This document shows, piece after piece, positions 1 through 64,000 of a stretch of DNA of 64,000 nt. Under the pieces are notes generated by a model. The model saw only the letters and a program-made list of their open reading frames with translations, was not told the origin of the DNA and ran no database searches. This DNA comes from a virus. How positions within the stretch are numbered: position 1 is the first letter of the stretch; each line of letters opens with the position of its first letter. Location: positions 1 through 64,000 of the IMG/VR virus record IMGVR_UViG_3300037116_000081; one strand, written 5' to 3'. The position numbers and the translations under genes were made by a program.

Positions 1-190
1 AAACCAGATCGGATATTCCTGCCCTGGAACCAACGAACTCGCCGTCGGATCGTTCTTGCCCGTCTTGTCTTTGATGTTCACCGGCCCCACGTTATCGATG
101 TTGAGCGAGCATACGCCCGTCGCGTTCGTCACATCTACTACCAGCCGGAAATGCATTCCGCGCTTATAGGCTGTCAGAGTTTGGCAGCCC
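1..190 (-). pseudogene. 3' fragment paralogous to 42153..42635 and 871..1368, running off the window edge
   Basis: First ~86 nt identical to 42180 onward; encodes GCQTLTAYKRGMHFRLVVDVTNATGVCSLNIDN. The leaderless ATG at 260 is in another frame and gives a 28-aa ORF. Confidence 0.6.
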
Positions 191-259
191 TGGCTATCAC
201 GAAAAGGCAGGCCCCAATTACCAATCCGGACGTGATTACCAAACCGTGATCGAAGGCCA

Positions 260-314
260 TGTATCAATCCTGCCTCAGCGCGCGCACGCCGTCAAGACCC
301 GGAAGTACTAGGAC
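260..314 (-). promoter_or_regulatory. Leaderless sigma70-type promoter (TTGACG-17-CAGGAT-6-ATG), repeated at 510-566 and 41366-41422
   Basis: Three near-identical ~55-bp copies, each ending 6 nt before an ATG. Confidence 0.7.
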
Positions 315-365
315 TCACACGCCAGCATCATCTTCCGTTTCGCGCTGAACTGGGGTTTCAGCGCG
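266..365. repeat. Direct repeat copy 1 (promoter, gene end and hairpin)
   Basis: 100 bp with 2 mismatches versus 41374-41473. Confidence 0.95.
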
Positions 366-512
366 TGAAGCATTTTCGCTGAATGGTGAAGGTAATATAG
401 ACCCGTCCGGAAAAACCTCAAACAATGCTCCACAATCCCGGCACTGCAAGAGCATCCACCCAGCGCGCTTCAACACGCCGCCGCAATCACATCCGGACGA
501 CCGTACATCCAT
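315..512 (-). CDS. Small Zn-ribbon-like protein
   Basis: Two Cys pairs; leaderless start; C-terminus RAETPVQRETEDDAGV is encoded across a hairpin site and is identical to that of 41423..41623. Confidence 0.55.
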   Translation of the reverse strand: MDVRSSGCDCGGVLKRAGWMLLQCRDCGALFEVFPDGSILPSPFSENASRAETPVQRETEDDAGV

Positions 513-592
513 GCGTCAATCCTGCCTCAGCGCGCGCACGCCGTCAAGACCCGGAAGTACTAGGACCGTCGAGAAAAGCGCCAACATAAAAA

Positions 593-874
593 TCAAAGAC
601 CGTAGCGCTGAGCGTGCTCCATCATCCGTGGCCACCAACTACCAGGCTGAGGACGGGGTCCGTCGTAGCCAATCATCCAGTATTCCTTTTGGGCTATGCG
701 TTCTCGCCGTTCTCGATACCGCCGCGTTATCTCTGCGCGATAGGTCAGTGGGCCAATTCGTGGTTTAGGCTGGTATGGGTTGCGCGTTCTCCATGCCCTG
801 GTTGCCGCACGCGACCTGCACTGCGCGCAGTAGTGAGAGCCGCACTGGCACACGCTGCGCTTCGCGAGTATCAT
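593..874 (-). CDS. Hypothetical protein
   Basis: C-terminus (EYWMIGYDGP..QPGSWWPRMMEHAQRYG) shared with 41625..41828. Confidence 0.6.
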   Translation of the reverse strand: MILAKRSVCQCGSHYCAQCRSRAATRAWRTRNPYQPKPRIGPLTYRAEITRRYRERRERIAQKEYWMIGYDGPRPQPGSWWPRMMEHAQRYGL

Positions 875-1368
875 TCCAACCTAAACACCGTCCCGTCAAA
901 CCAGATCGGGTATTCGCGTCCTGGTATCAGAGAAGAGGCTACCGGGTCCGTCAGACCGTCCGCTTGCTTGATGGCAACGGGATTACCGCTGACTTGGTCG
1001 ATCGCCAATGAGCAATGGCCCGCCGCGTTAGTCACGTCGGGCACTAACCTGAGATGCATCCCCTTGGCATAGATAGTCAAAGCTTGGCAACCAGCCGGCC
1101 CGAACTGGTATGTGTAGGCGAAAGTCTTGTTGCTCGACGCCACGAAGTCACAGACGCCGGATTGCGCCGTGGCCTTCGTGAGCAACGTTGCAGTGTTGGC
1201 ATCCACGAACCAGCCTTTACCTGGCGTGAAATACTGAACCAGGTTCTTACCCATCTGGAGACCCTGGAAGGGGTTGATTGCCGTGGTGCCCCGTATTTCG
1301 GTTATCACCAGCGCGCACAGCACTGTCAGCGCAACACCTTGGAGTATTCTCTCTAATGGCGATACCAT
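871..1368 (-). CDS. Exported protein with fibre/adhesin-like C-terminal domain
   Basis: N-terminal hydrophobic segment; paralogue of 42153..42635. Confidence 0.7.
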   Translation of the reverse strand: MVSPLERILQGVALTVLCALVITEIRGTTAINPFQGLQMGKNLVQYFTPGKGWFVDANTATLLTKATAQSGVCDFVASSNKTFAYTYQFGPAGCQALTIYAKGMHLRLVPDVTNAAGHCSLAIDQVSGNPVAIKQADGLTDPVASSLIPGREYPIWFDGTVFRLE

Positions 1369-1985
1369 GCGACCAATCCATCCGGCGTCGGAGTTGATTG
1401 AGGAATCGCGCCAGCAAGAAACGTGATCGTATTTCCAGACAGCGTGTAATCGATGCCCGCGGTTTGCAAAAGCCCGTTTCGGATCAGCATCAGGCTACCG
1501 GCCGGCGAAGGCGCCGCGGCAAGGACAAACGTGGCGTTGACGCCGTTGACAGTTCCGCCTGGTACTTCAGCATCCGAAAAGTTTCCGCCGCTTCCTGCTG
1601 GTCCCTGTGGCCCCGTTGCGCCGGCCGCTCCGGCTGCACCTGCGGGTCCGGTCGCGCCAATAGTGCCGGCTGGCCCCTGCGCACCTGTAGCACCGGCCGG
1701 CCCCGCGGGTCCAGCAATCGAACACCCCGTAGCAGCCGCGTTAAACGTAATAGAGCCGTGTGTCCCTGCCACTGTCGGATAGGTCACCACAATGCAAGCG
1801 GATTTATTGTCCAGCTCGACAATCGCCCCGGTTGGAGTCACGGCAATGACCGAGCCGGCCGGCACCGCTACCGTGGCTTTGATTTGCTGCTCAAGGCTCG
1901 GCTTGGTCTGGCCATGCAGGACCGCGACAAGGATGCCCCCTACTCCGATACAAAAGAGCGAGCTAACGATGAGAACTCGTTTCAT
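1353..1985 (-). CDS. Secreted collagen-like (Gly-X-Y) protein
   Basis: Signal peptide, ~14 GXY triplets and a beta-rich C-domain; paralogue of 42620..43234; TTGCGC-17-TAAGCT promoter just before the ATG at 1985. Confidence 0.85.
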   Translation of the reverse strand: MKRVLIVSSLFCIGVGGILVAVLHGQTKPSLEQQIKATVAVPAGSVIAVTPTGAIVELDNKSACIVVTYPTVAGTHGSITFNAAATGCSIAGPAGPAGATGAQGPAGTIGATGPAGAAGAAGATGPQGPAGSGGNFSDAEVPGGTVNGVNATFVLAAAPSPAGSLMLIRNGLLQTAGIDYTLSGNTITFLAGAIPQSTPTPDGLVAWYRH

Positions 1986-2023
1986 GCAGACAAGCTTACT
2001 CCAGTTCCCGAAATCGCGCAATA

Positions 2024-2254
2024 CTACGCCAGCTCCGCAAGCAACGTCAGTTTCGCTCCAAACGCCGGTTGAGTCGCCCAGGTCATCGCTATCAGGGTAG
2101 CCGAGAGCACGCCCAGGAAGACGCCGACAGCCGCAAGCGGCGCGACGACTGAAGCCAATCCTGGCATCGCGATAATCCCAAACAGCACCAGTAACATGCT
2201 GATGAAAGAGCCGAGCGCGAGCCCAGCGATAAAGCCTTTGTGTTCGTTACTCAT
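2024..2254 (-). CDS. Small 2-TM membrane protein
   Basis: Two hydrophobic helices; AAGGA RBS. Confidence 0.6.
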   Translation of the reverse strand: MSNEHKGFIAGLALGSFISMLLVLFGIIAMPGLASVVAPLAAVGVFLGVLSATLIAMTWATQPAFGAKLTLLAELA

Positions 2255-2387
2255 TTGTGTCCTTCCACGGCTTGATAGTATGGCCTGAAATTGAAGTTTG
2301 AAATGAACCAGAAGTACCGATTCACTCTTAGTACTTATGGGCTATCCTGCGTCTCGTGCTGCACTGGAGTAGCAGCACGTTGGGGCG

Positions 2388-2648
2388 TTACGCGCTTTTC
2401 CATCCGTAATTGTCTCTCGATCCGTGAATGTGTCGGGCGTGCCACTCCCGGCCCTTCGTGTCTACCAACTCGCGTGGCAAAATCAGATCGTCCTTCAATG
2501 TATCGGCGGGTGGCAGGCTCTTCAAATATTCTATCGCTTGCGCTCGAAGGTCGCGCCGAAGAAATTCAAACGGTGTGATTCCCTTGAAGTGATCCGGCAC
2601 ATCCCGGAGTGTTGAGTCACGCGGAAAGATGACAGGCTCCTGGTTCAC
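2388..2648 (-). CDS. Hypothetical protein
   Basis: Overlaps the stop of the upstream gene; ends next to hairpin 2350. Confidence 0.55.
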   Translation of the reverse strand: MNQEPVIFPRDSTLRDVPDHFKGITPFEFLRRDLRAQAIEYLKSLPPADTLKDDLILPRELVDTKGREWHARHIHGSRDNYGWKSA

Positions 2649-3025
2649 AGAATGCCTGCCTTTTCGGGATAGTTAAGAACCGCGCCAGTTTCGTTTTGCA
2701 TCCCTCGGATGCTGTCTAGATATTCCCCCACGGTGAAGCCTTCGCCGAAATTGATGGACCCCGACATCCCTTCGATTGTAGGCACGCACTCCATACAGCT
2801 TTCAGTGAGGGCGTCCGTCAACTGCCAAACGGTTTCGCCAGCGAGTAGCGTTTCGTCGATGTGAAATTCCGCCTGGTGAAGCTCTTCGTTTGCCGCGGTC
2901 AGTTTTTCTTTGCCTGGATCTTCCGGCCCCAACTCGTGGATCAGCGCTTGAAGGTCGGCGGTTAGCAGCGCTGCATTTGCTGAGATGCGGGCGAGACGGC
3001 GTACTCTGTCACGAGTCCAGTTCAT
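2645..3025 (-). CDS. Hypothetical protein
   Basis: ATG at 3025 with AAGG RBS, downstream of a TTGACT-17-CATTAT promoter. Confidence 0.6.
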   Translation of the reverse strand: MNWTRDRVRRLARISANAALLTADLQALIHELGPEDPGKEKLTAANEELHQAEFHIDETLLAGETVWQLTDALTESCMECVPTIEGMSGSINFGEGFTVGEYLDSIRGMQNETGAVLNYPEKAGIL

Positions 3026-3085
3026 TACCTTACACTTTTTTCGTCTTGGCAGGGCACTGGAGTTAGTAGCCCTGCCCCTGAGCGG

Positions 3086-3374
3086 ATAATGCCCCAACTC
3101 TGCCTGTAAGTCAAGTACTGTAGGGTACCAGTCGGGTGAAAACACTTGAGATTTTTCCAGGGCGGGTGTAAACTTTGAACCATGCCACAAACAGCAGCAG
3201 CATTCGCTTGGCTGGTTAAATCTCCAAACCTAAAAACGAAAGGCCGGATCTCCGCGTGAGAAAACCCGGCCTGACTCGAATGGTCTGCACTTCCCGGTCA
3301 CCACACCAGAAAGGTTCACAGCCTGAACAACAGCCTGAACATGCCCATTATACAACAGTCTGAACCTGCGTCAA
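3086..3374. promoter_or_regulatory. Divergent control region with leftward promoter, rightward promoter, antisense promoter, minus-strand terminator and 11-bp direct repeats
   Basis: TTGAGA-17-TAAACT (+, 3146-3174); TTGACG-16-TATAAT (-, 3347-3374); GGCCGG hairpin with T-run (-, ~3232-3272); ACAG(C/T)CTGAAC at 3318, 3330 and 3355. Confidence 0.6.
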
Positions 3375-3703
3375 GACCCAAAAGTACCAGGTTTGAGAGG
3401 TTCCCGCCTCCAAGCTTAAGGGCACCAGAATGTTTCGATGGGATGGAACTAGGCGGCCCGCTCCACGAACTCCCCCTAGAAGCGCTCGGCCTGCTTTGCC
3501 AGTTTCGGGATTACGCCTTCATCCACTTCGGCCTTCCATGCGAAGAGCGTGATTTAGAACGGGTCGCCAAGCAGTTTCGGATGACCCGGCTGAAATTCCG
3601 GCGGCATTGGCCTAGCCTGCGTAAACTTTGGACAGAGTGCGATGGGCGCTTGGTTTATCAAGCAGATGAAGTCTACATCACCGATCGGGAGCCGCGACAA
3701 TGA
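3341..3703 (+). CDS. DUF1376/YdaU-like replication-associated wHTH protein (short paralogue)
   Basis: GLP.E..L..VA..F..W..L..DG.L pattern shared with the next gene; start uncertain. Confidence 0.55.
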   Translation: MPIIQQSEPASRPKSTRFERFPPPSLRAPECFDGMELGGPLHELPLEALGLLCQFRDYAFIHFGLPCEERDLERVAKQFRMTRLKFRRHWPSLRKLWTECDGRLVYQADEVYITDREPRQ

Positions 3704-4476
3704 GATCCCTCCAGATTTTCCCGGCCGACGAACTCGCGGAGTTCATGGGCTGCACAGCAGATCAATTTTTAGCTTTGACACGGCTCCGGTGGTACGCCTG
3801 GTATCACGGCGGAATCCCTAACAACGAGGAGTTTCTCGCTCAACTTCAGAAGAACTTACTCTGTGTTTCAACGCGGAAATTTCGGAAGATGTGGCCATTT
3901 TTGATTTCATTTTTCACCGAAAACGACGGAACTTTGCGGTTTACACTGGATGAGAAGCGGCGTATAGAGTCAGAAGAAAGGATAGCTAAATCACAGGAAG
4001 CAGGTAGGTTAGGGGCTGAAAAGCGCTGGAATCATAAGCGTGGCGTATCGAAAACTGACGATAGCCACCCTATGTTTTCAAACATAGCTCCCATCCCATC
4101 CCATCCCAACCTACCCCATACAGAAGCAGCAACAGCAGACAGAACTACGGGTATTGTGGAACTCAGCCACGCGGTAGCTGCTGCTGATGCTCAAACCACT
4201 GAATCAATTGAACGCAAACCACCAACACGGCAAGATACCGAGTTCCCGGAAGCCCAAAAGCTCATAGCATCCTGCAAGAAATTCTCCGATGTTACGCCAG
4301 ACTTCGTTGAAAAACTCGCAAATCTTGCTCGGGCAGTGGACCCGGACCTTGACGACGGAAGGCTTTGTGAAGCAATCCGCGCGACGTTCAAACGGGAGAA
4401 ACAGGAAAGCGCTGGACTTTGGCTTCACACTGTCCCGGCCTGGTTACAAAATCGAAGGCGGGCGGCTTCAGCATGA
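3700..4476 (+). CDS. DUF1376/YdaU-like phage replication initiator
   Basis: W..GGIPN...LA...FF.E.DG.L followed by the AG+.GAE+RW motif typical of the family. Confidence 0.7.
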   Translation: MRSLQIFPADELAEFMGCTADQFLALTRLRWYAWYHGGIPNNEEFLAQLQKNLLCVSTRKFRKMWPFLISFFTENDGTLRFTLDEKRRIESEERIAKSQEAGRLGAEKRWNHKRGVSKTDDSHPMFSNIAPIPSHPNLPHTEAATADRTTGIVELSHAVAAADAQTTESIERKPPTRQDTEFPEAQKLIASCKKFSDVTPDFVEKLANLARAVDPDLDDGRLCEAIRATFKREKQESAGLWLHTVPAWLQNRRRAASA

Positions 4477-4868
4477 CCGATAGAGAAATAATTTCTGCCG
4501 TAACCAAACTTTTCCACCGGGCGCAAGCTGGAGAGTTCGGGCGTGTCGGAGGATTAAAGCCAGCCGTACACATCAAACTAAATCCATTCGCTGTTGAGAT
4601 TGGCAATGTATACCTGGGCCGTGTTAAAGCTGTCGCTGTAGCAGAAGGTAGGTTGACCGTTGAGGCGAGGACGCTTGGGTGGGCGTTGGTGGGCGAGGAC
4701 AAAAAAGAACGCCGTGTGGTGCCTCTAAAGAGTGGCGCGACGTTCAAAGCCTACATCGAGAAGAGAACGATCCAACGGTTGAATCGCAAGCCAGTTCAGC
4801 CATCGAGAGTGAATCAACCTCAACAGCAACGGCGGATGGAGTATCTCCGCGAAGTTGGACGCCTTTAG
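4473..4868 (+). CDS. Hypothetical basic protein
   Basis: ATGA coupling to the initiator gene. Confidence 0.6.
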   Translation: MTDREIISAVTKLFHRAQAGEFGRVGGLKPAVHIKLNPFAVEIGNVYLGRVKAVAVAEGRLTVEARTLGWALVGEDKKERRVVPLKSGATFKAYIEKRTIQRLNRKPVQPSRVNQPQQQRRMEYLREVGRL

Positions 4869-5371
4869 TTCGGTTGACCGTTTTCTGGAACCGGCTGAGG
4901 AGTTGAGTAGCGGTCCTTCTCTTCGATAGCGTCTCGCATTTCACGAAGCAGGTTTTCTACTTCCACGGCAAAGTGTGCATAGTGCGGAGTGTCGAGTCCT
5001 TGGAAAATCTGTGCCACTCGATCCCTGATCCGTTCATCGCTCGGATGCGCTTCTTTCCGTGCCGTCAACTTATGCACGTTCCACCGCGTGAAGTCCGTCC
5101 CTAACTTCTCTGCCGTTGCGTTGTCCATCTCGAAACACTTCGATACCATCAGGTAGCCTGCGAATTCCCCGCCTGACATTTGCGCCGCTTGGATTGCATC
5201 CGGATGACTTTTTTGCAAGTGCTTCATCAACGGATTTACCATCGCCGCGACTTGCTGAAGCTTCGCCTTAGGATTTGATCCGACGATAGCGGCTGAGCCG
5301 AGTAGGTCAGATTTGAAGACGTGACCACAGAGGATGCATTTGGTGGGCTGGTGAATCAAAGTTGGATTCAT
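4865..5371 (-). CDS. Zn-finger-like protein
   Basis: CxxC ... HxxxxH motifs; GAAGGA RBS. Confidence 0.65.
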   Translation of the reverse strand: MNPTLIHQPTKCILCGHVFKSDLLGSAAIVGSNPKAKLQQVAAMVNPLMKHLQKSHPDAIQAAQMSGGEFAGYLMVSKCFEMDNATAEKLGTDFTRWNVHKLTARKEAHPSDERIRDRVAQIFQGLDTPHYAHFAVEVENLLREMRDAIEEKDRYSTPQPVPENGQPN

Positions 5372-5437
5372 TTCGTTTCTTCCTTCAGGTTTCGGCGGGG
5401 CACTGGAGTAGCCCCGCCCAAAATGTTGGCCGGTCGG

Positions 5438-5878
5438 TCACTTCAGATACCATCGGCGCGTTTCATCGTCGCCTTCAATCTTCGATTCCACTACTCCTTT
5501 CGATTTGAGCCACGAACAGGCGGTATAGACTGTCTGAGCTGGAACTTTCAAAAACTGAATCAATTCCATGCTCGACATCGGGCGTTTGCGCAAAGCCTCT
5601 TGGACCCGATCTACTATGGACGGACCACCAGCGCGCGGTGCTTCACTTTCGTGTGCTGCTATTGGCGCGTGCTTAACCGGCTGCTTTCGCTGGTACGCGC
5701 GTTTTACTGGTGGCTGTTCTGGGGCTTGTTCTACGGGACTGGCTAACTGGAGTGGCCCCTCCGTTATCACGGGAGCTTCCGCAGGACGGGGAGTTCCCTG
5801 GATCGCGGAAAGCAAACTCCGGATCGTTTCTTCGTTTTCAACTTCGGCATCGATAATAACCGCGTGGATCTTCGCCAT
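5438..5878 (-). CDS. Winged-helix DNA-binding protein
   Basis: C-terminal wHTH (MSSMELIQFL..QTVYTACSWLKSKGVVES..WYL); bracketed by hairpins 5389 and 5894. Confidence 0.7.
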   Translation of the reverse strand: MAKIHAVIIDAEVENEETIRSLLSAIQGTPRPAEAPVITEGPLQLASPVEQAPEQPPVKRAYQRKQPVKHAPIAAHESEAPRAGGPSIVDRVQEALRKRPMSSMELIQFLKVPAQTVYTACSWLKSKGVVESKIEGDDETRRWYLK

Positions 5879-5924
5879 TGTTCGACCTTTCCCCGCGCTG
5901 CTATTCCAGTGCAGCGCAAGACGA

Positions 5925-7445
5925 CTAGAAATCTTTCGTTACTGCTTTACGTTCATCTTCTGTCCCTGGCTGTTCTGGATCTTCGTCTTCTTCTTCGGCT
6001 GGTTCATCCGAGAGGAACTGCAAGACAAAAGTCTGCACCTTCTCGGGCGGCTGCAATTGCATGAGCAACTGTTGAACGTTTGGCGCCGCGACTTGCTTTC
6101 GAAGTTCGAAAAGCGCGAGAACTTTCTCCGGCCCCAGCTTTTTCGTTTCCCGATATGAGAAATCTCCGTATTCATCCAGGAACCAATCGCGGAAATGCAT
6201 TCCGGTAGCTTTGTGGAACATGTCCACCATGTGTGGTGTCGCTATGTCGAGCATCGGCCCCATGGTCGCATTGATAAGTTCCAACTCCATGAACATGGTT
6301 TGTTGCTCCGATGTGAGATTGGGATTCATTTGCTGGGGCTGCGGGACGTCAGGCGCGGCCGGTTCGGGAAGGGAATGGTCAGCCTGTACGGTAACGGGCG
6401 GGCGTGGTGGCGGCTTCTGCCCAGCGCGCGCGATGGCAACCTGTGCGACGGCTCCCCCAACTTCTAAAAGCTTTTGGACAACCGGGACAAGCACTCCCGC
6501 CCAATCTGTTCCGGAGCTGGCCGCGCTATTCCCGCGGAACATGCCGGCGATTTCTTTCACGTCGCCCAACTCTTCCTTGAGTGAGCGCCGTGGCTCGGGC
6601 GTGTTGTTCTTCGCGAGCAGTTCGCGTGAGAATTTACGCTCTTCGGAAAGTTCGGATTGCATTGCGGCGAGCTGACTCATCACGAGTTGAACCACTCCCC
6701 CGCCGTCCGACTTGTTGACGCTGAGAATTTTCTCGACCAGCCCCATGAACTGAGCCGGGTTCGCCATCGCCAGCATGCGATCCGCGCTTTTTTCCATACT
6801 CTCTATCACTTTCCCGGCGAGTGAGTTTTGTTCTTCCGGTGCAGCCTCAGGACGAAGTTGCTTGACTGCGTTCACCGCGGCCTTGAACATTTCGGCGGCT
6901 TGATCCATGCCCGCACTCGTGCCGGCCACTTGCTGCTGCTGGATACGCCTCGACTCCGCGGCCTCTAGTAAAGGCTTGGCCCACGCCCAGTCTTTGTTGC
7001 GGCCGTCATTGATCCACTCACCCAGGGGAAGCTTAGGCGGGTAGTTCATGTTCATGATCCGAAAATAGTGACTGTAAGCAGACTTACCGTGGCGGGTTGT
7101 CGGATTAAATAGATTTAATACAGCAAGGTACTTTCCGCTGCCGTACTCTTCCATGACCGACTGCTGATCGATCGGCTGGGTGTACTTCATGATGAAGTTG
7201 TCATTGCCGGTGATCTTCCGGTCGGTGTAGGGCTCACATCGGTACAGGTATATGGTGTATAAGTCCTTCCAATCCTGTTCGGTGAGAGCTTTCAAGCTAT
7301 CGAAGAACGATTCTCCGACGTCCCCCGCTCCCGTGTCGGCTTTTACGTCTCTCGGAGCCCTCGGCCGGCCTGGTGGCCGCTTATCCGGCGGTTCAAGTGG
7401 TTGAGTCTGCTCTTTTTGGATCGGTTCTGCGGTGGTTTCTGCCAC
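5925..7445 (-). CDS. Large hypothetical protein (506 aa)
   Basis: Globular N-domain, helical middle and acidic tail; divergent from the structural operon. Confidence 0.8.
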   Translation of the reverse strand: MAETTAEPIQKEQTQPLEPPDKRPPGRPRAPRDVKADTGAGDVGESFFDSLKALTEQDWKDLYTIYLYRCEPYTDRKITGNDNFIMKYTQPIDQQSVMEEYGSGKYLAVLNLFNPTTRHGKSAYSHYFRIMNMNYPPKLPLGEWINDGRNKDWAWAKPLLEAAESRRIQQQQVAGTSAGMDQAAEMFKAAVNAVKQLRPEAAPEEQNSLAGKVIESMEKSADRMLAMANPAQFMGLVEKILSVNKSDGGGVVQLVMSQLAAMQSELSEERKFSRELLAKNNTPEPRRSLKEELGDVKEIAGMFRGNSAASSGTDWAGVLVPVVQKLLEVGGAVAQVAIARAGQKPPPRPPVTVQADHSLPEPAAPDVPQPQQMNPNLTSEQQTMFMELELINATMGPMLDIATPHMVDMFHKATGMHFRDWFLDEYGDFSYRETKKLGPEKVLALFELRKQVAAPNVQQLLMQLQPPEKVQTFVLQFLSDEPAEEEDEDPEQPGTEDERKAVTKDF

Positions 7446-7518
7446 GTTTCACGGCTCCGTGGGCCTATGTTCCACGTGGAACCTTCGTACTAGTCCACCT
7501 GGTGACGCCCTGGCCGTT

Positions 7519-7572
7519 AGTATACGTACCTTAGGAGCGCGGTTGCAACTGGAAAATTATTGCGGTTACACT
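7519..7572. promoter_or_regulatory. Back-to-back promoters sharing one palindromic -35 (TTGCAA)
   Basis: TATACT (-, 7519-7524) and TACACT (+, 7567-7572) are each 18 bp from TTGCAA at 7543-7548. Confidence 0.6.
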
Positions 7573-7580
7573 TACGCTTC

Positions 7581-8807
7581 GTGGACTATCTCGACAGCGG
7601 CTCTATGTACGGGTCCTTAGATAGCGCTCCCCTTGCGCCTCCGGATCCGCAATCGTCAACGCCAGCGAGCGCAGCGATCGCGAAAACTGGCCCTATCATT
7701 AAAGAGAAGATCCCCGCGGCGCCCGACACCGACACATCGACTAAGCAGACCATTGCGAAGATGTGCGAGTACATCGCGGCCGGCGCCTCCGATGACGTGT
7801 GCCAGTTATGGGCAAAGCAAGCGCGCGAACGTTGGGCTGGCCAGTTCAACCAAGTAGCGTCTGTAACCGGCCGAATGGTGCCGCAAACCTCAGGCGATTG
7901 TTGGGGCGTGTGGTGGATGGTGAAACACGCCGTCAAGTTCGCGAAGGACGAACCGCGGTTGTTTCAGATCGGTGAGCCCGATGCGCTCGATTTATTGATA
8001 GCGCCCGCGGTGCTCGTGCGTGAACAGGATCGCAAGGAAGATTGCGACGGCTTCACGATGCTGGTGTGCTGCCTACTCAAGATTCTGGGGATCTCATCGG
8101 TCATTGTGACGGTGGCGGCGGACCCATCCGATCCGGAACGCTGGTCGCACGTCTTCCCGATGGCTGAAGTGAACGGTGCGTATCTTCCAATGGACGCATC
8201 GCACGGAAAGTTCCCTGGCTGGATGGTTCCGCGCGATCACATCTCCCGATGGCAGGCTTGGGACCTCAACGGCAATCCAGTGCAGGCGTTTCCGTCACAG
8301 GCGAAGAACACGCTACACGGATATCTTCCACGCGGGGCGCCGATGCGGAAACGCGGGATGCGCGGACTCGGGCAGACGGACTATACATCAGTGGCGAGCT
8401 CCACGGGTGACTACCAAGTTTTCAGTGATGGCACAGTCTTTGATCCGAACGGCAATGTCGTTACAGATTTCAGCGCGTTGCCTAACTCGTTAACGACCCA
8501 GATTAACAGTGCCCTGAATCCGCTGGCCATCAGCACGCCCGCAACGCCAACTGCCACCAGCGCGTCCGGAACCCCTACCAACTGGACCGGCATTATCAAC
8601 AGTATCGTTTCAGGCGGATTGAAAGCAGCGCAGCTTGCGACGTTGCCTCCGGGCTATGTGATCGGCGCGAATGGCCAGCCCGTGTACACAGGGCAGTCCG
8701 CGGCGAATGCACAACTCACATCCAGCTTCGCGAGTATCCTGCCGTGGTTAGCGATTGGATTGGTTGCGGCTGTAGTGGTCATTCCACTTCTTGGGAGCAA
8801 GCAGTGA
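7581..8807 (+). CDS. Transglutaminase-like cysteine protease/acyltransferase with C-terminal membrane anchor
   Basis: EDCDG...HVFP...PMDAS Cys-His-Asp triad; RGMRGLGQ motif; PW-TM tail; start is GTG 7581 or ATG 7605. Confidence 0.8.
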   Translation: MDYLDSGSMYGSLDSAPLAPPDPQSSTPASAAIAKTGPIIKEKIPAAPDTDTSTKQTIAKMCEYIAAGASDDVCQLWAKQARERWAGQFNQVASVTGRMVPQTSGDCWGVWWMVKHAVKFAKDEPRLFQIGEPDALDLLIAPAVLVREQDRKEDCDGFTMLVCCLLKILGISSVIVTVAADPSDPERWSHVFPMAEVNGAYLPMDASHGKFPGWMVPRDHISRWQAWDLNGNPVQAFPSQAKNTLHGYLPRGAPMRKRGMRGLGQTDYTSVASSTGDYQVFSDGTVFDPNGNVVTDFSALPNSLTTQINSALNPLAISTPATPTATSASGTPTNWTGIINSIVSGGLKAAQLATLPPGYVIGANGQPVYTGQSAANAQLTSSFASILPWLAIGLVAAVVVIPLLGSKQ

Positions 8808-9557
8808 ATGTACGTCTCTTCAAGATCTTCCGTCTCGCGCTGCACTGGAGTAGCAGCGCGGGGAACAGTCTCGCGATCGCTTGGCGATATCTCCTCACCG
8901 CAGTCCATCAATCAGATAGTAACGGTTGGCGCATCGACTACTGTTGGAATTCTTGTAGCGTTAGGCACGGTTACGGGTCCGATTGGAGCGGCCATCGCTG
9001 GCTTGATCGCAGTTGGCTCGCTTATCGCCAACATGTTTCACGGCTGTGGGCAGACCTGCGTAGTCGCGACACAGGACGCGAACAAGATCGGCGCGTTGCT
9101 CGATCAGAATCAGGCAGCGTATATGAACGCCCCGGTTCACTACAAGAGCTTGCAAGCGGCGGCGCTAAACAACATCAACACGCTCGCGGCGGCATTGCAG
9201 CAAGCGTGCAGCGATCCATCTTTAGGGCAGGCTGGGCAGCGCTGCATCTCCGAAAGATTGGTCAGGCGTCCGTGTCCGAGCACGTTGAACGATTCGAATA
9301 TCGGCGGCGGGCAGATCAAGTTCTGCGATTACTGGAGCTTCTATTACGATCCGATCGCGAACGATCCGAATGTAGTTCCGGACCCCACGCCAGCTTCGTC
9401 GGGTCCAGCTTCAGCGGCGGTCTCTTCGGTGGGCTCCGCAATTTCTTCTGTGCTGCCTTCATCGGTCAGCAGTCTTTTGACCGGGAGCGTCTTTGGTCTT
9501 CCAGTGTGGCTGCTCGGCGCGGTGGCGCTCACGGCCTTGTGGGTGGCGAGCGAATGA
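8808..9557 (+). CDS. Putative virion membrane protein
   Basis: SLGD motif, Gly/Ala TM hairpin, Cys-rich domain and C-terminal PVW-TM. Confidence 0.75.
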   Translation: MYVSSRSSVSRCTGVAARGTVSRSLGDISSPQSINQIVTVGASTTVGILVALGTVTGPIGAAIAGLIAVGSLIANMFHGCGQTCVVATQDANKIGALLDQNQAAYMNAPVHYKSLQAAALNNINTLAAALQQACSDPSLGQAGQRCISERLVRRPCPSTLNDSNIGGGQIKFCDYWSFYYDPIANDPNVVPDPTPASSGPASAAVSSVGSAISSVLPSSVSSLLTGSVFGLPVWLLGAVALTALWVASE

Positions 9558-9615
9558 TCCGTTTTCCTCGCATCCTCGCATCATTTTCCTCGCATCCTCG
9601 TATTGCGGAGGCCTT

Positions 9616-10443
9616 GTGTTTCTAAAAGTACAAGCGGGGCTCTCCGGCATCGGCCAAACCGTTCTGATGCGTCAACCAGGCGGGCGCGTGATGCGCGTCC
9701 AAATGCCGATCGTGTTGGATAGGCCTCGGGGGATGCGTGGCTTAGGCGTTACGTGTCCCACGGGCTTGGTGCAGGCTGCAAACGGCGGCTGCATTGATCC
9801 TGGTTACGCTCCCAACAAAAATGTAGCGGCGGCAAGTCCCAAAGCCGTGACCTACGCATCGGCTCCCGGCTGCAACGTGGTGAACCTCGCATCGAACGAA
9901 TGCATGTTGGACGACGGGACAATCACGGGCTGCAACATCATCCAGCAGTGTGATTCGCTCACCGGCAACGCGAGATGTCAGTATGGGCCGTTCCCTGGCC
10001 AAGCTGCTGATCCAAGTTTGCCGTTCTGCTCTGGAAGCGGGCCGTCCGTTTCGTACACGCCGAATTTGAGTCTCACGAACCCGACAGGGCCGTCAACGCC
10101 GTTCACTCCCACGGCGCTTGCGCCGAATGCCGTTCCGGTAGGATCGAGCCCCACGGCGGCGCAGGTTAAAAGCCTGCTTGGGCAGACTCAGCCTACATCG
10201 TCAACGGCAGCGAGTTCGCCGGCGGCATCGCCAACACAGCCGAGTTCCCAAACGAATTTTCTCCAGCAACTCTTAGCCGGGCCGAATCCTCCAGCGGGCG
10301 GATCGACTACGGCGGTGGCGTCTTCGGATAGTTCGTTATTTAGCGGTTCGCTCGACGTGTTCGGTATGCAGATTCCATACTGGCTCATTGGTGTTGTGGT
10401 CGTCGGCGGCGGGATTCTCCTCATGAGCGGGGGCAAGAAATGA
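9616..10443 (+). CDS. Cys-rich tail-anchored virion membrane protein
   Basis: GGAGG RBS and GTG start; GLSGIGQ and RGMRGLG motifs; PYW-TM-GGKK. Confidence 0.75.
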   Translation: MFLKVQAGLSGIGQTVLMRQPGGRVMRVQMPIVLDRPRGMRGLGVTCPTGLVQAANGGCIDPGYAPNKNVAAASPKAVTYASAPGCNVVNLASNECMLDDGTITGCNIIQQCDSLTGNARCQYGPFPGQAADPSLPFCSGSGPSVSYTPNLSLTNPTGPSTPFTPTALAPNAVPVGSSPTAAQVKSLLGQTQPTSSTAASSPAASPTQPSSQTNFLQQLLAGPNPPAGGSTTAVASSDSSLFSGSLDVFGMQIPYWLIGVVVVGGGILLMSGGKK

Positions 10444-10727
10444 GACGCGGCTTTCGTGGTCTCGGTCAACCATCATCGCCTTTGCCGATGTCACCAGGTG
10501 GATTCTGTCCAACGCTCGGCGCTGTGTGTCCCTACGGCTATACGCTCGACGCGAGCAACTGTCCGAACTATCCATGTCAAGCCGCGGCGGTCGCTACGGC
10601 TACAACCGGAATCGATTTTTCGTTTCTCACAAATCCGGTGATGATTGGAACCATGTCCATTCCGACGTGGGCTATCGGGCTCGCCGTGATCGTGGGCGGC
10701 TACTTCCTGATGGGAGGCAAAAAATAA
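10440..10727 (+). CDS. Small tail-anchored virion membrane protein
   Basis: MRRGFRGLGQ leader; PTW-TM-GGKK. Confidence 0.8.
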   Translation: MRRGFRGLGQPSSPLPMSPGGFCPTLGAVCPYGYTLDASNCPNYPCQAAAVATATTGIDFSFLTNPVMIGTMSIPTWAIGLAVIVGGYFLMGGKK

Positions 10728-11335
10728 TGGCTAAGCAAGACGGCACGATGGGCGAAGTAATCAAGTGGGTTCTGATTTTGGGCGGCGGGTATCTCGCTTA
10801 CGAGTATTTCATTGCGCCGATGCTGGCCACGACTCTGGCGCCCACGACCGGCGTAACGCCAGCAGCTACAACCGTGACGGGCACACCGGTATCGAGCACG
10901 AATACGACGACGGCTACTCCGGTTACTGTGACGACGCCTCCTCCGCCTCCCGTCAATGCGTACCCACTTTCAAACACGATTCCGAATGCAACCGGGACCG
11001 CGGCTACTCTCGCATCAGCCTTGATTGCGCGAGCGACTTCAGACGGTGTTGCAAAGGGCGGATTGGTCAATGGAAGTATCGCCTACACTCCACAGCAGTG
11101 GAATTACATTTTCAACGAAATGAATCCCGGTAACACGAAGAACCTGCCTAGCTCTTCGCAGGCCATGAGCGCGGGCGATTACACACTCGCGCGGGCGACG
11201 GCGTTTGGACAAGCGGGATTGAGCGGGCTCGGACAACTGATGCGCGTCGGGCGAAATACTTTACGGACAGGCGGGCGTCAACCGATGCGAACAGGATATG
11301 TACGGGCAGGAACGCCAATGCGGAGGACCGGATGA
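10727..11335 (+). CDS. Virion membrane protein with N-terminal TM
   Basis: TAATG coupling; Thr/Pro linker; C-terminal GLSGLGQ followed by an Arg-rich tail. Confidence 0.75.
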   Translation: MAKQDGTMGEVIKWVLILGGGYLAYEYFIAPMLATTLAPTTGVTPAATTVTGTPVSSTNTTTATPVTVTTPPPPPVNAYPLSNTIPNATGTAATLASALIARATSDGVAKGGLVNGSIAYTPQQWNYIFNEMNPGNTKNLPSSSQAMSAGDYTLARATAFGQAGLSGLGQLMRVGRNTLRTGGRQPMRTGYVRAGTPMRRTG

Positions 11336-11694
11336 GACTCTATAGAACTCCGATGCGTGGCTTTCGTGGATTAGGGCAGACGTATCAGACCGTCTCGACT
11401 GCTGCTGGCGACTATCAAGTAGTTACGGCCCCGGACGGAACAGTCACCACTTTTGACCCATCAGGCAACATCGTTTCTGGCGTTGCCGTGGGGCCGCTTC
11501 AAGCTGGCCAATCAGCGCTCGCGTTTTCTGCGTCAATCAATCCATCAGGCTCGGCGGCTCCGGCTTCACTCGCGTCTCTGTTTCCAGGAATGACTGGCAA
11601 TACAACTGTTGCTGGTGTGTCGGTCCCTTCGTGGCTCGTGCCGGTTGCTCTGATAGCTGGCGCGTTTTTCGTCTATAAGGCTTTTGGGAAATGA
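11332..11694 (+). CDS. Small tail-anchored virion membrane protein
   Basis: MRGFRGLGQ; region after the motif is homologous to that of 7581..8807; PSW-TM. Confidence 0.8.
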   Translation: MRLYRTPMRGFRGLGQTYQTVSTAAGDYQVVTAPDGTVTTFDPSGNIVSGVAVGPLQAGQSALAFSASINPSGSAAPASLASLFPGMTGNTTVAGVSVPSWLVPVALIAGAFFVYKAFGK

Positions 11695-11921
11695 AGAATC
11701 CGGCTCCAACCCGTTTACGTGACGCCGATCCGCGCGGGCGCATGGACGTAGCTGCGTTTCGCTTCGCTGAGAACATGGCAGAAAAAGCAGGCGCGAAGGA
11801 ATTCTGGAATGCGGGCTTGGGTGATTTTGTCGAGACGGTGATTAACGGCACGGTGCCGGCAAAAGCAATCACAGGGCAGGATGTAGCGAAGGCGCTGGGT
11901 TTGGGAGGCAGAAAGCGGTAA
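11691..11921 (+). CDS. Small hypothetical virion protein
   Basis: Coupled on both sides; AGLGD motif. Confidence 0.65.
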   Translation: MKNPAPTRLRDADPRGRMDVAAFRFAENMAEKAGAKEFWNAGLGDFVETVINGTVPAKAITGQDVAKALGLGGRKR

Positions 11922-12436
11922 TGCCTTATTTCCGCACAGGAGCACGGATGCGGCGCGGCGTCGGCCAAATCGCTACGGCTACGCTTGGGCCGGCCGGAAC
12001 GGGCATCGCTCAATACGACGCGAGCGGCCGCTACTTGGGCGGGAGCACGATGATGGATGCGTATTGCGGTTCAAGCATCGGGCAGTTCTTCAGTCCGACT
12101 ACGTGCGCGATCCCGACTCCAGCGCAAATCACGGCTACGCAGACTGCGGAACTTGCGACTACTTCAGCTCCCCCAGCAGTGCAGGCGGCGGCGATCGCGG
12201 CGGGCAATGCGCTAGTTGCGCAAGACGCGGCAGCAAACCCGGCAAATTACCAACAGCAGATCGCGGCGTCGAATTGGCCGGAACTTTCAGCGCTGATCGG
12301 TCCCGCGGCGGTGGCTACGTTGTTTCCCGTCGATGTGACGGATCCGAATAATCCAATTCCCCAAGTCCCGTGGCTTCTGATCGGAATTGTAGTGGTGGGC
12401 TTCTCTGTCTTCTACGCATACGGAGGGAAGCATTGA
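11921..12436 (+). CDS. Tail-anchored virion membrane protein
   Basis: MRRGVGQ leader; PW-TM-GGKH. Confidence 0.8.
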   Translation: MPYFRTGARMRRGVGQIATATLGPAGTGIAQYDASGRYLGGSTMMDAYCGSSIGQFFSPTTCAIPTPAQITATQTAELATTSAPPAVQAAAIAAGNALVAQDAAANPANYQQQIAASNWPELSALIGPAAVATLFPVDVTDPNNPIPQVPWLLIGIVVVGFSVFYAYGGKH

Positions 12437-12768
12437 GCTACATCCAATACACACCGAAAGCTCCACTCTCTACGTGCGTGACGAAGGTGCGTGGGATGGG
12501 GCAGGACGCGACTTCAACTTCGACGGACACCGTAACAGGGCTCTCGATTCCGAATCCGCTTACGATCTTCAGCAATCTTTTTTCATCGACCGACTTTTCA
12601 ACGTGGGGTATAGGTGAGTGGATCGTAATCGCGGGCGTCGGGTTTCTCGCGTTGAAACTCGTTACCGGTGTGCTCTCGGCAGGCAGCGCAGTAAAGAGCA
12701 CGGTTCGTAAGCGGCAGCGGCGAGCGAAGAAGCGGCAAGGGCTGCTGGACGATCTGAGGGATCTATGA
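12433..12768 (+). CDS. Virion membrane protein with basic tail
   Basis: TTG overlapping the upstream stop; VRGMGQD; TM followed by RKRQRRAKKR. Confidence 0.7.
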   Translation: MSYIQYTPKAPLSTCVTKVRGMGQDATSTSTDTVTGLSIPNPLTIFSNLFSSTDFSTWGIGEWIVIAGVGFLALKLVTGVLSAGSAVKSTVRKRQRRAKKRQGLLDDLRDL

Positions 12769-12832
12769 GACGACTGAGGGACACCCCGAAAGCTTCAACG
12801 CGCTGCTACTCCAGTGCAGCGCGAAACGGAGA

Positions 12833-13192
12833 ATGTTCATGAGAGGATTCGGTAGCTACAGCAAAACTCCAACTCCATGGGGATGGGAATATTATCCCCC
12901 ACCGTACCGCTTTGCTTCACCGTCCACGGGGCCTAGCGGAATACGTCCGACTTACGCGAGCGCGCGATACATGGGCATGACAACACGAGCGTTGAGCAAC
13001 CAGGGCGGCGGGCTCGGATGTGCGGGGCAGTGCGGTTGCGGTGGGACGTGCGGCATGGGGCAAGTGGATCTTTCGTTTCTGACGAATACGTTCAGCTTGG
13101 CGGGCTACCAGATTCCGGTCTGGATTGGGCTCATGGTTGGGATCGGCGCGGTCGCAATGTACAGCGGGTTGAGCAATAAAAAGAGACGATGA
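12833..13192 (+). CDS. Tail-anchored virion membrane protein
   Basis: MRGFG and CGMGQ motifs; PVW-TM-KKRR. Confidence 0.75.
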   Translation: MFMRGFGSYSKTPTPWGWEYYPPPYRFASPSTGPSGIRPTYASARYMGMTTRALSNQGGGLGCAGQCGCGGTCGMGQVDLSFLTNTFSLAGYQIPVWIGLMVGIGAVAMYSGLSNKKRR

Positions 13193-13434
13193 CTTTAACG
13201 CTTTCACAAACGGCGCAACCTCAGATTTTTACCGATATGGGCTCGTATGCCCACGTCGGAGTGGGATTCATGGCCGGGTATCTTTCACCTGGCTGGGCGC
13301 TCGCGATTGCGGCGGCGTTCATCGGGTATCAATTGTCTCAGGTTTCGGCGGGCGTGCCCTGGGGACGGACGGGCGGGGAAGTGATCGAGTTTGCGTTAGG
13401 AGCTGCTATAGCGGCGCTGGTGGCAAAAAAATGA
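13189..13434 (+). CDS. Small 3-TM membrane protein
   Basis: Hydrophobic; translationally coupled. Confidence 0.7.
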   Translation: MTLTLSQTAQPQIFTDMGSYAHVGVGFMAGYLSPGWALAIAAAFIGYQLSQVSAGVPWGRTGGEVIEFALGAAIAALVAKK

Positions 13435-14369
13435 AGCGGCGAAAAACCAATTCAGCAAAGTACGGGCGGCGGAATTCAAGCGGCGATACATCAACGGATG
13501 TTCGCAGCCCAACTTCAACTGAAGTGCGAAGCCCTACCAAGACTTCGACTGAAGCTTATACGCAAGGAAACTTCACGGCCACAGTAACGGGCGGCGCAGG
13601 AGCCGGTGCAACTACCAGCGTGACAATCAAACCGAACCGGGGCAGGCGTGATGCTTTCGCGATTTGCAAACGCACGCGCGGGAATCCGTCACGGTGGAAT
13701 CCACTCGTGCCACTCGATCCAATCTCGGTACTTTCGGCGATCGAAGGGCAGCGCGAGAAGATCGCGAAGAAGCTGTTCACGAAGAACGCCAAGAAAGCGC
13801 GGAAGAATCGATTCGGCAAAAAGCGCGTAGTGCTGCACATGAAGCGCGGCAAGTCCGGGAAGTTTGCGCAGCGGAAGAACAGGGGCAATCCCGTCATGGC
13901 GGCAGAGAAGCGCTATCAATCCTTCCACGGCCGGCCTAGCGAAGACTTGGTTAACGTGCGGACCACGCTGCATTCGCATGACGTGCTCGCGGGCATCGGC
14001 GATCTCCGCAAGCTGAAAATCAAATCCGCAAACGGTCACTGGAAAGTAACAGTGAAATTCTTGAAGCCTTACCCGATTCTATCGATGAACGAAGCCGCAA
14101 CCCAGCTTTACATCGAAGGGGGTGATCAATCCGTAGACTTGAGGGACTTCGGAATCAAAACTCCACACGAAAAAGAAATACTCGGTCACGTCACGGACGT
14201 GTGGTACTTCACAACGAAAGATCACTTACGACCGGAAGACGGCGGCACGGCGATCTACCACCACAAATTCGGAAAGATCAAGCCGACGATGATTTACGAC
14301 GTACCGAACCAGCTACTCGAATTCGCGGGTGGCGGCTACACTATCCCGGATGAAGGGATCGACCAATGA
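13431..14369 (+). CDS. Basic core/nucleoprotein-like protein with globular C-domain
   Basis: K/R-rich N-half with recurring [RK]xN(P) motifs. Confidence 0.7.
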   Translation: MKRRKTNSAKYGRRNSSGDTSTDVRSPTSTEVRSPTKTSTEAYTQGNFTATVTGGAGAGATTSVTIKPNRGRRDAFAICKRTRGNPSRWNPLVPLDPISVLSAIEGQREKIAKKLFTKNAKKARKNRFGKKRVVLHMKRGKSGKFAQRKNRGNPVMAAEKRYQSFHGRPSEDLVNVRTTLHSHDVLAGIGDLRKLKIKSANGHWKVTVKFLKPYPILSMNEAATQLYIEGGDQSVDLRDFGIKTPHEKEILGHVTDVWYFTTKDHLRPEDGGTAIYHHKFGKIKPTMIYDVPNQLLEFAGGGYTIPDEGIDQ

Positions 14370-14620
14370 AAAAGGCGCGCAAGAATATCAGCTTTAGAAA
14401 GTACAAAAAAGAGTTGAACCGCAAGCACTCTCCGGCGAACGCGAGACTCTATCAGTCATTCCGAAAAGAGGAGCAACGTATCGTGAGAGCGCGACGAAAG
14501 AAGGCGGCAAAATCCAATCCGCCAAAGACCCGCAAAGGCAAGACGGGACGCTGGATCAAAGCCAAAGCTGTGAAGGTGACACGAGTCAAAGGAAAGCTTG
14601 TAGTGCAGGTGAAACGGTGA
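14366..14620 (+). CDS. Very basic small protein (DNA-condensing candidate)
   Basis: More than a third K+R; KSNPP motif. Confidence 0.7.
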   Translation: MKKARKNISFRKYKKELNRKHSPANARLYQSFRKEEQRIVRARRKKAAKSNPPKTRKGKTGRWIKAKAVKVTRVKGKLVVQVKR

Positions 14621-15981
14621 GTATCGTATCCTTCATCCCGAAAGCCCTGCGCAAGGACAAGCCACCAGTCCCGATGATTAGTCTGTGTCAAACAACGGCG
14701 CGGCTACCGGACGGCTGGAGAGCGGCGGCACAAGCCTGGAAAGACGCGGCGGACAACCCCGGCGACATCGAGCACGTTATTGTAACGGACGATCCAGCCT
14801 TCAAGGCGGAGCCCATATTCGCGGATACGAAGATCGGCGTGAACAAGGGCCGGCATTCCGCGGTTGACGGCTGGAACACTTCAGCGCAACTCTCAACGGG
14901 AAAGTTCCTCATCACGCTTGCGGATGACTGGTTCCCCTGCCCTCACTGGGATACAGAATTTCTGAAGCTCATCCCGGATCTTGACGGCGAGTACGTTTTG
15001 GAAGTGGACACGGGAGGGAATCCCGGCCTGCTGACATTCTCGCTTCTGACTCGGAAGTATTACGAGCGCTACGGGTATTTTTTCTGGCCTCAGTATCTCG
15101 GCATGTACGCTGACAACGAATTCACGATTGTGGCGCGGCGTGACGGCGTGGTGATCGACGCGAAGCATTTATTCTGCGAACATCGGCACCCGCTCTACGG
15201 CTTCGGCGAGATGGACGAGACTCACAAGCATCAACACCGGCGCGAAGCCTTCGAGGTAGGCGAAGAGGTTTATCGGCGGCGGCTTTTGCATCTCGGGTTC
15301 GCCCAGCAGTATGTTCCGCCCCGCAGTTATTCGATCGCGATTTGTATGCCGGGTGAATCGTTCAAACCGGACTGGGTAGCCAACACTCTGAAGCTCACGA
15401 ACTACATTGCGGCGGAAGCGAGTGTTTTTCCGATGCCTGGCTACGCTCCAAATCCGCACATCGTTCGGCAGGGCATGTCAAGCGAAATCCAAAAGATAGA
15501 GCCGATGCCGGATCTGGTGTTGTGGATTGACCACGATAACCTGGTCGCCCCGATTCACTTCGCGCGGCTGTACGGGGTCCTGAAGGAACATCCGGAGATC
15601 GACGGCGTAGCAGGCTGGTGTTATTGGGGGCAAGAAGAAGGGCCACTCAACATCTCGTGTGGCGTTTATGGCGATGGGCGCCGGCATTATTTCAGCGAAG
15701 CCGAATTGCGGAACGGGCCGGAACTCAGGGAGATTGATTTCACCGGCTTCCCGTGCTTTCTGATGCGCGGCGAGACGCTGAAGAAAGCCGGCAAGAATGC
15801 TTTCGCGCCGATATCGGATGAAACTTTCCCGTACGGTTTCGTTCCGGAAGACCTCGCGTTTTGCAGACGGGCGAAAGAAGCGGGATGTAGGTTCATGGTG
15901 GACCGGACGGTTTACGTCCCCCATCGGAAGGTCCAAACGTTGGAGCCCAGGGAAGGGAATAAAAAGCTTTCAGTTGCGTAG
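14617..15981 (+). CDS. Two-domain GT-A (family 2-like) glycosyltransferase
   Basis: Domain 1 has GWN..A/LADD/YADNEF; domain 2 has WIDHD/TGFPCFL/EDLAFC..G.RFMVD..VPH. Confidence 0.85.
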   Translation: MSIVSFIPKALRKDKPPVPMISLCQTTARLPDGWRAAAQAWKDAADNPGDIEHVIVTDDPAFKAEPIFADTKIGVNKGRHSAVDGWNTSAQLSTGKFLITLADDWFPCPHWDTEFLKLIPDLDGEYVLEVDTGGNPGLLTFSLLTRKYYERYGYFFWPQYLGMYADNEFTIVARRDGVVIDAKHLFCEHRHPLYGFGEMDETHKHQHRREAFEVGEEVYRRRLLHLGFAQQYVPPRSYSIAICMPGESFKPDWVANTLKLTNYIAAEASVFPMPGYAPNPHIVRQGMSSEIQKIEPMPDLVLWIDHDNLVAPIHFARLYGVLKEHPEIDGVAGWCYWGQEEGPLNISCGVYGDGRRHYFSEAELRNGPELREIDFTGFPCFLMRGETLKKAGKNAFAPISDETFPYGFVPEDLAFCRRAKEAGCRFMVDRTVYVPHRKVQTLEPREGNKKLSVA

Positions 15982-16021
15982 ATGCCCCGGTCAATCGGGA
16001 GCCCTAAAAGGAGAAAGTAGT

Positions 16022-16498
16022 ATGAAGACAAAACATCTCATCGGTTTTCTGGCGGCATTGCTAGTGCTCGCGTTCTTCAGTGTCGCCTTGGTTGTTCACG
16101 ATCAAATTTCCATCCGGACATTGGCCGTGTTTCTCGGATTCGCCTCTTTCGCGTTCGGAACCGTCACTGTGACGTATCAGGTCCCGATCCAAGGAACCAG
16201 CGCGCCCACTGCGGCACAGGTCTACGGGCTCGGACTAATCACGGCTCAAGTCAATAATGCCGACACGGACGCTTCCATCACGATCACGCATAACTTTGGT
16301 CTTGATGCAAACGAATTGGCGGCGCTCTACCCGTTTGTCATCATGAACCAGGATTCAGGCGGAACCACGTTGCCTGTCTACGAAGTTTCGAAGGCTACCA
16401 ACTCGGTGACGATCACGAAGGCGTCAACGTCCGGGACTGGTGGAACCTTCGACGTGTGTATCTGGCGCCCGCCGACGAATCAGAGGCCGCGCGTTTAA
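16022..16498 (+). CDS. Membrane-anchored beta-rich virion protein
   Basis: AGGAG RBS; two N-terminal TM segments; ITHNFG fibre-like motif. Confidence 0.7.
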   Translation: MKTKHLIGFLAALLVLAFFSVALVVHDQISIRTLAVFLGFASFAFGTVTVTYQVPIQGTSAPTAAQVYGLGLITAQVNNADTDASITITHNFGLDANELAALYPFVIMNQDSGGTTLPVYEVSKATNSVTITKASTSGTGGTFDVCIWRPPTNQRPRV

Positions 16499-16523
16499 GG
16501 CGGCCTGACGCAAGGGAAAACAC

Positions 16524-17390
16524 ATGGCGCAGACCACACGAGAAAGAATTATCGCAAACCGAGGGAAGCGGAAAATGTCTGCAAAGCAAATCCGCATCTT
16601 CGGCACGCGCGCGCAAAAGGCGCGGCTCCGCGGAACGCGGAAGCGCGCAAACTCTTCGCGGTCGAATCATCGCCGTCGATCGCGATCCAACAAGGGCGAG
16701 ATCATAGGTTACACGTTTGCTCAACCGGCAAGCAGAAAGAACAGAGGTAGGAAGATGGCAGCTACAAAGACAAAACGTAGACGCCGTGCCCGCTCCGGTG
16801 GGCATCGCGTTAACCGTCGTCGAAACACTGGGCGTCGGAGAAATTTCGTTCACCATCGCCGTCGCGGCACCATGCGGCGCATGAACCGCGGGCGTCGTCG
16901 GAATCCCGGCATGCTAGGAACGGGGCGAATCTCATCCATCGCGATCAATGCAGTATTCGTGATCGTCGGTGCGGTGGGCTCGAAGCTCCTGGCCCAAATG
17001 GTCCTCGGGACAAACAACACCGGCGTAGTCGGATACGCGGCGAATGCGATCGCGGGCGGCGCAATGTGGTTCGTGGCTGAAAAAGTCATGCACAACACAG
17101 ACGCAGCCAATGGCATCATCGCAGGTACCGCGGTCGAAATCATCCTTCGGTTGATTAACGACTACACGCCGTTCGGTTCCTACGTGGCGGGCCTCGGCAT
17201 GGGCGATTACCAGGCGCAAGCTTGGCTGACTCCCCAGGTCCTGGTTGACCCGTACAAAAACGCCAACATTCAGTGGCCTCAAGGGTTACTCTCGGCCGTA
17301 ACCCCGCCTCCCGCGGCAGTCATGCCGGCTTCGGTCGGCATTGCAAGCGGGATGGGGGATCTCTACGGCGGGAAGTCTTCGCTGTACTAA
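16524..17390 (+). CDS. Major core/membrane protein candidate (Arg-rich N-half, TM C-half)
   Basis: Protamine-like repeats ending in RRRNPG, 3 TM helices, GLGMGD and GMGD motifs; directly upstream of the capsid candidate. Confidence 0.75.
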   Translation: MAQTTRERIIANRGKRKMSAKQIRIFGTRAQKARLRGTRKRANSSRSNHRRRSRSNKGEIIGYTFAQPASRKNRGRKMAATKTKRRRRARSGGHRVNRRRNTGRRRNFVHHRRRGTMRRMNRGRRRNPGMLGTGRISSIAINAVFVIVGAVGSKLLAQMVLGTNNTGVVGYAANAIAGGAMWFVAEKVMHNTDAANGIIAGTAVEIILRLINDYTPFGSYVAGLGMGDYQAQAWLTPQVLVDPYKNANIQWPQGLLSAVTPPPAAVMPASVGIASGMGDLYGGKSSLY

Positions 17391-17489
17391 AAAGTTGAAG
17401 TAAGCGGGCGCGGCTCTTAATCCAGCGGGAGGGGCCGCGCGCGCAAAATCCCGCTGGGCAAAATCTTTACGAAAGAAGGAAAATTTCTC

Positions 17490-18173
17490 ATGGCATATGG
17501 CGCAAACGGCCAGATCCCAACTGCTGAAGAAGCTCAGGGCAGAAACACAAACTCGATCATGCAGGGCTTTGTTGATCGTGGCCCCTGGCAGTATTGGGAC
17601 GACATCTATTTCGCAAATGCGACGGTAGTTCCGCCGCAAATCCAAATCTTTCAAAACGCCATTGGGCAACAGAACCCCCAAGGCGCAGTAGGCGGTCCCA
17701 CCAACGGCGTGGCGAAAACCAAGCTCCAAACGAACTTGACTCGCCCCGCTTCGAGCGGGCTCCCGCCTCCCCGTTGTCTTTTGCTTCTGGCCATTGGGTT
17801 CGAGTTCTCCTCGAACTTCTTGAAGCCGGATATCGACGCGATTCTCAACTCCTGTTACATGGAGTTCCGCATCGACGACAAGATTTTCCACGAAGGGTGG
17901 CTCGTAACCTTTCCGGCCGGTGCGGGGCTCATGGGAGTCACGCAAAATTCGGGCGAGTCCGTGTACACGTGCGGATTCCCGGCTCCCCAGGCTCAACGGC
18001 GGTACGCTGACTGGGCCAAGTACATTGCTCCGCTTCAGCAGTTCTCCATGGTGCTGAATTTCGGCGGCGGCGGCGTGGCGGCCCCGACTATCGGAACCGG
18101 ATTGACGACCATCAACTATCCTGGCAACCTACGAGTTGTCTTGGATGGCTTGACAGATCGGTCGGTTCAGTAA
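17490..18173 (+). CDS. Putative single jelly-roll major capsid protein
   Basis: 227 aa, soluble and beta-rich; AAGGA RBS, structured leader and downstream hairpin; central position in the structural module. Fold is inferred. Confidence 0.55.
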   Translation: MAYGANGQIPTAEEAQGRNTNSIMQGFVDRGPWQYWDDIYFANATVVPPQIQIFQNAIGQQNPQGAVGGPTNGVAKTKLQTNLTRPASSGLPPPRCLLLLAIGFEFSSNFLKPDIDAILNSCYMEFRIDDKIFHEGWLVTFPAGAGLMGVTQNSGESVYTCGFPAPQAQRRYADWAKYIAPLQQFSMVLNFGGGGVAAPTIGTGLTTINYPGNLRVVLDGLTDRSVQ

Positions 18174-18222
18174 CACACTAGGGCAACGGTTCAAGCGGTC
18201 GTACTCGAATCGCAAGAGAACC

Positions 18223-18280
18223 GGGGGCTGGTGGATCTTTCGCGGACCTCATCAGCCCCGCTCACTTAAAAGTTTTATTC
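18223..18280 (+). terminator. Terminator-like hairpin after the capsid candidate
   Basis: GGGGCTGGTG...CATCAGCCCC stem followed by an A/T-rich tract. Confidence 0.45.
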
Positions 18281-18324
18281 GTCTTGCGCTGCTCTGGAAT
18301 GCAGCGCGGAGAAAGGTCGATCAA

Positions 18325-18486
18325 ATGTGTGGATGCAACAGCGCTCTTACACCGCAATGGGGCGGGGTGTCTTTGCCGACCGATCCGATGGAGCGTGCCC
18401 GCTATGTAAGTGCGCTGCTAAAGGGATACACGCAACTCCAGATTGACGAAGATCCGATCCTGAAATATTTGCAGGTACACGGATGA
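18325..18486 (+). CDS. 53-aa hypothetical protein between two inverted hairpin sites
   Basis: MCGCNSALTPQWGG...; RBS provided by the flank of site 18280. Confidence 0.5.
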   Translation: MCGCNSALTPQWGGVSLPTDPMERARYVSALLKGYTQLQIDEDPILKYLQVHG

Positions 18487-18547
18487 AACGAAATTCGAAT
18501 GCGCTGCTACTCCAGTGCAGCGCGAAACGGAAAATGGAGAGCGAGTA

Positions 18548-19204
18548 ATGTACGTCACTTCCGACATGGCATGTAACCAGCCGAACAGCGCTACTCCAAT
18601 GAGTCAAGCGCGGATCACGGCACAGAACAACCGTGTCGCGAGAGTCGGCAGTCAATTCGAAAACGGCAACGCAATCTTGAGCAACCTGGTTCAGAAACTC
18701 GGCGGGATAGGAATCGGGAACCCTCCGGGGACTTCACCACGAACCACTACCCCAACATTTGTGAATTCGCCGTCATGCTCAACCGCGGTACTCACTGGTG
18801 GCGGAATCTACGGCCGGCGTCTTCCGGTTCTTGGCGGACCAACTGGCCAGCCGATGTTGCAACCTGACGGGACGTGGGCACTCCCCGCGACTCCGGGCGC
18901 CCCTTCTCTCGCTACAGTGGGAGCCTCAACGAACGGCGCAAGTTTAGTAAGCACGGCTCCCGCGGTCCCTGCGGTTGCGAACGCGGCAACCATCGGATTA
19001 GAGAACAACGTCCCTGGTGGATCGAGCCCCGGAATAACTCCTACGACTTTAGGCGGCGGCGGACTATATGACGGAACGGGTTACTGCGCGGCAAACCGTC
19101 CGAGCATTCCAGCGCAACCGGGTGGGGCAGACGTCAATCCGATGTGGCTATTAGGTGGATTACTTTTCATCGTCGGCATAAGCGCAATGATGGGCAAAAA
19201 CTGA
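18548..19204 (+). CDS. Tail-anchored virion membrane protein
   Basis: Gly/Pro/Thr-rich; PMW-TM-GKN. Confidence 0.7.
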   Translation: MYVTSDMACNQPNSATPMSQARITAQNNRVARVGSQFENGNAILSNLVQKLGGIGIGNPPGTSPRTTTPTFVNSPSCSTAVLTGGGIYGRRLPVLGGPTGQPMLQPDGTWALPATPGAPSLATVGASTNGASLVSTAPAVPAVANAATIGLENNVPGGSSPGITPTTLGGGGLYDGTGYCAANRPSIPAQPGGADVNPMWLLGGLLFIVGISAMMGKN

Positions 19205-19636
19205 ATGAGACTCGCAAACCTCACCGATTACCAGTTGCAGGGCTGTAACCGTTGGCAACTTCCAAACGGAGCCATCAAGCTCGCTATTGCTCGAGTGATC
19301 CCGTTTTATCAGTTCATCAACGCTACCCAAGTTTTGAACGATCTCGAAGTAGGCACACCCCCAGATCACGACTTCGTGTGCAAGGTTGTCAGCTCAACCG
19401 GAGTAACACCAGGGACTTTAGTGCAGATTCAGTGGCCTGATGGCCGCTACTTGTCAAATCCGGGCGTCGATTTCTTCAGCTTTGTCGGCACCGGGCGGCG
19501 CGGAAGGTTGATTTCCCCGCATAAATTCATGCCCAAAAATTCGAAAATACGCATCAATCTGGATAATTCCCTGGTGGCGTCGAATGCCAACATGGAGATA
19601 TATTTTGAAGGCGTAATTCTGGTGGACATGGTATGA
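19205..19636 (+). CDS. Beta-rich minor capsid/penton-like protein (one domain)
   Basis: D.DF...IQWPDGRYLS...F.G pattern shared with the next two genes. Confidence 0.55.
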   Translation: MRLANLTDYQLQGCNRWQLPNGAIKLAIARVIPFYQFINATQVLNDLEVGTPPDHDFVCKVVSSTGVTPGTLVQIQWPDGRYLSNPGVDFFSFVGTGRRGRLISPHKFMPKNSKIRINLDNSLVASNANMEIYFEGVILVDMV

Positions 19637-20559
19637 CAGGGAATCCATACGCGCCGTCCTGGATGGGCTACACGCCCGTCATTGCGGGAGTCGAAGACTT
19701 CGAATTCGATCTCGACTTACAACCCGTTGCGGTCCCGGCCGGCTCGTTTGTTCTTGGGACTGCGCTCGCGGTTGACGTTGACGCGGATTATCTCGTCAGA
19801 GAGATGCAGTTTTTCGTTACCGCGGTCACGATTGACGGCGGAGCTGCGCCAGCCACGGCTTTAGCTTCTGATATCCGCGTGCGCATCCGAGATGGACAGG
19901 GCAGGCTGTTTACATCCGACTTCATTCCGATAGCGGATCTAAGCGGGCCGCTCTGTCCACCGTGGCCAGTACGGCGCGGTTCGGTGCTTCTGATCGACTA
20001 CCAGAACATCAATACGACCGCCTCAGAAATCGCCACAGTCTGGATGCTGCTGAAGGGCTGGAAACGGAATCCATGTCCCGGCACGAAGGCTTTCACCCCT
20101 CCGTACGTCCCGATGTATCGGCAATACCCGACACCGCAACCGGGGACCGAATTTGAAGACTTTGAATATCCCTTCACGTTCACCGAACCCGGCGCGATCG
20201 ATCTTCTGAAAATCCCATTGCAGACGGATAACGACGCGGATTTCTGGTGGTGCGGAATCTCAGGGGATTGGAACACGGCTAACAACGATGTCGCTGTAGT
20301 CGGAAGTGTGGGCGTCACGTTTTACGACGCGATCGGCTTGCCTATGATGCAAGCGAGACTCTTGAATCCGTGGGGCTCACTGGTTGGACCGTTGTTCCGC
20401 GAGTCCGTCTTTTCCTCAGGCGGCGGGAGACCCGCTGGCTTCTTGCCTGCGATCTTCATTCCGAGGGGCGGGGTTATCCAGGTGGATATGAGTTTCGGCC
20501 AAGCTGCGACGTTGCGGTTCTCGCTTCGCGGGAAGAAAATCTACGGAGCCTGCAAATGA
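19633..20559 (+). CDS. Minor capsid-like protein with two tandem beta domains
   Basis: Internal repeat EDFEF..DVDADY..LKGWK / EDFEY..DNDADF..LRGKK. Confidence 0.6.
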   Translation: MTGNPYAPSWMGYTPVIAGVEDFEFDLDLQPVAVPAGSFVLGTALAVDVDADYLVREMQFFVTAVTIDGGAAPATALASDIRVRIRDGQGRLFTSDFIPIADLSGPLCPPWPVRRGSVLLIDYQNINTTASEIATVWMLLKGWKRNPCPGTKAFTPPYVPMYRQYPTPQPGTEFEDFEYPFTFTEPGAIDLLKIPLQTDNDADFWWCGISGDWNTANNDVAVVGSVGVTFYDAIGLPMMQARLLNPWGSLVGPLFRESVFSSGGGRPAGFLPAIFIPRGGVIQVDMSFGQAATLRFSLRGKKIYGACK

Positions 20560-21365
20560 TCGAGCGGCCACAGTGGTACAGCTTCTCTTATGTCAACACC
20601 GCTTTGGCGGCGGGCGCGCAGCGTCTTTATCAGGAGTTGACGCTCGACACTGACGCGCCGTTCCGAATGACAGGCGTTGCGGTGTACGTCTTCAATTCAG
20701 CAGGCGTTCCGCTAGGACCGGCGGGTAACGTTGGGGTGACGTTGCGGTTCACGATGCCGGATTTATCGTGGATTCAAAAACATCTCGACTCCGCGCAACT
20801 TGTGAATACCTACGACGCGCAAGCGGTTAATGGTGCGGGTGGTCTGACGGCTCCCTACTACGCTTACTTTTCTCCGCTCGGGAAAAACCTTTTCTATCAG
20901 ACAGGCTCGCGTATCGTGATTGACTTCGCGGAACTCGCGGGAATCACAGACGCCGTGGTGATGATTGTTTTCCTCGGGACCAAACTCTACGGCGATGGTT
21001 CGGTGTGGTGGCCGATTCATGACCCGACGAAACCAGCTCGGCCTTATATCGGTTACTCAGTGCAGTTCGATCCGACCAAACTTCCGTTGTATAACATTCC
21101 GTTGAGCATCAACCCGGATGCGGATTTCGCTTGGCAGTGCGGCGCCCAAACATCGCAACCCGCGGCGGCTCTTTCGCCGGTAGGGGCAATCCGGAACATC
21201 GGGATCAAGGTCAAAGACTGGACGGGAAAGTATTACATGAACGACTACATCCCGCTCGATCTGATCTTTGGCTTCGACAATTCTCAAACGCCCGGCTTGT
21301 TGTACCCTGAAATCTACATTCCGAAAAATCAATTGCTCTACATGGATCTGGAGACCTTGGGATAA
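20556..21365 (+). CDS. Minor capsid-like protein with two tandem beta domains
   Basis: ATGA coupling; LDTDAPF..FLGTK / INPDADF..KDWTGKYYMND repeats. Confidence 0.6.
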   Translation: MIERPQWYSFSYVNTALAAGAQRLYQELTLDTDAPFRMTGVAVYVFNSAGVPLGPAGNVGVTLRFTMPDLSWIQKHLDSAQLVNTYDAQAVNGAGGLTAPYYAYFSPLGKNLFYQTGSRIVIDFAELAGITDAVVMIVFLGTKLYGDGSVWWPIHDPTKPARPYIGYSVQFDPTKLPLYNIPLSINPDADFAWQCGAQTSQPAAALSPVGAIRNIGIKVKDWTGKYYMNDYIPLDLIFGFDNSQTPGLLYPEIYIPKNQLLYMDLETLG

Positions 21366-22594
21366 TGGGCGGATTTCTATTCAATAACAAGATAATCGGC
21401 AGCGGCGGCTATCCGCAGAGCGATCAGTTTGGGATTTTCATGACGCCGATCAACGGGCCTGACGGCAGTACCTACCCACCAGGTGGAGCCGTTTTAGCTT
21501 CGCTTGCCGTGTGCGCTCCATTAAGCAGCGGGAGCGGTGCCGGATATGCCGCAGCAATAGTATTGCAACGGCAAGGTTATCCGGGCGGCTGGCTGAATCA
21601 ACTGGATTTGATTCCGGGCACGGGCGTGGACGCGACAGCAACGGCGGGTTTCCCCGGACTGAGCGGAAACACTGCCATCATCAGCTACTATGTGTCCGGC
21701 GTGTTTCCAAACGGCGCGGCATTCGCTTGCGTGAGAAATTCTGTCGGGGTGTGGAGCATTCAGCAGCAATTGGTCCCTGGCGACGGCGCTCCGCAGCAAA
21801 ATTACGGCTTCACATGCTCTATCTTTGGAAATATCGCAGTGATTGCGTCAACGGTGGGAGACGGCCCCGCTATCTATGTGTTTCTGCGAACCGGGACCAC
21901 GTGGACGCAGGTCCAGCAGTTCCAACCGGGCGACATAGGGCCGAGTGACGATCTTGCGGTAGCGGCGATGACCGCGAACCAATTGTTTCTGAGCGCGAAT
22001 GAGCAGAACACGAACACCGGCGCGGTGTACGTTTACACTCTCGTGGGCGGGCAATACCAGTTCACTCAGAAACTTGTTGGAGCTTCGGCCAATGATTTCT
22101 TCGGCGTTAATGTGAGCTGCGACGGGAACACGCTGGTAATCGGCGGCGGCTTCAGTACCACTGGCAAAGCTTACGTCTACACCAAAGCTGGATCAGCATG
22201 GGCAATTTTGCAGACGCTCGTAGGATCAGACAGCTTGAGCGGAGACAGGTTCGGCGAAGGCGTTGCGGTATCTGGAACGTTGATGGCTGTAGGGGCTCCT
22301 ATTGCTACGGTAGGCGGACATGCTATTGCCGGCGCGGCCTACGTCTTTCAATTGATCGCGGGGGTTTGGACCCAAACGCAAAAGCTCACAGCGCCCGTGC
22401 CGGCAGCCAACACCTATTTCGGTTTGTCGGCAGGAGCCATTGCCGGATCACCTTCTTGGATCGCAGTGGGCGCTCCGGCGATCGCGAACGCGGCAGTAGA
22501 AGGCGCGGCGTACTTTTTCTACGGCCCTGCAATCGCGCCTGTAGCTGATCCCTTCGTGACCCTGACATTCAAAGGACAGAAGGTGTACGCATGA
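21365..22594 (+). CDS. FG-GAP-repeat beta-propeller protein (spike candidate)
   Basis: Repeated FG.(G/S)V...VGAP...GAAYVF...W.Q.QKL units. Confidence 0.85.
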   Translation: MGGFLFNNKIIGSGGYPQSDQFGIFMTPINGPDGSTYPPGGAVLASLAVCAPLSSGSGAGYAAAIVLQRQGYPGGWLNQLDLIPGTGVDATATAGFPGLSGNTAIISYYVSGVFPNGAAFACVRNSVGVWSIQQQLVPGDGAPQQNYGFTCSIFGNIAVIASTVGDGPAIYVFLRTGTTWTQVQQFQPGDIGPSDDLAVAAMTANQLFLSANEQNTNTGAVYVYTLVGGQYQFTQKLVGASANDFFGVNVSCDGNTLVIGGGFSTTGKAYVYTKAGSAWAILQTLVGSDSLSGDRFGEGVAVSGTLMAVGAPIATVGGHAIAGAAYVFQLIAGVWTQTQKLTAPVPAANTYFGLSAGAIAGSPSWIAVGAPAIANAAVEGAAYFFYGPAIAPVADPFVTLTFKGQKVYA

Positions 22595-23217
22595 GCGCAG
22601 GCGCTTACTGCACATTCCCGGCACTGCCGCCGTTCAACCCCCTTCGGCTCGCGTCAAATTATCGCGACGGCTACGGAGATCCGCACGCACTCTTGACCGA
22701 GCTTACGGACGCGGTCATCGCATCTGGCTGCTACGTGCCGAGAATCTTTCACGCACCTGACACGTCTGTCGATAACGAGATTCTGCAAACCAACAGATTT
22801 CTCGAATACGCTTTGGCCTTACCGATCGGCTCTTTCATTCTGGCCTACCTACACGGATACACGGCGGCTCCCAGTGCGAACGTTACCGATCCTCCGGTCG
22901 CCTCAGGCTTTCGAGTTCAAATCACGGACATCAAGCCGAACTATAAGTTTTTCGGCAAGCCGGTCCCTGAAGCATTCTTTCTGAATGACATCCCGAGCGC
23001 GAATCCGAACAGCGTGCTTTCGCCAAATTTGTTGTCAGTCCAAAACCAGAGCGCGCGATTGTTGACAGCTCCATATCCCGTGACGGCGCCTGGAATTTTC
23101 AAGATCGAATTCTGGAATATCCTCACAACGGGGAATGTCTCGGCAACGTTGAACCCGAACGTCAGGCTGTCGTTTTTAGTTGCCATCCCTGACCCGGATT
23201 TGAAGGTGGGATCATAA
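22591..23217 (+). CDS. Beta-rich structural protein
   Basis: Coupled; FRVQITD strand resembles the 19205-21365 family. Confidence 0.6.
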   Translation: MSAGAYCTFPALPPFNPLRLASNYRDGYGDPHALLTELTDAVIASGCYVPRIFHAPDTSVDNEILQTNRFLEYALALPIGSFILAYLHGYTAAPSANVTDPPVASGFRVQITDIKPNYKFFGKPVPEAFFLNDIPSANPNSVLSPNLLSVQNQSARLLTAPYPVTAPGIFKIEFWNILTTGNVSATLNPNVRLSFLVAIPDPDLKVGS

Positions 23218-23220
23218 ACC

Positions 23221-23721
23221 ATGGGCGCACTCTCGTTAGCAGACATCCAAAAAGACAAGCGCGATTGGGCAACGTCCTACGTTCCGCCAGAGCGGATCAT
23301 TCCGATCCATCGTCTCCCGATCACTGCGCTCGGCTCAGTTCTATCGCCGGCGTACGGGGTGCTGAATCAAACGCTGATAGTGACTTACACAGTGCGGGCG
23401 AATTGGGCGTGCCTTATAACTCACATCGTGCTCGGCTTCGCGGGACCCGCACCGGCTCCTCTGCCTGGTGACATTATCTGGTCGATTGACATTGATCGGA
23501 ATCTAGGGAGTATGGCGGGATACTTCGAGAAGGACTACGGGAATATCAACATGCCGCTCGGGAGCTTCACGCACGGCTGGATGTGGCCCGTAGAATTTCA
23601 GCACCGGGACAATGAAATCATCCGGGTCAAGGCGTACACGAATCAGAACGTCGCGACGGGTCCGGGCGCGTTCATCACAGCCGCTCTGATCGGCTACGAA
23701 TGGCCGGAGGATTCAGACTAA
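23221..23721 (+). CDS. Beta-rich structural protein (penton-like candidate)
   Basis: Position; ends in ALIGYEW. Confidence 0.6.
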   Translation: MGALSLADIQKDKRDWATSYVPPERIIPIHRLPITALGSVLSPAYGVLNQTLIVTYTVRANWACLITHIVLGFAGPAPAPLPGDIIWSIDIDRNLGSMAGYFEKDYGNINMPLGSFTHGWMWPVEFQHRDNEIIRVKAYTNQNVATGPGAFITAALIGYEWPEDSD

Positions 23722-24584
23722 TGAAACGTTATCTTCTAGCGGCCGCTCTCGCCGTTTCTGCCTACGCACAGGTCCCCGCTCCGGATTGCATCGCCAGCTT
23801 CACTCTGAGCGCGGCGGGCTCCCAAACTGGCTTTGCGAACCAGGGCTGCATCTTTTGGAACATGACGTATCGAAACTTCGGTTTCACGGGGCTCTCTCTG
23901 ACTCTCCAGCAAGCTCCGGATGCGAACAACGCACCAGGTACGTGGAAGACTTTCGCGGGCACGGGCGAAGTGGGCTCGAATCCGTCAACGTCGATCACGG
24001 GCGCTTACTACACGATCATTGCATTGGATACCGATCTTGCGGCGTGGGTGCGAGTGACGCTCTCCGGACTAACAGGAACCGGCTTCGTTACCGGCTACGC
24101 CTTCGGGTACAAGACTTACCCCGGCGCGTCAGGCGGCGGTGGCGGCGGTGGCGGCTGTACATCTCCCTGCGTTGTCATTGGACCGGACGCTACGGGTGTG
24201 ACTCCTACTCAAGACCCGGTACAAATCGCGACTACGGACGGCTCCGGGAACGTGGTCCGTCCAATGTACTGCTCACTCAGTGCGCCGATCACGGTTACAG
24301 GGTCCGGGCTTACTCAGATCGTGGCGCTCAGTGGTGGACAGCAAATTGAGATTTGCAACATCTCCGTTTCCTTCGCGTCGGGCGTGGATTTCCAGCTCGA
24401 AACCGGCACAGGCTCAAATTGCGCGGGCGCGACTACCGCACTTACGGGCGTATACAAGACAGTGCTTACGGTCGCACTCGATTTCACCAGCGGCACACTG
24501 AACGGTGTTGTCTCTCAAGCCCTCTGCATCAACCTTGGCGCGGGCGTCACAGGCGGCGGCGTCGTAAACTACGGCCTGAGGTAA
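23721..24584 (+). CDS. Signal-peptide-bearing two-domain spike protein
   Basis: MKRYLLAAALAVSAYAQ signal; poly-Gly linker. Confidence 0.7.
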   Translation: MKRYLLAAALAVSAYAQVPAPDCIASFTLSAAGSQTGFANQGCIFWNMTYRNFGFTGLSLTLQQAPDANNAPGTWKTFAGTGEVGSNPSTSITGAYYTIIALDTDLAAWVRVTLSGLTGTGFVTGYAFGYKTYPGASGGGGGGGGCTSPCVVIGPDATGVTPTQDPVQIATTDGSGNVVRPMYCSLSAPITVTGSGLTQIVALSGGQQIEICNISVSFASGVDFQLETGTGSNCAGATTALTGVYKTVLTVALDFTSGTLNGVVSQALCINLGAGVTGGGVVNYGLR

Positions 24585-24585
24585 A

Positions 24586-25986
24586 ATGCTAAATCTGAAA
24601 TCCAAGTGGGTTAAACTGTCTGCCGGTTTGATGGCCGGAGCTGCGCTTCTGTGGGCCTCAGGGATCGCGCCGCAAGCCTACAACCTGATCGTGGGCAACG
24701 GGACACCAGCCGGAAGAGGCAGCACGCTTAGCTTTCCAAACACGGCATCGGTGAGCTGGTCCTGTTCGACTACAGGCATTGTTACCACGTGCCTTGCGAC
24801 CGCATCCGGTGGCGGTGGAGGCAGCGGCGGGGGAATCGTCACGTATTCATCAGGCGCAGCATTGACGCCAGCCGGAACGCAATTCGTAGCTATCGGCGGC
24901 GGCGGGCAAGCATCCGCGACTGAATCTGACGTTGAGATCGGCGCTCCATCAGCCGCGACGATTAGCTCGATGTTTGTCAATCTCGACCTTCCTGCGGGAA
25001 CGGGTAATTCAATCGCGTTCATCTGGCGCAAGGCCGGGGCGGATCAAACTCTTACATGTACGATCTCCGGAGTTTCCGCGACGACCTGCAGCGACACGAC
25101 CCACAGCTTCACTGTGGCGCAGGGCGATTTGATCGACATCAAATTGGTTACGACAGGCACGGTCATTGTAGCTCCCGGCCTGACCATCGCGACGGCCTAC
25201 GGAGTCTCCGGATCGGCTGGGTATTTGACCATTCAGAATAACGGTACTCCACTCGCGCAAGAGCCGGTGTTGAATCTTACGGACGGCACGAACACGACGA
25301 TGGTCTGTGCCGACAATCCAGGTGTTGCAACAAACTGCCAAGTCAACGCATCGGGCGGAGGCGGTGGCACTTTCTCCGCTCTTCCGCCGTACTTGTATGA
25401 CGGCACTAATTATTTCGCGCCTTCCTCCGCAGTTGTCAAGCCTGTGCCGGGTAACTTCACATGGCAGAATCAAGGCGGTGCTACGAACACGACCACTGCG
25501 AACGGGGCGATCTATCTGCTAGGGACAAACGGGAGCCTTGACAACCGATTCTATGAAGAAGCTTGTCCGGGAAGCACCCCTTACACAATCACGGTTGCAT
25601 TCATGCCCCAATTAACGGCTAACACTTTCGCTTGGCTGGGTTTTGGATTCCGTGATCCCGTCGCCGGGAGACTTGAATATATGGCGCTGGAAGGCAACGG
25701 GGCTCAGATCGAAGTTGCTTTATGGGGCTCGATTGCGGGTTTTGCTGGACGAAGCGCTAACAGGTCAGTAGCAGCGGTTCCTTCTGTTCTGTGGTTTAGG
25801 GTGGGGAATGACGGTACAAATCTAACTTTTTCCTGGAGCGTAGACGGTATCAATTTCTTTCAAATACTGGCCGATCCAATCTCCGGCGGTTTTCTGAACG
25901 CCACTCCTACACAATGCGGGTTCTTCTTGGTTAACAACGATTCGAGCCCTGCAATCAGCGCGATGACAGTCTTGAGTGTCCAATGA
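24586..25986 (+). CDS. Multi-domain spike/receptor-binding protein with lectin-like C-domain
   Basis: Signal-like N-terminus; poly-Gly linkers; WFRV..DG.NLTFSWS.DG.NF motif. Confidence 0.7.
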   Translation: MLNLKSKWVKLSAGLMAGAALLWASGIAPQAYNLIVGNGTPAGRGSTLSFPNTASVSWSCSTTGIVTTCLATASGGGGGSGGGIVTYSSGAALTPAGTQFVAIGGGGQASATESDVEIGAPSAATISSMFVNLDLPAGTGNSIAFIWRKAGADQTLTCTISGVSATTCSDTTHSFTVAQGDLIDIKLVTTGTVIVAPGLTIATAYGVSGSAGYLTIQNNGTPLAQEPVLNLTDGTNTTMVCADNPGVATNCQVNASGGGGGTFSALPPYLYDGTNYFAPSSAVVKPVPGNFTWQNQGGATNTTTANGAIYLLGTNGSLDNRFYEEACPGSTPYTITVAFMPQLTANTFAWLGFGFRDPVAGRLEYMALEGNGAQIEVALWGSIAGFAGRSANRSVAAVPSVLWFRVGNDGTNLTFSWSVDGINFFQILADPISGGFLNATPTQCGFFLVNNDSSPAISAMTVLSVQ

Positions 25987-26265
25987 AAATGTTCCTTTCA
26001 AACAATCCTGACGTAGCCGAACTCTTAGGCGCTGGGCTCATCGCTCTGTTCTTCATGCTGGGCGACTACTACGCTTCACGTGTGGAAGGCGGGTACACGA
26101 TCGCGCGGTCAGTGGAAACGATTCGCGATATGTCGGCTTCAGTTCAAGAGGGCACACCATGAAGTTGAGAGGCTGGATACTCATGGCTCTCTGGAGTGGT
26201 TTCTACAGAAGCATCTTGCGTTTTGTGCCGCACTGGAATTGCGGCACGGAGAAAGGTCGATCCGA

Positions 26266-26520
26266 ATGAACGATAATCCGCTAGGCCCATTGCAGGGCAC
26301 ATCGAGTCAGCAGTTCCACCTGAACACGCTGGATTTCCAGAAAGTCGGCCGCATGGTGCTAGTGCAGATCATCGGGCTCGGCCTGACGCTCGGGGTTCCG
26401 TGGTTGCTGAAGCTTTCCTACGTGTGGAAGGGCCACGATTACACGCCAGATGTCCTGATCGTGGTGAACTGCGTAGCTGAACTGGGGAGACGTTTTCTGA
26501 CCGGGGCACCGAAGACCTGA
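26266..26520 (+). CDS. Holin-like 2-TM protein
   Basis: 84 aa; close paralogue at 46593..46847. Confidence 0.55.
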   Translation: MNDNPLGPLQGTSSQQFHLNTLDFQKVGRMVLVQIIGLGLTLGVPWLLKLSYVWKGHDYTPDVLIVVNCVAELGRRFLTGAPKT

Positions 26521-26697
26521 AAGGAACCCATGAAAGATATCATTCAACGAGTGCTGCTTGAACAGACGAACCTCTCGGACGCAAAGGCGGAGTATGTGGC
26601 ACGGGAAATCGTGAACGCGTTGGGGCCTTACGCGCGGAACGATGATATCGGCAGCAGAACCGAGTACGCGGAGTCCGCAACTTAAAAGTAGAGGCGT

Positions 26698-27105
26698 GTG
26701 TTAACCTTGATGTTGAATCCGTTCGCTGATTACCACTTCATCTTTGATATCATCTCTGGCGTTGCGGTTGTCGCGGGCTCCTACTTCGGGCTCATGATAA
26801 AGAACGCGCTCGGGGCCATCCGGCTAGAGCAGGCCAACGCGAAGTCCGAACTACTCTTACAGCAATCGCACACGAAAGCAGAACTACTCGCCCATCAGAA
26901 CGAAGTCAAAGAGGAAATGCTCGAACAGCATGACGTGGTTGTCGAAGGGCAGCACGATTTAAGGGCCGAGTTTGTGGATAAACACGCTGAAAACAAACAA
27001 TCTCTTGCGGTTCACCTCAATGACGATGACCGCCGATTTGAAGCCTTGAACACAGTGCTGGCGCGGATCGATAAGACGGTCGAGAAGATAGCCAACGGGC
27101 ACTGA
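26698..27105 (+). CDS. TM plus coiled-coil protein (lysis-associated?)
   Basis: One TM followed by a heptad-like helix. Confidence 0.6.
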   Translation: MLTLMLNPFADYHFIFDIISGVAVVAGSYFGLMIKNALGAIRLEQANAKSELLLQQSHTKAELLAHQNEVKEEMLEQHDVVVEGQHDLRAEFVDKHAENKQSLAVHLNDDDRRFEALNTVLARIDKTVEKIANGH

Positions 27106-27227
27106 CGACAGCCCAACCTTTGGGCGGGGATACTCCAGATCCCCGCCGACACCTGACTGAGCACATTTGAACAGTATCAAAACCCCTGAACTGGGGTATA
27201 CTCCAATCTGAAGAGGAGAAAACGAAA

Positions 27228-27521
27228 ATGTCTACCAAGCCTGTTCCAGCAACGGATAAAAACGAGAAAACCATCTCGGTGAACGTGGAAGGAAAATCGC
27301 GCCAAGTCGTCATTCAGCGGCACGAAACCACCACACACATTCTCGATCGGCTGAACCTGAAGGGCTATCAGCTCTCCATGGGGCCGAGCACGCCACAGAA
27401 AACTAACGTGCTCAACGCCGGCGATATCGTTTTTGACAACGTAGTAGAAAACGAAGGGCTCGTCGCGACTGCGGTTCCGCCTGTCGGAAGACCTGCGCAA
27501 CCTCAGCCCGTCAAAAAGTAG
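27228..27521 (+). CDS. Hypothetical protein, possible ubiquitin-like beta-grasp fold
   Basis: Own TTGAAC-17-TATACT promoter and GAGGAG RBS; beta-beta-helix pattern. Confidence 0.6.
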   Translation: MSTKPVPATDKNEKTISVNVEGKSRQVVIQRHETTTHILDRLNLKGYQLSMGPSTPQKTNVLNAGDIVFDNVVENEGLVATAVPPVGRPAQPQPVKK

Positions 27522-27526
27522 GGACT

Positions 27527-27730
27527 ATGTTCCCTGCCTTTCTGATCCAGATTGTCATTTGCCTCATCATCGTGGGGCTCCTGCTGTACGTGGTCAACCT
27601 TCTGCCGATTGAGCCGAACATCAAGCAGATTATCCGGGTGGTGGTGATTGTGTTCGTTGTCATCTGGTTACTCTATGCTTTGATGGGTGCGGCTCCTATG
27701 GCTCCTATGAGTTTGCCCCTTAGACGTTGA
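27527..27730 (+). CDS. Thivi_2564-like small membrane protein
   Basis: IIVGLLLY.VN.LP...IK.II.VVV...V.WLL pattern. Confidence 0.7.
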   Translation: MFPAFLIQIVICLIIVGLLLYVVNLLPIEPNIKQIIRVVVIVFVVIWLLYALMGAAPMAPMSLPLRR

Positions 27731-27815
27731 ATCACAGCCGGCTTTAGGCGTATACTTCTGACATGAGCATCCTCCGTTTCGTGCGGCATTGGAGTAGCCG
27801 CACGGAGGGCTGTCG

Positions 27816-28232
27816 ATGACACCGACCTTGCAGGCGCGATCTGTACACTTCAGCTCCTCATCAGACCGTTGGGCCACCCCGCGGGCCGTTTACGATGCGC
27901 TCGACGCGGAGTTTGCTTTTGATTTTGACCCATGCCCGTTAGATGGAAGCGCAGACGGCCTAGCCAGCCTGTTTACGGAGTGGCGTGGAAGGCGGGTATT
28001 CTGCAACCCTCCGTATGGCCCCGGCCTCGGAAAGTGGCTGGAACGTGGCCTAGAAGCCGAACTAGCAGTCTTCCTCGTCCCTGCCCGCACTGATACGCGC
28101 TGGTTCCATGACATCGTGCTACCAAAAGCGGTGGAGATACGATTCCTGAAGGGCCGCCTGACATTCGGAGATGCCGTCAACCCGGCCCCGTTTCCTAGTA
28201 TGGTAGTGATATTCCAGAGGGCAGGTCGATGA
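27816..28232 (+). CDS. Phage DNA N6-adenine methyltransferase
   Basis: W.TP..LD.EF.FD.DPC, FCNPPYG, LVPARTDT.WF and IRF..GRL.F motifs. Confidence 0.9.
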   Translation: MTPTLQARSVHFSSSSDRWATPRAVYDALDAEFAFDFDPCPLDGSADGLASLFTEWRGRRVFCNPPYGPGLGKWLERGLEAELAVFLVPARTDTRWFHDIVLPKAVEIRFLKGRLTFGDAVNPAPFPSMVVIFQRAGR

Positions 28233-28542
28233 CCCGGCTGCTACTCGCGGTGTGGTGGTCTGCCGCTGGTTGGATTGCCATGTGCGCGGGTGTTAGCTGG
28301 ATTCTTTTTAACGGTTGGTTGCGGAAGACAGTTCAAACTCTTGGGCGGGGCTACTCCAAGTGCCCCGCCGAAACCCCAAAGTAGCGTATGACACTACAGG
28401 TCTGTGACGTATGCCGATTAGTAGACGGAGACTTGTCAGTGAAGTTGTGCGACTGGTGCCAATCCTGTAAAGCGTGGATATGTCAGAAGGACTGGAATAA
28501 CTGGCCCCGGCGCTCGCTCGCGGCTATTCGGAGAATGAGACA

Positions 28543-29163
28543 ATGAACCCCCTCGGCACACCAGCTTACTTACCAGGCATCGACGTTTCGCACTTCCAGG
28601 GAGTCATAGACTGGCAGCGCGTGAAAGCGGCGGGCATCGGATTCGCATTTATCAAGGCGACGGATGGGACAGGCTTTGTGGACCCGCAACTGAACTACAA
28701 TGCTCTTGCTTGCCAAGCGCTGAGTATCCCGTTCGGGCTTTACCATTTCTTCCGGCCCACCGCGGACTCTGCGTCACAGGCTCAGTTTTTCCTGGCCAAC
28801 ACCAAGCCCTATACCCCGTTGCTTCCGCCTGCGCTTGATCTGGAACTCGGCCCGGTGACAACGAGTCAAGCGGCTACATGGCTCGACATCGTAGACGTGG
28901 CGCTTGGCCGCGAATCTCTGGTGTACACTGCCCCGGCTTTCGCGGCCGAGAATTTTAACGGCGAAAACTCAGGACTGATCAGCGTCTATCCCCTCTGGAT
29001 TGCAGAGTACACAACCAAACCTGCCCCAACTGTGCCGGCCGCGTGGGAAGATTGGGAATTCTGGCAGCACACCCCGAGTGGACAAGTTGACGGAGTACCG
29101 AATGCAGTAGACTTAGATTGGTTCCATGGAACAGCCGACGATTTAAGGGCATGGGTGAAATGA
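28543..29163 (+). CDS. GH25 muramidase (endolysin)
   Basis: GIDVSHFQG.IDW, IKAT.G, GLYHF, LDLE, LWIA.Y, FWQ and VDLD motifs. Confidence 0.95.
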   Translation: MNPLGTPAYLPGIDVSHFQGVIDWQRVKAAGIGFAFIKATDGTGFVDPQLNYNALACQALSIPFGLYHFFRPTADSASQAQFFLANTKPYTPLLPPALDLELGPVTTSQAATWLDIVDVALGRESLVYTAPAFAAENFNGENSGLISVYPLWIAEYTTKPAPTVPAAWEDWEFWQHTPSGQVDGVPNAVDLDWFHGTADDLRAWVK

Positions 29164-29222
29164 CCGCGAGCATTTTGCGTTTCGTTTTGCACTGGGGTAG
29201 CAGGACGCTGGGAGATCGATGA

Positions 29223-29600
29223 ATGGCGACTAAGCGTAAACAAGTTCGACCCACGAAAGGGGAACCCGCTCAACCGTCTCCCGCTGGTTTTGAAGCATGG
29301 GCTATTATCGAAATCTTTGGCCACCAGAAATACGCGGGCAAGGTTTCGGAGTTCGCAATCGGCGGGTGTAATTTCGTGCGCGTCGATGTTCCCGAGCTGC
29401 CCACGCGCCGTCCACAGGAACCGGCCATGCCCGCGTTTACCAAGCTCTTTGGAAACGGAGCCGTGTATTCGATCACGCTTGTATCTGAGGACGTGGCCCG
29501 CGCGGTCGCTGCGACGATCCGGCCAGAGCCGCTCAACGTTTACATCCCGATAATCCCTGACCGCCAGTTGCGCTCCGGAGACGAGGACGGATTTCAGTGA
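29223..29600 (+). CDS. Conserved phage protein (WAIIEIFGH family)
   Basis: Close inverted copy at 33789..34175. Confidence 0.8.
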   Translation: MATKRKQVRPTKGEPAQPSPAGFEAWAIIEIFGHQKYAGKVSEFAIGGCNFVRVDVPELPTRRPQEPAMPAFTKLFGNGAVYSITLVSEDVARAVAATIRPEPLNVYIPIIPDRQLRSGDEDGFQ

Positions 29601-29676
29601 TGTCGCCGACCGTTCGGAATCTTGGGCAGGGCTACTTCAGTGCCCTGCCGACAGCCCCTGGAACCTGAAAAGATTC

Positions 29677-30210
29677 GTGTACCTCTACTACCAACCCCGG
29701 CGAAGAAGAGGCTTCGGTGATCTCTCAACCGTTGCGGCCGCGATTCAGCAAATTGAAGGTTGGGCGCCCGGTACACGATCTTACCGCAATAACAATCCTG
29801 GGAACCTGATGTACGCGGGGCAACCCGGCGCGACTGGCCAAGATCCTCAAGGCTTCGCAATCTTTCCGGATTATCAAACCGGGCTCACGGCGCTCGACAA
29901 TCAAATCACACTCGACGCTTCGCGCGGCCAGACCATTTCGCAGTTCACGTCCATCTATGCCCCGGCGTCAGACGGAAATAACCCCACGTCGTATGCGGCG
30001 CAAATAGCTTCAGCGGCCGGCCTCTCACCTTCAGACTCACTTTCAGCAGCAATCGCGGGCTCCAGCTCGGCGCCCGACGTTTCAAGCGGTATGGATCTCT
30101 CATCGCTGTTTCCGTCGCTCAGCCTTCCGTCAATCGACTTCACGGACCCGACGACAATTGCCGTAACGGTGGGGATCGGCCTGGCGCTGGCGTGGGCACT
30201 GAATGCGTAA
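29677..30210 (+). CDS. Virion-associated lysozyme-like protein with C-terminal TM
   Basis: I..IEG...RNNNPGNL...FA.F...G..AL...YAP..D.N.P..Y; RRRGFGD leader. Confidence 0.8.
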   Translation: MYLYYQPRRRRGFGDLSTVAAAIQQIEGWAPGTRSYRNNNPGNLMYAGQPGATGQDPQGFAIFPDYQTGLTALDNQITLDASRGQTISQFTSIYAPASDGNNPTSYAAQIASAAGLSPSDSLSAAIAGSSSAPDVSSGMDLSSLFPSLSLPSIDFTDPTTIAVTVGIGLALAWALNA

Positions 30211-30466
30211 CTCTTTTCGTTTTGTGCTGCCCTGGAGTAGCAGCACGGAGAATGGTCGGCAAAGGGGGTGATGCACTTTGCAATCTGCGCACTTTGCGGC
30301 GGCTACCATGCAATCGGATGCTGTCCAACCCCGCAGTTTTGCCCGCGCGTGGACGTGGTAGCGCTAGCGGGCCGGTAAAACCACGATCTCCCAACCTCTT
30401 GGGCGGGGCTATTCCAGTGCCCCGCCGATAGCCCCTATAGTACTTTCCAACTTGAATTAAACTGGT

Positions 30467-30667
30467 GTGTGCAGTAGACTCTTTATCGTGCCCGAAGAAC
30501 TTGACGACACCAACGAACTCTGCCCTGAATGCGGAGAGTCGATTAATGAGTGCGAGTGCGACGACGACGATATTTGCTGTGAAGAGTGCGGAGAGCTGCT
30601 GGCTGAATGCATCTGCGATCCAGACGAAGACGGCGAAGGAGACGAGGACAACGATGAAATCAGCTAA
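30467..30667 (+). CDS. Acidic Cys-rich small protein
   Basis: Two CxECGE...ECxC repeats. Confidence 0.55.
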   Translation: MCSRLFIVPEELDDTNELCPECGESINECECDDDDICCEECGELLAECICDPDEDGEGDEDNDEIS

Positions 30668-30872
30668 CCCTTACATCGAAGTGAACCTTCAGATCGACTA
30701 CGATCTACTCGAATCACAGCGCTGCTTGTGTGGCGACCACAAAACGATGGGGCAGAAGATGTGTAACGGCTGCTACGCGAGACTCCGCACGGGCCAGCAA
30801 GCCCAACTCGCGGCAATGCAGCCGGGGGACGGCGTTGCGAATGCAGTAGCAGGATTGGTGCGGCGTGGCTGA
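30654..30872 (+). CDS. Small Zn-finger protein
   Basis: CLCG...CNGC. Confidence 0.55.
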   Translation: MKSANPYIEVNLQIDYDLLESQRCLCGDHKTMGQKMCNGCYARLRTGQQAQLAAMQPGDGVANAVAGLVRRG

Positions 30873-31092
30873 TATCGTTCACATTGCCGCGATTCCCCAG
30901 GAGAAAGAGCAACGCTGCCTCCGTTGTCTGCGAAAGCTGATCGACATCGACCCGGTAACGCAAGCCAGCTTTACGCCCACAGCCTTCGTGATGCAAACAG
31001 CGGGCGGGCATTGCGAAATCCAAGAGTCGGACGCAGGGCCGGGACAGATCGCATGCAGGGGTCGGGGTAGGCCACGGGAGAAAAGCATATGA
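30865..31092 (+). CDS. Small Cys-containing protein
   Basis: Coupled; CxxC. Confidence 0.5.
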   Translation: MADIVHIAAIPQEKEQRCLRCLRKLIDIDPVTQASFTPTAFVMQTAGGHCEIQESDAGPGQIACRGRGRPREKSI

Positions 31093-31502
31093 CGTGCCCG
31101 AAGTGCGGCGCGGAAGTCCCAGAAGGAAAGATCGCCTGCCAATGTTTCCTGGTGGCTGTCGATAACGAGATTGAAACGCGCGCGCTGAAAAACTTTGCGG
31201 AGGGTCCACCACACACTTCGCGCTTGTACCTGACAAGCTCCCCCTCTAGCGGCTACCACTTAATGCCGATGCCGCGGGACTGCTTGACGCTGTGTCGCAA
31301 GAAACGCTACGGCAGACCCGAGACCCGCATAATCTTCGCCGACGAGATCCGGAAGAAAGGGCTCGATATCACAAGCGGAAAGAAACCCGATTGGTGCATG
31401 GGCTGTCTGATGAAAGCGCTTCAGAGCGCGAACGCGGGAAAGCCTCAGCCGGCGAAAGACAACTCCGAAGAGCGCCAACCCCAAAAGAGCCAATGCGAAT
31501 AG
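31089..31502 (+). CDS. Zn-ribbon protein
   Basis: CPKCG...CQC and CMGC. Confidence 0.6.
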   Translation: MTCPKCGAEVPEGKIACQCFLVAVDNEIETRALKNFAEGPPHTSRLYLTSSPSSGYHLMPMPRDCLTLCRKKRYGRPETRIIFADEIRKKGLDITSGKKPDWCMGCLMKALQSANAGKPQPAKDNSEERQPQKSQCE

Positions 31503-31894
31503 ATGTAACTCCTGGTGATGTTCAAGTAGCCTCAGTTGAGGTACGCCGGCATACTGGGGGGATCTACAGCGTCCAAATCCTGACGCCACACGAACGGCGG
31601 GCCGGATGCATCGCGCACGGATCAGTAACTGGCAAGAATGATCCGCGTTCCCAGATGGTCTACCTGTACGCCTTTGAGCCTGGTTTGGGCGTACTGAATG
31701 CCCCGACGCGAATTCTTTTCACGCCAGAATCAAACGATGAAGAAGAAGCTTTTTTACTAGGCCTCTTCGACGTACTGGACGATTGGTCGCGCTACACCGT
31801 GGCGCTCATTGCAATCCCGGCTTCAGTACTTGAAGAAGCTGAAGAAGCAGGAAGCTGGGAGCCACAAGGGCCAGTGGACTACTTGGCTACCTGA
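31493..31894 (+). CDS. Hypothetical protein
   Basis: Overlapping start at 31493. Confidence 0.55.
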   Translation: MRIDVTPGDVQVASVEVRRHTGGIYSVQILTPHERRAGCIAHGSVTGKNDPRSQMVYLYAFEPGLGVLNAPTRILFTPESNDEEEAFLLGLFDVLDDWSRYTVALIAIPASVLEEAEEAGSWEPQGPVDYLAT

Positions 31895-32540
31895 GACCCG
31901 AGATCCGTTCCAGCAATCCCATGATCCTGTCCAGCTTGTCTATTATACATTCGCGCTCCTCTGAGCTGTCTTTCGTCGGCTGTTCCTTTTCCGCGTTCGC
32001 GCGCTGAGGCGGCACGGCGAACGCGGCGCTAGCCCTGAGATTGGGCAACACGTCCCCCTGTGAGTTGCCGGGGAAGTGTGGGCCGTCGTGTCCGACGTCG
32101 TACCCACACCGAATAATCCGCGCCCAATCATTCTGAAACCCAGCAGAACCGTGAGGAGTTGAGTAGAAGTACGGGCACTGTTCACGGTGCTTGGCGCATC
32201 CAGCAACACCAGGACAGTCGGGCTGATCATTGTACATTCGCGGGCCGGCATTCCCGCAAATTCCGCATGGCGAATCCGCATATGCTGAATGGGCTCCTGA
32301 GTGGCCATTATTCAACTCGCATGAATTCCCGCCCATGGTGTCCCTCCCGCACTTTTCACGCGGCATAGCGCCCTCCTTGTTTACTAACTTGTGTGGACCG
32401 TAATGCCCTTCGACCATGACACAACCCGTCTCGTGGCACCGCACCAACGGAGTGAATATGTGCTCTCCGTCATGGCCCCGATGGACCCTACATTGCGTGG
32501 TGCCTTCGTAGACCCCGCAACGCGCTGGATCATGCGGCAT
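31887..32540 (-). CDS. Cys/His-rich repeat protein
   Basis: Four C-x4-GHxGxH units; AAGGAGG RBS duplicated internally. Confidence 0.7.
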   Translation of the reverse strand: MPHDPARCGVYEGTTQCRVHRGHDGEHIFTPLVRCHETGCVMVEGHYGPHKLVNKEGAMPREKCGRDTMGGNSCELNNGHSGAHSAYADSPCGICGNAGPRMYNDQPDCPGVAGCAKHREQCPYFYSTPHGSAGFQNDWARIIRCGYDVGHDGPHFPGNSQGDVLPNLRASAAFAVPPQRANAEKEQPTKDSSEERECIIDKLDRIMGLLERISGLR

Positions 32541-33048
32541 AGCGCCCTCCTTGCTGTCCAATATACACCGAGATCCCGAGACTCTTGATGTCCGAAGGTG
32601 CGAACCTCACAGTATAGCCGATCGACTTCCCGAAGGTCTCAGCAGCAGCGGCAGCGGCTACAGCGGTCTTTAGCGCGTCTTCGAGCCGGGTAGGAGGAAT
32701 AGACGTTGGGATACCGTCCAAGGGCTCAGATTGGTCAAGAATCGTTGCTATGGCTGTTTTAGGAGCTATCTTCGTCTCGTGCGGCAATGGAGTAGCCGCA
32801 CGTTGGGCCCCGTTGGCTATCCAGTTGAAAGTACGCCCGTTCTGGTGTTTCGTGATAGTAAACGGCTGTCCGGGCCTTACGCCCAGGTCTTCGATCTGTG
32901 GGCCTACTAACAGTGGCGTGTACAGCAAGTCACCGTTTGAGAGTATCCAGCGGAGCTGATCTCCCCAGGTGCCGGGCACTAGTTTCCCGGTCGGGTACCT
33001 CAGTGCGATGGTGTAGGGCTTGTTCGGCTCCAACTTTAGGATTGGCAT
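32530..33048 (-). CDS. Hypothetical protein, possible OB-fold ssDNA-binding protein
   Basis: Beta-rich N-domain, linker containing hairpin 32773, helical C-domain. Confidence 0.6.
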   Translation of the reverse strand: MPILKLEPNKPYTIALRYPTGKLVPGTWGDQLRWILSNGDLLYTPLLVGPQIEDLGVRPGQPFTITKHQNGRTFNWIANGAQRAATPLPHETKIAPKTAIATILDQSEPLDGIPTSIPPTRLEDALKTAVAAAAAAETFGKSIGYTVRFAPSDIKSLGISVYIGQQGGRYAA

Positions 33049-33049
33049 G

Positions 33050-33220
33050 TTAGCGGCGAGCCCTTTCGAGTTCATCTTCAGCATCGTCTTCTTCTTCGAC
33101 CGGATCGGCCGCGCGGCTTTGTGCTTGGCTGTGATCTTCAAATCGCCTCTGCTGGTCGCGTGAATAACGGTAAGCGTCCTGTGCGTCAATCGCTCTTTGT
33201 TGTTCTAACCATGTTTGCAT
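33050..33220 (-). CDS. 56-aa acidic protein
   Basis: MQTWLEQQ...EDELERARR; C-terminus resembles 44032..44250. Confidence 0.5.
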   Translation of the reverse strand: MQTWLEQQRAIDAQDAYRYSRDQQRRFEDHSQAQSRAADPVEEEDDAEDELERARR

Positions 33221-33371
33221 CATGGTTAAGTTTCGCCCGCAGACGTTGGGCGCGTCACTGGATCGAAGGTACCGAAATGAAAGGCGAAGATGCCTATGCC
33301 AAATCAGGTGTTTGTCCTAGTACCGAATCCTCAGGGCGCTGCATTCCAGAGCAGCGCGAGACGCAGAAAAA

Positions 33372-33719
33372 TCATAAGCGAGTGAACGTAATCTGATCTC
33401 CTACTTCTGTTGAAAGTGCTCCCCCAGAAGGAAGCTCAAGCACAGAATTGGAGCCGGATACTTCGGCGATTCTGAACCCAGGCGGTGCCGCAACATGCTG
33501 AAGCACGCGCCCGCGATTGTCCAGGTACAGCACGTCAATCGGAAACTTCATCCCCACCGTATGAACGCTCTGGCACTTCAAAATCAGCAAGCCTTCGCCG
33601 GCCTGCATCGACGTTCGATCGAGTAGCCCGCGCGTTCGTTCCTGATCTGATTGAGCTACTTTACAGACTGAACAGAGGAGTATTTGTTTGGTTTGATTGA
33701 ATACTCTAAGGTGGGCCAC
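33372..33719 (-). CDS. DUF192 family protein
   Basis: ER.RGLL.R...G.LI...SVHT.GM.FPIDV.YLD...VLEL..G motif. Confidence 0.9.
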   Translation of the reverse strand: MAHLRVFNQTKQILLCSVCKVAQSDQERTRGLLDRTSMQAGEGLLILKCQSVHTVGMKFPIDVLYLDNRGRVLQHVAAPPGFRIAEVSGSNSVLELPSGGALSTEVGDQITFTRL

Positions 33720-33788
33720 TTCAATTTCCAGGAGTTATCGGCAGGGCACTGGAGTAGCCCTGCCCAAGAGGTTGGACGGTCGTAGAGC

Positions 33789-34175
33789 TCACTGATAATC
33801 ATCCTCGTCTCCTGAGTGCAACTGGCGGTCAGGGATTACCGGAATGTATATATTGAGCGGTTCAGGGCGAATCGTAGCGGCAACCGTGCGCGCTACGCCT
33901 TCAGATACAAGAGTGATCGAATACACAGCGCCGTTCCCAAAAAACTTGGTAAACGCGGGCATCGCGGATTCCTCGGGACGTCGCGCTGGCAACTCCGGAA
34001 CATCGACGCGCACGAAGTTACATCCACCGATTGCGAACTCGGAAACCTTGCCGGCGTATTTTTGATGTCCAAAGATTTCGATAATCGCCCATGCTTCAAA
34101 AGCAGCGGGGGACGGTTGAGCAGGTTCGCCTACCCGTCCCCCTTTGGGGTGTTGAACTTGTTTGCGAGTGCCCAT
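33789..34175 (-). CDS. Conserved phage protein, inverted paralogue of 29223..29600
   Basis: Direct alignment. Confidence 0.8.
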   Translation of the reverse strand: MGTRKQVQHPKGGRVGEPAQPSPAAFEAWAIIEIFGHQKYAGKVSEFAIGGCNFVRVDVPELPARRPEESAMPAFTKFFGNGAVYSITLVSEGVARTVAATIRPEPLNIYIPVIPDRQLHSGDEDDYQ

Positions 34176-34387
34176 TTTTCATAACTCCCAACGTCCTGCA
34201 TTCCAGAGCAGGACGAAACGAATAAATCCCCGCGCCCGGCTCCGTTTCACCTTTTCTGATCACCCCCCGGTAATTTTCAAGGGAAGCGGAGCCAGACACG
34301 AGACGCCCCGAATCTCCGCCGCTCGGGACCACGCGGGTTGCAATCGACGCTCGCCCGGCTAAGGTTGCGGCGCCGATCCGGAACTTG

Positions 34388-34960
34388 TTAAAGCTTCTTA
34401 GCAGCCTTGGCTGTCGCTTGGGCTGCTGTGGTCGTCGCGGTGGTACTCGTAACGGGCGTCGCGACTCCGAACAAATCACCAACCGCCGTCGCTGCTGTCG
34501 GTGACACAGTAACGGTATCGGTCAACGTTTCCGCCGTCGATCCGTCCTTGTTGAGCACCGTCACTGTACAACTGATGGGGACATTCGGCTGCGCGGGAGC
34601 GGAAGGCGTCGATACCACACCGCTAAGCATGGTGAAAGTGCCAGCCGGAACCGAAGCTGTAGCATCTGCCGGCCGCACCGCTACGGGTGATGCGTCAGGC
34701 GTCAACGCGACGGTGGCAGGGTCCGCCGATACAGCGCTAATGGTTTGACCAGGGCCGAGCAACGCGCCAAGAAACGGAGCGGTGCCGAAAATGTAGAAAT
34801 TGTCTGTGTCCCCTACGGGAAGAATCAATGGCATATTTTCTCCTTTTGACTTTGAAAACAGAATGCCGATCCGACTTGGAACCGGGTTAATTAACCGTCG
34901 AAGCTCCTTGAGTATTTCTCTTTCAAGCTCAAGAATTTCTCTAAGCTCTGCGGGCCACAT
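34388..34960 (-). CDS. Ig-like beta-sandwich protein (in-frame fusion of two ORFs)
   Basis: Internal AAGGAG+ATG at 34834; paralogues 45023..45172 and 44545..45021. Confidence 0.7.
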   Translation of the reverse strand: MWPAELREILELEREILKELRRLINPVPSRIGILFSKSKGENMPLILPVGDTDNFYIFGTAPFLGALLGPGQTISAVSADPATVALTPDASPVAVRPADATASVPAGTFTMLSGVVSTPSAPAQPNVPISCTVTVLNKDGSTAETLTDTVTVSPTAATAVGDLFGVATPVTSTTATTTAAQATAKAAKKL

Positions 34961-34962
34961 TT

Positions 34963-35181
34963 CTAGGCCGTGGGTGTTGCGGGCTTCGCCGCGGCGGTTT
35001 TTGCCGCTATCGCTGCCTGAAGTCCTTGAATGGCCGTCATGGCCGCAGTGTCATTGACGTCCGCCTGGGCGAGCACCATAATGGTAGTGCTGCCGTCCGG
35101 ATGCACCAAGCTAAGAATCAGGTTCACGATCCCCGGAGCCTGACCGATCAATGTTGTGATGATTGGCAATATCAAGCCCAT
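34963..35181 (-). CDS. Small amphipathic protein
   Basis: Paralogue of 45174..45389. Confidence 0.7.
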   Translation of the reverse strand: MGLILPIITTLIGQAPGIVNLILSLVHPDGSTTIMVLAQADVNDTAAMTAIQGLQAAIAAKTAAAKPATPTA

Positions 35182-35661
35182 TTATGTCCCCACCTTTGCT
35201 TGGATTATTTGGAGCGTCACCACGAGACTGCTCAGCGCTGTCGTGATAGCCACCTTTGCGGCCGCGTTTTTGATATTGAAAACATCCCCGGAGGTGATCG
35301 ACGCCTGCGCCTCTTGAATGATTGGGGTGATAATCGCCGCTATCGAGGTATTCCCCGCAGCCGCGAGCGTACTGATGGCTTTGGTTGCCGTCACAGCGCG
35401 CACATTGGCGTTGATGATGTCCGTCAGGAGCGCCGCTACCCTAGTTCCTTCAGCCGGCGTCATAGCGCCCTGGTTCACCAACGCCGTGCTCGTGTTGGCA
35501 ACGATCGTCACGCCTTGGGGAATGGCCACTTCGGCATTGGCCACAATCTGAAGCGGTGTGAGCGCAGGCGCGCCGACCGAGCCTACTTTCGCGCATCCAG
35601 TCAACGCCACGAAAAAGATGAGCGGCAGGATCAGTGCCGCACGATGAAATTTAATAGGCAT
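35182..35661 (-). CDS. Helical lipoprotein
   Basis: Lipobox LTGC; paralogue of 45391..45882. Confidence 0.75.
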   Translation of the reverse strand: MPIKFHRAALILPLIFFVALTGCAKVGSVGAPALTPLQIVANAEVAIPQGVTIVANTSTALVNQGAMTPAEGTRVAALLTDIINANVRAVTATKAISTLAAAGNTSIAAIITPIIQEAQASITSGDVFNIKNAAAKVAITTALSSLVVTLQIIQAKVGT

Positions 35662-35662
35662 G

Positions 35663-36019
35663 TTAGCTCAGTACGTTTTGAATGCTCTCGCCGTTTGCCA
35701 CGCGCACGATGATCATTCCTGCCGCCTCGTAGTTCCCAAAGGCTTCGATCCAGATTTGCAGGTACAGCAAATCGTTCGCCGGGTCCACTCCGAGCGTGGT
35801 CAGGTCTTGGTTCGGGTCCACCCACGGGGCCGAGCCGTTATTCTGTGTGGTGTTGAGCGGGCACATGAGGTTTTGGCCCCCACCCGTTTCGTTAGCGAAG
35901 AGCGCGATCGGTTGGCCTTTGTCGATACCGGCCGCGACGATTGAAGCTATCAGGGCTTGCGCCGCGTTCACGGTCACATTCAGCGAAGCGCGCCCCGCTG
36001 TGAATCCTTGAGTGTTCAT
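35663..36019 (-). CDS. Hypothetical protein
   Basis: AAGGAG RBS; paralogue of 45885..46232. Confidence 0.75.
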   Translation of the reverse strand: MNTQGFTAGRASLNVTVNAAQALIASIVAAGIDKGQPIALFANETGGGQNLMCPLNTTQNNGSAPWVDPNQDLTTLGVDPANDLLYLQIWIEAFGNYEAAGMIIVRVANGESIQNVLS

Positions 36020-36368
36020 GTATTTCTCCTTTTTATTTTACCGCTACCAGGTTCTCAACCATCATACTGCAATTCAGATAAGAAGCAAGTACCGGAGCGT
36101 ACCAGGACCTTACTCCGTTTCGCGCTGAACTGGGGTTTCAGCGCGTGAGGATTTGCGGGCACGCCACCACAGTTCTGGATCTCCGCTGCGATTCTTGTGC
36201 CATTTACCTTTGTGCCCCTTAGGGAGCGAGCATTGAGTGCCCCCACGCTTTCCGAACTCAGTTGAACGGCAACGCCTCACGATTGACCTCCCAACGTGCT
36301 GCTACTCCAGATTGACCTCCCAACGTGCTGCTACTCCTACTCCAGTGCAGCACGAGACGAATATAACC

Positions 36369-37202
36369 TCACAGAAATCTTTGATTGACCCAGCTCTGTA
36401 CTCCATCCAGAAACTCAATTGGCCCAAAAGGCGTCTCCTGCGTTTTCCCGCATTCGTAATCCCAAACAGGCTCCCAGAGCTGAACCGATAACAGATCCCG
36501 CAAGTCCCGCTCAATCTCCGCGCTGTGCGTTGCGATGTGCAAGCGCTTCACTTTCGCGTTGAGGTCATCCAGCCCTGCGCGGATCACGAGGTATTCCTGG
36601 CCCTGTATGTCCACGTCGATCACATCGACTAACTGGTGAGGGCGCAGAAGATCGGCCAACGTGACGGTTTCAGTTGTTAGCCCTTCTTCATTGAGCGTAG
36701 CTATCCGTTGTCCGTACCACTCAGCCGGCCGGCCAGTCAGAAAGAGACATTCGCCCGGTGTGTCCGATACTGCGGCTTCGACTAATGTCGGAATGATGCA
36801 AGGCGCTATGCCGAGTCCGTTATCTCGGCAATGTTGCAACATCCATTGGTAATGCGTGGGCTCCGCCTCCACCGCTACCAATCGGGTTCGCTCTAGCCCA
36901 GCCGCAAACGCCGCCCGCACAGACCAGCGGCCATATCCGGCGCCCAGCTCCATGAACGTATAAATTTCGTTCGCGGCCTGCACGGATTCCAGTAGATCAA
37001 TCCACTCAAAGTACTCTTCGTTGAACGCAGGAAGCCCAGCTACTCCTACGGCGCCCGGCCCTTCCCTCGTTGTCTGCGCGGTGAATTCCGCCCGCGAAAC
37101 AGTTCCGAGGAAGCTGTCACTTAGAAAAACAGGATTGCCCCACATGCGTAGAGGAGCCGGCTTCCGCACGAAATGAGAGAAGACTGGGTGATGTTCAGGC
37201 AT
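36369..37202 (-). CDS. FkbM-family SAM methyltransferase
   Basis: MELGAGYG, VAVEAEP, AAVS and VD.IDVDIQG.E motifs. Confidence 0.9.
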   Translation of the reverse strand: MPEHHPVFSHFVRKPAPLRMWGNPVFLSDSFLGTVSRAEFTAQTTREGPGAVGVAGLPAFNEEYFEWIDLLESVQAANEIYTFMELGAGYGRWSVRAAFAAGLERTRLVAVEAEPTHYQWMLQHCRDNGLGIAPCIIPTLVEAAVSDTPGECLFLTGRPAEWYGQRIATLNEEGLTTETVTLADLLRPHQLVDVIDVDIQGQEYLVIRAGLDDLNAKVKRLHIATHSAEIERDLRDLLSVQLWEPVWDYECGKTQETPFGPIEFLDGVQSWVNQRFL

Positions 37203-37205
37203 TGC

Positions 37206-37529
37206 TCAAATCGATTCCCAAAACGATTCCCTTGTCTTGAATGGAGGAGACTCAACATTTTCCGTCCCGCGCTGAACTGGGGTTTCAGCGCGTTGAGCAC
37301 TCATCCACTTACTGAGGGCCTTCGATGCGCAGGGTTCGGAGCAGATGTGTTTTTCTACTGTGTCGTCACCCGCGTTTACAACCGTCGTATCCCATGGGAT
37401 TAATATAAAGACATCGGCGATCAACAAGCTCGGCGTTCGCTGTTGCGCGTACGGCCTTAACCTCCACCAGTGATTCGATTCCTGCTTTTGCTTCCCGCAC
37501 CCATCGCACGAGTAGACTTCGGATTTCAT
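37206..37529 (-). CDS. Zn-binding hypothetical protein
   Basis: CDGCG...NHWW...HICS..C. Confidence 0.65.
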   Translation of the reverse strand: MKSEVYSCDGCGKQKQESNHWWRLRPYAQQRTPSLLIADVFILIPWDTTVVNAGDDTVEKHICSEPCASKALSKWMSAQRAETPVQRGTENVESPPFKTRESFWESI

Positions 37530-37819
37530 TCCGCCATCCGTCCTTTACAGAACTCGCGATGCGCTCCCCGCTGGCCCTGAAGCAACATCACTTCCACGCA
37601 ATTACAGCACAGCCCCGCGTGTTCATCATTCGCGCCTGCGCTCAGTAGCGCGCCGCACTTCCGGCAATTGTGTGGTTCAAACAGCGGACGGAGACGCGTT
37701 CCCAGGTCCCTACAGAATCGCGCGAACTGAAACGGATCAGAAACAGCCAATCCCAAACCAAGCAACGCGAGCAGAGGGAAGAACAACACCAGGCCGACGT
37801 AATTGAATGCGCGTCTCAT
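37526..37819 (-). CDS. TM plus Zn-finger protein
   Basis: N-terminal TM; two CxxC. Confidence 0.5.
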   Translation of the reverse strand: MRRAFNYVGLVLFFPLLALLGLGLAVSDPFQFARFCRDLGTRLRPLFEPHNCRKCGALLSAGANDEHAGLCCNCVEVMLLQGQRGAHREFCKGRMAE

Positions 37820-38001
37820 ATTGGCCTCGCTATTACATCGTGGCTATAATGGTCCCACCAGAAATCATGAAAGCGACTCGCGTTCAACTCGCCGGCATCG
37901 GCTTTTAGCTGATCGAAGTCGGGCTCGAGCAACTCCTGTTCTGACGTGGCAACAAGCGAAGGGAACGCGAGCGAGCACGATTTACAGAACAGTTCGAACA
38001 T
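37816..38001 (-). CDS. Small hypothetical protein
   Basis: Coupled; CxxC ... HxxH. Confidence 0.5.
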   Translation of the reverse strand: MFELFCKSCSLAFPSLVATSEQELLEPDFDQLKADAGELNASRFHDFWWDHYSHDVIARPI

Positions 38002-38643
38002 TTACGCGGCCCTTCGGCTCTTCCCCACGCCTGCGTTCACGTGAGCCAGCGCGGTTTTGAAAAGCTCATCGAAAGATTGCCCGTCTTTGCCGGCCGCGAG
38101 TACGGCCTCCTGCGCTTCAGCAAAAGGAACTTTCAGATTGCAGAGAGCAGAGAGCACATCTTGATGAACTGAAGAAAGCATTTCGCGGTATTGTACTACA
38201 CTTCCACGTTTTGCGTTTCGCGCTGCACTGGAGTTGCAGCGCGTTGGGAGTTCTTTCCCGAAAACTTTGGCAGGACCTCCCACAGTTGCCCGGTTAGGCG
38301 ACGTACCCGACCATTTCTGGCTGTGACTTACCCGTCCCTGTTGTGCCTGGACGCCGATGGATTCAGATTTCTCTGAACGGACGGACTCGCTCATCTCAAG
38401 GTCCTGGGTCTTGCGACCGCGCTTATATGCGCCACTACTCCAGTGTGGCGCAAGACGAAAACTATCGAGATTCAAAAAGAGCCGGGCAACCTTACTGCAA
38501 CCGATTGCCCGGACAAGAAGTACATGCGAAATTACAGATACTCCAAAGCCTATCAGAAACATCCACCCAGGTAAAGAGCGAGTCGCAACCACGCAGAGGG
38601 AAACCAGGGCGACACCAGCGAGGAAGCTGTAGGCGTGTTTCAT
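38002..38643 (-). CDS. Membrane protein with RuvA C-terminal-like domain
   Basis: Two TM, a linker holding two hairpin sites, then QDVLSALCNL....EA..AV.....FDELFK.AL. Confidence 0.55.
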   Translation of the reverse strand: MKHAYSFLAGVALVSLCVVATRSLPGWMFLIGFGVSVISHVLLVRAIGCSKVARLFLNLDSFRLAPHWSSGAYKRGRKTQDLEMSESVRSEKSESIGVQAQQGRVSHSQKWSGTSPNRATVGGPAKVFGKELPTRCNSSAARNAKRGSVVQYREMLSSVHQDVLSALCNLKVPFAEAQEAVLAAGKDGQSFDELFKTALAHVNAGVGKSRRAA

Positions 38644-38945
38644 TTTAACACCTCAGCATTTTCCGTCTCGCGCTGAATTGGAGTCGGATCGTCAGGCAGA
38701 AGTTCCAGTTCGTTTAGCTCGAATGGTATCGCCCCGCCGAGCATCATCTTGGGACCGAAGACCTCAAAGATATTCCAGAGCTGAGTTTCGATCAAGCCAT
38801 CCCGCCAGCCGGAATAGACTGCGTCACAATATTTTTCCCCATCCTGGATGTGGCCGAACACCACACGCGAATAGAAATTAACGAGGATGTTTTGCCCGTG
38901 TCTGTTGAGCTTCACCCGGACTCGTCGGTTAAGGTTGATCTTCAT
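38640..38945 (-). CDS. Conserved phage hypothetical protein
   Basis: NLN..V.VKL...G...QLW.....FG pattern. Confidence 0.7.
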   Translation of the reverse strand: MKINLNRRVRVKLNRHGQNILVNFYSRVVFGHIQDGEKYCDAVYSGWRDGLIETQLWNIFEVFGPKMMLGGAIPFELNELELLPDDPTPIQRETENAEVLK

Positions 38946-39060
38946 GATTTATTTTGTCCCGAAACCAGCCACAAAACAAGTAACCAAAGTACCATTCTTG
39001 TCGTAGTACGAAATCCCTATGTGCTGCATTCCAGGGCAGCACAAGACGCAACCTGCCCAG

Positions 39061-39216
39061 TCAGCAATCGCCGAAATTAACAGTCCAGAGCGCTACAATC
39101 TTCTGCCAAAACGATCCATGGCCGGTCATCTGTATTTCACAGGTCCCGTACTTATAAGTAGTCGCCAGCAATGGCAGACCGCAGATCAGCACACCACATG
39201 CGAGAATGCGTTTCAT
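39061..39216 (-). CDS. 51-aa secreted peptide
   Basis: MKRILACGVLICGLPLLA signal; AAGGAGG RBS; copy at 51971..52126. Confidence 0.7.
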   Translation of the reverse strand: MKRILACGVLICGLPLLATTYKYGTCEIQMTGHGSFWQKIVALWTVNFGDC

Positions 39217-39279
39217 TTGCCTCCTTTCTCCCCATTTTCTTCGTCTCGCGCTGAACTGGGATTTTAGCGCGTTGAGCTT

Positions 39280-39567
39280 TCAGTCCGTGTGGCATCGAAA
39301 ATACCAGCCACCGTTTTGAGACTTGGTCCTCGGGATATCCGGGTCTTTTCCGAAGCGCGGTTTTGCGCAACGCGCCTGTTCAAGCCAATCTCCCCGATCC
39401 GTCGCCGCAATAATCACCACCGGCTGAGATAATGGCATTTCCGCAAACACGATCAAACAAGCGCCTACCTGCGGAATGATAGACCGCTCATGGAAGCCTA
39501 CGACAAGGTACCCGCGTTCCTGAATCAGGAAGCTTGCAACTTCATCACCTTTGGTCATGATGCTCAA
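39280..39567 (-). CDS. Hypothetical protein
   Basis: Bracketed by hairpins 39242 and 39576; C-terminus resembles 43662..43970. Confidence 0.6.
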   Translation of the reverse strand: MSIMTKGDEVASFLIQERGYLVVGFHERSIIPQVGACLIVFAEMPLSQPVVIIAATDRGDWLEQARCAKPRFGKDPDIPRTKSQNGGWYFRCHTD

Positions 39568-39971
39568 CCTCCCAACGTCCTGCTACTCCAGTGCAGGACG
39601 AAACGAATACCATTCCTCATAAGAATAGCGGCTATAATCACCACTCCGAACCACAACATGGACGGCTCCGGAGTAATCGTTGGCGGTGGCACGTACGGCG
39701 GCGGCACAATTGTCTGTCCTGGAGGAATCACAGGAGGCCCCGGAGGGATGACCACGGCCACATACGCAGGCGGCTCCCACGTCTCCGCTTTCGGCGCGCA
39801 CCATTGGATTGCAGGGTTCAGGACCGAATTCTCACAGATAATTTTATCCGTCCCATAACCCGGAAAGTAGACTACCGTTGTCCAGGCGTCCTGTTGCAAG
39901 GTGATCACGAGATCGCCGTAGGTAAACGGTGTCGTACCGTTCCCCATTGGCTGCTGAAGATTGACACTCAT
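39564..39971 (-). CDS. PEP-CTERM-like protein
   Basis: TPEPS-TM-basic tail; paralogue of 51522..51881. Confidence 0.7.
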   Translation of the reverse strand: MSVNLQQPMGNGTTPFTYGDLVITLQQDAWTTVVYFPGYGTDKIICENSVLNPAIQWCAPKAETWEPPAYVAVVIPPGPPVIPPGQTIVPPPYVPPPTITPEPSMLWFGVVIIAAILMRNGIRFVLHWSSRTLGG

Positions 39972-40447
39972 TAGCATTCCTCCGTCTCGCGCTGAACTGG
40001 GGTTTCAGCGCGGGGAACCTCCGACCAATCCCAGAGACTTAGCGCGCCTTTTGCAGGAATCGGAGTTTCGAACGCGCGCACATTTTTAAGTATCCAACCA
40101 AACCGATTCGGAGAATAGTCTCCGAATGCACGCTCTCTTTCCGTGTCCAGTTCAGGGTAATCGTCAAACACTCCCGAGAGGCAGCCGCGCGCCTCTGTCG
40201 GAAGAATGTCAATGAGTTCGCATGTTGCGATAATCTTCCCAATAGGAAGTTGTAACGCGGACACCACGGAAAGGGAAGAACGGAATGGCTCAATTAGAAC
40301 GTAATCGCGGCAATCGGGCGGGAAGCCCTTCGCGGCGTGTATCGCAAGCGGCCCACGGTACGCGGTGCTCCAGGAGCGTGTCTCGATTCTCTTCGCCCCG
40401 AGTGCTACAAGCGTAGCCCATGGCTGAGTGAGAGTCAGGGCTTTCAT
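39971..40447 (-). CDS. ASCH domain protein
   Basis: KALTL.QPWA.L...GAK.IETRSW...RGPLAIHA...P.KG.L.LW. Confidence 0.92.
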   Translation of the reverse strand: MKALTLTQPWATLVALGAKRIETRSWSTAYRGPLAIHAAKGFPPDCRDYVLIEPFRSSLSVVSALQLPIGKIIATCELIDILPTEARGCLSGVFDDYPELDTERERAFGDYSPNRFGWILKNVRAFETPIPAKGALSLWDWSEVPRAETPVQRETEEC

Positions 40448-40617
40448 GCGAGACCTCCCAACGTGCTGCTACTCCAGTGCAGCACGAAACGAATACTACT
40501 CCTCATTCTTTGGCCATTTCGCACGGTCAGTCTTAGGGTACTTTGCGTTCGACGTAAACACTTCGTACGCAGCCATCCCGAGCAGGCATACGATGAGGAG
40601 AAAGCATCCAAGTGCAA

Positions 40618-41058
40618 TCATGCGGCCCTCCGTTGAATCAACTGATCTCTAAGGTATTCCCCGCAGACACGGAAAGCTCTGAGAATCGCATTCTTGGCCC
40701 CATAGGCAACCGGATCTAGCAAGAATTCTTGCCCTCTGTAAAGCGCATGCCAGTAACGCAAGCCTGCTTCTTCCTCACGTGGGACGATTACCAGCCGCGG
40801 CTTCTCTCTCAACTCCCGTAAAATCTCCTGCACATCCAATTCGTAAGTCTGAATGAATCGCGGCCATCCGATCCGGTGTTGCTCTTCGTGATGCGCGGAG
40901 CACAGCGGCAACGTGTCCAGGTCAGAGCGCTTCTGTCCCATCCCGCGTGATCCCGGAGCGTGCGCCGCTTGGACTCCCCGCGTGCGGCCGCAACCTGGCA
41001 CAGCGCAAGGAAGCGTGCGGATGAAGGCGAGATGTTCGGGAGAGCGTGTGGGAGTCAT
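40618..41058 (-). CDS. DUF968/HNH-like Zn nuclease
   Basis: HLAFIR.LPC...CG...AAH...GMGQK..D...PLC..HH..QH. Confidence 0.75.
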   Translation of the reverse strand: MTPTRSPEHLAFIRTLPCAVPGCGRTRGVQAAHAPGSRGMGQKRSDLDTLPLCSAHHEEQHRIGWPRFIQTYELDVQEILRELREKPRLVIVPREEEAGLRYWHALYRGQEFLLDPVAYGAKNAILRAFRVCGEYLRDQLIQRRAA

Positions 41059-41062
41059 GTGT

Positions 41063-41368
41063 CTACAAGAACCTCTGCGCTACCCAACCGACTCCCAGGA
41101 TCATCAGCAGTCCACAAATTTCATAGATTTCCCTAAAGTGAAAGGGATATTCTCTTTCGGGTTTGGGCTTCTTGAAATTACGCCGCCTGAACATCGCGAC
41201 AAGGCAGGACACGCCAATACTTCTTGCTACACCCAACGGTCTGACGTCGGTATAGGAAACGATAAACCACAGCCAAAAAAAGCTGGTTACGTATCCGGCC
41301 AAAACAATACTGATAGGCACCAGCAATATCCCGACGCAGCCCCAAGCCGAATCTTTTGTTTCGCCCAT
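41063..41368 (-). CDS. 3-TM membrane protein
   Basis: Leaderless start after the repeated promoter. Confidence 0.65.
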   Translation of the reverse strand: MGETKDSAWGCVGILLVPISIVLAGYVTSFFWLWFIVSYTDVRPLGVARSIGVSCLVAMFRRRNFKKPKPEREYPFHFREIYEICGLLMILGVGWVAQRFL

Positions 41369-41373
41369 GCGTT

Positions 41374-41473
41374 AATCTTGCCTCAGCGCGCGCACGCCGT
41401 CAAGATCCGGAAGTACTAGGACTCACACGCCAGCATCATCTTCCGTTTCGCGCTGAACTGGGGTTTCAGCGCG
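41374..41473. repeat. Direct repeat copy 2
   Basis: Matches 266-365. Confidence 0.95.
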
Positions 41474-41623
41474 TTGAAAGTTCGCAACAAAGAATTGGCG
41501 CGAATAAAATCCCACGTCGCCTGAGTCGAACTTCACCGCGACGTAATTGCATCCCAGATTCACCTTGGTGATTTCACCAACGCTCCGTCTCGTAACTTTG
41601 TCACCCACTTTGAAATCTTCCAT
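41423..41623 (-). CDS. Small SH3/KOW-like protein
   Basis: FKVGDKV...G.I......V.F; shared C-terminus with 315..512. Confidence 0.55.
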   Translation of the reverse strand: MEDFKVGDKVTRRSVGEITKVNLGCNYVAVKFDSGDVGFYSRQFFVANFQRAETPVQRETEDDAGV

Positions 41624-41624
41624 T

Positions 41625-41828
41625 TCACCAACCGTAGCGCTGAGCGTGCTCCATCATCCGTGGCCACCAACTGCCCGGCTGTTGGCTGGGTCCGTCGTAG
41701 CCGATCATCCAGTATTCCCGCGCGCCTTCGAGAATTCGCCTTGCTCCCCCGCTACCTCCCGGCATGTACCAACCTTCACGCATCGCGAGCGCTCGGTCCT
41801 TTCGTGGCAGGCTTACGATCTGCTTCAC
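41625..41828 (-). CDS. Hypothetical protein, paralogue of 593..874
   Basis: Shared C-terminal ~28 aa. Confidence 0.6.
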   Translation of the reverse strand: MKQIVSLPRKDRALAMREGWYMPGGSGGARRILEGAREYWMIGYDGPSQQPGSWWPRMMEHAQRYGW

Positions 41829-42181
41829 TACTTTCCTTTGGCGAATGATTCACGGCAGTCCACTTGGCCGCCGTTTAAGATTGGAATTCCACCCTTGGCT
41901 ATGCACGCATCGACTATCTTGGTCTGGATTTCCAGCATTCGTTTGTTTGATTCCATGCCGAATTGCAGGTCACGTGCGCTCTGTGCAGCCTTCGTCACTT
42001 CTTCGCTAGACGCGCAACTCTTGGTCAGTTGATCCCGAAGTGGCTGGTTCAAAATCGCACCGGCCATCCAGCCGCCAATCATCGCCCCGAGAATCCCTAG
42101 CAGCAAACTGCAAAGCAGGGTGGTTCGCAAGTTCATGTTAGGCTCACTTTCATCATTCCAATCTAAAAACCGTTCCGTCAA
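41828..42181 (-). CDS. Membrane-anchored protein
   Basis: TM plus a CIAKGG.P motif; start uncertain. Confidence 0.6.
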   Translation of the reverse strand: MTERFLDWNDESEPNMNLRTTLLCSLLLGILGAMIGGWMAGAILNQPLRDQLTKSCASSEEVTKAAQSARDLQFGMESNKRMLEIQTKIVDACIAKGGIPILNGGQVDCRESFAKGK

Positions 42182-42635
42182 ACCAGATCGGATATTCCTG
42201 CCCTGGAACCAACGAACTCGCCGTCGGATCGTTCTTGCCCGTCTTGTCTTTGATGTTCACCGGCCCTACATTGTCGATGTTCAGTGAGCATACGCCCGTC
42301 GCGTTCGTCACGTCGGGCACCAGCCGCAAATGCATTCCTTTGGTGTACACCGTCAGAACTTGGCAACCGGCCGCACCGAAAGAGTACGTGTACGCTGGAG
42401 TCTTGTTGCTCGAAAACACCGCATCACAGACGCCGGATTGCGCCGTGGCCTTCGTCAGAAGCGTTGCGGTGTTGGCATCAACGAACCAGCCTTTACCTGG
42501 CGTGAAATACTGAACAAGATTCTTGCCCATCTGAAGGCCTTGCATGGGATTGATTGCCGTCGAGGCGAGCGCGGCCGCAACGCAGAAGCCGACCGCGGCG
42601 CCGCAGAGGAACCCGCGGCTCAGTGACGATACCAT
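42153..42635 (-). CDS. Exported protein, paralogue of 871..1368
   Basis: Direct alignment. Confidence 0.75.
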   Translation of the reverse strand: MVSSLSRGFLCGAAVGFCVAAALASTAINPMQGLQMGKNLVQYFTPGKGWFVDANTATLLTKATAQSGVCDAVFSSNKTPAYTYSFGAAGCQVLTVYTKGMHLRLVPDVTNATGVCSLNIDNVGPVNIKDKTGKNDPTASSLVPGQEYPIWFDGTVFRLE

Positions 42636-43234
42636 GCGACAAGTCCATCCGGAGTCGGAGTCGACTGGGGAATCGCACCGGCCAAGAACGTTATCGTGCT
42701 TCCCACCAGCGTGTAATCGATGCCCGCAGTTTGAAGTAGTCCGTTCCTGTGCAGCAAAAGGCTCCCGGCCGGCGAAGGCGCCGCGGCAAGCGTAAAGGTG
42801 GCGTTAACTCCGTTGACTGTTCCGCCTGGTACTTCACCATCCGAGTAGTTGACGCCGCTTCCTGCCGGTCCCTGTGGCCCAGCGGGTCCCGTTGCACCGA
42901 TCGCTCCGGCCGGTCCAATTGCTCCAGCGGGTCCCACTGATCCGTTTACCCCAGCAGTTCCGGTTGCTCCTTGCGGTCCAGCCGGTCCAGCGATCGAGCA
43001 TCCGGGAGCTAAAGCGTTGAATCCGATCTTGCCATGAGTTCCCGAAACAGTCGGGTAAGCCACAGTGATACAGGGTGAGCTGATGTCCAGCTCAACAATC
43101 GTGGCTGTTGGGGTAACCGCTAAAATGGAGCCCGTCGCGATCGCTACCGATGCTTTGGTTTGCTGTTCGAGGCTCGGCTTCGTTTGAGCCCCGAGAGTTG
43201 CGAGAGCCGCGAAAAACAGGAGTAAGATGCGCAT
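42620..43234 (-). CDS. Secreted collagen-like protein
   Basis: Signal peptide and GXY run; leaderless TTGCGC-17-TACACT promoter. Confidence 0.85.
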
Positions 43235-43249
43235 GGGAAAAGTGTACTC

Positions 43250-43651
43250 CTATGCCGAGATTGGCGCAACCGAAGCGATGAGCGCCACCTCGAGGCCTCG
43301 CCTTGACACCAGGCCAGGAAGAACATTGCCGTGCCGATCGTGGACAAAATTCAGCAGCTCGGATTGCCCAAGCAAAACCTGTTCCAAGGTGTGATATCCG
43401 CAGTTATAGCCAAACGAGACGTACGCCGCCGCCGCTATCATGGGTTCGGCTTCGACCAGCTTCAGCAGCGGAGCCGCGTCAGTTTGCAGCAACGAGCTGG
43501 CTGTGTCCATGGTGATCGAGTATTCCTCAACTACCTCCGGTCCGGTGTGACCGAAGCCTACAGTCCAAACTCCGCCTGTGTCCTGATAGGCGGTCAAGCG
43601 CACGCCTTCAAAGACCCGAATCAAAGCTGCTGCCAGCATCGCTACGTTCAT
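43250..43651 (-). CDS. GH24 lysozyme (endolysin)
   Basis: FEG.RL.AY.D.GGVWT.G.GHTG ... S..YN.G ... LPGLV.RR..E. Confidence 0.92.
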   Translation of the reverse strand: MNVAMLAAALIRVFEGVRLTAYQDTGGVWTVGFGHTGPEVVEEYSITMDTASSLLQTDAAPLLKLVEAEPMIAAAAYVSFGYNCGYHTLEQVLLGQSELLNFVHDRHGNVLPGLVSRRGLEVALIASVAPISA

Positions 43652-43661
43652 GGGTTTCTCC

Positions 43662-43970
43662 TCAGTCCGTGCTCACTTCGTAGAAATGGTCGTAATGATA
43701 CAACGGGGCTTCTGCCGCGAAAACATCATCTGGATGAGCCTCCAGGTAGTCCCTAAGCGTCACTTCGCGTATGATTAACAGCGGCTGCGGCGTTACTTCT
43801 CGCCCACCAAGACCGAGCCTGAAATGCTGAATCTCGACGGGAGGATGCCACACCTCGCCGACAGGTAAAGCACAATCGCAGTGAATTATCACAAGCCAAC
43901 TCCTCAATCGCTGTAATCGAACGGCCAGCCTTTGAACCGGGAATCCTTGCGCCGCCCCGCGCTCTGGCAA
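43662..43970 (-). CDS. Hypothetical protein
   Basis: QP..II...T..D.LE..FY.V.TD similar to 39280..39567; start uncertain. Confidence 0.5.
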   Translation of the reverse strand: MPERGAAQGFPVQRLAVRLQRLRSWLVIIHCDCALPVGEVWHPPVEIQHFRLGLGGREVTPQPLLIIREVTLRDYLEAHPDDVFAAEAPLYHYDHFYEVSTD

Positions 43971-44031
43971 GTTCCAAAGAAAACAACCAACGCGATCACT
44001 ATGACCGCTATTCCAAACATCGCTGCGTAAT

Positions 44032-44250
44032 TCATCGTCTTGCCCTTTCCATTTCGTCTTCCGTGAGTGATTCTAGCTGTTTTTTCGCGCAGCCCTCGAC
44101 ACCTGGGCATTCGTCCATGTCATCGTAGAGCCTGCCACCTTGGTGTCCACAGACGCCACACTCTGGCCCGTAAAACAACCGCGCCTGCTCAACTGTCCGA
44201 TAAACGACGCGTTCCCGACCCATCGCGTCTCGCTCTCTGTAGGCTTCCAT
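44032..44250 (-). CDS. Small Cys-rich protein
   Basis: Leaderless TACTAT-6-ATG; CG.CG..G.R.Y.D...CPGV.GCAK shared with 31887..32540. Confidence 0.65.
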   Translation of the reverse strand: MEAYRERDAMGRERVVYRTVEQARLFYGPECGVCGHQGGRLYDDMDECPGVEGCAKKQLESLTEDEMERARR

Positions 44251-44544
44251 GGTTTGATAGTACGCCCTGGTTTTGAAGCTGGGAATGGTACTGAAGGTTC
44301 AATTCGTCTAAGGTGAATCGCTGTAAGGTTGTGCCGGGGGTCTTCCTCTGTCCCCGGCGCCGGTGCAAACCCTGCTTCTGCTCCGTAGCGGTTTCAAGCT
44401 TTCCAGGGCGGAAATGTGCTGGGTTTATCCGGCCCGCCCAGCGTCGGGGTTAGCCGAGCCTTTCAGCTCAACCGGAAATGGTGTGGGCCACAACCTTGAC
44501 CGACAATGCTGGTTGAAGGGTGTGGCCCCGTCCGGACTATATCG

Positions 44545-45021
44545 TTAAAGCCCTGTCGGATTCGTCTTTGGCTTCGCAGCAAGCTTAGCCGCCGCAACCT
44601 GAGCCGCTGTGCCGGTAGCGGTTGTGGTCGAACTGGTTACCGCCGTAGCGACTCCGAACAGATCACCGATCGCCGTCGCCGCTGTGCTGGAAGGTGTGAC
44701 GGTATCGTTTAACGTCTCGGCTGTCGATCCATCGGCATTGAGCACCGTGGCCGTACAGGGAATTGCGACGTTCGGCTGTGCGGGAGCGTTCGGCGTGGAA
44801 ACGACAAGGCTCATTATCGTGGGGGTACCGGCCGGAACCGCAGGAGTCGCATCCGCTGCACGAACCGCTATTGGTGAAGGATCGGGCGTTAGTATGACGC
44901 TGGCCGGATCCGCCGACACCAGGCTAATGGTTTGACCAGGGCCAAGCAATGCGCCAAGAAACGGAGCAGTGCCGAAAATGTATTCGTTTGATGTATCCCC
45001 TATGGGAAGAATGAGAGGCAT
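44545..45021 (-). CDS. Ig-like protein, paralogue of 34388..34834
   Basis: Direct alignment. Confidence 0.75.
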   Translation of the reverse strand: MPLILPIGDTSNEYIFGTAPFLGALLGPGQTISLVSADPASVILTPDPSPIAVRAADATPAVPAGTPTIMSLVVSTPNAPAQPNVAIPCTATVLNADGSTAETLNDTVTPSSTAATAIGDLFGVATAVTSSTTTATGTAAQVAAAKLAAKPKTNPTGL

Positions 45022-45022
45022 G

Positions 45023-45172
45023 TTAATTTTCTCCTTTTGGTTTCGAAAACAAATCGCCGATCTCGGTCGCTGGTGCGGGTTCTTCCGGGGTCAGCAGGTG
45101 AATCAATCGACGCAACTCCTTGAGGATTTCCTTCTCGGTGTGAAGAATCTCCCCAAGGTCGTCGGGCCACAT
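45023..45172 (-). CDS. 49-aa protein, paralogue of the N-terminal part of 34388..34960
   Basis: MWP....EILKELRRLI...LFSK.KGEN then stop. Confidence 0.6.
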   Translation of the reverse strand: MWPDDLGEILHTEKEILKELRRLIHLLTPEEPAPATEIGDLFSKPKGEN

Positions 45173-45173
45173 T

Positions 45174-45389
45174 CTAAGCCGTGGGTGTTACGGGCTTCAC
45201 TGTGGCGTTCTTTGCCGCCACCGCTGCCGAAAGTCCTTGAACGGCCGTTATGGCCGTGGCATCGCCTGCGTCCGCACCGGCGAGCGTAGCCATAATCGTG
45301 GTGCTGTTGTTCGGATGCAACAGGTTAACAATCAAGCTCACGAAACTCGGCGCTTCGCTGATAAGAGTCGTAATCAGAGCTGCTGCCAT
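45174..45389 (-). CDS. Small amphipathic protein
   Basis: Paralogue of 34963..35181. Confidence 0.7.
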   Translation of the reverse strand: MAAALITTLISEAPSFVSLIVNLLHPNNSTTIMATLAGADAGDATAITAVQGLSAAVAAKNATVKPVTPTA

Positions 45390-45390
45390 G

Positions 45391-45882
45391 TTAGCCTACC
45401 TTTGCTTGGATGATTTGCAGTGTCACAACCAGGCTAGTTAGCGCCGTCGTTATCGTTACCTTGGCGGTCGCGTTCTTGATATTGAAAACGTCCCCTGAGG
45501 CGATCGAGCCCTGAATCTCTTGGATGATTGGGGTGATAACCGCCGCTATCGAGGCGTTCCCGGTAGTCGCCAATGTGCTGATGGCTCGGGTTGCCACCAC
45601 CGCGCGCGCATTGGCGTCGATAATATCCGTCAGGATCTTCGCCACTGCCGCACCTTCAGCCGGCGACATACTACCCTGGTTCACCAATGCCGTGCTGGTG
45701 TTCGCAATCTGGGCTACCACCTGAGGGATATCGTTCTCAGCGTTCGCGACGATCTGAAGCGGAGTGAGCGCCGGCGCGACGGAGCCGACTTTCGCGCATC
45801 CTGCCAGCCCCATGGAAAGCAGCAACGGTATCAGAACCAGTGCCGCACGCATTCGAGCAAGTCCAGTGTGTCCGATGGGCAT
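45391..45882 (-). CDS. Helical lipoprotein
   Basis: Lipobox LAGC; paralogue of 35182..35661. Confidence 0.75.
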   Translation of the reverse strand: MPIGHTGLARMRAALVLIPLLLSMGLAGCAKVGSVAPALTPLQIVANAENDIPQVVAQIANTSTALVNQGSMSPAEGAAVAKILTDIIDANARAVVATRAISTLATTGNASIAAVITPIIQEIQGSIASGDVFNIKNATAKVTITTALTSLVVTLQIIQAKVG

Positions 45883-45884
45883 GG

Positions 45885-46232
45885 TTACTCCAGCGCCTCG
45901 TTGACCGTCTCGCCGCGGTTCAGATCGGCAATGACGCCTGCGGCATCGTAGAAGCTTTTCTTCGCCGCTACCCAGATTTGTAGGTAGACCGGAAGCGCAG
46001 TCGGCACTCCGAGGTCCGCAAGATTCTGAGTCTTGTCTATCCATGGAACGCTCGACACGTCTTCGGTTGCGTTGACGGGAATCAGAAATGATCCGGTCCC
46101 CATGCCTCCGATGTTTTCACAGACCAGAACACCAGGCGTGTTGTTCGCCGCCAGTTTTGCGAGAACCCCCGCGGTCTGATCGAGACTGATATTCAGGCTC
46201 GCCCGCGGCGCTTGCAGATTTTCAAAGGGCAT
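45885..46232 (-). CDS. Hypothetical protein
   Basis: Paralogue of 35663..36019; TTGCGC-17-TAAGGT promoter. Confidence 0.75.
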   Translation of the reverse strand: MPFENLQAPRASLNISLDQTAGVLAKLAANNTPGVLVCENIGGMGTGSFLIPVNATEDVSSVPWIDKTQNLADLGVPTALPVYLQIWVAAKKSFYDAAGVIADLNRGETVNEALE

Positions 46233-46401
46233 GTATTTCTCCTCACTGGGAACCTTAGCACTTTCGTGCTACTTGCGCAAGTACCAAAATGCCTCACCTA
46301 TCAGAAACGCCACAAACACCCCAACAATCAGTATCGCGATCGCCCTCAATGACCCAACCAGCAGCGTCCGCAATACGTGGCCTTTCACCGTCATCAGGTC
46401 T

Positions 46402-46596
46402 TTAAGGGGCCAGCATTTTCGCGAACCGAGCCTTGGCCTCGATAAGCCGACGTTCTACTTCTTTGAGTTCGCTCCGCTTCTGGTACGCTTGCCGTTCCAA
46501 GTCCTGGATGTAGTTGAACTGCTCATGTTCGTCCGCATCGGATACCTTGGCTGGCTTGTCAGTATGTTTCGTGTGGCTCATGTTTTTCCCTTTCAT
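46402..46596 (-). CDS. Small coiled-coil protein
   Basis: Coupled to the upstream gene. Confidence 0.5.
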   Translation of the reverse strand: MKGKNMSHTKHTDKPAKVSDADEHEQFNYIQDLERQAYQKRSELKEVERRLIEAKARFAKMLAP

Positions 46597-46847
46597 GTCT
46601 TCGGCGCCCCGGTCAGAAATCGTCTCGCCAGCTCCGCGCCGGCGTTCACCACGATCAAAACTTCCGCGGTGTAATCATGGCCGTTCCAAACGTACGAGAG
46701 TTTCAGCAGCCATGGAACCCCGAGCGTCACGAAAAGTCCGATGATCTGCACCAGGACCATACGCCCGGCCTTCTGGAGATCGAGGCTATTGAGATGGAAC
46801 TGCCGACTCGAAGTACCTTGGAGTGCGCCTAGCGGGTTTTCGTTCAC
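46593..46847 (-). CDS. Holin-like 2-TM protein
   Basis: Paralogue of 26266..26520. Confidence 0.55.
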   Translation of the reverse strand: MNENPLGALQGTSSRQFHLNSLDLQKAGRMVLVQIIGLFVTLGVPWLLKLSYVWNGHDYTAEVLIVVNAGAELARRFLTGAPKT

Positions 46848-47044
46848 TTAACCGCGCTCCCAAAAACAGCGAAGCCCAGGATGCCGATCAGGATGAAAAT
46901 CAGAAGGCCGCCACCGCCCCAGCGAAACCACGGCTTTGAAGCATCGTAGCTGATCCAGTTGTAAAACAGGATCGCAATCACAAAGAAAACCCAGAACCAA
47001 ATCGCCAGCGGCATGTTAAGCCTCCTTGCGGAGAATGGTATCAC
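46844..47044 (-). CDS. Small 2-TM protein
   Basis: Hydrophobic; ILG..VFG end. Confidence 0.65.
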   Translation of the reverse strand: MIPFSARRLNMPLAIWFWVFFVIAILFYNWISYDASKPWFRWGGGGLLIFILIGILGFAVFGSAVK

Positions 47045-47205
47045 TTTTCTCGGCTAGGTATTCCGCCCGCCGTTCCTGCCAGGGTGTCGCATGGTTCTTC
47101 GCCGGCCCGCGGCGCTTGATCTCCCGCGGGGTCACGGGCGGCCCTAGCCACCATCGGAACTTGCTCTTTGGTCCCGGTCTGACGCTGTACTTTGTGCGCA
47201 TCTCG

Positions 47206-47703
47206 TCAGCGTGCGCTTTTTGCCGATCGGTCATAGCCGGTCTCCTTTGCTGGTGGCTTCCTGAGCTTGTAGGCTCGCTCAGCAGCTTCGAGCTCCGCTC
47301 CGTTGCCGGTAGGGTACCCCTCAGCGTCTGCCCACGCAAAGAGCTCCAGAACCTCGGGGCTTGGGGTTTCGGTTTCCATGGGACGCTTGCGCCATATCTC
47401 TTCAGCAGTTCCTGCAACTCTATAAGGATAGCGGCCGGAAGCTTTGCCATAGCTTTGCCGTTGCTTCGCCGTAGCTTTGCCATTTTGGTCTGGAACTACT
47501 TGATAACTGGCAGGTTGCGGACCACCCTGAGAAACAGCGACCAAACCGGCTTTTTTTAGTTCAGCAGTGTATCGATCAAGCTGCCTAAGACTGCAATTCA
47601 GGTGTTTGGCGATTGTCGATCGGTAGGGGTAGACTTCCTGAAAGTGTGCGGCGTACCACCTGAGAAGCTTCAGGTATCGCTGGGCACCACGCGAAAGAGT
47701 CAC
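47206..47703 (-). CDS. wHTH replication-initiator-like protein
   Basis: VYP...TIA..L.CS.R....Y..EL...GL pattern; GTG overlaps the upstream stop. Confidence 0.7.
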   Translation of the reverse strand: MTLSRGAQRYLKLLRWYAAHFQEVYPYRSTIAKHLNCSLRQLDRYTAELKKAGLVAVSQGGPQPASYQVVPDQNGKATAKQRQSYGKASGRYPYRVAGTAEEIWRKRPMETETPSPEVLELFAWADAEGYPTGNGAELEAAERAYKLRKPPAKETGYDRSAKSAR

Positions 47704-47927
47704 AGAAGTTTGTACCCCATGACAGCGGCGACCTTCCATCCTAGGTCGGCAATCTTTTCGATGTCTGGGTTTGGTGTGACACCCCGAGACTCCAGAGTCA
47801 CCAGTTTCGAATGACAAAGAGCCGAGTCAATCTCTCCATTCAACTCGATCAACTTAGCATCGATTAACTCTTGGATTAGCAGCAGAGCTGCTGTAGCGTC
47901 GGCCTGCTCTTGCAGGGACATTGACAT
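47700..47927 (-). CDS. Hypothetical protein
   Basis: GAGGAGG RBS. Confidence 0.65.
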   Translation of the reverse strand: MSMSLQEQADATAALLLIQELIDAKLIELNGEIDSALCHSKLVTLESRGVTPNPDIEKIADLGWKVAAVMGYKLL

Positions 47928-48019
47928 AGAGCCTCCTCGAAAGGCAGTGCAGCGTGGGCTGGAAGTTCGAGGCGACCAGCTCAGCGCTGCACGGGACTCT
48001 TACATCCGCGCCCCTTATT

Positions 48020-48418
48020 CTAACTCAGAATCTGGTGGCGCATCAACCCGGACTTCTTGTAATATTCTCGAAATCCGTCGACGTCGTCCACCTTCAGCAC
48101 CAGAGCTCCGCGATTGGTCTCGGTCACAGCCCAGAGCACCTGGTGTGGCAATGGCCCCTTTCCTGGTGCCTTGAACTCGATCCAGAGCACCTGGGCCGTG
48201 CAGGACGAAGGGGCAACTGAGCCATACCGGATGAACAGGTAATCCGGCATTCCCACTTCCCCGAAGCCTTTACCCCGTGATCGATCGCTTACCGGGTCCG
48301 TTCGTATCGCTCGCCAGCCATCGATCTCCAGCATCAGCACTACCGCTTGCTGAACGTCTGCCTCGCTTATTTTGAGTTTTGCAGTTTTGTGTACGCTTCG
48401 AGCCGGCATGTTATGCAA
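48020..48418 (-). CDS. VRR-NUC/PD-(D/E)xK nuclease (resolvase-like)
   Basis: SE..VQ...G.PD...WIEFK.PG......Q motifs. Confidence 0.85.
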   Translation of the reverse strand: MHNMPARSVHKTAKLKISEADVQQAVVLMLEIDGWRAIRTDPVSDRSRGKGFGEVGMPDYLFIRYGSVAPSSCTAQVLWIEFKAPGKGPLPHQVLWAVTETNRGALVLKVDDVDGFREYYKKSGLMRHQILS

Positions 48419-48582
48419 TACCTCTTTCTGAAGTCACAGAGCCACGCTGGAGATTTGTTGGGGCATGGGCTCCATCCAAGCAACCAGAACAGTAGCGCAC
48501 GCATCATCGCGCCGCCAATGCCGCTGCGAAGCCCAGTATCACAGCAGCCACATAGCCCAGAAAGATTCCCCACTTCTGACGA

Positions 48583-49092
48583 CTAGTCATCGCCCTCAGT
48601 GTCCTTTGCTTGGCCTTCCGAAATCAGCTTGTCCTGCTTGCCGTCGCCTTCCACTACTAGGTCGAGCATGGTCTGTTTGACGTAGCTCACGTTGAGCACA
48701 CCCTTTCCTTCACCCACCGTGGTAATGTACTCTTCGAGAAATTTGCAGGCCGTGGTGTCTGCGAACTCCACCTTGAAATGCAACTCCAGCCGGTGGCCTT
48801 TGTTCTTCTTGCCTTCGACTTCGTACCGGACGCCCTCGAAGCCAGTAACCGCCGTGGCGTCGAATTCGATCTGGTACTTGGCGAGTGGCCCCTCTTTCGG
48901 CTGGAGACTCGCGTGAGTAGCTGAGAGCCGGCCTTCGAGCTTCGCCGAGGTAACACCGTTCTCGAGTGGCCCCCAGCCCATTGCATCGGCAACGGCCTTT
49001 GAGTAGTTGGCTGAGAAGCTGGAAACGCCGCCCTTGGAAGAACGGCTGAAAGATTTCAGAACAACACCAGTGAATTGAATTGAGGTTGACAT
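48583..49092 (-). CDS. Hypothetical protein
   Basis: Leaderless TTGCGC-17-TATTCT promoter. Confidence 0.75.
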   Translation of the reverse strand: MSTSIQFTGVVLKSFSRSSKGGVSSFSANYSKAVADAMGWGPLENGVTSAKLEGRLSATHASLQPKEGPLAKYQIEFDATAVTGFEGVRYEVEGKKNKGHRLELHFKVEFADTTACKFLEEYITTVGEGKGVLNVSYVKQTMLDLVVEGDGKQDKLISEGQAKDTEGDD

Positions 49093-49138
49093 GGGTTACA
49101 GAATACTTCTTTCAGCGCAGTTGCGCAAGTACCAAACT

Positions 49139-49276
49139 ACCGCTTCCAGTGAATCACTTGGCCATGCCACGGCTTCGAGTCCCGACCGCTTCCAGTGAAT
49201 CACTTGGCCATGCCACGGCTTCGAGTCCCGACCGCTTCCAGTGAATCACTTGGCCATGCCACGGCTTCGAGTCCCG
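49139..49276. repeat. Perfect 46-bp tandem repeat, three copies
   Basis: ACCGCTTCCAGTGAATCACTTGGCCATGCCACGGCTTCGAGTCCCG three times. Confidence 0.95.
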
Positions 49277-49672
49277 CGCATCCGTCAGCCGCTTGCTCGC
49301 GATCCAGAACCGCGCCATGTCATCAAGTGACGCACGAAACACATCACCAGTGGGCATCCCGCCGATTGTCTTACCGTTCCTGAATCCGTCGCGCCAAGCG
49401 AACTGGCACGCTTCATCAAGGCTCAACGTCTGATCCGCTATCGTGACTCTCAGCGTGTACGAAATACCTATGCTGGTCAGGTCCAGCGTGATCGGTTCCA
49501 CCTTAACGCAAGGCCAGCGCCCGAGCAGCCGCATGGTCTTCTGACGCGGATCAACGTAGCAGTGGCACATCTCGCCAACCTTCGGAGGATTCTTGCGAAA
49601 GCCCCTGACCGTGTGCGTCTTCGAGCCTTCCTCAACGAACTGCGCAAACTGACGCTGGAAACCTAGCAGCAT
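49154..49672 (-). CDS. ASCH/PUA-like protein; C-terminus altered by the tandem repeat
   Basis: F...F...V..G.KTHT.R ... A.RDGF pattern. Confidence 0.7.
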   Translation of the reverse strand: MLLGFQRQFAQFVEEGSKTHTVRGFRKNPPKVGEMCHCYVDPRQKTMRLLGRWPCVKVEPITLDLTSIGISYTLRVTIADQTLSLDEACQFAWRDGFRNGKTIGGMPTGDVFRASLDDMARFWIASKRLTDARDSKPWHGQVIHWKRSGLEAVAWPSDSLEAVGTRSRGMAK

Positions 49673-50383
49673 CTATTCAACCCTCAGGCTCATCTTATCG
49701 GTCACAAGGCTGCAACCTGGTACGCCTTGGTTTACTTTGCCGGTCGCGTTGCATTTAGGGCAGCCAGGCGCATCGGAGAATGGTGTCGTGCGGCCGATTC
49801 CGTGACACGCTGCGCACGCTATCTGCTGCTTCAACGCTTCGGCTATCCGGATTTTCATGGGCTCACGCTTCGGGTTCGAGAACGGTAGCGATTCTCCCAG
49901 GCGTTGGGCTTCAGGATCTTTAGATTCGCGACATGCAGCTTTCAGCGTGATGACATCGGCCACGGTGAGCTTTAGCTCTGATGCGCAATACTCTGCGGGA
50001 ACCAATTCCGGCTGGGCTATCTCTACGCTTGCCGGACACTTCACCAGCCTCAGCGTATTCGAGTCTCCGTCCAACCGTGCTTTGCCGCTCATCAGCATGA
50101 CCGACTTCACCAGCGTCTTTAATCGTTCGTGCCGAGCTTCCCACGCATCCGCCCTAGCCTTCAGCCGTTTCGCTTCTTCCTTTGCCGCGGCCGCGCGCGC
50201 TTCGAACTCTTTCAGGTAATACGCCACGCCGTCTACTTTCTTGATTTCTCGCCCGACGTATTCGCGAATCTCGATGTCCTTCTCAATAATCGAAAGACCT
50301 TCGGCCGCCAGTTCCTCACGTTCGAACATCAGCCGCATGAGCGTGGCTTCCAGGTTATACAGTGTTAGGTTTGCTGTGCTCAT
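49673..50383 (-). CDS. Siphovirus Gp157/Gam-like protein with inserted CxxCxGxG Zn finger
   Basis: K.D......A..AK.E..RL...L+..+...VPG...L.V pattern. Confidence 0.8.
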   Translation of the reverse strand: MSTANLTLYNLEATLMRLMFEREELAAEGLSIIEKDIEIREYVGREIKKVDGVAYYLKEFEARAAAAKEEAKRLKARADAWEARHERLKTLVKSVMLMSGKARLDGDSNTLRLVKCPASVEIAQPELVPAEYCASELKLTVADVITLKAACRESKDPEAQRLGESLPFSNPKREPMKIRIAEALKQQIACAACHGIGRTTPFSDAPGCPKCNATGKVNQGVPGCSLVTDKMSLRVE

Positions 50384-50577
50384 TTCTTTGGCTCCTGTAG
50401 GTCCAGCGTTCTCGATTGGCCGGCGTCACTGCGCTTCTTGCGCTTTGGCTGCGCTTCCATTAATTCACGTACGTCGATCACGCCTTGCGCCCACCACACG
50501 AATTCCATTACCTCTTTGAGTGGAGCTGTCCGGACAAACTCTTGACAGTCCCAGATTTCAACCTTCTTGTCAGGCAT
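50380..50577 (-). CDS. Small hypothetical protein
   Basis: RKKRSDAG motif. Confidence 0.55.
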   Translation of the reverse strand: MPDKKVEIWDCQEFVRTAPLKEVMEFVWWAQGVIDVRELMEAQPKRKKRSDAGQSRTLDLQEPKK

Positions 50578-50579
50578 GT

Positions 50580-50780
50580 TTATTTCGACAGTTCCTCTCT
50601 ACGCAGTTGCTTGTCTTCGTACTCAATCGTTGCATCGTCGAGCGTTTGTTGGGTGGTCTCTCGATACCGAGCGTGAGCGATCGCGCACTCTGGTAGCCCG
50701 CAATGCTCGCTCCCAACAATCCGCTTGCAACGTCCCTTCCTGTTCGGAATAAATTCGTGCATGTGTCGCGGGTCAGCCAT
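50580..50780 (-). CDS. Small Cys/His protein
   Basis: GAGGA RBS. Confidence 0.5.
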   Translation of the reverse strand: MADPRHMHEFIPNRKGRCKRIVGSEHCGLPECAIAHARYRETTQQTLDDATIEYEDKQLRREELSK

Positions 50781-50789
50781 TCGTTCCTC

Positions 50790-51326
50790 CTAGAAAGGTA
50801 CCCAGTCGTCGCTCGGTATGTCTCCGTCCGGTTCTTGCCCTTGCGTCTGTTGTTCGGCGTCTTCCGGCTTGCGATCCTTCACACGGATGTAATCCCGAAC
50901 CTTCGGCGCTTCCATCGCTTTGGGTAGTCGCATGATCGTAGTGACGTTTGCGTACGTGTCACCTTCCTTGGTGACCTGCATCACGTTCAGCAAAGCTGGA
51001 GCACTCAGTAGCGTTTCGAGATCGAAGCCCTGAAGTTGTTCGTCGCTGAACGGTATACCACGCCACGATTCCAGATCCTTCAGCAGCGCTGCCTTCTTGT
51101 GCAGGCTTAACGTGTAGCGCTTTTGGACGATGTAAGGTTTGTTGTCCGCCATCACTTCCGCAATCTGCCAAACGATTCGAACCTTGTGCTGGCTTTTCTT
51201 TTTCCCGCCGTAGGAGACTTCAAGTACACCCATGTCCACAACGTCACAGCAAACCGCCGCATGGGCGCCGGCTGGCGCCGGGATGAAGTCTCGCCCGCCT
51301 CCAGTTGCTTTCGCCACGATAGCCAT
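50790..51326 (-). CDS. Putative phage ssDNA-binding/recombination protein
   Basis: F.P.PAG...A.C..VVD.G; acidic DDWVPF tail. Confidence 0.75.
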   Translation of the reverse strand: MAIVAKATGGGRDFIPAPAGAHAAVCCDVVDMGVLEVSYGGKKKSQHKVRIVWQIAEVMADNKPYIVQKRYTLSLHKKAALLKDLESWRGIPFSDEQLQGFDLETLLSAPALLNVMQVTKEGDTYANVTTIMRLPKAMEAPKVRDYIRVKDRKPEDAEQQTQGQEPDGDIPSDDWVPF

Positions 51327-51521
51327 TACGCACTCTCCTTTTCTTCGATCTCCGGATAGTCTTGATCGCGCTCCGCATTCGCCCAGGCTTTCGCGACTCG
51401 CTTCCGCATCGCTTGGGTAATTGCCGGCTGCGATTCTCGAAAGTCTAGATCCAGCTTTTCATCAGGTTCCATGCTTTCGATTCTGAACTGAGAACGTGTT
51501 TACAGCAATGGAACTGAGGTA

Positions 51522-51881
51522 CTAGCGCCGCTTTCGGTTACGTTTCAGCGCCATCCCGATAATCATCAAAGCTATCCCGAGTGTGAACATAAACATGGTC
51601 GGCTCCGGAGTGGTGGCAACGATCGGTGGTAGCGGTGGAGGTACGATCGTATGCCCCGGCGGAATGATCACCGCCTTGTACGCCAGCGGCACCCATGTCT
51701 CGGCCTTTGGAGCACACCACTGGATCGCTGGATTCAGCACGGAATCCGCACAGATAATCTTATTCGACCCATTGGCGAAGTACACCGTCGCGGTCCACGC
51801 ATCCTGCTGCATGGTGAGAAGAAGATCCTGGTAGGCGAACGCCCCATCGCCGTTCCCGGTAGGCTGTTGATTGATAATCAT
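51522..51881 (-). CDS. PEP-CTERM-like protein
   Basis: TPEPT-TM-KRNRKRR. Confidence 0.75.
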   Translation of the reverse strand: MIINQQPTGNGDGAFAYQDLLLTMQQDAWTATVYFANGSNKIICADSVLNPAIQWCAPKAETWVPLAYKAVIIPPGHTIVPPPLPPIVATTPEPTMFMFTLGIALMIIGMALKRNRKRR

Positions 51882-51970
51882 GCGTCAGTTGAGCCCTCGC
51901 GAATGCGCCGTGCACGTTGCCCGCGAAGTTCTCACCGGGGCAACAAGAGACTTGGCGCATTCGTCAAAGC

Positions 51971-52126
51971 TCAGCAGTCGCCGAAATTAACAGTCCAGAG
52001 CGCGACGATCTTCTGCCACAACGATCCATGGCCGGTCATCTGTATTTCACAGGTCCCGTACTTGTAAGTCGTCGCCAACAGTGGCAGACCGCAGATCAGC
52101 ACACCACATGCGAGAATGCGTTTCAT
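51971..52126 (-). CDS. 51-aa secreted peptide, copy of 39061..39216
   Basis: Differences are mostly synonymous. Confidence 0.7.
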   Translation of the reverse strand: MKRILACGVLICGLPLLATTYKYGTCEIQMTGHGSLWQKIVALWTVNFGDC

Positions 52127-52167
52127 TTTGTCTCCTTTCTCCCCATTTCTTTCGTCTTGCGCTGCTA

Positions 52168-52368
52168 CTACTCCTCATGAGAATAGCTCCCACATATCGG
52201 ACAACGGCCCTGCCTTCCGGGTGCAGCGCAACCCCAGCATTGAAGTAGCTCATTCTTTGGCCATTTCGCACGGTCAGTCTTTGGGTACTTTGTCATTGAC
52301 GTGAGCACTTCGTACGCAGCCATCCCGAACAGGCATACGATGAGGAGAAAGCAGCCAAGCGCGATCAT
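52168..52368 (-). CDS. TM plus Zn-ribbon small protein
   Basis: 5' part duplicated at ~40500-40621. Confidence 0.55.
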   Translation of the reverse strand: MIALGCFLLIVCLFGMAAYEVLTSMTKYPKTDRAKWPKNELLQCWGCAAPGRQGRCPICGSYSHEE

Positions 52369-52550
52369 CGCTTAATCCACTTCCACAGGCGTATCCACCA
52401 AGGAGCAGGTTGCGAATAAAAGACACAATTCAGGTAGATCGCCCGCGGCTCATCCAAAGACTGAACCGGAGGAAATTGAAACGCATCCCGGCCATTGCCG
52501 TAAAAGACGCAGCTAGTGAAAGCGGGGGTCTGCTGTTTTTCTGGTTCCAT
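52365..52550 (-). CDS. Small hypothetical protein
   Basis: Coupled. Confidence 0.5.
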   Translation of the reverse strand: MEPEKQQTPAFTSCVFYGNGRDAFQFPPVQSLDEPRAIYLNCVFYSQPAPWWIRLWKWIKR

Positions 52551-52885
52551 CAGTACTCGATTTCCTGATTGCTCTTGCAGCCCACTTTATGGCACGATGC
52601 TTGCCCGTTGATGATTGGCTCCGCGCATTCAGGACAGAACTCCGTCCGTGGTTTCGGCGCGGCCTCGAACGCCACGCGCGCTTCGCGTTCCTGGTCTTCG
52701 GTCTGCTCTTCGTAGCCGGAATCCGTCAACTGCTCGCGAAGATTTGCAATTGCCGCGCTCTCCGTCGCGCCTCGGCCTACATGCCATTCTTCGCGCCCGT
52801 CGAGCCACGCGGACCAATCCATGGAACGAATAGGAATCGGTGGATAGTCGAAGTTGGTTTTTACTGTGGCGTTTCCGATTCTCAT
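52550..52885 (-). CDS. Hypothetical phage protein with C-terminal Zn finger
   Basis: YPPIP.R..DW.A...GRGATE..AI pattern; CPEC. Confidence 0.7.
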   Translation of the reverse strand: MRIGNATVKTNFDYPPIPIRSMDWSAWLDGREEWHVGRGATESAAIANLREQLTDSGYEEQTEDQEREARVAFEAAPKPRTEFCPECAEPIINGQASCHKVGCKSNQEIEY

Positions 52886-53070
52886 GCAACCTCCTCAAGA
52901 TCCGGCTCGGCGTATTCCGCTTTCCAGTTCGCCTCTGCGATTTCAGAGAGGCGGTTTTGAAGTTGCTTGGCGTCTTCTGCCAAGCCGGTTTCGCGTAGCA
53001 CGACAAGCTGCTTAATTAGCGTGTCCAACGTGTCGCCCGCGTCCTGCAAGAGCTGGTAGCGCGTCTTCAT
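52882..53070 (-). CDS. Small helical protein
   Basis: Leaderless TTGCGC-17-CATAAT-6-ATG. Confidence 0.7.
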   Translation of the reverse strand: MKTRYQLLQDAGDTLDTLIKQLVVLRETGLAEDAKQLQNRLSEIAEANWKAEYAEPDLEEVA

Positions 53071-53235
53071 GAACTGATTATGCTTGAGAAACGGTAGTTG
53101 CGCAAGTAGGCAGAAAGTACCGATTGTGACTTAGTACCGAGGTTCTAAGGGCTGGCTGCCTTATTTCCAGCCCCACTGCATTTGGCGCGCCCTCCGTGAC
53201 CGAGACCGGGGTGGAAGCCCGAGCGCCAAAAAACT

Positions 53236-53412
53236 TTAAGCCCGGCGTCCGTCCATCGGCAATCCCCGCAGATGCCGTGTTGGGCTCTTTAACAGCAGCC
53301 GCACGCCCGTGGCTACCAGGACGCCGATGGTCGTTTTCTTGTCTTCTGCGAGCTTCGTAAGCTGCTGGTGATGCTCTGGAGTCACGAAGCCGGATACCTT
53401 GACGGGTTTCAC
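53236..53412 (-). CDS. Ribbon-helix-helix-like regulator
   Basis: Leaderless TTGCGC-17-TACAAT-7-GTG; beta strand (VKVSGFV) then two helices. Confidence 0.65.
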   Translation of the reverse strand: MKPVKVSGFVTPEHHQQLTKLAEDKKTTIGVLVATGVRLLLKSPTRHLRGLPMDGRRA

Positions 53413-53452
53413 AGACTTGATTGTATGGCAGGATGCAGAGTTGCGCAAGTTT

Positions 53453-53495
53453 CAAAAAGACCGGAGCGCCAGACATTCGCGAGAGCGCCCCGGTT
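53453..53495 (-). terminator. Rho-independent terminator
   Basis: ACCGGGGCGC...GCGCTCCGGT followed by CTTTTTG on the minus strand. Confidence 0.75.
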
Positions 53496-53565
53496 GGCAT
53501 GACAGTCCTCTAACGTCCTAACGCTGGAATGCTATCACAGACTCAGTACTTGCGCAAGTGCTAAC

Positions 53566-54765
53566 TTACCAGGCGTAGCTTCCGACTCCCCCGCATGTGT
53601 ACGGTTTGCTTGGATCAAGGCTCACCAGCTTCATCAGCGAAAACTGCGTACAATGGATTCCTGTCGATAACGCTTTAATCCCCCACTCCGCCGCCCCGAT
53701 GTCCCCATCATTCCACGCCTGATTGTTTGACGGGTTTTTCTCGCTCAAGAACTGGTACGCCAGATACCCGAACATTGGCGGATAACTCGGCTCAACCGTG
53801 CTTCCTGAATCGATTAGCGTGGCATTCGAGCCCATCTGAAACAACGTGACGGCCGGCCGCGTGTACCCGCCGATCTGCGCGCCACCGCCTGTTGGCCGGC
53901 AAACGAAGTTCAAGCCCAACCCGAGAATCAGCCCGTAGCAACGCGGCCGCGAAAAGCCAAACTGCTGCAAAGCTCCTACCGTATTGGGAACCATGTATGT
54001 CGTGTCACCGTCAGGGTAGTTGCCTGTCGGCCCATGCTCACTGACTGCCAGCACGTTCGTAGCGGCGCCGACAGGAGACCAGGGGTTTCCTCCGACACTC
54101 ACGTTTGGAACGAAGCTATCAATCCGTGTGGCGCCCAGGAACCCGGTGAGCCCAGGTTGGGAATCTAGGATATAGTGATTTTGGATTGCCCAATTCTGAT
54201 TCGGCGCGCGCCACACGAACGTGTCGATGAGCGTTAACGCTCCCGCACTGCCGTGCATGATCGGGTTACCCTCGTAGTGGACCAAAAAAGCTCCCGCGCC
54301 GATCTGCACTTCGAGCTTTCCCCAGATAGGCTGCTGACCAAGCGCGTAACTCGATACCGGGAACTGATTTGATGAGACGGCCAGGTCGATCGGTGCCGGC
54401 CCTCCGGTGTTCGTACCAAGTCTGAAATGCAGATAACCGCTGGTATCGATCAGCATTGAGCAGATGATTTGCCCCGTGTGTTGATTCGCCGCTTGCCAGA
54501 TTTCCGCATTGCCCTGAATGACGGTCTGGGTTCCGTCGTTAAAAAACGCGATATCCGCAGCCCAGTACCACGGCTCCTGGAGATCATTTAGAGTGATGAT
54601 GTGGTTCAGTGCGCCGAAAGAAGCGTTGAGCATCCAGTACGCGAAGCCTTGCCCGTCACGACCCACGATTGCCGTAGCCTGCGAAAACTCATTTACCTTG
54701 GTGTATTTGGTCCCTGTTCCGGGTGGATCGGTTACATTGCAGAGATCGTCAAGAAAGCGAAGCAT
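53566..54765 (-). CDS. Tail-associated beta-rich protein
   Basis: Last gene of the tail operon; lectin-like N-part, DGDTTY motif. Confidence 0.7.
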   Translation of the reverse strand: MLRFLDDLCNVTDPPGTGTKYTKVNEFSQATAIVGRDGQGFAYWMLNASFGALNHIITLNDLQEPWYWAADIAFFNDGTQTVIQGNAEIWQAANQHTGQIICSMLIDTSGYLHFRLGTNTGGPAPIDLAVSSNQFPVSSYALGQQPIWGKLEVQIGAGAFLVHYEGNPIMHGSAGALTLIDTFVWRAPNQNWAIQNHYILDSQPGLTGFLGATRIDSFVPNVSVGGNPWSPVGAATNVLAVSEHGPTGNYPDGDTTYMVPNTVGALQQFGFSRPRCYGLILGLGLNFVCRPTGGGAQIGGYTRPAVTLFQMGSNATLIDSGSTVEPSYPPMFGYLAYQFLSEKNPSNNQAWNDGDIGAAEWGIKALSTGIHCTQFSLMKLVSLDPSKPYTCGGVGSYAW

Positions 54766-54803
54766 GGAATAGAATGGCCCGGCTGTTACACCGGGCCTGT
54801 TTT

Positions 54804-54917
54804 TTACTGCGATGATTTCTTGCGAAGATCGGCCAGCTCTTTGTCTTCTGCTGGTGTCTTATTGGCTTTGTTGACAAGCTCGGTGACCCGAGCGCTTTCT
54901 TTCGCGTTGAGATTCAT
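54804..54917 (-). CDS. 37-aa peptide
   Basis: AAGGAG RBS. Confidence 0.5.
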   Translation of the reverse strand: MNLNAKESARVTELVNKANKTPAEDKELADLRKKSSQ

Positions 54918-54948
54918 GGCTGAATCTCCTTTCGACAACAAGTCTACA

Positions 54949-57333
54949 TCACATCGCTGTTCTGACTTTGAGCGTGACGCCGCTCGCTGGCGTTGGGTTC
55001 GAGCCGAAAATGTTGTAGCTTGCGCTGATGTTCGAGACGTCGCCGGCAAAGACGTAGATTGGTATCGAGGTTGGTTGGTTGAACTGGAAGAGCTGATTCG
55101 CCGCGGCCGTCGCTGGAAGCGTGATCGTCGCAATGGTCCGGTTGCCATCCGAAACCGTGAGCACCAAATCTTGTCCAGTCGGAGGAACCGAGGCCGCGAG
55201 CAGCAGTTGAACGAAAAGCCCGGTGCGTCCCCAGATGTACGGGTTAGTGATGTTGTTCGCACTCGCTACCGAAGCACCGGCGCCCAGCACAAAGACGGCT
55301 TCCTCGTATTGCAAGACAGGCAGCGGATTGACCGTGCGCCCTACCAACCGTTCGTACCATTTGATCCAGTTGCCCGGATCGAGATTTGTGGTCCCTTCCA
55401 CTGCCCATGAAAACGCGGATCCCTTGTAGAGGTTCGGTGGAATCATCGTCCCGGTAACTTGCGTGACGAGGATTTGCTTGGCGTTAATCCCCGACAGCGG
55501 AATATCGACGCTCATAATCTGGCCCGGTCGAATTCCTGGGTAGCGCGTGGTGAAGTCGATCACAGTTGGAACCCCGCCAAGCCTCAGCAGTTCCGCGCCG
55601 GCGATCGCGTTCAAGTCGTCAATGGTCGAGACGTTCTGGAGTTGCATGACGCCTTCATAGATTCCAGAACCGCAGGTGCCCAGCGGGCTCCCGGAAGGAC
55701 CGACAGGCGCAAGAGCATCACCGTACTGCGCGTTGCTCGAATTGGTTGAGCTGGCTGGCACGTAGTCGATAACGATCACAGCATCCGCTGGAGGCTGGAA
55801 GGTCCACACAACCGTTGTGGTGCCGGGTCCGAAGAACCACAAGTAGTCGGTCAGTCCCGTTCGGACCTGTCCGGAAAACTGGGTGAAGTCGATAACGCTT
55901 TGTGGAGCGCCGTTCACCGTCATACTCAGCACCGAGCCGATTCCCACACTCGTGTTGAACCCCGTCGCGATGAAAGTGTTCGTCGGCGAAAAGAATGTCT
56001 TGATGATTCCCGGCTGGCCCACTGCGAAATTCGGGTAATTATCCGTTATCCCCGTTTGTCCCGTTGTGCCGGATCCGCCTGAGCCTGAGCCTGGGAGAAT
56101 GTTGAGATTCGAAACCGCGTACAGCTTGTTGTAGTAGTTCGTTGTGGTGACGGTGTTTCGGATCGTCAGATCCTTTTCAGGTCCCCAGTAGTTCGCCGAA
56201 CTCTCAGTGAGCGAGAACGGCGCCGCGGGCAGGTTCGTCAGTGACGAGAAATGGAGCACGTAGTTTTCATCGATCCACCACACCATACCGTTATCGGTGC
56301 AGATTTGATCGAATGCCTGGGTGACGGTCGGGAAGTTCCATGTGAGGTCCGCCGCGAGGTCTCCCAGGTTTCCAGGTGCGATTTCCGGACCCGGCACGAT
56401 TCCCTCGCCGTTCAGGAAATTGTTGACAATATCGAGAATGACACCCGCCACGTCGGTCGGCAGTAACGAGATCGGATCAACCGCGGGGTAGGTGACGCCG
56501 ACTACTACCCGATGATCACAGATTCCCGACTTGTCGGTAGCCGTGACGTGGAACGTGGTGGCGTTCGAGCTCTCTGTGCTCAAGAATCGGTCGGTGATTA
56601 TCTGGGTGATGCAGCCTGAAAAGATCCGCGCGCCGAAGTCGAGCATCAAAACCGTCTGGCCGAGGACCGGAATAAGCGACTGACTCTGGCCAGGCGGCTT
56701 CATGTTCATGTCGAAGGTAGCCGTCCAGCGTCCCAGGGTTTGGCTGGTAACCTGACAAGTGCCGTCAACGAAGCTCAGATAGGCTGAAGCGTCTTGGCCG
56801 GACAGAAACAGGAAGATACCCTGATTGCCTCCGTTGAGAGTTGGGGTGTACCAGCGTTCGCCGGACGGGATCCCTACAACATTGAGCCACCGTGGGCTAC
56901 CTTCCACTATCGGGGTAGGCCAAGACTCGCCAGACGGTATCCCGGCTGACAGTGCAATCGTTTGGACGTTGGCCACTCGAGGGGGATACCAGGTCTCACC
57001 GCTCGGAATTGCCACCGTGGGAGGGCTTGCGGTACCCACCAGCACGGTTTGGCCCACCCGGATGGTAGGTGTAGGCCAAGATTCTCCTGAAGGGATGGCA
57101 GCCACCGTGATGGCTCCCGCAACCGCAGGGGTGAACCAGCGTTCCGAAGTGCCGATCGCAGGCAACGGCGGAATGACGGTATTGGCGCCCCCCGTGATGG
57201 TTGGGGTTCCCCAAGACTCACTGGAAGCGATAGCCGGCGCCGCGGGAGTGATGGTCTGCGGACCCGTTGAGGAGCTTTGCAGCGGTCCTATATCGAGGTT
57301 CGAGGTTTGAAGAGGCCCAATGTCAAGAGCCAT
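54949..57333 (-). CDS. Phage tail tip/baseplate hub-like protein
   Basis: N-terminal IPSGE.W.TP repeats; IFSG.I, WWID....LHF and PGQ motifs. Confidence 0.8.
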   Translation of the reverse strand: MALDIGPLQTSNLDIGPLQSSSTGPQTITPAAPAIASSESWGTPTITGGANTVIPPLPAIGTSERWFTPAVAGAITVAAIPSGESWPTPTIRVGQTVLVGTASPPTVAIPSGETWYPPRVANVQTIALSAGIPSGESWPTPIVEGSPRWLNVVGIPSGERWYTPTLNGGNQGIFLFLSGQDASAYLSFVDGTCQVTSQTLGRWTATFDMNMKPPGQSQSLIPVLGQTVLMLDFGARIFSGCITQIITDRFLSTESSNATTFHVTATDKSGICDHRVVVGVTYPAVDPISLLPTDVAGVILDIVNNFLNGEGIVPGPEIAPGNLGDLAADLTWNFPTVTQAFDQICTDNGMVWWIDENYVLHFSSLTNLPAAPFSLTESSANYWGPEKDLTIRNTVTTTNYYNKLYAVSNLNILPGSGSGGSGTTGQTGITDNYPNFAVGQPGIIKTFFSPTNTFIATGFNTSVGIGSVLSMTVNGAPQSVIDFTQFSGQVRTGLTDYLWFFGPGTTTVVWTFQPPADAVIVIDYVPASSTNSSNAQYGDALAPVGPSGSPLGTCGSGIYEGVMQLQNVSTIDDLNAIAGAELLRLGGVPTVIDFTTRYPGIRPGQIMSVDIPLSGINAKQILVTQVTGTMIPPNLYKGSAFSWAVEGTTNLDPGNWIKWYERLVGRTVNPLPVLQYEEAVFVLGAGASVASANNITNPYIWGRTGLFVQLLLAASVPPTGQDLVLTVSDGNRTIATITLPATAAANQLFQFNQPTSIPIYVFAGDVSNISASYNIFGSNPTPASGVTLKVRTAM

Positions 57334-57337
57334 GACG

Positions 57338-58612
57338 TTATGGGATTACCGTTGGGACGCCAGCCTGTTTGCAGGCCGCGCCTGCTCCCGACGTGTTGTT
57401 TAGCGAAAAGTCGCCACTAGATGCGTTCGTAAATGGATCGCCGGTCAAGGTCACGTCATCAACCCCAGGTCCGCATCCGCTATAGTTGCCGCCTGTGTTG
57501 GAGCCGAAAGCGTTGTTAGAAAAGAACTGTCCGGCAGCACTCCCGTTAGAGCGGATGGCAGGTGCCCCCTGTCCCCAAAAGATGCTGTTGATCACCTGAA
57601 GCGAGTTCGCGTTGTTCAGGTAAATCCCGGAGTTTGTGTTTGCGTAAAACGCGCAATTGACGATGGACGGGGTATCTGCGTTTTGTTGAAACCACAGCCC
57701 CCCGAGACTTCCGCAGCCCTTGAAGACGCACCGCTCAAAAGAAGCGACCGCCCCTAAAAACCCGCTATTCCCGATGTTCACACCCTCGGCGGTCGTATCG
57801 TGAATGAAGCAGGCGAACATGCTGATAGCTCCACAGTTCGCAATTCCGTTGATGGTCTGATTTTTGAACTCGCAGAACTGGCAGATAAGTCCCTGGATGG
57901 TGTACGGCGTGGTGTAATCTGCCCACACCCCGTAAGTGCCCCCATCGAAAAGACAATTGGTAACGGTTATTTGGCCTACGTTTCCTCCGCTAGGCCGCAC
58001 GGTGAGCAACGCTCCAGGTGTTCCTGCTGTGCACTCGAAATGAATATTGGCAAACTCAATTTGGTTGTTGTATAGGGTGACTAAATTGACAGAGTTCGTG
58101 GATGTCGTCCAGGTCACCTGTGTGCCGTCACCGCGCGTGGAGCCGTATCCGATGAATTGACAGTTGCCGGGAATGCCCGTTTGGGTAGCTGTGACGATGT
58201 AAGAACCGGAATTCTGGATATATACGTCGTTACCAGGGACCATTTCTGCTATGGCTTGCGCAACCGTCGCAAGCGCGCCGCCGATATTTAGCGTCAACCC
58301 GGTGCCGGTTGTGGTGTTGCGGTCCACCACAATCGTTGTACTGTTGGTGAGGCTCTCGACCCAATACCAATTTCCATCGAAGTAGATGATGTTATCAACG
58401 ATGGCCGAGGTGAAAGACGCCGTTACGCTGACTATCGAGGTGGAACCAACCCCCACTCCGTCTGTGGTGCTTTGATTATTTCCACTGCCTGGGTTTTTGG
58501 AGTCCTGTTGGGAATAGTCCGTACCCGAGCCACCCGAGATGAAGCCGCCGCCGTTGGTGTCATTGCCAACGGTTGGGCGAACCTCCCATACTGCTGTGGC
58601 TGGAAGCGCCAT
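57338..58612 (-). CDS. Right-handed beta-helix tail protein
   Basis: Repeated NC.F/GI strands; DP.F.N...GDFSL motif. Confidence 0.8.
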   Translation of the reverse strand: MALPATAVWEVRPTVGNDTNGGGFISGGSGTDYSQQDSKNPGSGNNQSTTDGVGVGSTSIVSVTASFTSAIVDNIIYFDGNWYWVESLTNSTTIVVDRNTTTGTGLTLNIGGALATVAQAIAEMVPGNDVYIQNSGSYIVTATQTGIPGNCQFIGYGSTRGDGTQVTWTTSTNSVNLVTLYNNQIEFANIHFECTAGTPGALLTVRPSGGNVGQITVTNCLFDGGTYGVWADYTTPYTIQGLICQFCEFKNQTINGIANCGAISMFACFIHDTTAEGVNIGNSGFLGAVASFERCVFKGCGSLGGLWFQQNADTPSIVNCAFYANTNSGIYLNNANSLQVINSIFWGQGAPAIRSNGSAAGQFFSNNAFGSNTGGNYSGCGPGVDDVTLTGDPFTNASSGDFSLNNTSGAGAACKQAGVPTVIP

Positions 58613-58615
58613 GCA

Positions 58616-59146
58616 TTACGCCAGAACGATACGCGGTTCGGGAATCCAGATCCCGCCAGGTCCGAGCTTGGCCGGTATCCCAGCGACTTCACGGAACCAC
58701 TCGAGAAGCTTTCGCGCGCGGCCTTTCTCTGATTCTGGCAATCCAGCAAAGAGAGTGAACACTTGGCCGGACGCCCACGCTACCGTGATGTCGCCACCAT
58801 TCGGCGTCACAGGCAAACCGCTCGCGGTGTCGATCAGGCCAATGAGTGGTGACGTGCTCGAAGTCCCGCTATCCACGTATAGGGGAATATAGGAAGCTGT
58901 CGATCCCGACACGGACGTGAAGATCACGTTAGCAGCCGATAGAGTTCCAGCAGATCCAGTACGGCTCGAAAGCGCCACCCCAGCAGCAACGATGTTGCCT
59001 CCGGAGATTGCCGAGTAAAATTGATCCGTGGCCAGGTTCGGCGTGTAGCCGGTCGTCACGAGCGAAATTTTCAGCGCGTCCGTGAGTGCATCCGTTCCGC
59101 CTTCGAGAAACAACTCGCGGCCGTGTGCGTAAAGGCTATTCGCCAT
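58616..59146 (-). CDS. Minor tail protein
   Basis: MAN.LY..G...FL.G...LK..LV...TPNGGDITV.W pattern. Confidence 0.8.
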   Translation of the reverse strand: MANSLYAHGRELFLEGGTDALTDALKISLVTTGYTPNLATDQFYSAISGGNIVAAGVALSSRTGSAGTLSAANVIFTSVSGSTASYIPLYVDSGTSSTSPLIGLIDTASGLPVTPNGGDITVAWASGQVFTLFAGLPESEKGRARKLLEWFREVAGIPAKLGPGGIWIPEPRIVLA

Positions 59147-59284
59147 CTTGCGGCTCCTTTGGTTGTGTCGCTATTACTTCTGCGATTATCTTCCTAGAAT
59201 CCGCCACTGCTGTTTTTGGAGTTTTCGTGCCTCCCGCGCACATCAGCGCCGCCATGATGCAAATCATTTCAGGATCGATGCGTT

Positions 59285-59500
59285 TCATTGCTTAACTCCC
59301 AGATCCAACACTCTCGCGAGACTTGGCGGCCCAGCGGTCTGTCTGAAATGCTCTGCCCACTTCTTATCTCGGTACGGCGTCATCTTTCGGTTTTCGTTCC
59401 TCAGATCGTCCATTGCCCGCCTTCGTTCCATGATGTGCGCTTCCAATTCCTTGATGCTCATCGGCTCGACGTTCGCCAAAATGTCTTGTAGGTCTCTCAT
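59285..59500 (-). CDS. Hypothetical protein
   Basis: In the tail operon. Confidence 0.55.
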   Translation of the reverse strand: MRDLQDILANVEPMSIKELEAHIMERRRAMDDLRNENRKMTPYRDKKWAEHFRQTAGPPSLARVLDLGVKQ

Positions 59501-59513
59501 CGTTCCCCCGATT

Positions 59514-62500
59514 CTACCGTATTTTCTGCCCGCCTACCTGCTGAAGTTTCGTTACCACGTTCTTCGACACCAGATCCGAGAATTGCTGGATCTGCGCATT
59601 GTTGTTCATCGCCACCACTCCCGGAGTGATATTGGTCTGAATGTTGAGAATGAGTTGCCCTGGATTCGTCAGAATGTTGTTCGACGTAAAGCTGTTCGAG
59701 CCGCCTGGCCCGCTGTTGCCGATGCCCGGAACATTCGCGGTTGGCAGGATCGGTGTGAAGCTGTTCGAGCCAGGCGAGTAAGCTACCGTAGCCGGCACAG
59801 GCGTTGCCTTGGTAATCGCGGTGAAGCTGGTCGCCACAGTGTTGGCCGCGGCTGTCACCGTAGTTCCCACAGCCGTCAGAGTCGTACCCAGCGTACTCGT
59901 AACCGTCGAGAGCGTTGCAAGACTCGTGCCTGTCGCGCTTGCCGCCGTCGCCACACCCTGCACTGACGCCCCAAGCCCGTATGGCCCGGCAAGATCCCCA
60001 TCGAGCACTTTGAGATCTGCGCCGATTTGATCGGCGAAGGATTGTAGCGCCGCGCCGCCAGATCCGCCTCCGCCGGCGCCGCCCGCCACCACAGCAGCCA
60101 GGATGTTGGTTAGCGTCTCATTCATTGACTGGGTGAGTTCCATGATGGTCACGACATCGCCATGGATGTAGCCCAGGAATTCCGCTGACTTGCCGGTGTA
60201 AAACTGGATCGAACCGGATCCTGAGTCCCCCAAGTAGATGGCCATGCGCGCGGTTTCATGCTCGATATCCGATAGCAGGGTGTTGGTGTGCATCAACTCA
60301 ATCGCGCTGAAGATGGAGGCGATTGCTGAGACGACAGACGCCACAGCCGTAAGCCCAGAAACCATCTGGCTTGCACTCTGACTTACCGAACTCGCCGCTG
60401 ACTTCATTGAACTGCTCGCGGTGTTGGAAAACGACTTGACCGCATCCCCGGCTTGGCCAAAGTAGGTAATCGAAACCTGCGAGAAATCCTGAGCCGCTTG
60501 CCCGGCCGACTGCATGGCCGGTGCAATGATTCCACCTCCAGACGGTCCACCGAAGATCGCGTTGAACATCTTCCCGAAATCGCTCACTGCGTTCGTGTTC
60601 TGAAGAAACGCATCCTTGAGCTGATTGAGAAGATACTGGGTTACAAGTTCCGCAATCTGCTGTTTCAGTGTGTCGAAAACTTTGGTCAGCGCAGCACCGA
60701 AGTTTTGACCGCTCACCATCGCATCCCCGAGCCCTTTACCGAGATCAGTCCAAGCCGTTCCGAGCGCCTTCACCATGCCGGTGTACAAATTCGATAGGCC
60801 GATGGTCTGATCCTTCAGGACGTTCATCTGGGTCTGAACGGCAGTAAGCTGCTCGGTCCATTGCAACGTCTGCTGAGCCGTCGCACCGGTGGAATCCGCG
60901 ATCTTAATTTGGAGCTGCGCTATCTGAGCCTGCACCGCTAACTGCTGCTGAAGCGGCGCGCCCATCTGTTCCATGGTTTGCAGGTTCCTCTGCATTGCCG
61001 CGAGTTGCTGTTCGTCGAGACTGACATCGTCAATCTTCAGCGTCTTGAGCATCGCGTAGACGGCCCCAACTTTAGCGCCCCAAGTGGTAACGGTAGTCGA
61101 AGAGTCGATCCAGCTTTTGTTGATCGCTTGGATGTTCGCCTCCATTTGGGTGGTGAACACTCCAGCATCCGCCAGTTGGCTAGTGAGCGATTTCCCGAAA
61201 GTGGTATCGAACGTAGCCCAGTCCTTTTGCATACTACTCGCGAGGTCATCAAAACCTTTCTGCATTGCCAGAAGGTTCTCTAAAATCTTCGCAGGGTCGT
61301 CGGTCTGTGCTGCTTGGTGTTGCGCCGCCGCAAACGCCGTCATGTCCTTAATCCATTCCTGAATGGCTGGGCTCATCTCAGCAACCTGTACGGGGAACTT
61401 ATCCGCAAGCGTTTGGATTTTGTCGCCCAACTTGGTGAGATTATCGTCCTCAATGAAACCCTGGACCGTCATCTTCAGCGCGTTGAGTTGATCGATGTAT
61501 TGCTGTATGCCCGCGATTTGCGCTGGAGTAAGACTGAAATTCGCCATGTCCTTCATGGCCAGCGCGAGAGCCTGATTGATCTGAGAAAGCATCTGGGTAG
61601 CTTTCTCGCCACCCTGCTGAAGTTGTATTAGGTAAGCATCCTCAGTAGCGGGAATGGAGTTCAGAAGACTCGCCACCGACTGGCCGAGCTTCGCAAGAGC
61701 GACCTGTATCTGCTGGCCGCTTTGGTCCGCCTTGACGCCTAACAATTTCAGCGCATCACCCACCTGGGAAGCTGAATATCCCATGGCGGCCAGCATCGTG
61801 CCGAGTTGAGTCGCCGCATAGCCTTCGTTCAGTAGCTCCTTGCCCATAGCAAAGGCGCTTGCGGTTACCCCGTCAGTGGACGTCTTCACATTGGTAGCCG
61901 TGGCGGCCCAGATTTGATCGATTATTTTTCCGTTCGCTGCCCAATCAGCAGCCATCTTTTGCCCGGTATCGTGGATATCGCTCGCCACTGCGTTCCACCC
62001 GTTCGTGATGGCGCTCCACGCGCCGGCCCAATCCTGATTCGCCGCTGCGACCGCTGCTTTGCCGACGCTCATGAACACATCGACCGCAACCTTGCCGAGC
62101 CCCACGATGATATCGACGGCTTGCTGCACGTAGCCGATCAGCGCCACAACGAAAGTTTCAATGCCTTGAAGAGCTAGCTTGAAAACACCGACGCCGCCAG
62201 GTCCACCAATCAGTGCGAGCGAATCGCCAATGTTGACGGCGGCCTCATGCACAGCGTTGGACATCTGCTGCCATGACCCGGTGACGTCGCCGGCCGTCGC
62301 TTGGGAGATTCCAGCGACTTTTTGAGTTGCGGCAACCAACACGTTCGCGCGTTCAGCGGCAGCTTCCGCATCGGTGCCGTAATTCGCGAAAGCGTTTTGA
62401 ATATCTTTAACGCTGGCATTCGTCATGCCCATGGCGTTCCCTAAATCGGTCATGCTCAAACCGGCCGCCACGAGAGACCTGGTCATCACCTTACCGGTAG

Positions 62501-63506
62501 CATCCATCCGCTCAAACGAAGATGCGACCGAATCGAAGTCATTGCCCGACGCGCGCGCCGCGTCACTAACAGCGGTGAGCAACGCCGGCATTTGTCCAAG
62601 AGTGACACCGAATAGAGCAAACTTCTGCTGCGCGGCTTCTAATGACGGGACTGCCTGGGCGAGAGAGTTGGCGAGTTCGGGTATCGCTTCGAGAGCGGCC
62701 GCGGCCCCTTCAGCATCCTTGGTTATGGCGGCCAGAGCTTCGCCCGCACGCTGGAATTCAGCGAAGGCCTCTATAGATCCCATGAGCGCTTCTTTGAGAG
62801 CTTCAAGCGTTATAGCGATCCCAGCCAGTTCCAGTCCAGTCGCGAGCATTTCCGTAAAGCCTTCGCTTACGCTGCTCGATTCGGTCTCGACTTCGTGGAG
62901 TGCCGGTGGAATCTGTTCTATGTTGCCCGCAACTTCGCCAGCGCTAGTACCCATGCCGGACATGGACTCAGCCACACCGTCGAGCCCCTGAGCGGCCGTG
63001 TTAGCCTCATCGGCGATTCCCGCAATTGCCTGCGTTGCCGCATTGGCTTCGTCTGGTATTTCACTGAGCCCGGAGGTACTACCGAACGCCTCGTTTACAG
63101 CGGTGCCAGCCTCTTCGGCCGCTTGGCTGATTTGAGCAAAGGATTGTGCAACCTCATCCCCTACACCACCAAGCGCAGCCTCAGTGGCTTGCGCGGCCTC
63201 TTCTGCAGCTACTGGAATAGCATCAAAGGCTTGCTGGGCTTGCTCGTCAATCCCGGTGAAGAGATCCGCCTGCCCAGCGAATGCATCCGCAACCTCCGCC
63301 GCGGCCGCCTGCGCAGCCTCAGGAACCGCTGCGAAAGCCTCCTGGGCTTGCGTGCCGATATCCGCGAACAGGTTGTCTTGGCCGGCAAACGCGTCTTGGA
63401 CGGCAGCGGCCGCCGCTTGCGCAGCTTCGGGGATTTGATCAAACGCGGCCTGGAGATCGGAGATGTCTCCGCCGACTGTGACGACTAAATTATCGAGATC
63501 TGCCAC
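59514..63506 (-). CDS. Tail tape measure protein
   Basis: 1330 aa, Ala-rich and helical; L.V.VGGD.S.L start; follows the chaperone genes. Confidence 0.9.
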   Translation of the reverse strand: MADLDNLVVTVGGDISDLQAAFDQIPEAAQAAAAAVQDAFAGQDNLFADIGTQAQEAFAAVPEAAQAAAAEVADAFAGQADLFTGIDEQAQQAFDAIPVAAEEAAQATEAALGGVGDEVAQSFAQISQAAEEAGTAVNEAFGSTSGLSEIPDEANAATQAIAGIADEANTAAQGLDGVAESMSGMGTSAGEVAGNIEQIPPALHEVETESSSVSEGFTEMLATGLELAGIAITLEALKEALMGSIEAFAEFQRAGEALAAITKDAEGAAAALEAIPELANSLAQAVPSLEAAQQKFALFGVTLGQMPALLTAVSDAARASGNDFDSVASSFERMDATGKVMTRSLVAAGLSMTDLGNAMGMTNASVKDIQNAFANYGTDAEAAAERANVLVAATQKVAGISQATAGDVTGSWQQMSNAVHEAAVNIGDSLALIGGPGGVGVFKLALQGIETFVVALIGYVQQAVDIIVGLGKVAVDVFMSVGKAAVAAANQDWAGAWSAITNGWNAVASDIHDTGQKMAADWAANGKIIDQIWAATATNVKTSTDGVTASAFAMGKELLNEGYAATQLGTMLAAMGYSASQVGDALKLLGVKADQSGQQIQVALAKLGQSVASLLNSIPATEDAYLIQLQQGGEKATQMLSQINQALALAMKDMANFSLTPAQIAGIQQYIDQLNALKMTVQGFIEDDNLTKLGDKIQTLADKFPVQVAEMSPAIQEWIKDMTAFAAAQHQAAQTDDPAKILENLLAMQKGFDDLASSMQKDWATFDTTFGKSLTSQLADAGVFTTQMEANIQAINKSWIDSSTTVTTWGAKVGAVYAMLKTLKIDDVSLDEQQLAAMQRNLQTMEQMGAPLQQQLAVQAQIAQLQIKIADSTGATAQQTLQWTEQLTAVQTQMNVLKDQTIGLSNLYTGMVKALGTAWTDLGKGLGDAMVSGQNFGAALTKVFDTLKQQIAELVTQYLLNQLKDAFLQNTNAVSDFGKMFNAIFGGPSGGGIIAPAMQSAGQAAQDFSQVSITYFGQAGDAVKSFSNTASSSMKSAASSVSQSASQMVSGLTAVASVVSAIASIFSAIELMHTNTLLSDIEHETARMAIYLGDSGSGSIQFYTGKSAEFLGYIHGDVVTIMELTQSMNETLTNILAAVVAGGAGGGGSGGAALQSFADQIGADLKVLDGDLAGPYGLGASVQGVATAASATGTSLATLSTVTSTLGTTLTAVGTTVTAAANTVATSFTAITKATPVPATVAYSPGSNSFTPILPTANVPGIGNSGPGGSNSFTSNNILTNPGQLILNIQTNITPGVVAMNNNAQIQQFSDLVSKNVVTKLQQVGGQKIR

Positions 63507-63816
63507 CGAATCCGCCCATGAAGTTTTGAATCATTTCTATTTGTTCTTCTGGACTCCTCAACACCTTGCCGCTGGTCACAATCCGTTCCACTCGTTTGGA
63601 GTTGCGCCGCGGGAAAAGCTCGTCCAGGCTTTGCGCCGGTGCGTGCTCGGCTCGGTGCGCGTTGTAGTACATCGTGTAGAGCATTCCGATTCGTCGATCC
63701 GCCCGCTCCTCAGCATCCAGGTATTGCTCCCACACCGCGAAAAACTCCCGCGGCGTCATTTCCCAAAACTCAGCGTCGGTCAGACCCAGTAATTTTCCCG
63801 ACGCCCACGCGCCCAA
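63490..63816 (-). CDS. Tail assembly chaperone, C-terminal (gpT-like) part
   Basis: LGL...EFW.MTP.E motif; lies in the -1 frame of the upstream ORF, with a candidate slippery CTAAAAG at 63878-63884. Confidence 0.75.
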   Translation of the reverse strand: MGAWASGKLLGLTDAEFWEMTPREFFAVWEQYLDAEERADRRIGMLYTMYYNAHRAEHAPAQSLDELFPRRNSKRVERIVTSGKVLRSPEEQIEMIQNFMGGFGGRSR

Positions 63817-63824
63817 AACCCTTT

Positions 63825-64000
63825 CTACTGGATCGAGGACTTCTCCGGTATCGGCTCCGGGTTCTCCTGGGGGGCAACTTTTAGGATCATGTTCTTGATG
63901 GCAGTTGCCACAGCGAGAGAGTCGCCGACGTCCAGTTTGTCGATCAACTGATCGGGCGTGAACTGCACGAAACCCGAAAGAGCAACGGATAATATCTTAG
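63825..64000 (-). CDS. Tail assembly chaperone (gpG-like), partial
   Basis: Open frame from the window edge to TAG at 63825; position before gpT-like and tape measure genes. Confidence 0.65.
   Translation of the reverse strand, partial: KILSVALSGFVQFTPDQLIDKLDVGDSLAVATAIKNMILKVAPQENPEPIPEKSSIQ

Follow-up and report, generated by a model that had tools for sequence, protein, structure and literature searches.

The 64,000-nucleotide stretch of viral DNA analysed here (the window) raises the question of why so many proteins encoded beside a transglutaminase-like enzyme carry the same short motif, G-[LMFVI]-G-[QD] (hereafter the tag), and whether that enzyme is its reader. The source is an uncultured soil virus that is probably tailless and membrane-containing; the 85.9-kb record looks like two joined genomes, a tailless arm of ~42 kb and a tailed phage. 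Complete relatives are 41-45 kb and have no recognisable terminase, and the virus encodes a GH25 endolysin. No description of this pairing of tag and enzyme was found in the literature.

A tagged array of membrane proteins

The proteins concerned are listed below (TM, transmembrane segment).

g1, 7605..8807, + strand: putative tail-anchored transglutaminase-fold Cys-His-Asp enzyme, assigned from its triad and fold comparison; reading frame open from 7560, likely ATG start at 7605; Cys 8043-8045, His 8148-8150, Asp 8193-8195; C-terminal end LPWL-TM-GSKQ
g1 own tag, 8352-8375, + strand: RGMRGLGQ, in the linker
g2, 8808..9557, + strand: membrane protein; leader MYVSSR...RSLGD (degenerate tag), end LPVW-TM-ASE
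g3, 9616..10443, + strand: GTG start at 9616 with GGAGG upstream; GLSGIGQ at residues 8-14, then a second site, RGMRGLGV; end IPYW-TM-GGKK
g4, 10440..10727, + strand: 95 aa; start MRRGFRGLGQ, end IPTW-TM-GGKK
g5, 10727..11335, + strand: N-terminal hydrophobic anchor; GLSGLGQ near the C-terminus, then a 32-residue Arg-rich tail
g6, 11332..11694, + strand: start MRLYRTPMRGFRGLGQ, tag RGFRGLGQ, end VPSW-TM-FGK; body homologous to the C-terminal part of g1
g7, 11691..11921, + strand: 76 aa, basic, internal AGLGD
g8, 11921..12436, + strand: start MPYFRTGARMRRGVGQ, tag RRGVGQ, end VPWL-TM-GGKH
g9, 12433..12768, + strand: TTG start at 12433 with GGAGG upstream; VRGMGQ at residues 19-24, central TM, long basic C-terminal tail
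g10, 12833..13192, + strand: start MFMRGFGS, internal CGMGQ, end IPVW-TM-NKKRR
g12, 13431..14369, + strand: basic N-terminus, internal AGIGD
g16, 16524..17390, + strand: polybasic N-terminal ~130 aa, then a hydrophobic segment; tags GLGMGD and, close to the C-terminus, SGMGD; YVxxLGMGDYQ invariant
g17, 17490..18173, + strand: tentative candidate for a jelly-roll capsid protein, tag absent
g18, 18548..19204, + strand: Pro/Gly-rich, end NPMW-TM-GKN, strict tag absent
g33, 29677..30210, + strand: start (M)YLYYQPRRRRGFGD, tag RRRGFGD, C-terminal TM

The curated proteins g1 to g16 (7605-17390, + strand; 3,195 aa) contain 12 strict motifs in 11 of the 16 proteins, compared with a mean of 0.60 motifs after within-protein shuffling, and none of 10,000 shuffles produced 12 motifs or 11 proteins. 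The initial annotation had described a motif shared by about 12 proteins beside the enzyme; this motif is real, and every string named there lies in the window, RSLGD of g2 being a variant without the first Gly. That list omits AGIGD (g12), the second site of g3 (RGMRGLGV) and the MFMRGFGS with which g10 begins. In a mechanical set of open reading frames the module holds 2.84 motifs per 1000 aa, against 0.16 per 1000 aa elsewhere (4 motifs, in 3 of the 134 other products). The outlying tagged protein, g33, adjoins the lysis genes.

Counted from start codons with a Shine-Dalgarno sequence, the motif begins at residue 7-21 in g3, g4, g6, g8, g9 and g33, lies 32 residues ahead of the C-terminus in g5 and falls within linkers in g1, g12 and g16. 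Orthologues of g2 start with MYVSSRGLGQ, MYVRSRGFGQ or MYLSSTRRGFGD, the g5 family is conserved among relatives, and GLGD is present in g7 orthologues; the tag site of g12 always has Asp in relatives, and G225, G227, D228, Y229 and Q230 are invariant in the g16 family alignment. Eight proteins (g1, g2, g3, g4, g6, g8, g10 and g18) end in P(x)W-TM, as annotated initially, with a tail that is basic in seven and ends ASE in g2. Known sorting-signal models (NCBIfam sorting-domain, E up to 1) did not match these tails, and P.?W occurs in just 68 of 206 tails across relatives; a plain tail anchor fits them equally well as a sorting signal.

The enzyme and its fold

No match to g1 was found in Pfam (DUF920 included), PHROG or NCBIfam. 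Its description as a transglutaminase-like enzyme is borne out by a Cys-His-Asp triad that is invariant in alignments of 13 and of 40 relatives, and by structure comparison (VIA) of an AF2 model (pLDDT 66), which gave Z 14.0 to 3kd4 and 10.0 to 3isr, about 10 to Factor XIII and TG3, 9.0 to LapG, 7.9 to the CPR-C4 protease, and 8.5 and 8.3 to PeiP and PeiW, both virus-encoded wall-cutting enzymes. Entries with Z above 5.5 belonged mostly to the transglutaminase superfamily, and the best Foldseek matches were putative Cys proteases. Residues 248-273, which cover the tag, have pLDDT below 50, and thus docking of the tag in the active site cannot be read from the model. The part of g1 that starts with the tag shares homology with g6 over the entire g6 body (42% identity, 72 aa, E 1e-12), and g6 has the same tag behind a 12-residue leader. 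In short-enzyme clades the enzyme consists of the catalytic domain and TM only, its own tag being absent while tagged neighbours are present.

Tag and enzyme across relatives

The initial annotation proposed to examine whether motif and enzyme co-occur across genomes. Every relative examined had both, including 42 of 42 viral loci that were located by way of the enzyme. Plus-strand reading frames up to 10 kb downstream of the enzyme contained 175 strict motifs in 369 kb, compared with 12 in opposite-strand frames and 14 in 346 kb upstream, and of the residues that follow G-hydrophobic-G, 74 of 275 were Q or D, as opposed to 4 of 71 for the opposite strand. Among 120 homologues, 110 carry a tag in the enzyme's own linker, as do 55 of 77 additional representatives; it lies at least 60 residues past the catalytic Cys in a segment that is otherwise variable. 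Certain genomes keep G-hydrophobic-G with a relaxed following residue, and other lineages have Ala as the last residue of the tag.

Of 222 non-redundant tags, half have Asp and about half Gln as the last residue, and genomes differ in this choice (chi-square p 7e-7; 0 of 20,000 permutations). For 22 of 22 genomes, some of them close relatives, the enzyme's own tag had the residue that the majority of the neighbouring tags have: genomes whose enzyme has Gln contain 78 Q and 11 D sites, those whose enzyme has Asp 2 Q and 36 D sites, and examples of Asp-only genomes have no Q against 10, 8, 8 and 7 D. On the enzyme tree the label changes four times, twice on supported branches; the concerted switches represent few independent events (2-4). 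As far as sequences can tell, this concerted change of the last residue within genomes points to one shared reader of the tag. None of the enzyme columns co-varies significantly with the label; the best candidate, R/K six residues before the Cys, occurs in 27 of 41 enzymes of D type and 7 of 62 of Q type, and across independent pairs 2.6 agreed, 0.7 were opposite and 5.7 showed no difference (median p 0.625).

Relation to known systems

A cultured counterpart is SSIP-1 (Salisaeta icosahedral phage 1), a tailless virus with an internal membrane, a circular 44-kb dsDNA genome and T=49 (PMC6260650, Table 1), close in genome size to the complete relatives. Its gp34 (JN880423) is, judged from profile alignment, a distant homologue of the g1 enzyme (hhalign 95.6%, E 1.3e-8, 176 columns): the motifs DCDG, His and Asp fall within the alignment, in which RARGMGE of gp34 stands opposite the tag, although tblastn with the window's enzyme did not find gp34. 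Like g1, gp34 comprises a catalytic domain, an R-G-M-G-E linker site, LPYL-TM and a short tail. G-hydrophobic-G lies at residues 17-34 of SSIP-1 ORF36, gp37, ORF52 and gp53, and several SSIP-1 proteins have a C-terminal TM. The annotation of gp34 in JN880423 is 'structural protein' only, which makes a virion context plausible for g1; to that extent the earlier proposal of a virion maturation or sorting system is partly supported, while Gln cross-linking at the tag is disfavoured (see below). The g17 family showed no similarity to SSIP-1 gp45 or gp46 (probability <1%). Many of the 50 VIA matches listed for the g17 model (pLDDT 60; Z at most 7.0) are viral jelly-roll capsid proteins (SPV1, FLiP, PBCV-1), and an Atlas comparison pointed weakly to PM2 P2 and PRD1 P3 at 0.77-0.78.

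Adenain (AVP) cleaves by the rule (M/I/L)-X-G-X|G, which M-R-G-L-G and L-S-G-L-G of the window resemble. Passages of PMC4246237 describe one cysteine protease that acts on numerous proteins of the particle at a short consensus with Gly in it, releases pVIc by cutting IVGL|G and trims N- and C-terminal peptides from the basic, DNA-binding or membrane-active pVI, pVII and p-mu. The fold class and the catalytic order differ, however (His54, Glu71, Cys122 in AVP; Cys, His, Asp in g1), and g1 is membrane-anchored, with a bacterial host, whereas AVP slides on DNA. This likeness is one of analogy, not homology, and the parallel initially drawn with adenain, I7L and pS273R holds at most in that sense. 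LapG, according to passages of PMC3032545, is a proven transglutaminase-like protease with a C-H-D triad, inactive when the Cys is mutated, that cuts its substrate close to the N-terminus, at a conserved Ala108|Ala109. LapG and the BTLCP (DUF920) family share the fold and triad of g1 (Z 9.0), but LapG is a soluble, periplasmic, cellular enzyme, regulated by LapD and c-di-GMP, with a di-Ala site and a single substrate class, and g1 has no DUF920 match. In phage T4 short N-terminal leaders on unrelated internal proteins are cut at a consensus, L/I-x-E, by the serine protease gp21, whose substrates are soluble head proteins. These capsid-targeting sequences resemble the present array in placing shared short leaders on unrelated proteins served by one virion protease, but T4 is a tailed phage, its protease has another fold and the substrates are not membrane proteins. 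The LPXTG/sortase and PEP-CTERM/exosortase systems use C-terminal tripartite signals of motif, TM and basic cluster, and P-x-W, TM and basic C-terminus in many proteins of one locus are similar; unlike in sortase systems, the enzyme of the window bears the same tail as its neighbours, and no sortase or exosortase gene was seen.

Alternative explanations

It could be argued that the tag serves docking or sorting, its reader being another component of the virus (capsid, scaffold or membrane-assembly proteins, for instance), and that it brings the membrane proteins, the enzyme included, into the particle, while catalysis is directed at a different target, such as the host cell wall at entry or exit. 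Tags in apparently flexible N-termini, C-termini and linkers, like short linear motifs, are consistent with this, very short leaders suit binding of a tag better than a propeptide, PeiP (Z 8.5) and PeiW (Z 8.3) in the fold list cut walls, and no enzyme column follows the Q/D switch. It should be emphasized, however, that a GH25 endolysin is already encoded, that the linkage of tag and enzyme is strict in every genome examined, that enzymes of the short-enzyme clade have no tag while their neighbours do, and that the order of catalytic domain, tag and g6-like segment looks like a processing junction; we regard docking as unlikely, if deserving of serious weight. That the motif has no shared reader, the proteins being diverged paralogues with ancestral ends in which it stems from descent or from a local requirement of structure, would agree with the homology of g6 to the C-terminal part of the enzyme and the similar P(x)W-TM tails across the array. 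The protein bodies, however, show no relation in length or composition, the motif sits at N-termini, C-termini and linkers, it persists at enzyme identities of 29-100% despite varying flanks, and Q and D switch in concert within genomes, and we consider this explanation improbable.

Enzymes with the transglutaminase fold pass through acyl-enzyme intermediates and are able to transfer to amines. A sortase-like transpeptidase, which would cleave at the tag and ligate the end so formed to an amine (the Lys tail of another viral protein, lipid or cell wall), forming covalent links in the particle, would exploit this chemistry, in keeping with the resemblance to Factor XIII and TG3 (Z about 10); most anchors end in Lys or Arg, and the layout of motif, TM and basic tail resembles sorting signals. 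Many tails end in Arg rather than Lys, however, and no known sorting-signal model matches, so that we attach little credence to transpeptidation. Classical cross-linking, with the tag Gln as acyl donor, is suggested by the fold and by the Gln that ends about half of the sites, but is highly improbable: the other half end in Asp, whole genomes are Asp-only, and Ala in other lineages and Glu in SSIP-1 gp34 occupy the same position. Thus, the common mechanism cannot be one that depends on Gln.

A proposed model for particle maturation

We judge the chance to be somewhat better than even that the enzyme reads and cuts the tags of the membrane proteins as part of particle maturation. Against cleavage, some leaders comprise just 1-4 residues (for example M-G-L-G-Q), whose removal seems of little use, and the peptide that follows the g5-type tag is conserved in the short-enzyme clade, which indicates that it is not a throw-away propeptide. 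Weaker points of the cleavage model are also the relaxed next residue in some genomes, the few Q/D switch events, the weak support for a jelly-roll in g17 and the lack of an enzyme column that tracks Q/D significantly.

In the cleavage model the block at 7.6-19 kb would encode the membrane proteins of a tailless, probably membrane-containing virus distantly related to SSIP-1. The cysteine enzyme, of transglutaminase (papain-like) fold, would be held in the membrane by its C-terminal P(x)W-TM-basic anchor and, because its neighbours carry the same anchor, on a membrane face common to both. It would recognise a short linear tag, (Y-V-x)-[R/K]-G-hydrophobic-G-[Q or D], at apparently flexible sites: the ends of Arg-rich N-terminal leaders (g3, g4, g6, g8, g9 and g33), the position before the Arg-rich C-terminal tail of g5, and the linkers of g12, g16 and the enzyme. 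The bond that we propose is G|Q/D; the hydrophobic residue of the tag then falls at P2, where papain-like enzymes usually prefer one. Cleavage would remove the basic leaders and tails from the membrane proteins, and self-cleavage at the tag of g1 would free the catalytic domain from its g6-like anchor as the particle matures.

A transglutaminase-fold enzyme outside the named families

The enzyme encoded by the first gene of the array (g1; 7605-8807, + strand) carries three residues, C162, H197 and D212 in the numbering of the 415-residue ORF, that were invariant in alignments of 13 and of 40 sequences, and the motif DCDxF[TS]M was kept in 112 of 120 homologues. The triad runs in the order Cys-His-Asp and lies on the core helix and strands as in the transglutaminase-like (papain-like) superfamily. 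An AlphaFold model (pLDDT 66 overall, 83-96 across most of the core, residues 151-210) found its best VIA-align match in 3kd4, a putative protease (Z 14.0, rmsd 3.0, 155 aligned residues); other matches were PNGase (Z 11.2), factor XIII (10.4), TG3 (10.0), 3isr (10.0), TglA (9.4), LapG (9.0), PeiP (8.5) and PeiW (8.3), and Foldseek agreed (best E 3.8e-4). The initial annotation had guessed both the triad and the fold, and both are borne out: judged by the model, the enzyme is a member of the transglutaminase superfamily. The predicted fold by itself does not tell a protease from a transferase. The order, Cys162-His197-Asp212, is not the His-Glu/Asp-Cys of the adenain/Ulp1-like group (clan CE). 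The catalytic residues of the adenovirus protease AVP are given as His54, Glu71 and Cys122 (PMC4246237), and adenain was not among the matches listed by Foldseek and VIA-align for the model.

Sequence searches placed the enzyme in no family of Pfam (E up to 0.1; Transglut_core and DUF920 included), NCBIfam or PHROG, found no match in the PDB by sequence or by profile, and returned nothing by tblastn from 50,697 phage records. When the enzyme and about 30 neighbours were scanned against Pfam, PHROGs and NCBIfam, the tagged proteins had no match at all, the only matches being to a glycosyltransferase, an FG-GAP protein, a GH25 endolysin and an FkbM methyltransferase. The enzyme family is nevertheless large and unannotated. 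One search gave 185 matches, none of them named or with a Pfam domain and none on a contig over 45 kb, and a search of a library grouped at 50% identity reached 2,707 clusters with E no higher than 1e-3, or 566 with E no higher than 1e-30.

A short tag marks the proteins encoded beside the enzyme

The + strand genes were curated, with start codons picked by Shine-Dalgarno sequence. The strict tag, G-[LMFVI]-G-[QD], was counted 12 times among the proteins g1-g16, 11 of the 16 having it; shuffling within proteins gave a mean of 0.60 motifs and reached the observed count in 0 of 10,000 shuffles. In a mechanical ORF set the motif density was 2.84 per 1000 residues in the module versus 0.16 per 1000 in the rest of the record. 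In six proteins the tag closes a short leader.

Leaders closed by the tag
g3: (M)FLKVQAGLSGIGQ
g4: MRRGFRGLGQ
g6, a tail-anchored protein: MRLYRTPMRGFRGLGQ
g8: MPYFRTGARMRRGVGQ
g9: 24 residues, tag at its end
protein at 29677: (M)YLYYQPRRRRGFGD

The tag of g5 stands before an Arg-rich C-terminal tail of 32 residues, and those of g1, g12 and g16 are placed in linkers. A C-terminus made up of P(x)W, a hydrophobic helix and a short tail is found in eight proteins, in seven of them with the tail basic.

Three proteins of the array have features of their own. The leader of g2 (8808-8900, + strand) reads MYVSSR-SSVSRCTGVAARGTVSR-SLGD, versus MYVSSRGLGQ in orthologues, and the extra stretch bears the peptide signature of the record's dispersed hairpin repeat (CTGVAA, FR[FL]ALHWSS, ETPVQRETE); to judge from these sequences, a repeat copy seems to have entered the leader-coding region and degraded the tag. 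In g16 (16524-17390, + strand) the N-terminal stretch, some 130 residues with much Arg, Lys and His, varies among relatives; a hydrophobic domain that is conserved and the motif YVxxLGMGDYQ, which is invariant, come after it. This layout is reminiscent of DNA-condensing or membrane-active precursor proteins. Among homologues of g5 (10727-11335, + strand) in loci of a clade with short enzymes (L009-L013), the peptide after the tag is conserved, with the C-terminal pattern Y-x-G-I-P-A-S-A-I-H-G-G-W, and because of this conservation it may have a function of its own.

Tag and enzyme occur together across relatives

In 110 of 120 homologues of the enzyme a strict tag, mostly RRG-x-G-[QD], was present in the variable linker past the catalytic core, and 119 of the 120 had a C-terminal TM helix; in 77 further representatives the tag was found in 55 and the helix in 75. 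A sample of 42 loci, comprising 41 viral contigs and the window, all found through the enzyme, contained 175 strict tags in + strand ORFs of the 10 kb downstream of it, against 12 in opposite-strand ORFs of the same DNA and 14 in the 10 kb upstream. The initial annotation had suggested checking whether tag and enzyme co-occur across genomes, and had named motif-rich relatives lacking the enzyme as the observation that would speak against its reading. Co-occurrence held in both directions: a downstream tagged array was present in 42/42 enzyme-found loci, and a reverse search from g16 or from g17, a candidate capsid protein, recovered eight contigs over 30 kb, all eight with the enzyme, together with three fragments too short to score. 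Within this single family, neither route turned up, among its loci and contigs, a tagged array lacking the enzyme.

In a non-redundant set of 222 tag contexts, 34% had Arg and 17% had Ser ahead of the first Gly; at the middle position Leu (42%) and Met (30%) led, with Val (11%), Phe (9%) and Ile (9%) behind, and the last residue was divided equally between Gln (50%) and Asp (50%). No more than 30 residues separated the tag from a plausible start in 124 of the 222, and in 103 the tag lay in an ORF with a C-terminal TM helix and basic tail. Such helices and tails (n=206) had Pro at the helix start in 147 cases and P.?W in 68.

Genome-specific Gln or Asp at the last position

The even division of the last residue conceals a choice made genome by genome (chi-square p 7e-7, 28 genomes with at least three sites), and a within-genome majority as high as that observed arose in 0 of 20,000 label permutations. 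The residue in the enzyme's own linker was compared with that of its neighbours after the g12-type and g16-type sites, which are always Asp, had been set aside. From 74 unique loci, de-duplicated only for an identical 130-residue core so that close relatives were retained, the downstream sequence reached 3 kb or more in 41, and 23 of these had an own-linker tag; one genome with a tie (one Gln, one Asp) was excluded. The enzyme's own residue matched its neighbours' majority in 22/22 genomes, close kin being among these rows. Genomes with Gln in the enzyme had 78 Gln and 11 Asp sites, against 2 Gln and 36 Asp sites in those with Asp. Four changes of label were placed on the enzyme tree, two of them on branches with support, and at every one the neighbours change too; this number of events is too small for a sign test. 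Orthologous leaders switch with the genome (MYVSSRGLGQ versus MYLSSTRRGFGD), and certain lineages have Ala or a relaxed residue at the last position. Such a concerted choice suggests, from sequence comparison, a single reader for all tags of a genome. The R/K position six residues before the catalytic Cys was picked by mutual information as tracking the switch and was rejected when tree-aware pairs were not significant; by these two approaches no enzyme residue was found to track it.

The enzyme as a putative tag-directed protease

The part of the enzyme that runs from the tag to the C-terminus and the body of g6 are homologues (E 1e-12, with 42% identity in 72 residues). The enzyme can therefore be read as a catalytic domain, a tag and a tail-anchored protein like g6, with the catalytic domain in the place of the 12-residue leader of g6. 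In the short-enzyme clade (215-270 residues) the catalytic domain is followed directly by the TM helix, with no tag, and the neighbours are still tagged.

The likeliest reading, which we hold with a little more belief than doubt, is that the enzyme is a tag-directed protease, cleavage being putative. Enzyme and putative targets share one anchor type, and their large N-terminal parts are presumably on the cytoplasmic face, since signal peptides are lacking and the N-termini are Arg-rich. A cut at the tag would remove basic leaders and tails and set the catalytic domain free. The proposed scissile bond, between the second Gly and the Gln or Asp, would put the hydrophobic residue of the tag two places upstream, at P2, and papain-like enzymes usually prefer a hydrophobic residue at P2.

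It could be argued that the tag is instead a docking or sorting signal for another component and that the enzyme acts on the host wall, an unlikely but credible alternative. We regard a sortase-like transpeptidase as very improbable; a search of eight tail-bearing or neighbouring proteins for known C-terminal sorting signals (LPXTG, PEP-CTERM, GlyGly-CTERM; NCBIfam, E up to 1) found none. Mere paralogy as the source of the tags' similarity, to which the homology of enzyme and g6 is relevant, deserves equally little weight when the genome-wide choice of last residue is also considered. Least probable of all is classical Gln cross-linking at the tag, a role that the initial annotation had also allowed for: half of the tags do offer a Gln, but the Asp-only genomes contradict this chemistry and rule it out as a general mechanism.

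Virion context and the composite record

A cultured phage to which the enzyme could be related is SSIP-1 (Salisaeta icosahedral phage 1), described as tailless and icosahedral, its membrane internal, its T number 49 and its genome 44 kb long (PMC6260650 Table 1, PMC6356626). Its record is circular (43,788 bp), and its gp34 is annotated as a structural protein. The enzyme profile aligned with gp34 at an hhalign probability of 95.6% (E 1.3e-8, 176 columns) across the Cys, His and Asp motifs, with RARGMGE of gp34 opposite the tag; on this match the enzyme counts as a distant homologue of gp34. The C-terminus of gp34 is LPYL-TM-SSK, several SSIP-1 late proteins end in a TM helix, and G-hydrophobic-G occurs at residues 17-34 in ORF36, gp37, ORF52 and gp53. 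Searched by tblastn against the 50,697 phage records, gp34 found only SSIP-1 and two weak partial matches. One weak match, of residues 77-151, was to the archaeal membrane virus Geoglobus acetivorans pleomorphic virus 1 (7845-8078 of BK065156.1; E 1e-3, 32% identity).

The model of g17 is a beta sandwich of low confidence (pLDDT 60) whose best structure matches (Z 5-7) are mostly viral jelly-roll capsid proteins; the Atlas gave a weak lead only, to the PM2 and PRD1 capsid proteins, and hhalign of the g17 family with SSIP-1 gp45 and gp46 stayed below 1% probability. The structure matches are no more than suggestive of a jelly-roll capsid protein.

The window takes up bases 1-64000 of an IMG/VR record that is 85,924 bases long. 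Self-BLAST of this 85.9-kb record showed that its ends share diverged repeats with its middle (1-1913 with 41365-43190, 76-95% identity; 85609-85924 with 41623-41938, 95.6%). A complete relative of 44,054 bases with direct terminal repeats (G001) runs collinear with the record's left part, from about 2.4 to 38.6 kb, and has no match in the right part, where tailed-phage genes for large terminase, portal, head protease, capsid and neck lie. Four complete relatives of 41-58 kb (G001, G002, G003 and G005) had no match to the record's terminase, Terminase_6N or TerL_ATPase; as a control, the record's own right arm matched Terminase_6N only, below that family's cut-off, and not TerL_ATPase. A Walker-A search of the left arm gave no convincing packaging ATPase. 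Given the collinearity and the relatives' lack of a recognisable terminase, the tagged array lies in an arm of about 42 kb that, by gene content, lacks recognisable tail or terminase genes and behaves as a genome of its own. The record looks like a composite of this arm and a tailed-phage arm of about 44 kb joined at diverged repeats (76-96%), and either a genuine co-integrate or an erroneous join may lie behind it. The endolysin of the left arm implies a host with a peptidoglycan wall.

Further features of the record
14617-15981: 454-residue protein inside the membrane-protein block, with weak glycosyltransferase-model matches in both halves (PHROG, residues 49-207; Pfam GT2, 284-446); Ser/Thr/Pro-rich composition is common among its neighbours
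21365-22594: FG-GAP repeat protein, downstream of capsid-like genes
28543-29163: GH25 endolysin, left arm
29258-29669 and 33720-34131: gene of 125-128 residues in two inverted copies, DNA identity 84%
59514-63506: tape-measure-like ORF, right part

Discussion

Ripening by a consensus-site protease is known in adenoviruses, poxviruses, ASFV and tailed phages. The putative protease described here would belong to this known type of virion enzyme; what would set it apart is its different fold, its membrane anchor and its place in bacterial tailless phages. Precedent for a protease on this fold and triad type is LapG, a transglutaminase-like C-H-D enzyme that is reported to cleave a conserved site near the N-terminus of its substrate (PMC3032545). 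Adenovirus AVP, which differs in catalytic order, is the precedent for trimming at consensus sites, of which IVGL↓G is one, N- and C-terminal peptides being described as cut off basic and membrane-active precursors (PMC4246237). In the model set out in one review, the maturation protease of the jelly-roll lineage (adenain/Ulp1) derives from a eukaryotic transposon, and the prokaryotic jelly-roll viruses that the model depicts are without one (PMC6260650). Our literature search, mainly at abstract level, did not find consensus-site ripening described in bacterial tailless membrane-containing phages, nor, for transglutaminase-like enzymes in membrane phages, anything on a pairing of tag and enzyme.

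A non-homologous transglutaminase-fold enzyme and a common tag are found time and again in an uncultured family that is very large (2,707 clusters at E up to 1e-3). The genome-specific Gln or Asp provides a ready basis for a specificity-swap test, and since SSIP-1 is a cultured member, the idea is directly testable at the bench. We consider it doubtful that the tag is a private, fast-evolving maturation code, in which the residue of a lineage (Gln, Asp, Ala or relaxed) is fixed simultaneously on every one of its membrane proteins and on the linker of its enzyme, and read only by its own putative protease. Should this be true, bacterial jelly-roll or internal-membrane viruses would have in it their first maturation protease system, its origin would be independent of the adenain/Ulp1 protease, and the enzyme of each virus would ripen only its own particle.

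Follow-up and report, generated by a model that had tools for sequence, protein, structure and literature searches.

In the 42-kb phage genome (genome A) of a peat-soil bacterial host, one small DNA hairpin recurs about 33 times at gene junctions. The structure of the hairpin is conserved, its variants differ in polarity with respect to the neighbouring genes, the genes enclosed between copies are replaced slot by slot among relatives, and the same hairpin is present in unrelated phages. With moderate confidence, we regard the copies as conserved junction linkers, which would couple translation across gene borders and act as crossover points for the exchange of gene cassettes.

The hairpin family is about 53 nt long and comprises a 5' tag (CGTYTYG), a covarying stem of 8-9 bp and a 7-nt loop (CTGGAGT). 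A covariance model (CM) trained on 30 copies from the window (the whole 64,000-nt stretch of viral DNA that was analysed) gave 33 matches in the record, 19 on the plus strand and 14 on the minus strand, all within 327..41487; the second, phage-like half (genome B) had no match. A 30-nt degenerate pattern, with at most two mismatches allowed, matched 17 times in the record compared with 0 times for the reversed control. The sites are thus real and far above chance, and the range first assigned to them (26219..40491) was too narrow. Among the 30 window copies, 99.2% of the stem cells are paired and 7 of the 8 pairs change on both sides. The 106 distinct copies of a metagenome set are 98.7% paired, again with covariation at 7/8 pairs; the loop-closing pair covaries, and the loop reads CTGGAGT in 82 of them. 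Judging from the paired, covarying stems and the conserved loop, the hairpin structure is under selection. Fold z-scores are modest (-0.2 to -3.4), and the asymmetry between G.U and A.C does not discriminate between RNA and DNA function. No Rfam covariance model matched at E <= 1 in 25500-42200. The initial annotation had distinguished three subtypes (I, II and III), which do exist but are not separate: with a shared loop, a shared 5' tag and covarying stems, they are variants of one hairpin.

Genes were called by a heuristic ORF caller made for this analysis and not validated as a gene finder. The elements and their cargo genes are listed below, with reference to G002, a syntenic 44-kb relative of A.

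327..379, plus: type III, antisense to local genes (CM); C-terminal tail ..QRAETPVQRETEDDAGV of ORF 315-512(-)
2341..2393, plus: type I, antisense, among minus-strand genes (CM)
3033..3091, plus: degenerate type II-like element with enlarged loop (CM E = 1.3e-4)
5380..5432, plus: type II, 3' end of cassette gene 5438-5878(-) (CM)
5880..5932, minus: type I, sense; gives GGGGAAAGG and ATG to 5438-5878(-)
8822..8874, plus: type I, sense, in the structural module; orthologous copy in G002
12785..12837, minus: solo type I, antisense; reverse-flank GGAG ahead of the ATG at 12839
18271..18322, plus: type I, sense, left arm of the pair flanking the 53-aa gene 18325-18486
18486..18538, minus: type I, antisense, right arm for the same 53-aa gene
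26210..26262, plus: type I, sense; GGAGAAAGG and ATG at 26266
27109..27161, minus: type II, 4 nt past the stop of 26707-27105 (CM)
27766..27818, plus: type I, sense, within an 18-codon uORF (MSILRFVRHWSSRTEGCR*); its TGA overlaps the methyltransferase ATG
27816..28232, plus: cargo, Dam-type DNA methyltransferase (Pfam PF05869)
28330..28383, minus: type II, right end of the methyltransferase cassette (CM)
29169..29221, plus: type I, sense; uORF from the endolysin stop (ATGA) to the next start; with two G.U pairs in its stem, this could be a chimeric hairpin
29223..29600, plus: cargo, phrog_29525 protein, duplicated at 33789-34175(-)
29611..29663, minus: type II with the rare GGCAGGGC stem, which recurs at 33726 (CM)
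30209..30261, plus: type I, sense (CM)
30388..30440, minus: type II, near-identical copy in the same G002 slot
32764..32816, plus: type I within ORF 32530-33141(-), in-frame linker ..QRAATPLPHETK..
33321..33372, minus: type I (CM)
33726..33778, plus: type II, right end of the inverted duplicate cassette
33789..34175, minus: cargo, second copy of the phrog_29525 gene
34178..34229, minus: type I, sense, left end of the duplicate cassette
36107..36159, plus: type III, antisense (CM)
36310..36368, minus: type I; 6-nt duplication in the loop, partial tandem copy
37254..37306, plus: type III, in the 3' part of ORF 37206-37529(-)
38205..38257, plus: type I, antisense, inside ORF 38002-38394(-); read as ..PTRCNSSAARNA.., conserved in G002
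38414..38466, minus: type I, sense (CM)
38655..38710, plus: degenerate type III-like element and tail at the 3' end of ORF 38640-38945(-) (CM E = 8.4e-4)
39006..39057, minus: type I, sense (CM)
39233..39285, plus: type III, right end of cassette 39280-39558(-)
39562..39614, minus: type I, sense; tail ..IRFVLHWSSRTLGG* of ORF 39564-39971 and Shine-Dalgarno (SD) sequence for 39280-39558
39974..40026, plus: type III; tail ..PRAETPVQRETEEC* of the ASCH protein; reverse-flank GGAGG ahead of an overlapping TAATG stop/start
39971..40447, minus: cargo, ASCH-domain protein (Pfam PF04266)
40448..40500, minus: type I, sense, in a uORF with ATGA overlaps with both neighbouring genes
41435..41487, plus: type III in ORF 41423-41623(-) (CM)

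The variants differ in how they face the genes beside them. In A and G002 together, type II/III copies are sense in no case, antisense in 20 and between mixed flanks in 2, whereas type I copies are sense in 22, antisense in 11 and between mixed flanks in 5 (Fisher p = 4e-7 for 0/20 versus 22/33 sense). All sense copies are type I, and the antisense II/III copies are placed at the 3' ends of their genes. Orientation alternates between neighbours in 28 of the 32 pairs in A (p = 1e-5) and in 19/26 in G002. The initial annotation had described genes that run from a type I site to a type II or III site, and a distinct left end (type I hairpin, SD and ATG) and a distinct inverted right end (type II/III) are indeed found around genes. 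All eight pairs that it named agree with this description (5894>5389, 26219>27119, 27775>28341, 29178>29622, 34192>33737, 39020>38664, 39576>39242 and 40462>39983), with the correction that type I is also antisense (five copies in A). G010 and G001, two P22-like phages, have antisense copies 25-40 nt ahead of major structural genes, with no obvious SD; the polarity rule is therefore lineage-specific. The picture of copies that only bracket genes also needs correction, for some lie inside ORFs. The elements at 32764 and 38205 are translated in two different frames, and the insert 32764-32816 is found in 15 of the 18 homologues of ORF 32530-33141, those without it being the three most distant.

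The signals at the flanks are those of translation. An SD-like motif with a predicted start was found at 12/22 sense copies (range of -12..+40 nt). Recurring 3' flanks are GGAGAAAGGTCGAT and TTGGGAGGTC..ATG(A). In about 13 of 29 non-antisense copies (A and G002), the ORF in the ILRF frame stops 9-21 nt past the stem, mostly in ATGA or TGA..ATG contexts. Antisense copies are translated as ..RAETPVQRETE.. tails, and such site-encoded C-termini, which had been noticed at the outset, occur in at least nine ORFs of A and G002. In MFE folds of several copies, the SD is paired with the opposite flank. Sigma-70-like promoters number 7 in 25500-42200 compared with 8.4 expected, none of them within an element, and in the same interval there is no canonical terminator at the sites and no U-tract or T-tract at the hairpins. 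The RNA data covered consisted of short assembled contigs.

A and G002, about 70% identical in nucleotide sequence, have kept the positions and structure of the elements. The cargo of a given slot differs among A, G002 and L138, and some G002 slots hold no gene. For example, the methyltransferase slot contains a different 75-aa gene in G002, and the cassette gene 5438-5878(-) is missing there. In G002 and two metagenome contigs, the arms of the 18271/18486 pair lie side by side as an empty doublet, with no gene between them, and the junction of the solo element 12785..12837 is the same in G002 but without the element. The phrog_29525 homologue in G001 also lies between elements; in A, the whole unit 33720-34234, both arms included, is an inverted duplicate of 29165-29669 with 80% identity. 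The comparison of gene presence and absence with the sites, which had been put forward as the check on the cassettes, thus came out in their favour: 25/27 element-bearing junctions are synteny breaks compared with 32/54 junctions without an element (p = 0.0018). Breaks away from the sites, named in advance as evidence against the cassettes, do exist (32/57 breaks lack an element), and so the sites are not required for exchange; because the elements cluster in the variable region, their association with breaks is partly regional. Of the proposed portable expression cassettes, the distinct ends, the exchange of slots and the inverted duplication stand, but "expression" does not apply in the transcriptional sense, as the left end gives translation signals only.

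The footprints of exchange are imprecise. The cassette 39233->39634, both hairpins included, is absent from contigs of other peat/permafrost samples; a contig of run X7 has 27 nt in place of the whole unit 39233-39634, and the contigs of X4, X7 and X23 have 32 nt instead of gene 41423-41623 and its element. Segments common to A and the element-free B have their ends at element edges and at start and stop codons, and homology to B begins exactly at start codon 26266. The spacers in the population contigs are replaced, with no clean excision, and in L138 a left-over endolysin 3' fragment lies beside a cassette. The replaced spacers and the left-over fragment look like general recombination and not like site-specific excision. 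The polymorphisms compared (A, G002, L138 and population contigs) showed neither a target-site duplication nor a clean insertion or empty site; as Pfam found no transposase either, a MITE was considered and rejected.

The hairpin extends beyond this lineage. G010 and G001, in both of which an element lies ahead of the portal gene, have no detectable nucleotide or protein similarity to A/G002, and no protein is common to all element-bearing phages. In a 7.3-Mb host MAG (one host genome), 7/7 pattern matches and 9/9 CM matches, with 150 of 3156 CM candidates scored, lie in a prophage; in a pattern scan of genomes by contig, multi-copy matches occurred only in this prophage-bearing MAG.

Its presence in unrelated phages is in keeping with a selfish palindrome of the REP, REPIN or RPE kind, an unlikely explanation. 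Here the inverted doublet would replicate, mobilised in trans by a putative host or phage enzyme, and would spread within and between phages, with in-frame insertion tolerated and a gene sometimes carried between the arms. The empty doublets, with 16-24-nt spacers and long hairpins of -54 kcal/mol, the strict alternation, which fits pairwise insertion, and the solo copy absent from G002 agree with it, and the in-ORF copies in two frames look like selfish insertions. Rickettsia palindromic elements (RPEs), which are chromosomal and about 100-150 bp long, insert in frame in protein-coding genes and are translated as extra peptide segments. The element within ORF 32530-33141 is likewise a palindrome in frame and missing in some homologues (3/18), but the elements here are about 53 nt long, reside in phages and lie mostly at junctions rather than inside genes. 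RPEs are named in a study of tagged REP/BIME/REPIN sequences (Di Nocera et al. 2013, PMC3733652), in which the unpaired head is GTAG or CGTC, the loop has 4-5 nt, and CGTC REPs also occur without a known transposase. REPs share with the present family an unpaired head (here CGTYTYG), GC-rich stems of 8-9 bp, families defined by the stem, tail-to-tail and head-to-head dimers with variable spacers, heterodimers of different stems and intragenic copies. They differ in that the loop here is conserved and 7-9 nt long, the copies were found only in phage and prophage DNA and not in high number across a bacterial chromosome, and the dimers have genes between their arms, each arm being suited to one gene polarity. 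No RAYT accompanies the elements: Pfam searches found no transposase or integrase in element-bearing phages, Y1 transposase (PF01797) is absent from the four element-bearing records G000, G001, G002 and G010, and the single Y1_Tnp match of the MAG is on another contig, without elements. Against a selfish element also stand the location of all MAG matches in the prophage and the polymorphisms, which are replacements; the conservation between A and G002 argues for function over neutral parasitism. It is still less probable that the hairpin is purely cis-regulatory (an attenuator, a site of RNA processing or stability, or a binding site for a host factor), with accessory regions tolerating it and its link to variable genes being incidental. 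The conserved loop and covarying stem would suit this role, as would the structural-module elements that A and G002 share at orthologous junctions (8822, 18271/18486) and the position before the portal gene; as no protein is common to all the phages, the reader would be a host factor or the ribosome. An analogy is offered by SAS/ESAS of Cluster K mycobacteriophages (Pope et al. 2011, PMC3203893), 13-bp GGGATAGGAGCCC-type repeats upstream of starts. These too are phage-specific repeats directly upstream of a start, with an SD-like core, often preceded by an inverted repeat, absent from the host genome and conserved at orthologous genes, but they have essentially one orientation, sequence-conserved half-sites and no 3'-end partner or cassette bracketing; the hairpin sequence here is different and present in both orientations. 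Against regulation alone stand the missing promoter, U-tract and Rfam signals in 25500-42200, the identical loop kept in both orientations relative to transcription and the copies inside ORFs; slot-wise cargo replacement and cassette duplication need more than regulation.

Two further explanations invoke a dedicated enzyme. Integron cassettes each have one attC at the 3' end, require IntI and form a unidirectional array. If the hairpins were attC sites for a dedicated recombinase, with cassettes moving in and out as circles, one could account for stem structure conserved beyond sequence and for structured imperfect palindromes delimiting single promoterless genes, and the type II flanks contain GTTGGGC-like words, which may resemble the integron core GTTRRRY. 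This explanation is already weak and highly improbable: a six-frame search of the same four phage records, by a procedure positive in 14/14 control genomes, found no tyrosine recombinase (PF00589), cassettes have two inverted sites and lie on both strands, no array with a common promoter is present, and the footprints are imprecise. Least probable of all is that the hairpins are recognised by a site-specific nicking system, in the manner of phiKMV-like, T5-like and tf phages with their localized nicks. CTACTCC, within the antisense loop and stem GCTACTCCAG, is also found in the phiKMV nick consensus CGACxxxxxCCTA/CTCCGG (PMC3517423), but the resemblance spans 7 nt only, the known consensus has no hairpin, and the known nicks are on one strand, whereas the elements occupy both.

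The junction-linker reading has a precedent in the promoter-early stem-loops (PeSLs) of T4-type phages, which carry a sigma-70 promoter core, act as terminators and, as direct repeats, recombine to give deletions and mini-circles (Arbiol et al. 2010, PMC2839356; Comeau et al. 2014, PMC4122927). PeSLs and the present elements are alike as short conserved intergenic stem-loops with an SD and start codon at the 3' edge. Each kind is found mainly in hyperplastic regions, ahead of ORFans, and each lies at the borders of the insertions, deletions and replacements by which relatives differ, as found here. The present hairpins differ in having no promoter or terminator signal (the hairpin is there, without a T-tract, and many copies lie in translated sequence), in their alternation, and in their 5'/3' subtypes, conserved loop, covarying stem and translated copies. 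By analogy, the family resembles PeSLs in effect and REP/RPE doublets in form.

We infer translational coupling and recombination at the elements as follows. Phages of peat-soil Acidobacteria keep the elements at gene junctions, mostly as inverted tail-to-tail pairs. Both orientations are usually translated, as a short tail or a uORF that stops at the next start codon or runs into it, and the SD in the flank often becomes part of an extended helix. In this way, the downstream gene would be translationally coupled to the upstream ORF. As the loop is equally conserved in antisense and sense copies, a purely translational role would be insufficient. The roughly 40 conserved nucleotides would serve as shared crossover points for general recombination with co-infecting or resident phages, and the differing stems of the arms would prevent them from pairing with each other. 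Any stretch with a sense type I arm at one end and an antisense type II/III arm at the other would then be swapped as a unit, leaving its neighbours undamaged.

The IMG/VR virus record is 85,924 bp long, and the window covers its bases 1–64000. Self-comparison reveals two phage-like halves joined head to tail: 1–159 is similar to 42180–42338 (93%), and 41623–41938 to the final 316 bases of the record (95.6%). The first half, up to ~42,170, is referred to here as genome A and the remainder as genome B. A relative of A, G002 (44,054 bp with direct terminal repeats), is circularly collinear with A in 28 blocks of 65–83% nucleotide identity; A is therefore a complete genome by itself. The record holds two different phage genomes with homologous joined ends, G002 matching A alone, and the A–B join may reflect either tandem arrangement or assembly. 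Gene coordinates come from a heuristic ORF caller. Most A proteins lack a Pfam or PHROG family, and the recognisable ones are a GH25 endolysin, Dam-type and FkbM-type methyltransferases, an ASCH protein and collagen-like fibres. Collagen-repeat tail-fibre genes are paralogous in A (1353–1985) and B (42620–43234), with 72–81% nucleotide identity over ~1 kb, and B also carries a 46-nt unit in three perfect tandem copies (49139–49276). Among 50,697 GenBank phage records, there was no match to 12 kb of the DNA, to the element described below, or to a 506-aa protein.

Gene junctions of A are marked by a ~53-nt hairpin element, of which the repeat finder, the hairpin scan and the covariance model concur in placing 33 copies in A (327 to 41487; about one per 1.3 kb) and none in B. 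It consists of a 5' CGTYTYG tag, an 8-bp stem and the loop ACTGGAGTA; a 30-nt degenerate pattern gave 17 matches and its reversed control none. The initial annotation recognised three subtypes, I, II and III. These do exist, but as stem and flank variants of a single element with a common tag and loop rather than as separate elements. Across 30 copies, 99.2% of the stem cells are paired and seven of the eight pairs show changes on both sides, which none of 500 shuffles equalled; a second, independent set of 106 distinct metagenome-contig copies gave 98.7% paired, again with covariation in 7/8 pairs. Covariation extends to the bases flanking the loop (A-T, T-A, C-G); therefore, the loop proper is the 7-nt CTGGAGT, found in 82 of the 106 metagenome copies. 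Minimum free energy folds range from -12.6 to -23.3 kcal/mol (z -0.2 to -3.4), with the Shine–Dalgarno (SD) sequence often paired to the opposite flank. Rfam contains no family matching the element.

Several irregular copies were seen. The copy at 36310–36395 has a 6-nt loop duplication, and its right half is partly repeated in tandem behind it; at 36331, 6 nt are missing from one population contig. In genome B, 52140–52260 holds a half-element remnant (5' tag and left stem, then unrelated sequence, with a possible right stem ~65 nt on), at the very position where two cassettes separate the same pair of flanking genes in A. A second repeat (31420–31502 in A, also in G002 and in five genes of G001, an element-bearing provirus) gives unrelated proteins the common C-terminus ..(I/L)QSANAGKPQP.. 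(coding sequence ..TTCAGAGCGCGAACGCGGGAAAG..); it is similar to the right half of an antisense element and may be a derived half-site.

The element is used with a fixed polarity. Taking as sense the order 5'-tag-stem-CTGGAGT-stem-3', types II and III in A and G002 are antisense to the adjoining genes in 20 cases, sense in none and of mixed flanks in two, versus 22 sense, 11 antisense and five mixed for type I (p = 4e-7). In pairs of unlike type, type I is the left, start-side arm and types II and III form the inverted, end-side arm. All eight gene-bracketing pairs in which the enclosed gene had been described as running from type I to type II or III were confirmed. Neighbouring copies alternate in orientation (28/32 pairs in A, p = 1e-5; 19/26 in G002), and thus genes of either strand sit within convergent, tail-to-tail pairs. 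In a crude ORF test on 67 further hairpins from metagenome loci, none of the 15 type II/III copies scored solely as a start-side module, and the eight copies that did were all type I.

The arms also carry translation signals. Sense copies terminate in the recurrent flanks GGAGAAAGGTCGAT.. or TTGGGAGGTC..ATG(A). The proposal that the inner flank of type I often supplies an SD before the ATG holds for 12 of the 22 sense copies, where an SD-like word is accompanied by a start predicted within -12 to +40 nt. The sense reading frame is ..ILRFVxHWSSxT.., and in ~13 of 29 non-antisense copies it stops 9–21 nt past the stem, typically at a TGA that overlaps the next ATG or closely precedes it. The resulting uORFs or tails have 14–57 codons, with ATGA overlaps linking them to both neighbours (such as 27764–27820, 29161–29225 and 40447–40510). 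Antisense copies encode ..(Q)RAETPVQRETE.. tails that stop 3–6 codons on in at least nine ORFs, as the initial annotation had noticed, and their reverse flank, CGAAACGGAG, puts an SD ahead of the next start (12839, 18548, 39971). Non-synonymous changes in the stem codons follow the base pairing; the constraint therefore lies on the nucleic acid, and protein-level constraint on the ILRF peptide was rejected. As to which nucleic acid, G.U outnumbers A.C in the stems of sense copies (8 vs 2) and equals it in antisense copies (3 vs 3), and in the 106-copy set this bias is confined to the outermost pair. Kissing-loop pairing between the two arms, 5' and 3', on a single mRNA was rejected as unsupported, since on inspection the loops of a pair usually differ at 1–2 positions without compensation. 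No sigma-70-like promoter or T-tract terminator was found at element sites; a sigma-54 resemblance failed on GG/GC spacing by inspection, and a likeness to nick sites, whose consensus sequences were checked in PMC3517423, was considered and set aside.

The initial annotation proposed comparing gene presence and absence in related genomes, and this showed the same slots in A and G002 to hold different genes or none. Beside the conserved endolysin, A has I-methyltransferase-II and I-125 aa-II, and G002 has I-75 aa-II and I-64 aa-II. A third relative, the metagenome locus L138, has still another cargo there, followed by a remnant 71-nt 3' fragment of an endolysin gene and a second type I copy. 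This orphan fragment (reverse strand, 2072–2142) lies between type II and type I, downstream of a complete endolysin gene, and is the footprint of an imprecise recombination event. At 18271–18538, A has a 53-aa gene between type I and antisense type I; in G002 and two metagenome contigs, the gene is missing and the arms are 15–16 nt apart. The unit 29165–29669 (I, cargo, II) recurs inverted at 33720–34234 with 80% identity, and the A segments common to the element-free B (26267–26524, 39061–39253, 40502–40621) have both their boundaries at the edges of elements and at start or stop codons. Synteny between A and G002 is broken at 25/27 element junctions versus 32/54 element-free junctions (odds ratio 8.6, p = 0.0018); breaks are thus enriched for elements, but can occur without them.

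Exchange is also visible in natural populations. A 10-kb stretch was found in peat and permafrost metagenomes (DNA runs of 22 studies, nine with at least half of its words). Contigs of three such DNA runs and one RNA run were aligned to 24500–42500; the Logan contigs used are short and broken at repeats, and the RNA run amounts to 19 small pieces. The variants were as follows.

Variants in population contigs relative to genome A
39233 to 39634: 27 nt in place of the whole cassette, including both hairpins
41422 to 41631: 32 nt instead
38643 to 38986: 40 nt instead
37817 to 38004: clean loss of a 61-aa gene without elements

In contigs of three runs, the last of these, a gene at 37816–38001, is precisely missing through a skip of 186 nt, a gene-boundary indel with no hairpins. 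Many apparent joints, such as 37202 to 36116, 37202 to 38214, 37202 to 41437 and 27730 to 26211, and loose ends at 33370, 38209 and 38242, were rejected as rearrangements: they are contigs of other loci with the element part aligned to the wrong copy.

The covariance model matches 27 sites in G002, 20 in G010 and 12 in G001. G010, a 22-kb fragment with genes for P22-type terminase, portal and coat proteins, has neither nucleotide nor protein similarity to A or G002. G001 is an 81-kb P22-like provirus that shares with them only cargo-type genes and fibre domains, including a phrog_29525 homologue between two elements; it also encodes RtcB, an SPFH protein and three sigma-70-family (ECF-like) genes (14183–14704, 18184–18753, 22802–23284). 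No single protein occurs in every element-bearing phage (BLASTP, 1e-4), and sharing is confined to cargo-type genes and fibre domains. The DNA of G001 is identical to a prophage in a 7.3-Mb metagenome-assembled genome (MAG) titled Bryobacteraceae, where all 9 model matches (150 of 3156 candidates scored) and all 7 pattern matches lie inside the prophage. In a search of one genome per species (185,579 species), the commonest stem variants gave multi-copy matches only in this MAG. The element is therefore phage-borne rather than a host REP, and the host phylum is likely Acidobacteriota. The first viral scan returned 40 loci, of which two were real elements and 38 chance matches within coding sequence. 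Several viral contigs, G007, G009, G011 and G012–G014, were rejected as carriers, having a single exact loop match and no model match (one partial in G009). Singletons in two Gammaproteobacteria MAGs and one Anaerolineales MAG were ascribed to chance (model matches: 0, 0 and one weak partial).

Taken together, this is a selected hairpin with arm-specific subtypes, with cargo replaced at fixed slots and spread across unrelated phages. The element is, we infer, a linker at gene junctions. On the message, it would chain the translation of consecutive genes, a tail or uORF ending at the next start with an SD in or next to the helix; in DNA, it would offer ~40 conserved nucleotides through which general recombination could swap the content between two arms, and the arms would neither pair nor recombine with each other because their stems are unlike. 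A selfish REP/RPE-like element is still a live alternative, kept so by two observations that the linker leaves unexplained. One is that the loop is equally conserved in both orientations. The other is the copies inside ORFs: 32764–32816 lies in frame within the inter-domain linker of ORF 32530–33141, and 38205–38257 in another frame of ORF 38002–38394, both kept in G002. Homologues of the former (22 found) have the segment in 15 of 18 aligned and lack it in the three most distant, and its residues covary among them (e.g., RAATPVPHET vs RAETPVQRET). The junction-linker and selfish readings are compatible, not exclusive.

The replaced spacers and the stranded endolysin fragment are a better fit to general recombination than to a precise enzyme. 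Six-frame searches of the element-bearing phage records G000, G001, G002 and G010 found no Y1 transposase (control positive in 6/14 genomes) and no tyrosine recombinase (14/14); Pfam added only HNH endonucleases in G002, and a resolvase and a PD-(D/E)XK nuclease in G001. It seems unlikely, though conceivable, that this is a recombinase-less cassette system in which REPIN-like doublet slots with start and end arms capture single genes and move between phage lineages of the same host, CTGGAGT being read by a hairpin-specific DNA enzyme or host factor. The PeSLs of T4-type phages (PMC2839356, PMC4122927) are nearest in effect, tagged REPs (PMC3733652) in form, and SAS/ESAS (PMC3203893) for the start-side arm; viral MITEs are known in general (PMC11602168). 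The open-access literature searched yielded no description of an alternating, arm-specialised hairpin family in phages.

Phage genomes are mosaic, and the sequences at which they exchange are seldom visible; here, a structured repeat flags the junctions; it has separate start-side and end-side forms, is kept across relatives ~30% apart in sequence and is common to unrelated phages of one habitat. The module of hairpin, SD and ATGA is also a candidate for a natural coupler of translation. If crossovers do take place at the elements, these would provide a readable grammar of the trade in accessory genes (such as methyltransferases, ASCH and HNH proteins) among soil phages; if they are mobile, they would represent a REP/RPE-like element restricted to viruses. 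Either way, the covariance model can locate slots, cargo genes and probable host-sharing in uncultured Acidobacteria phages.
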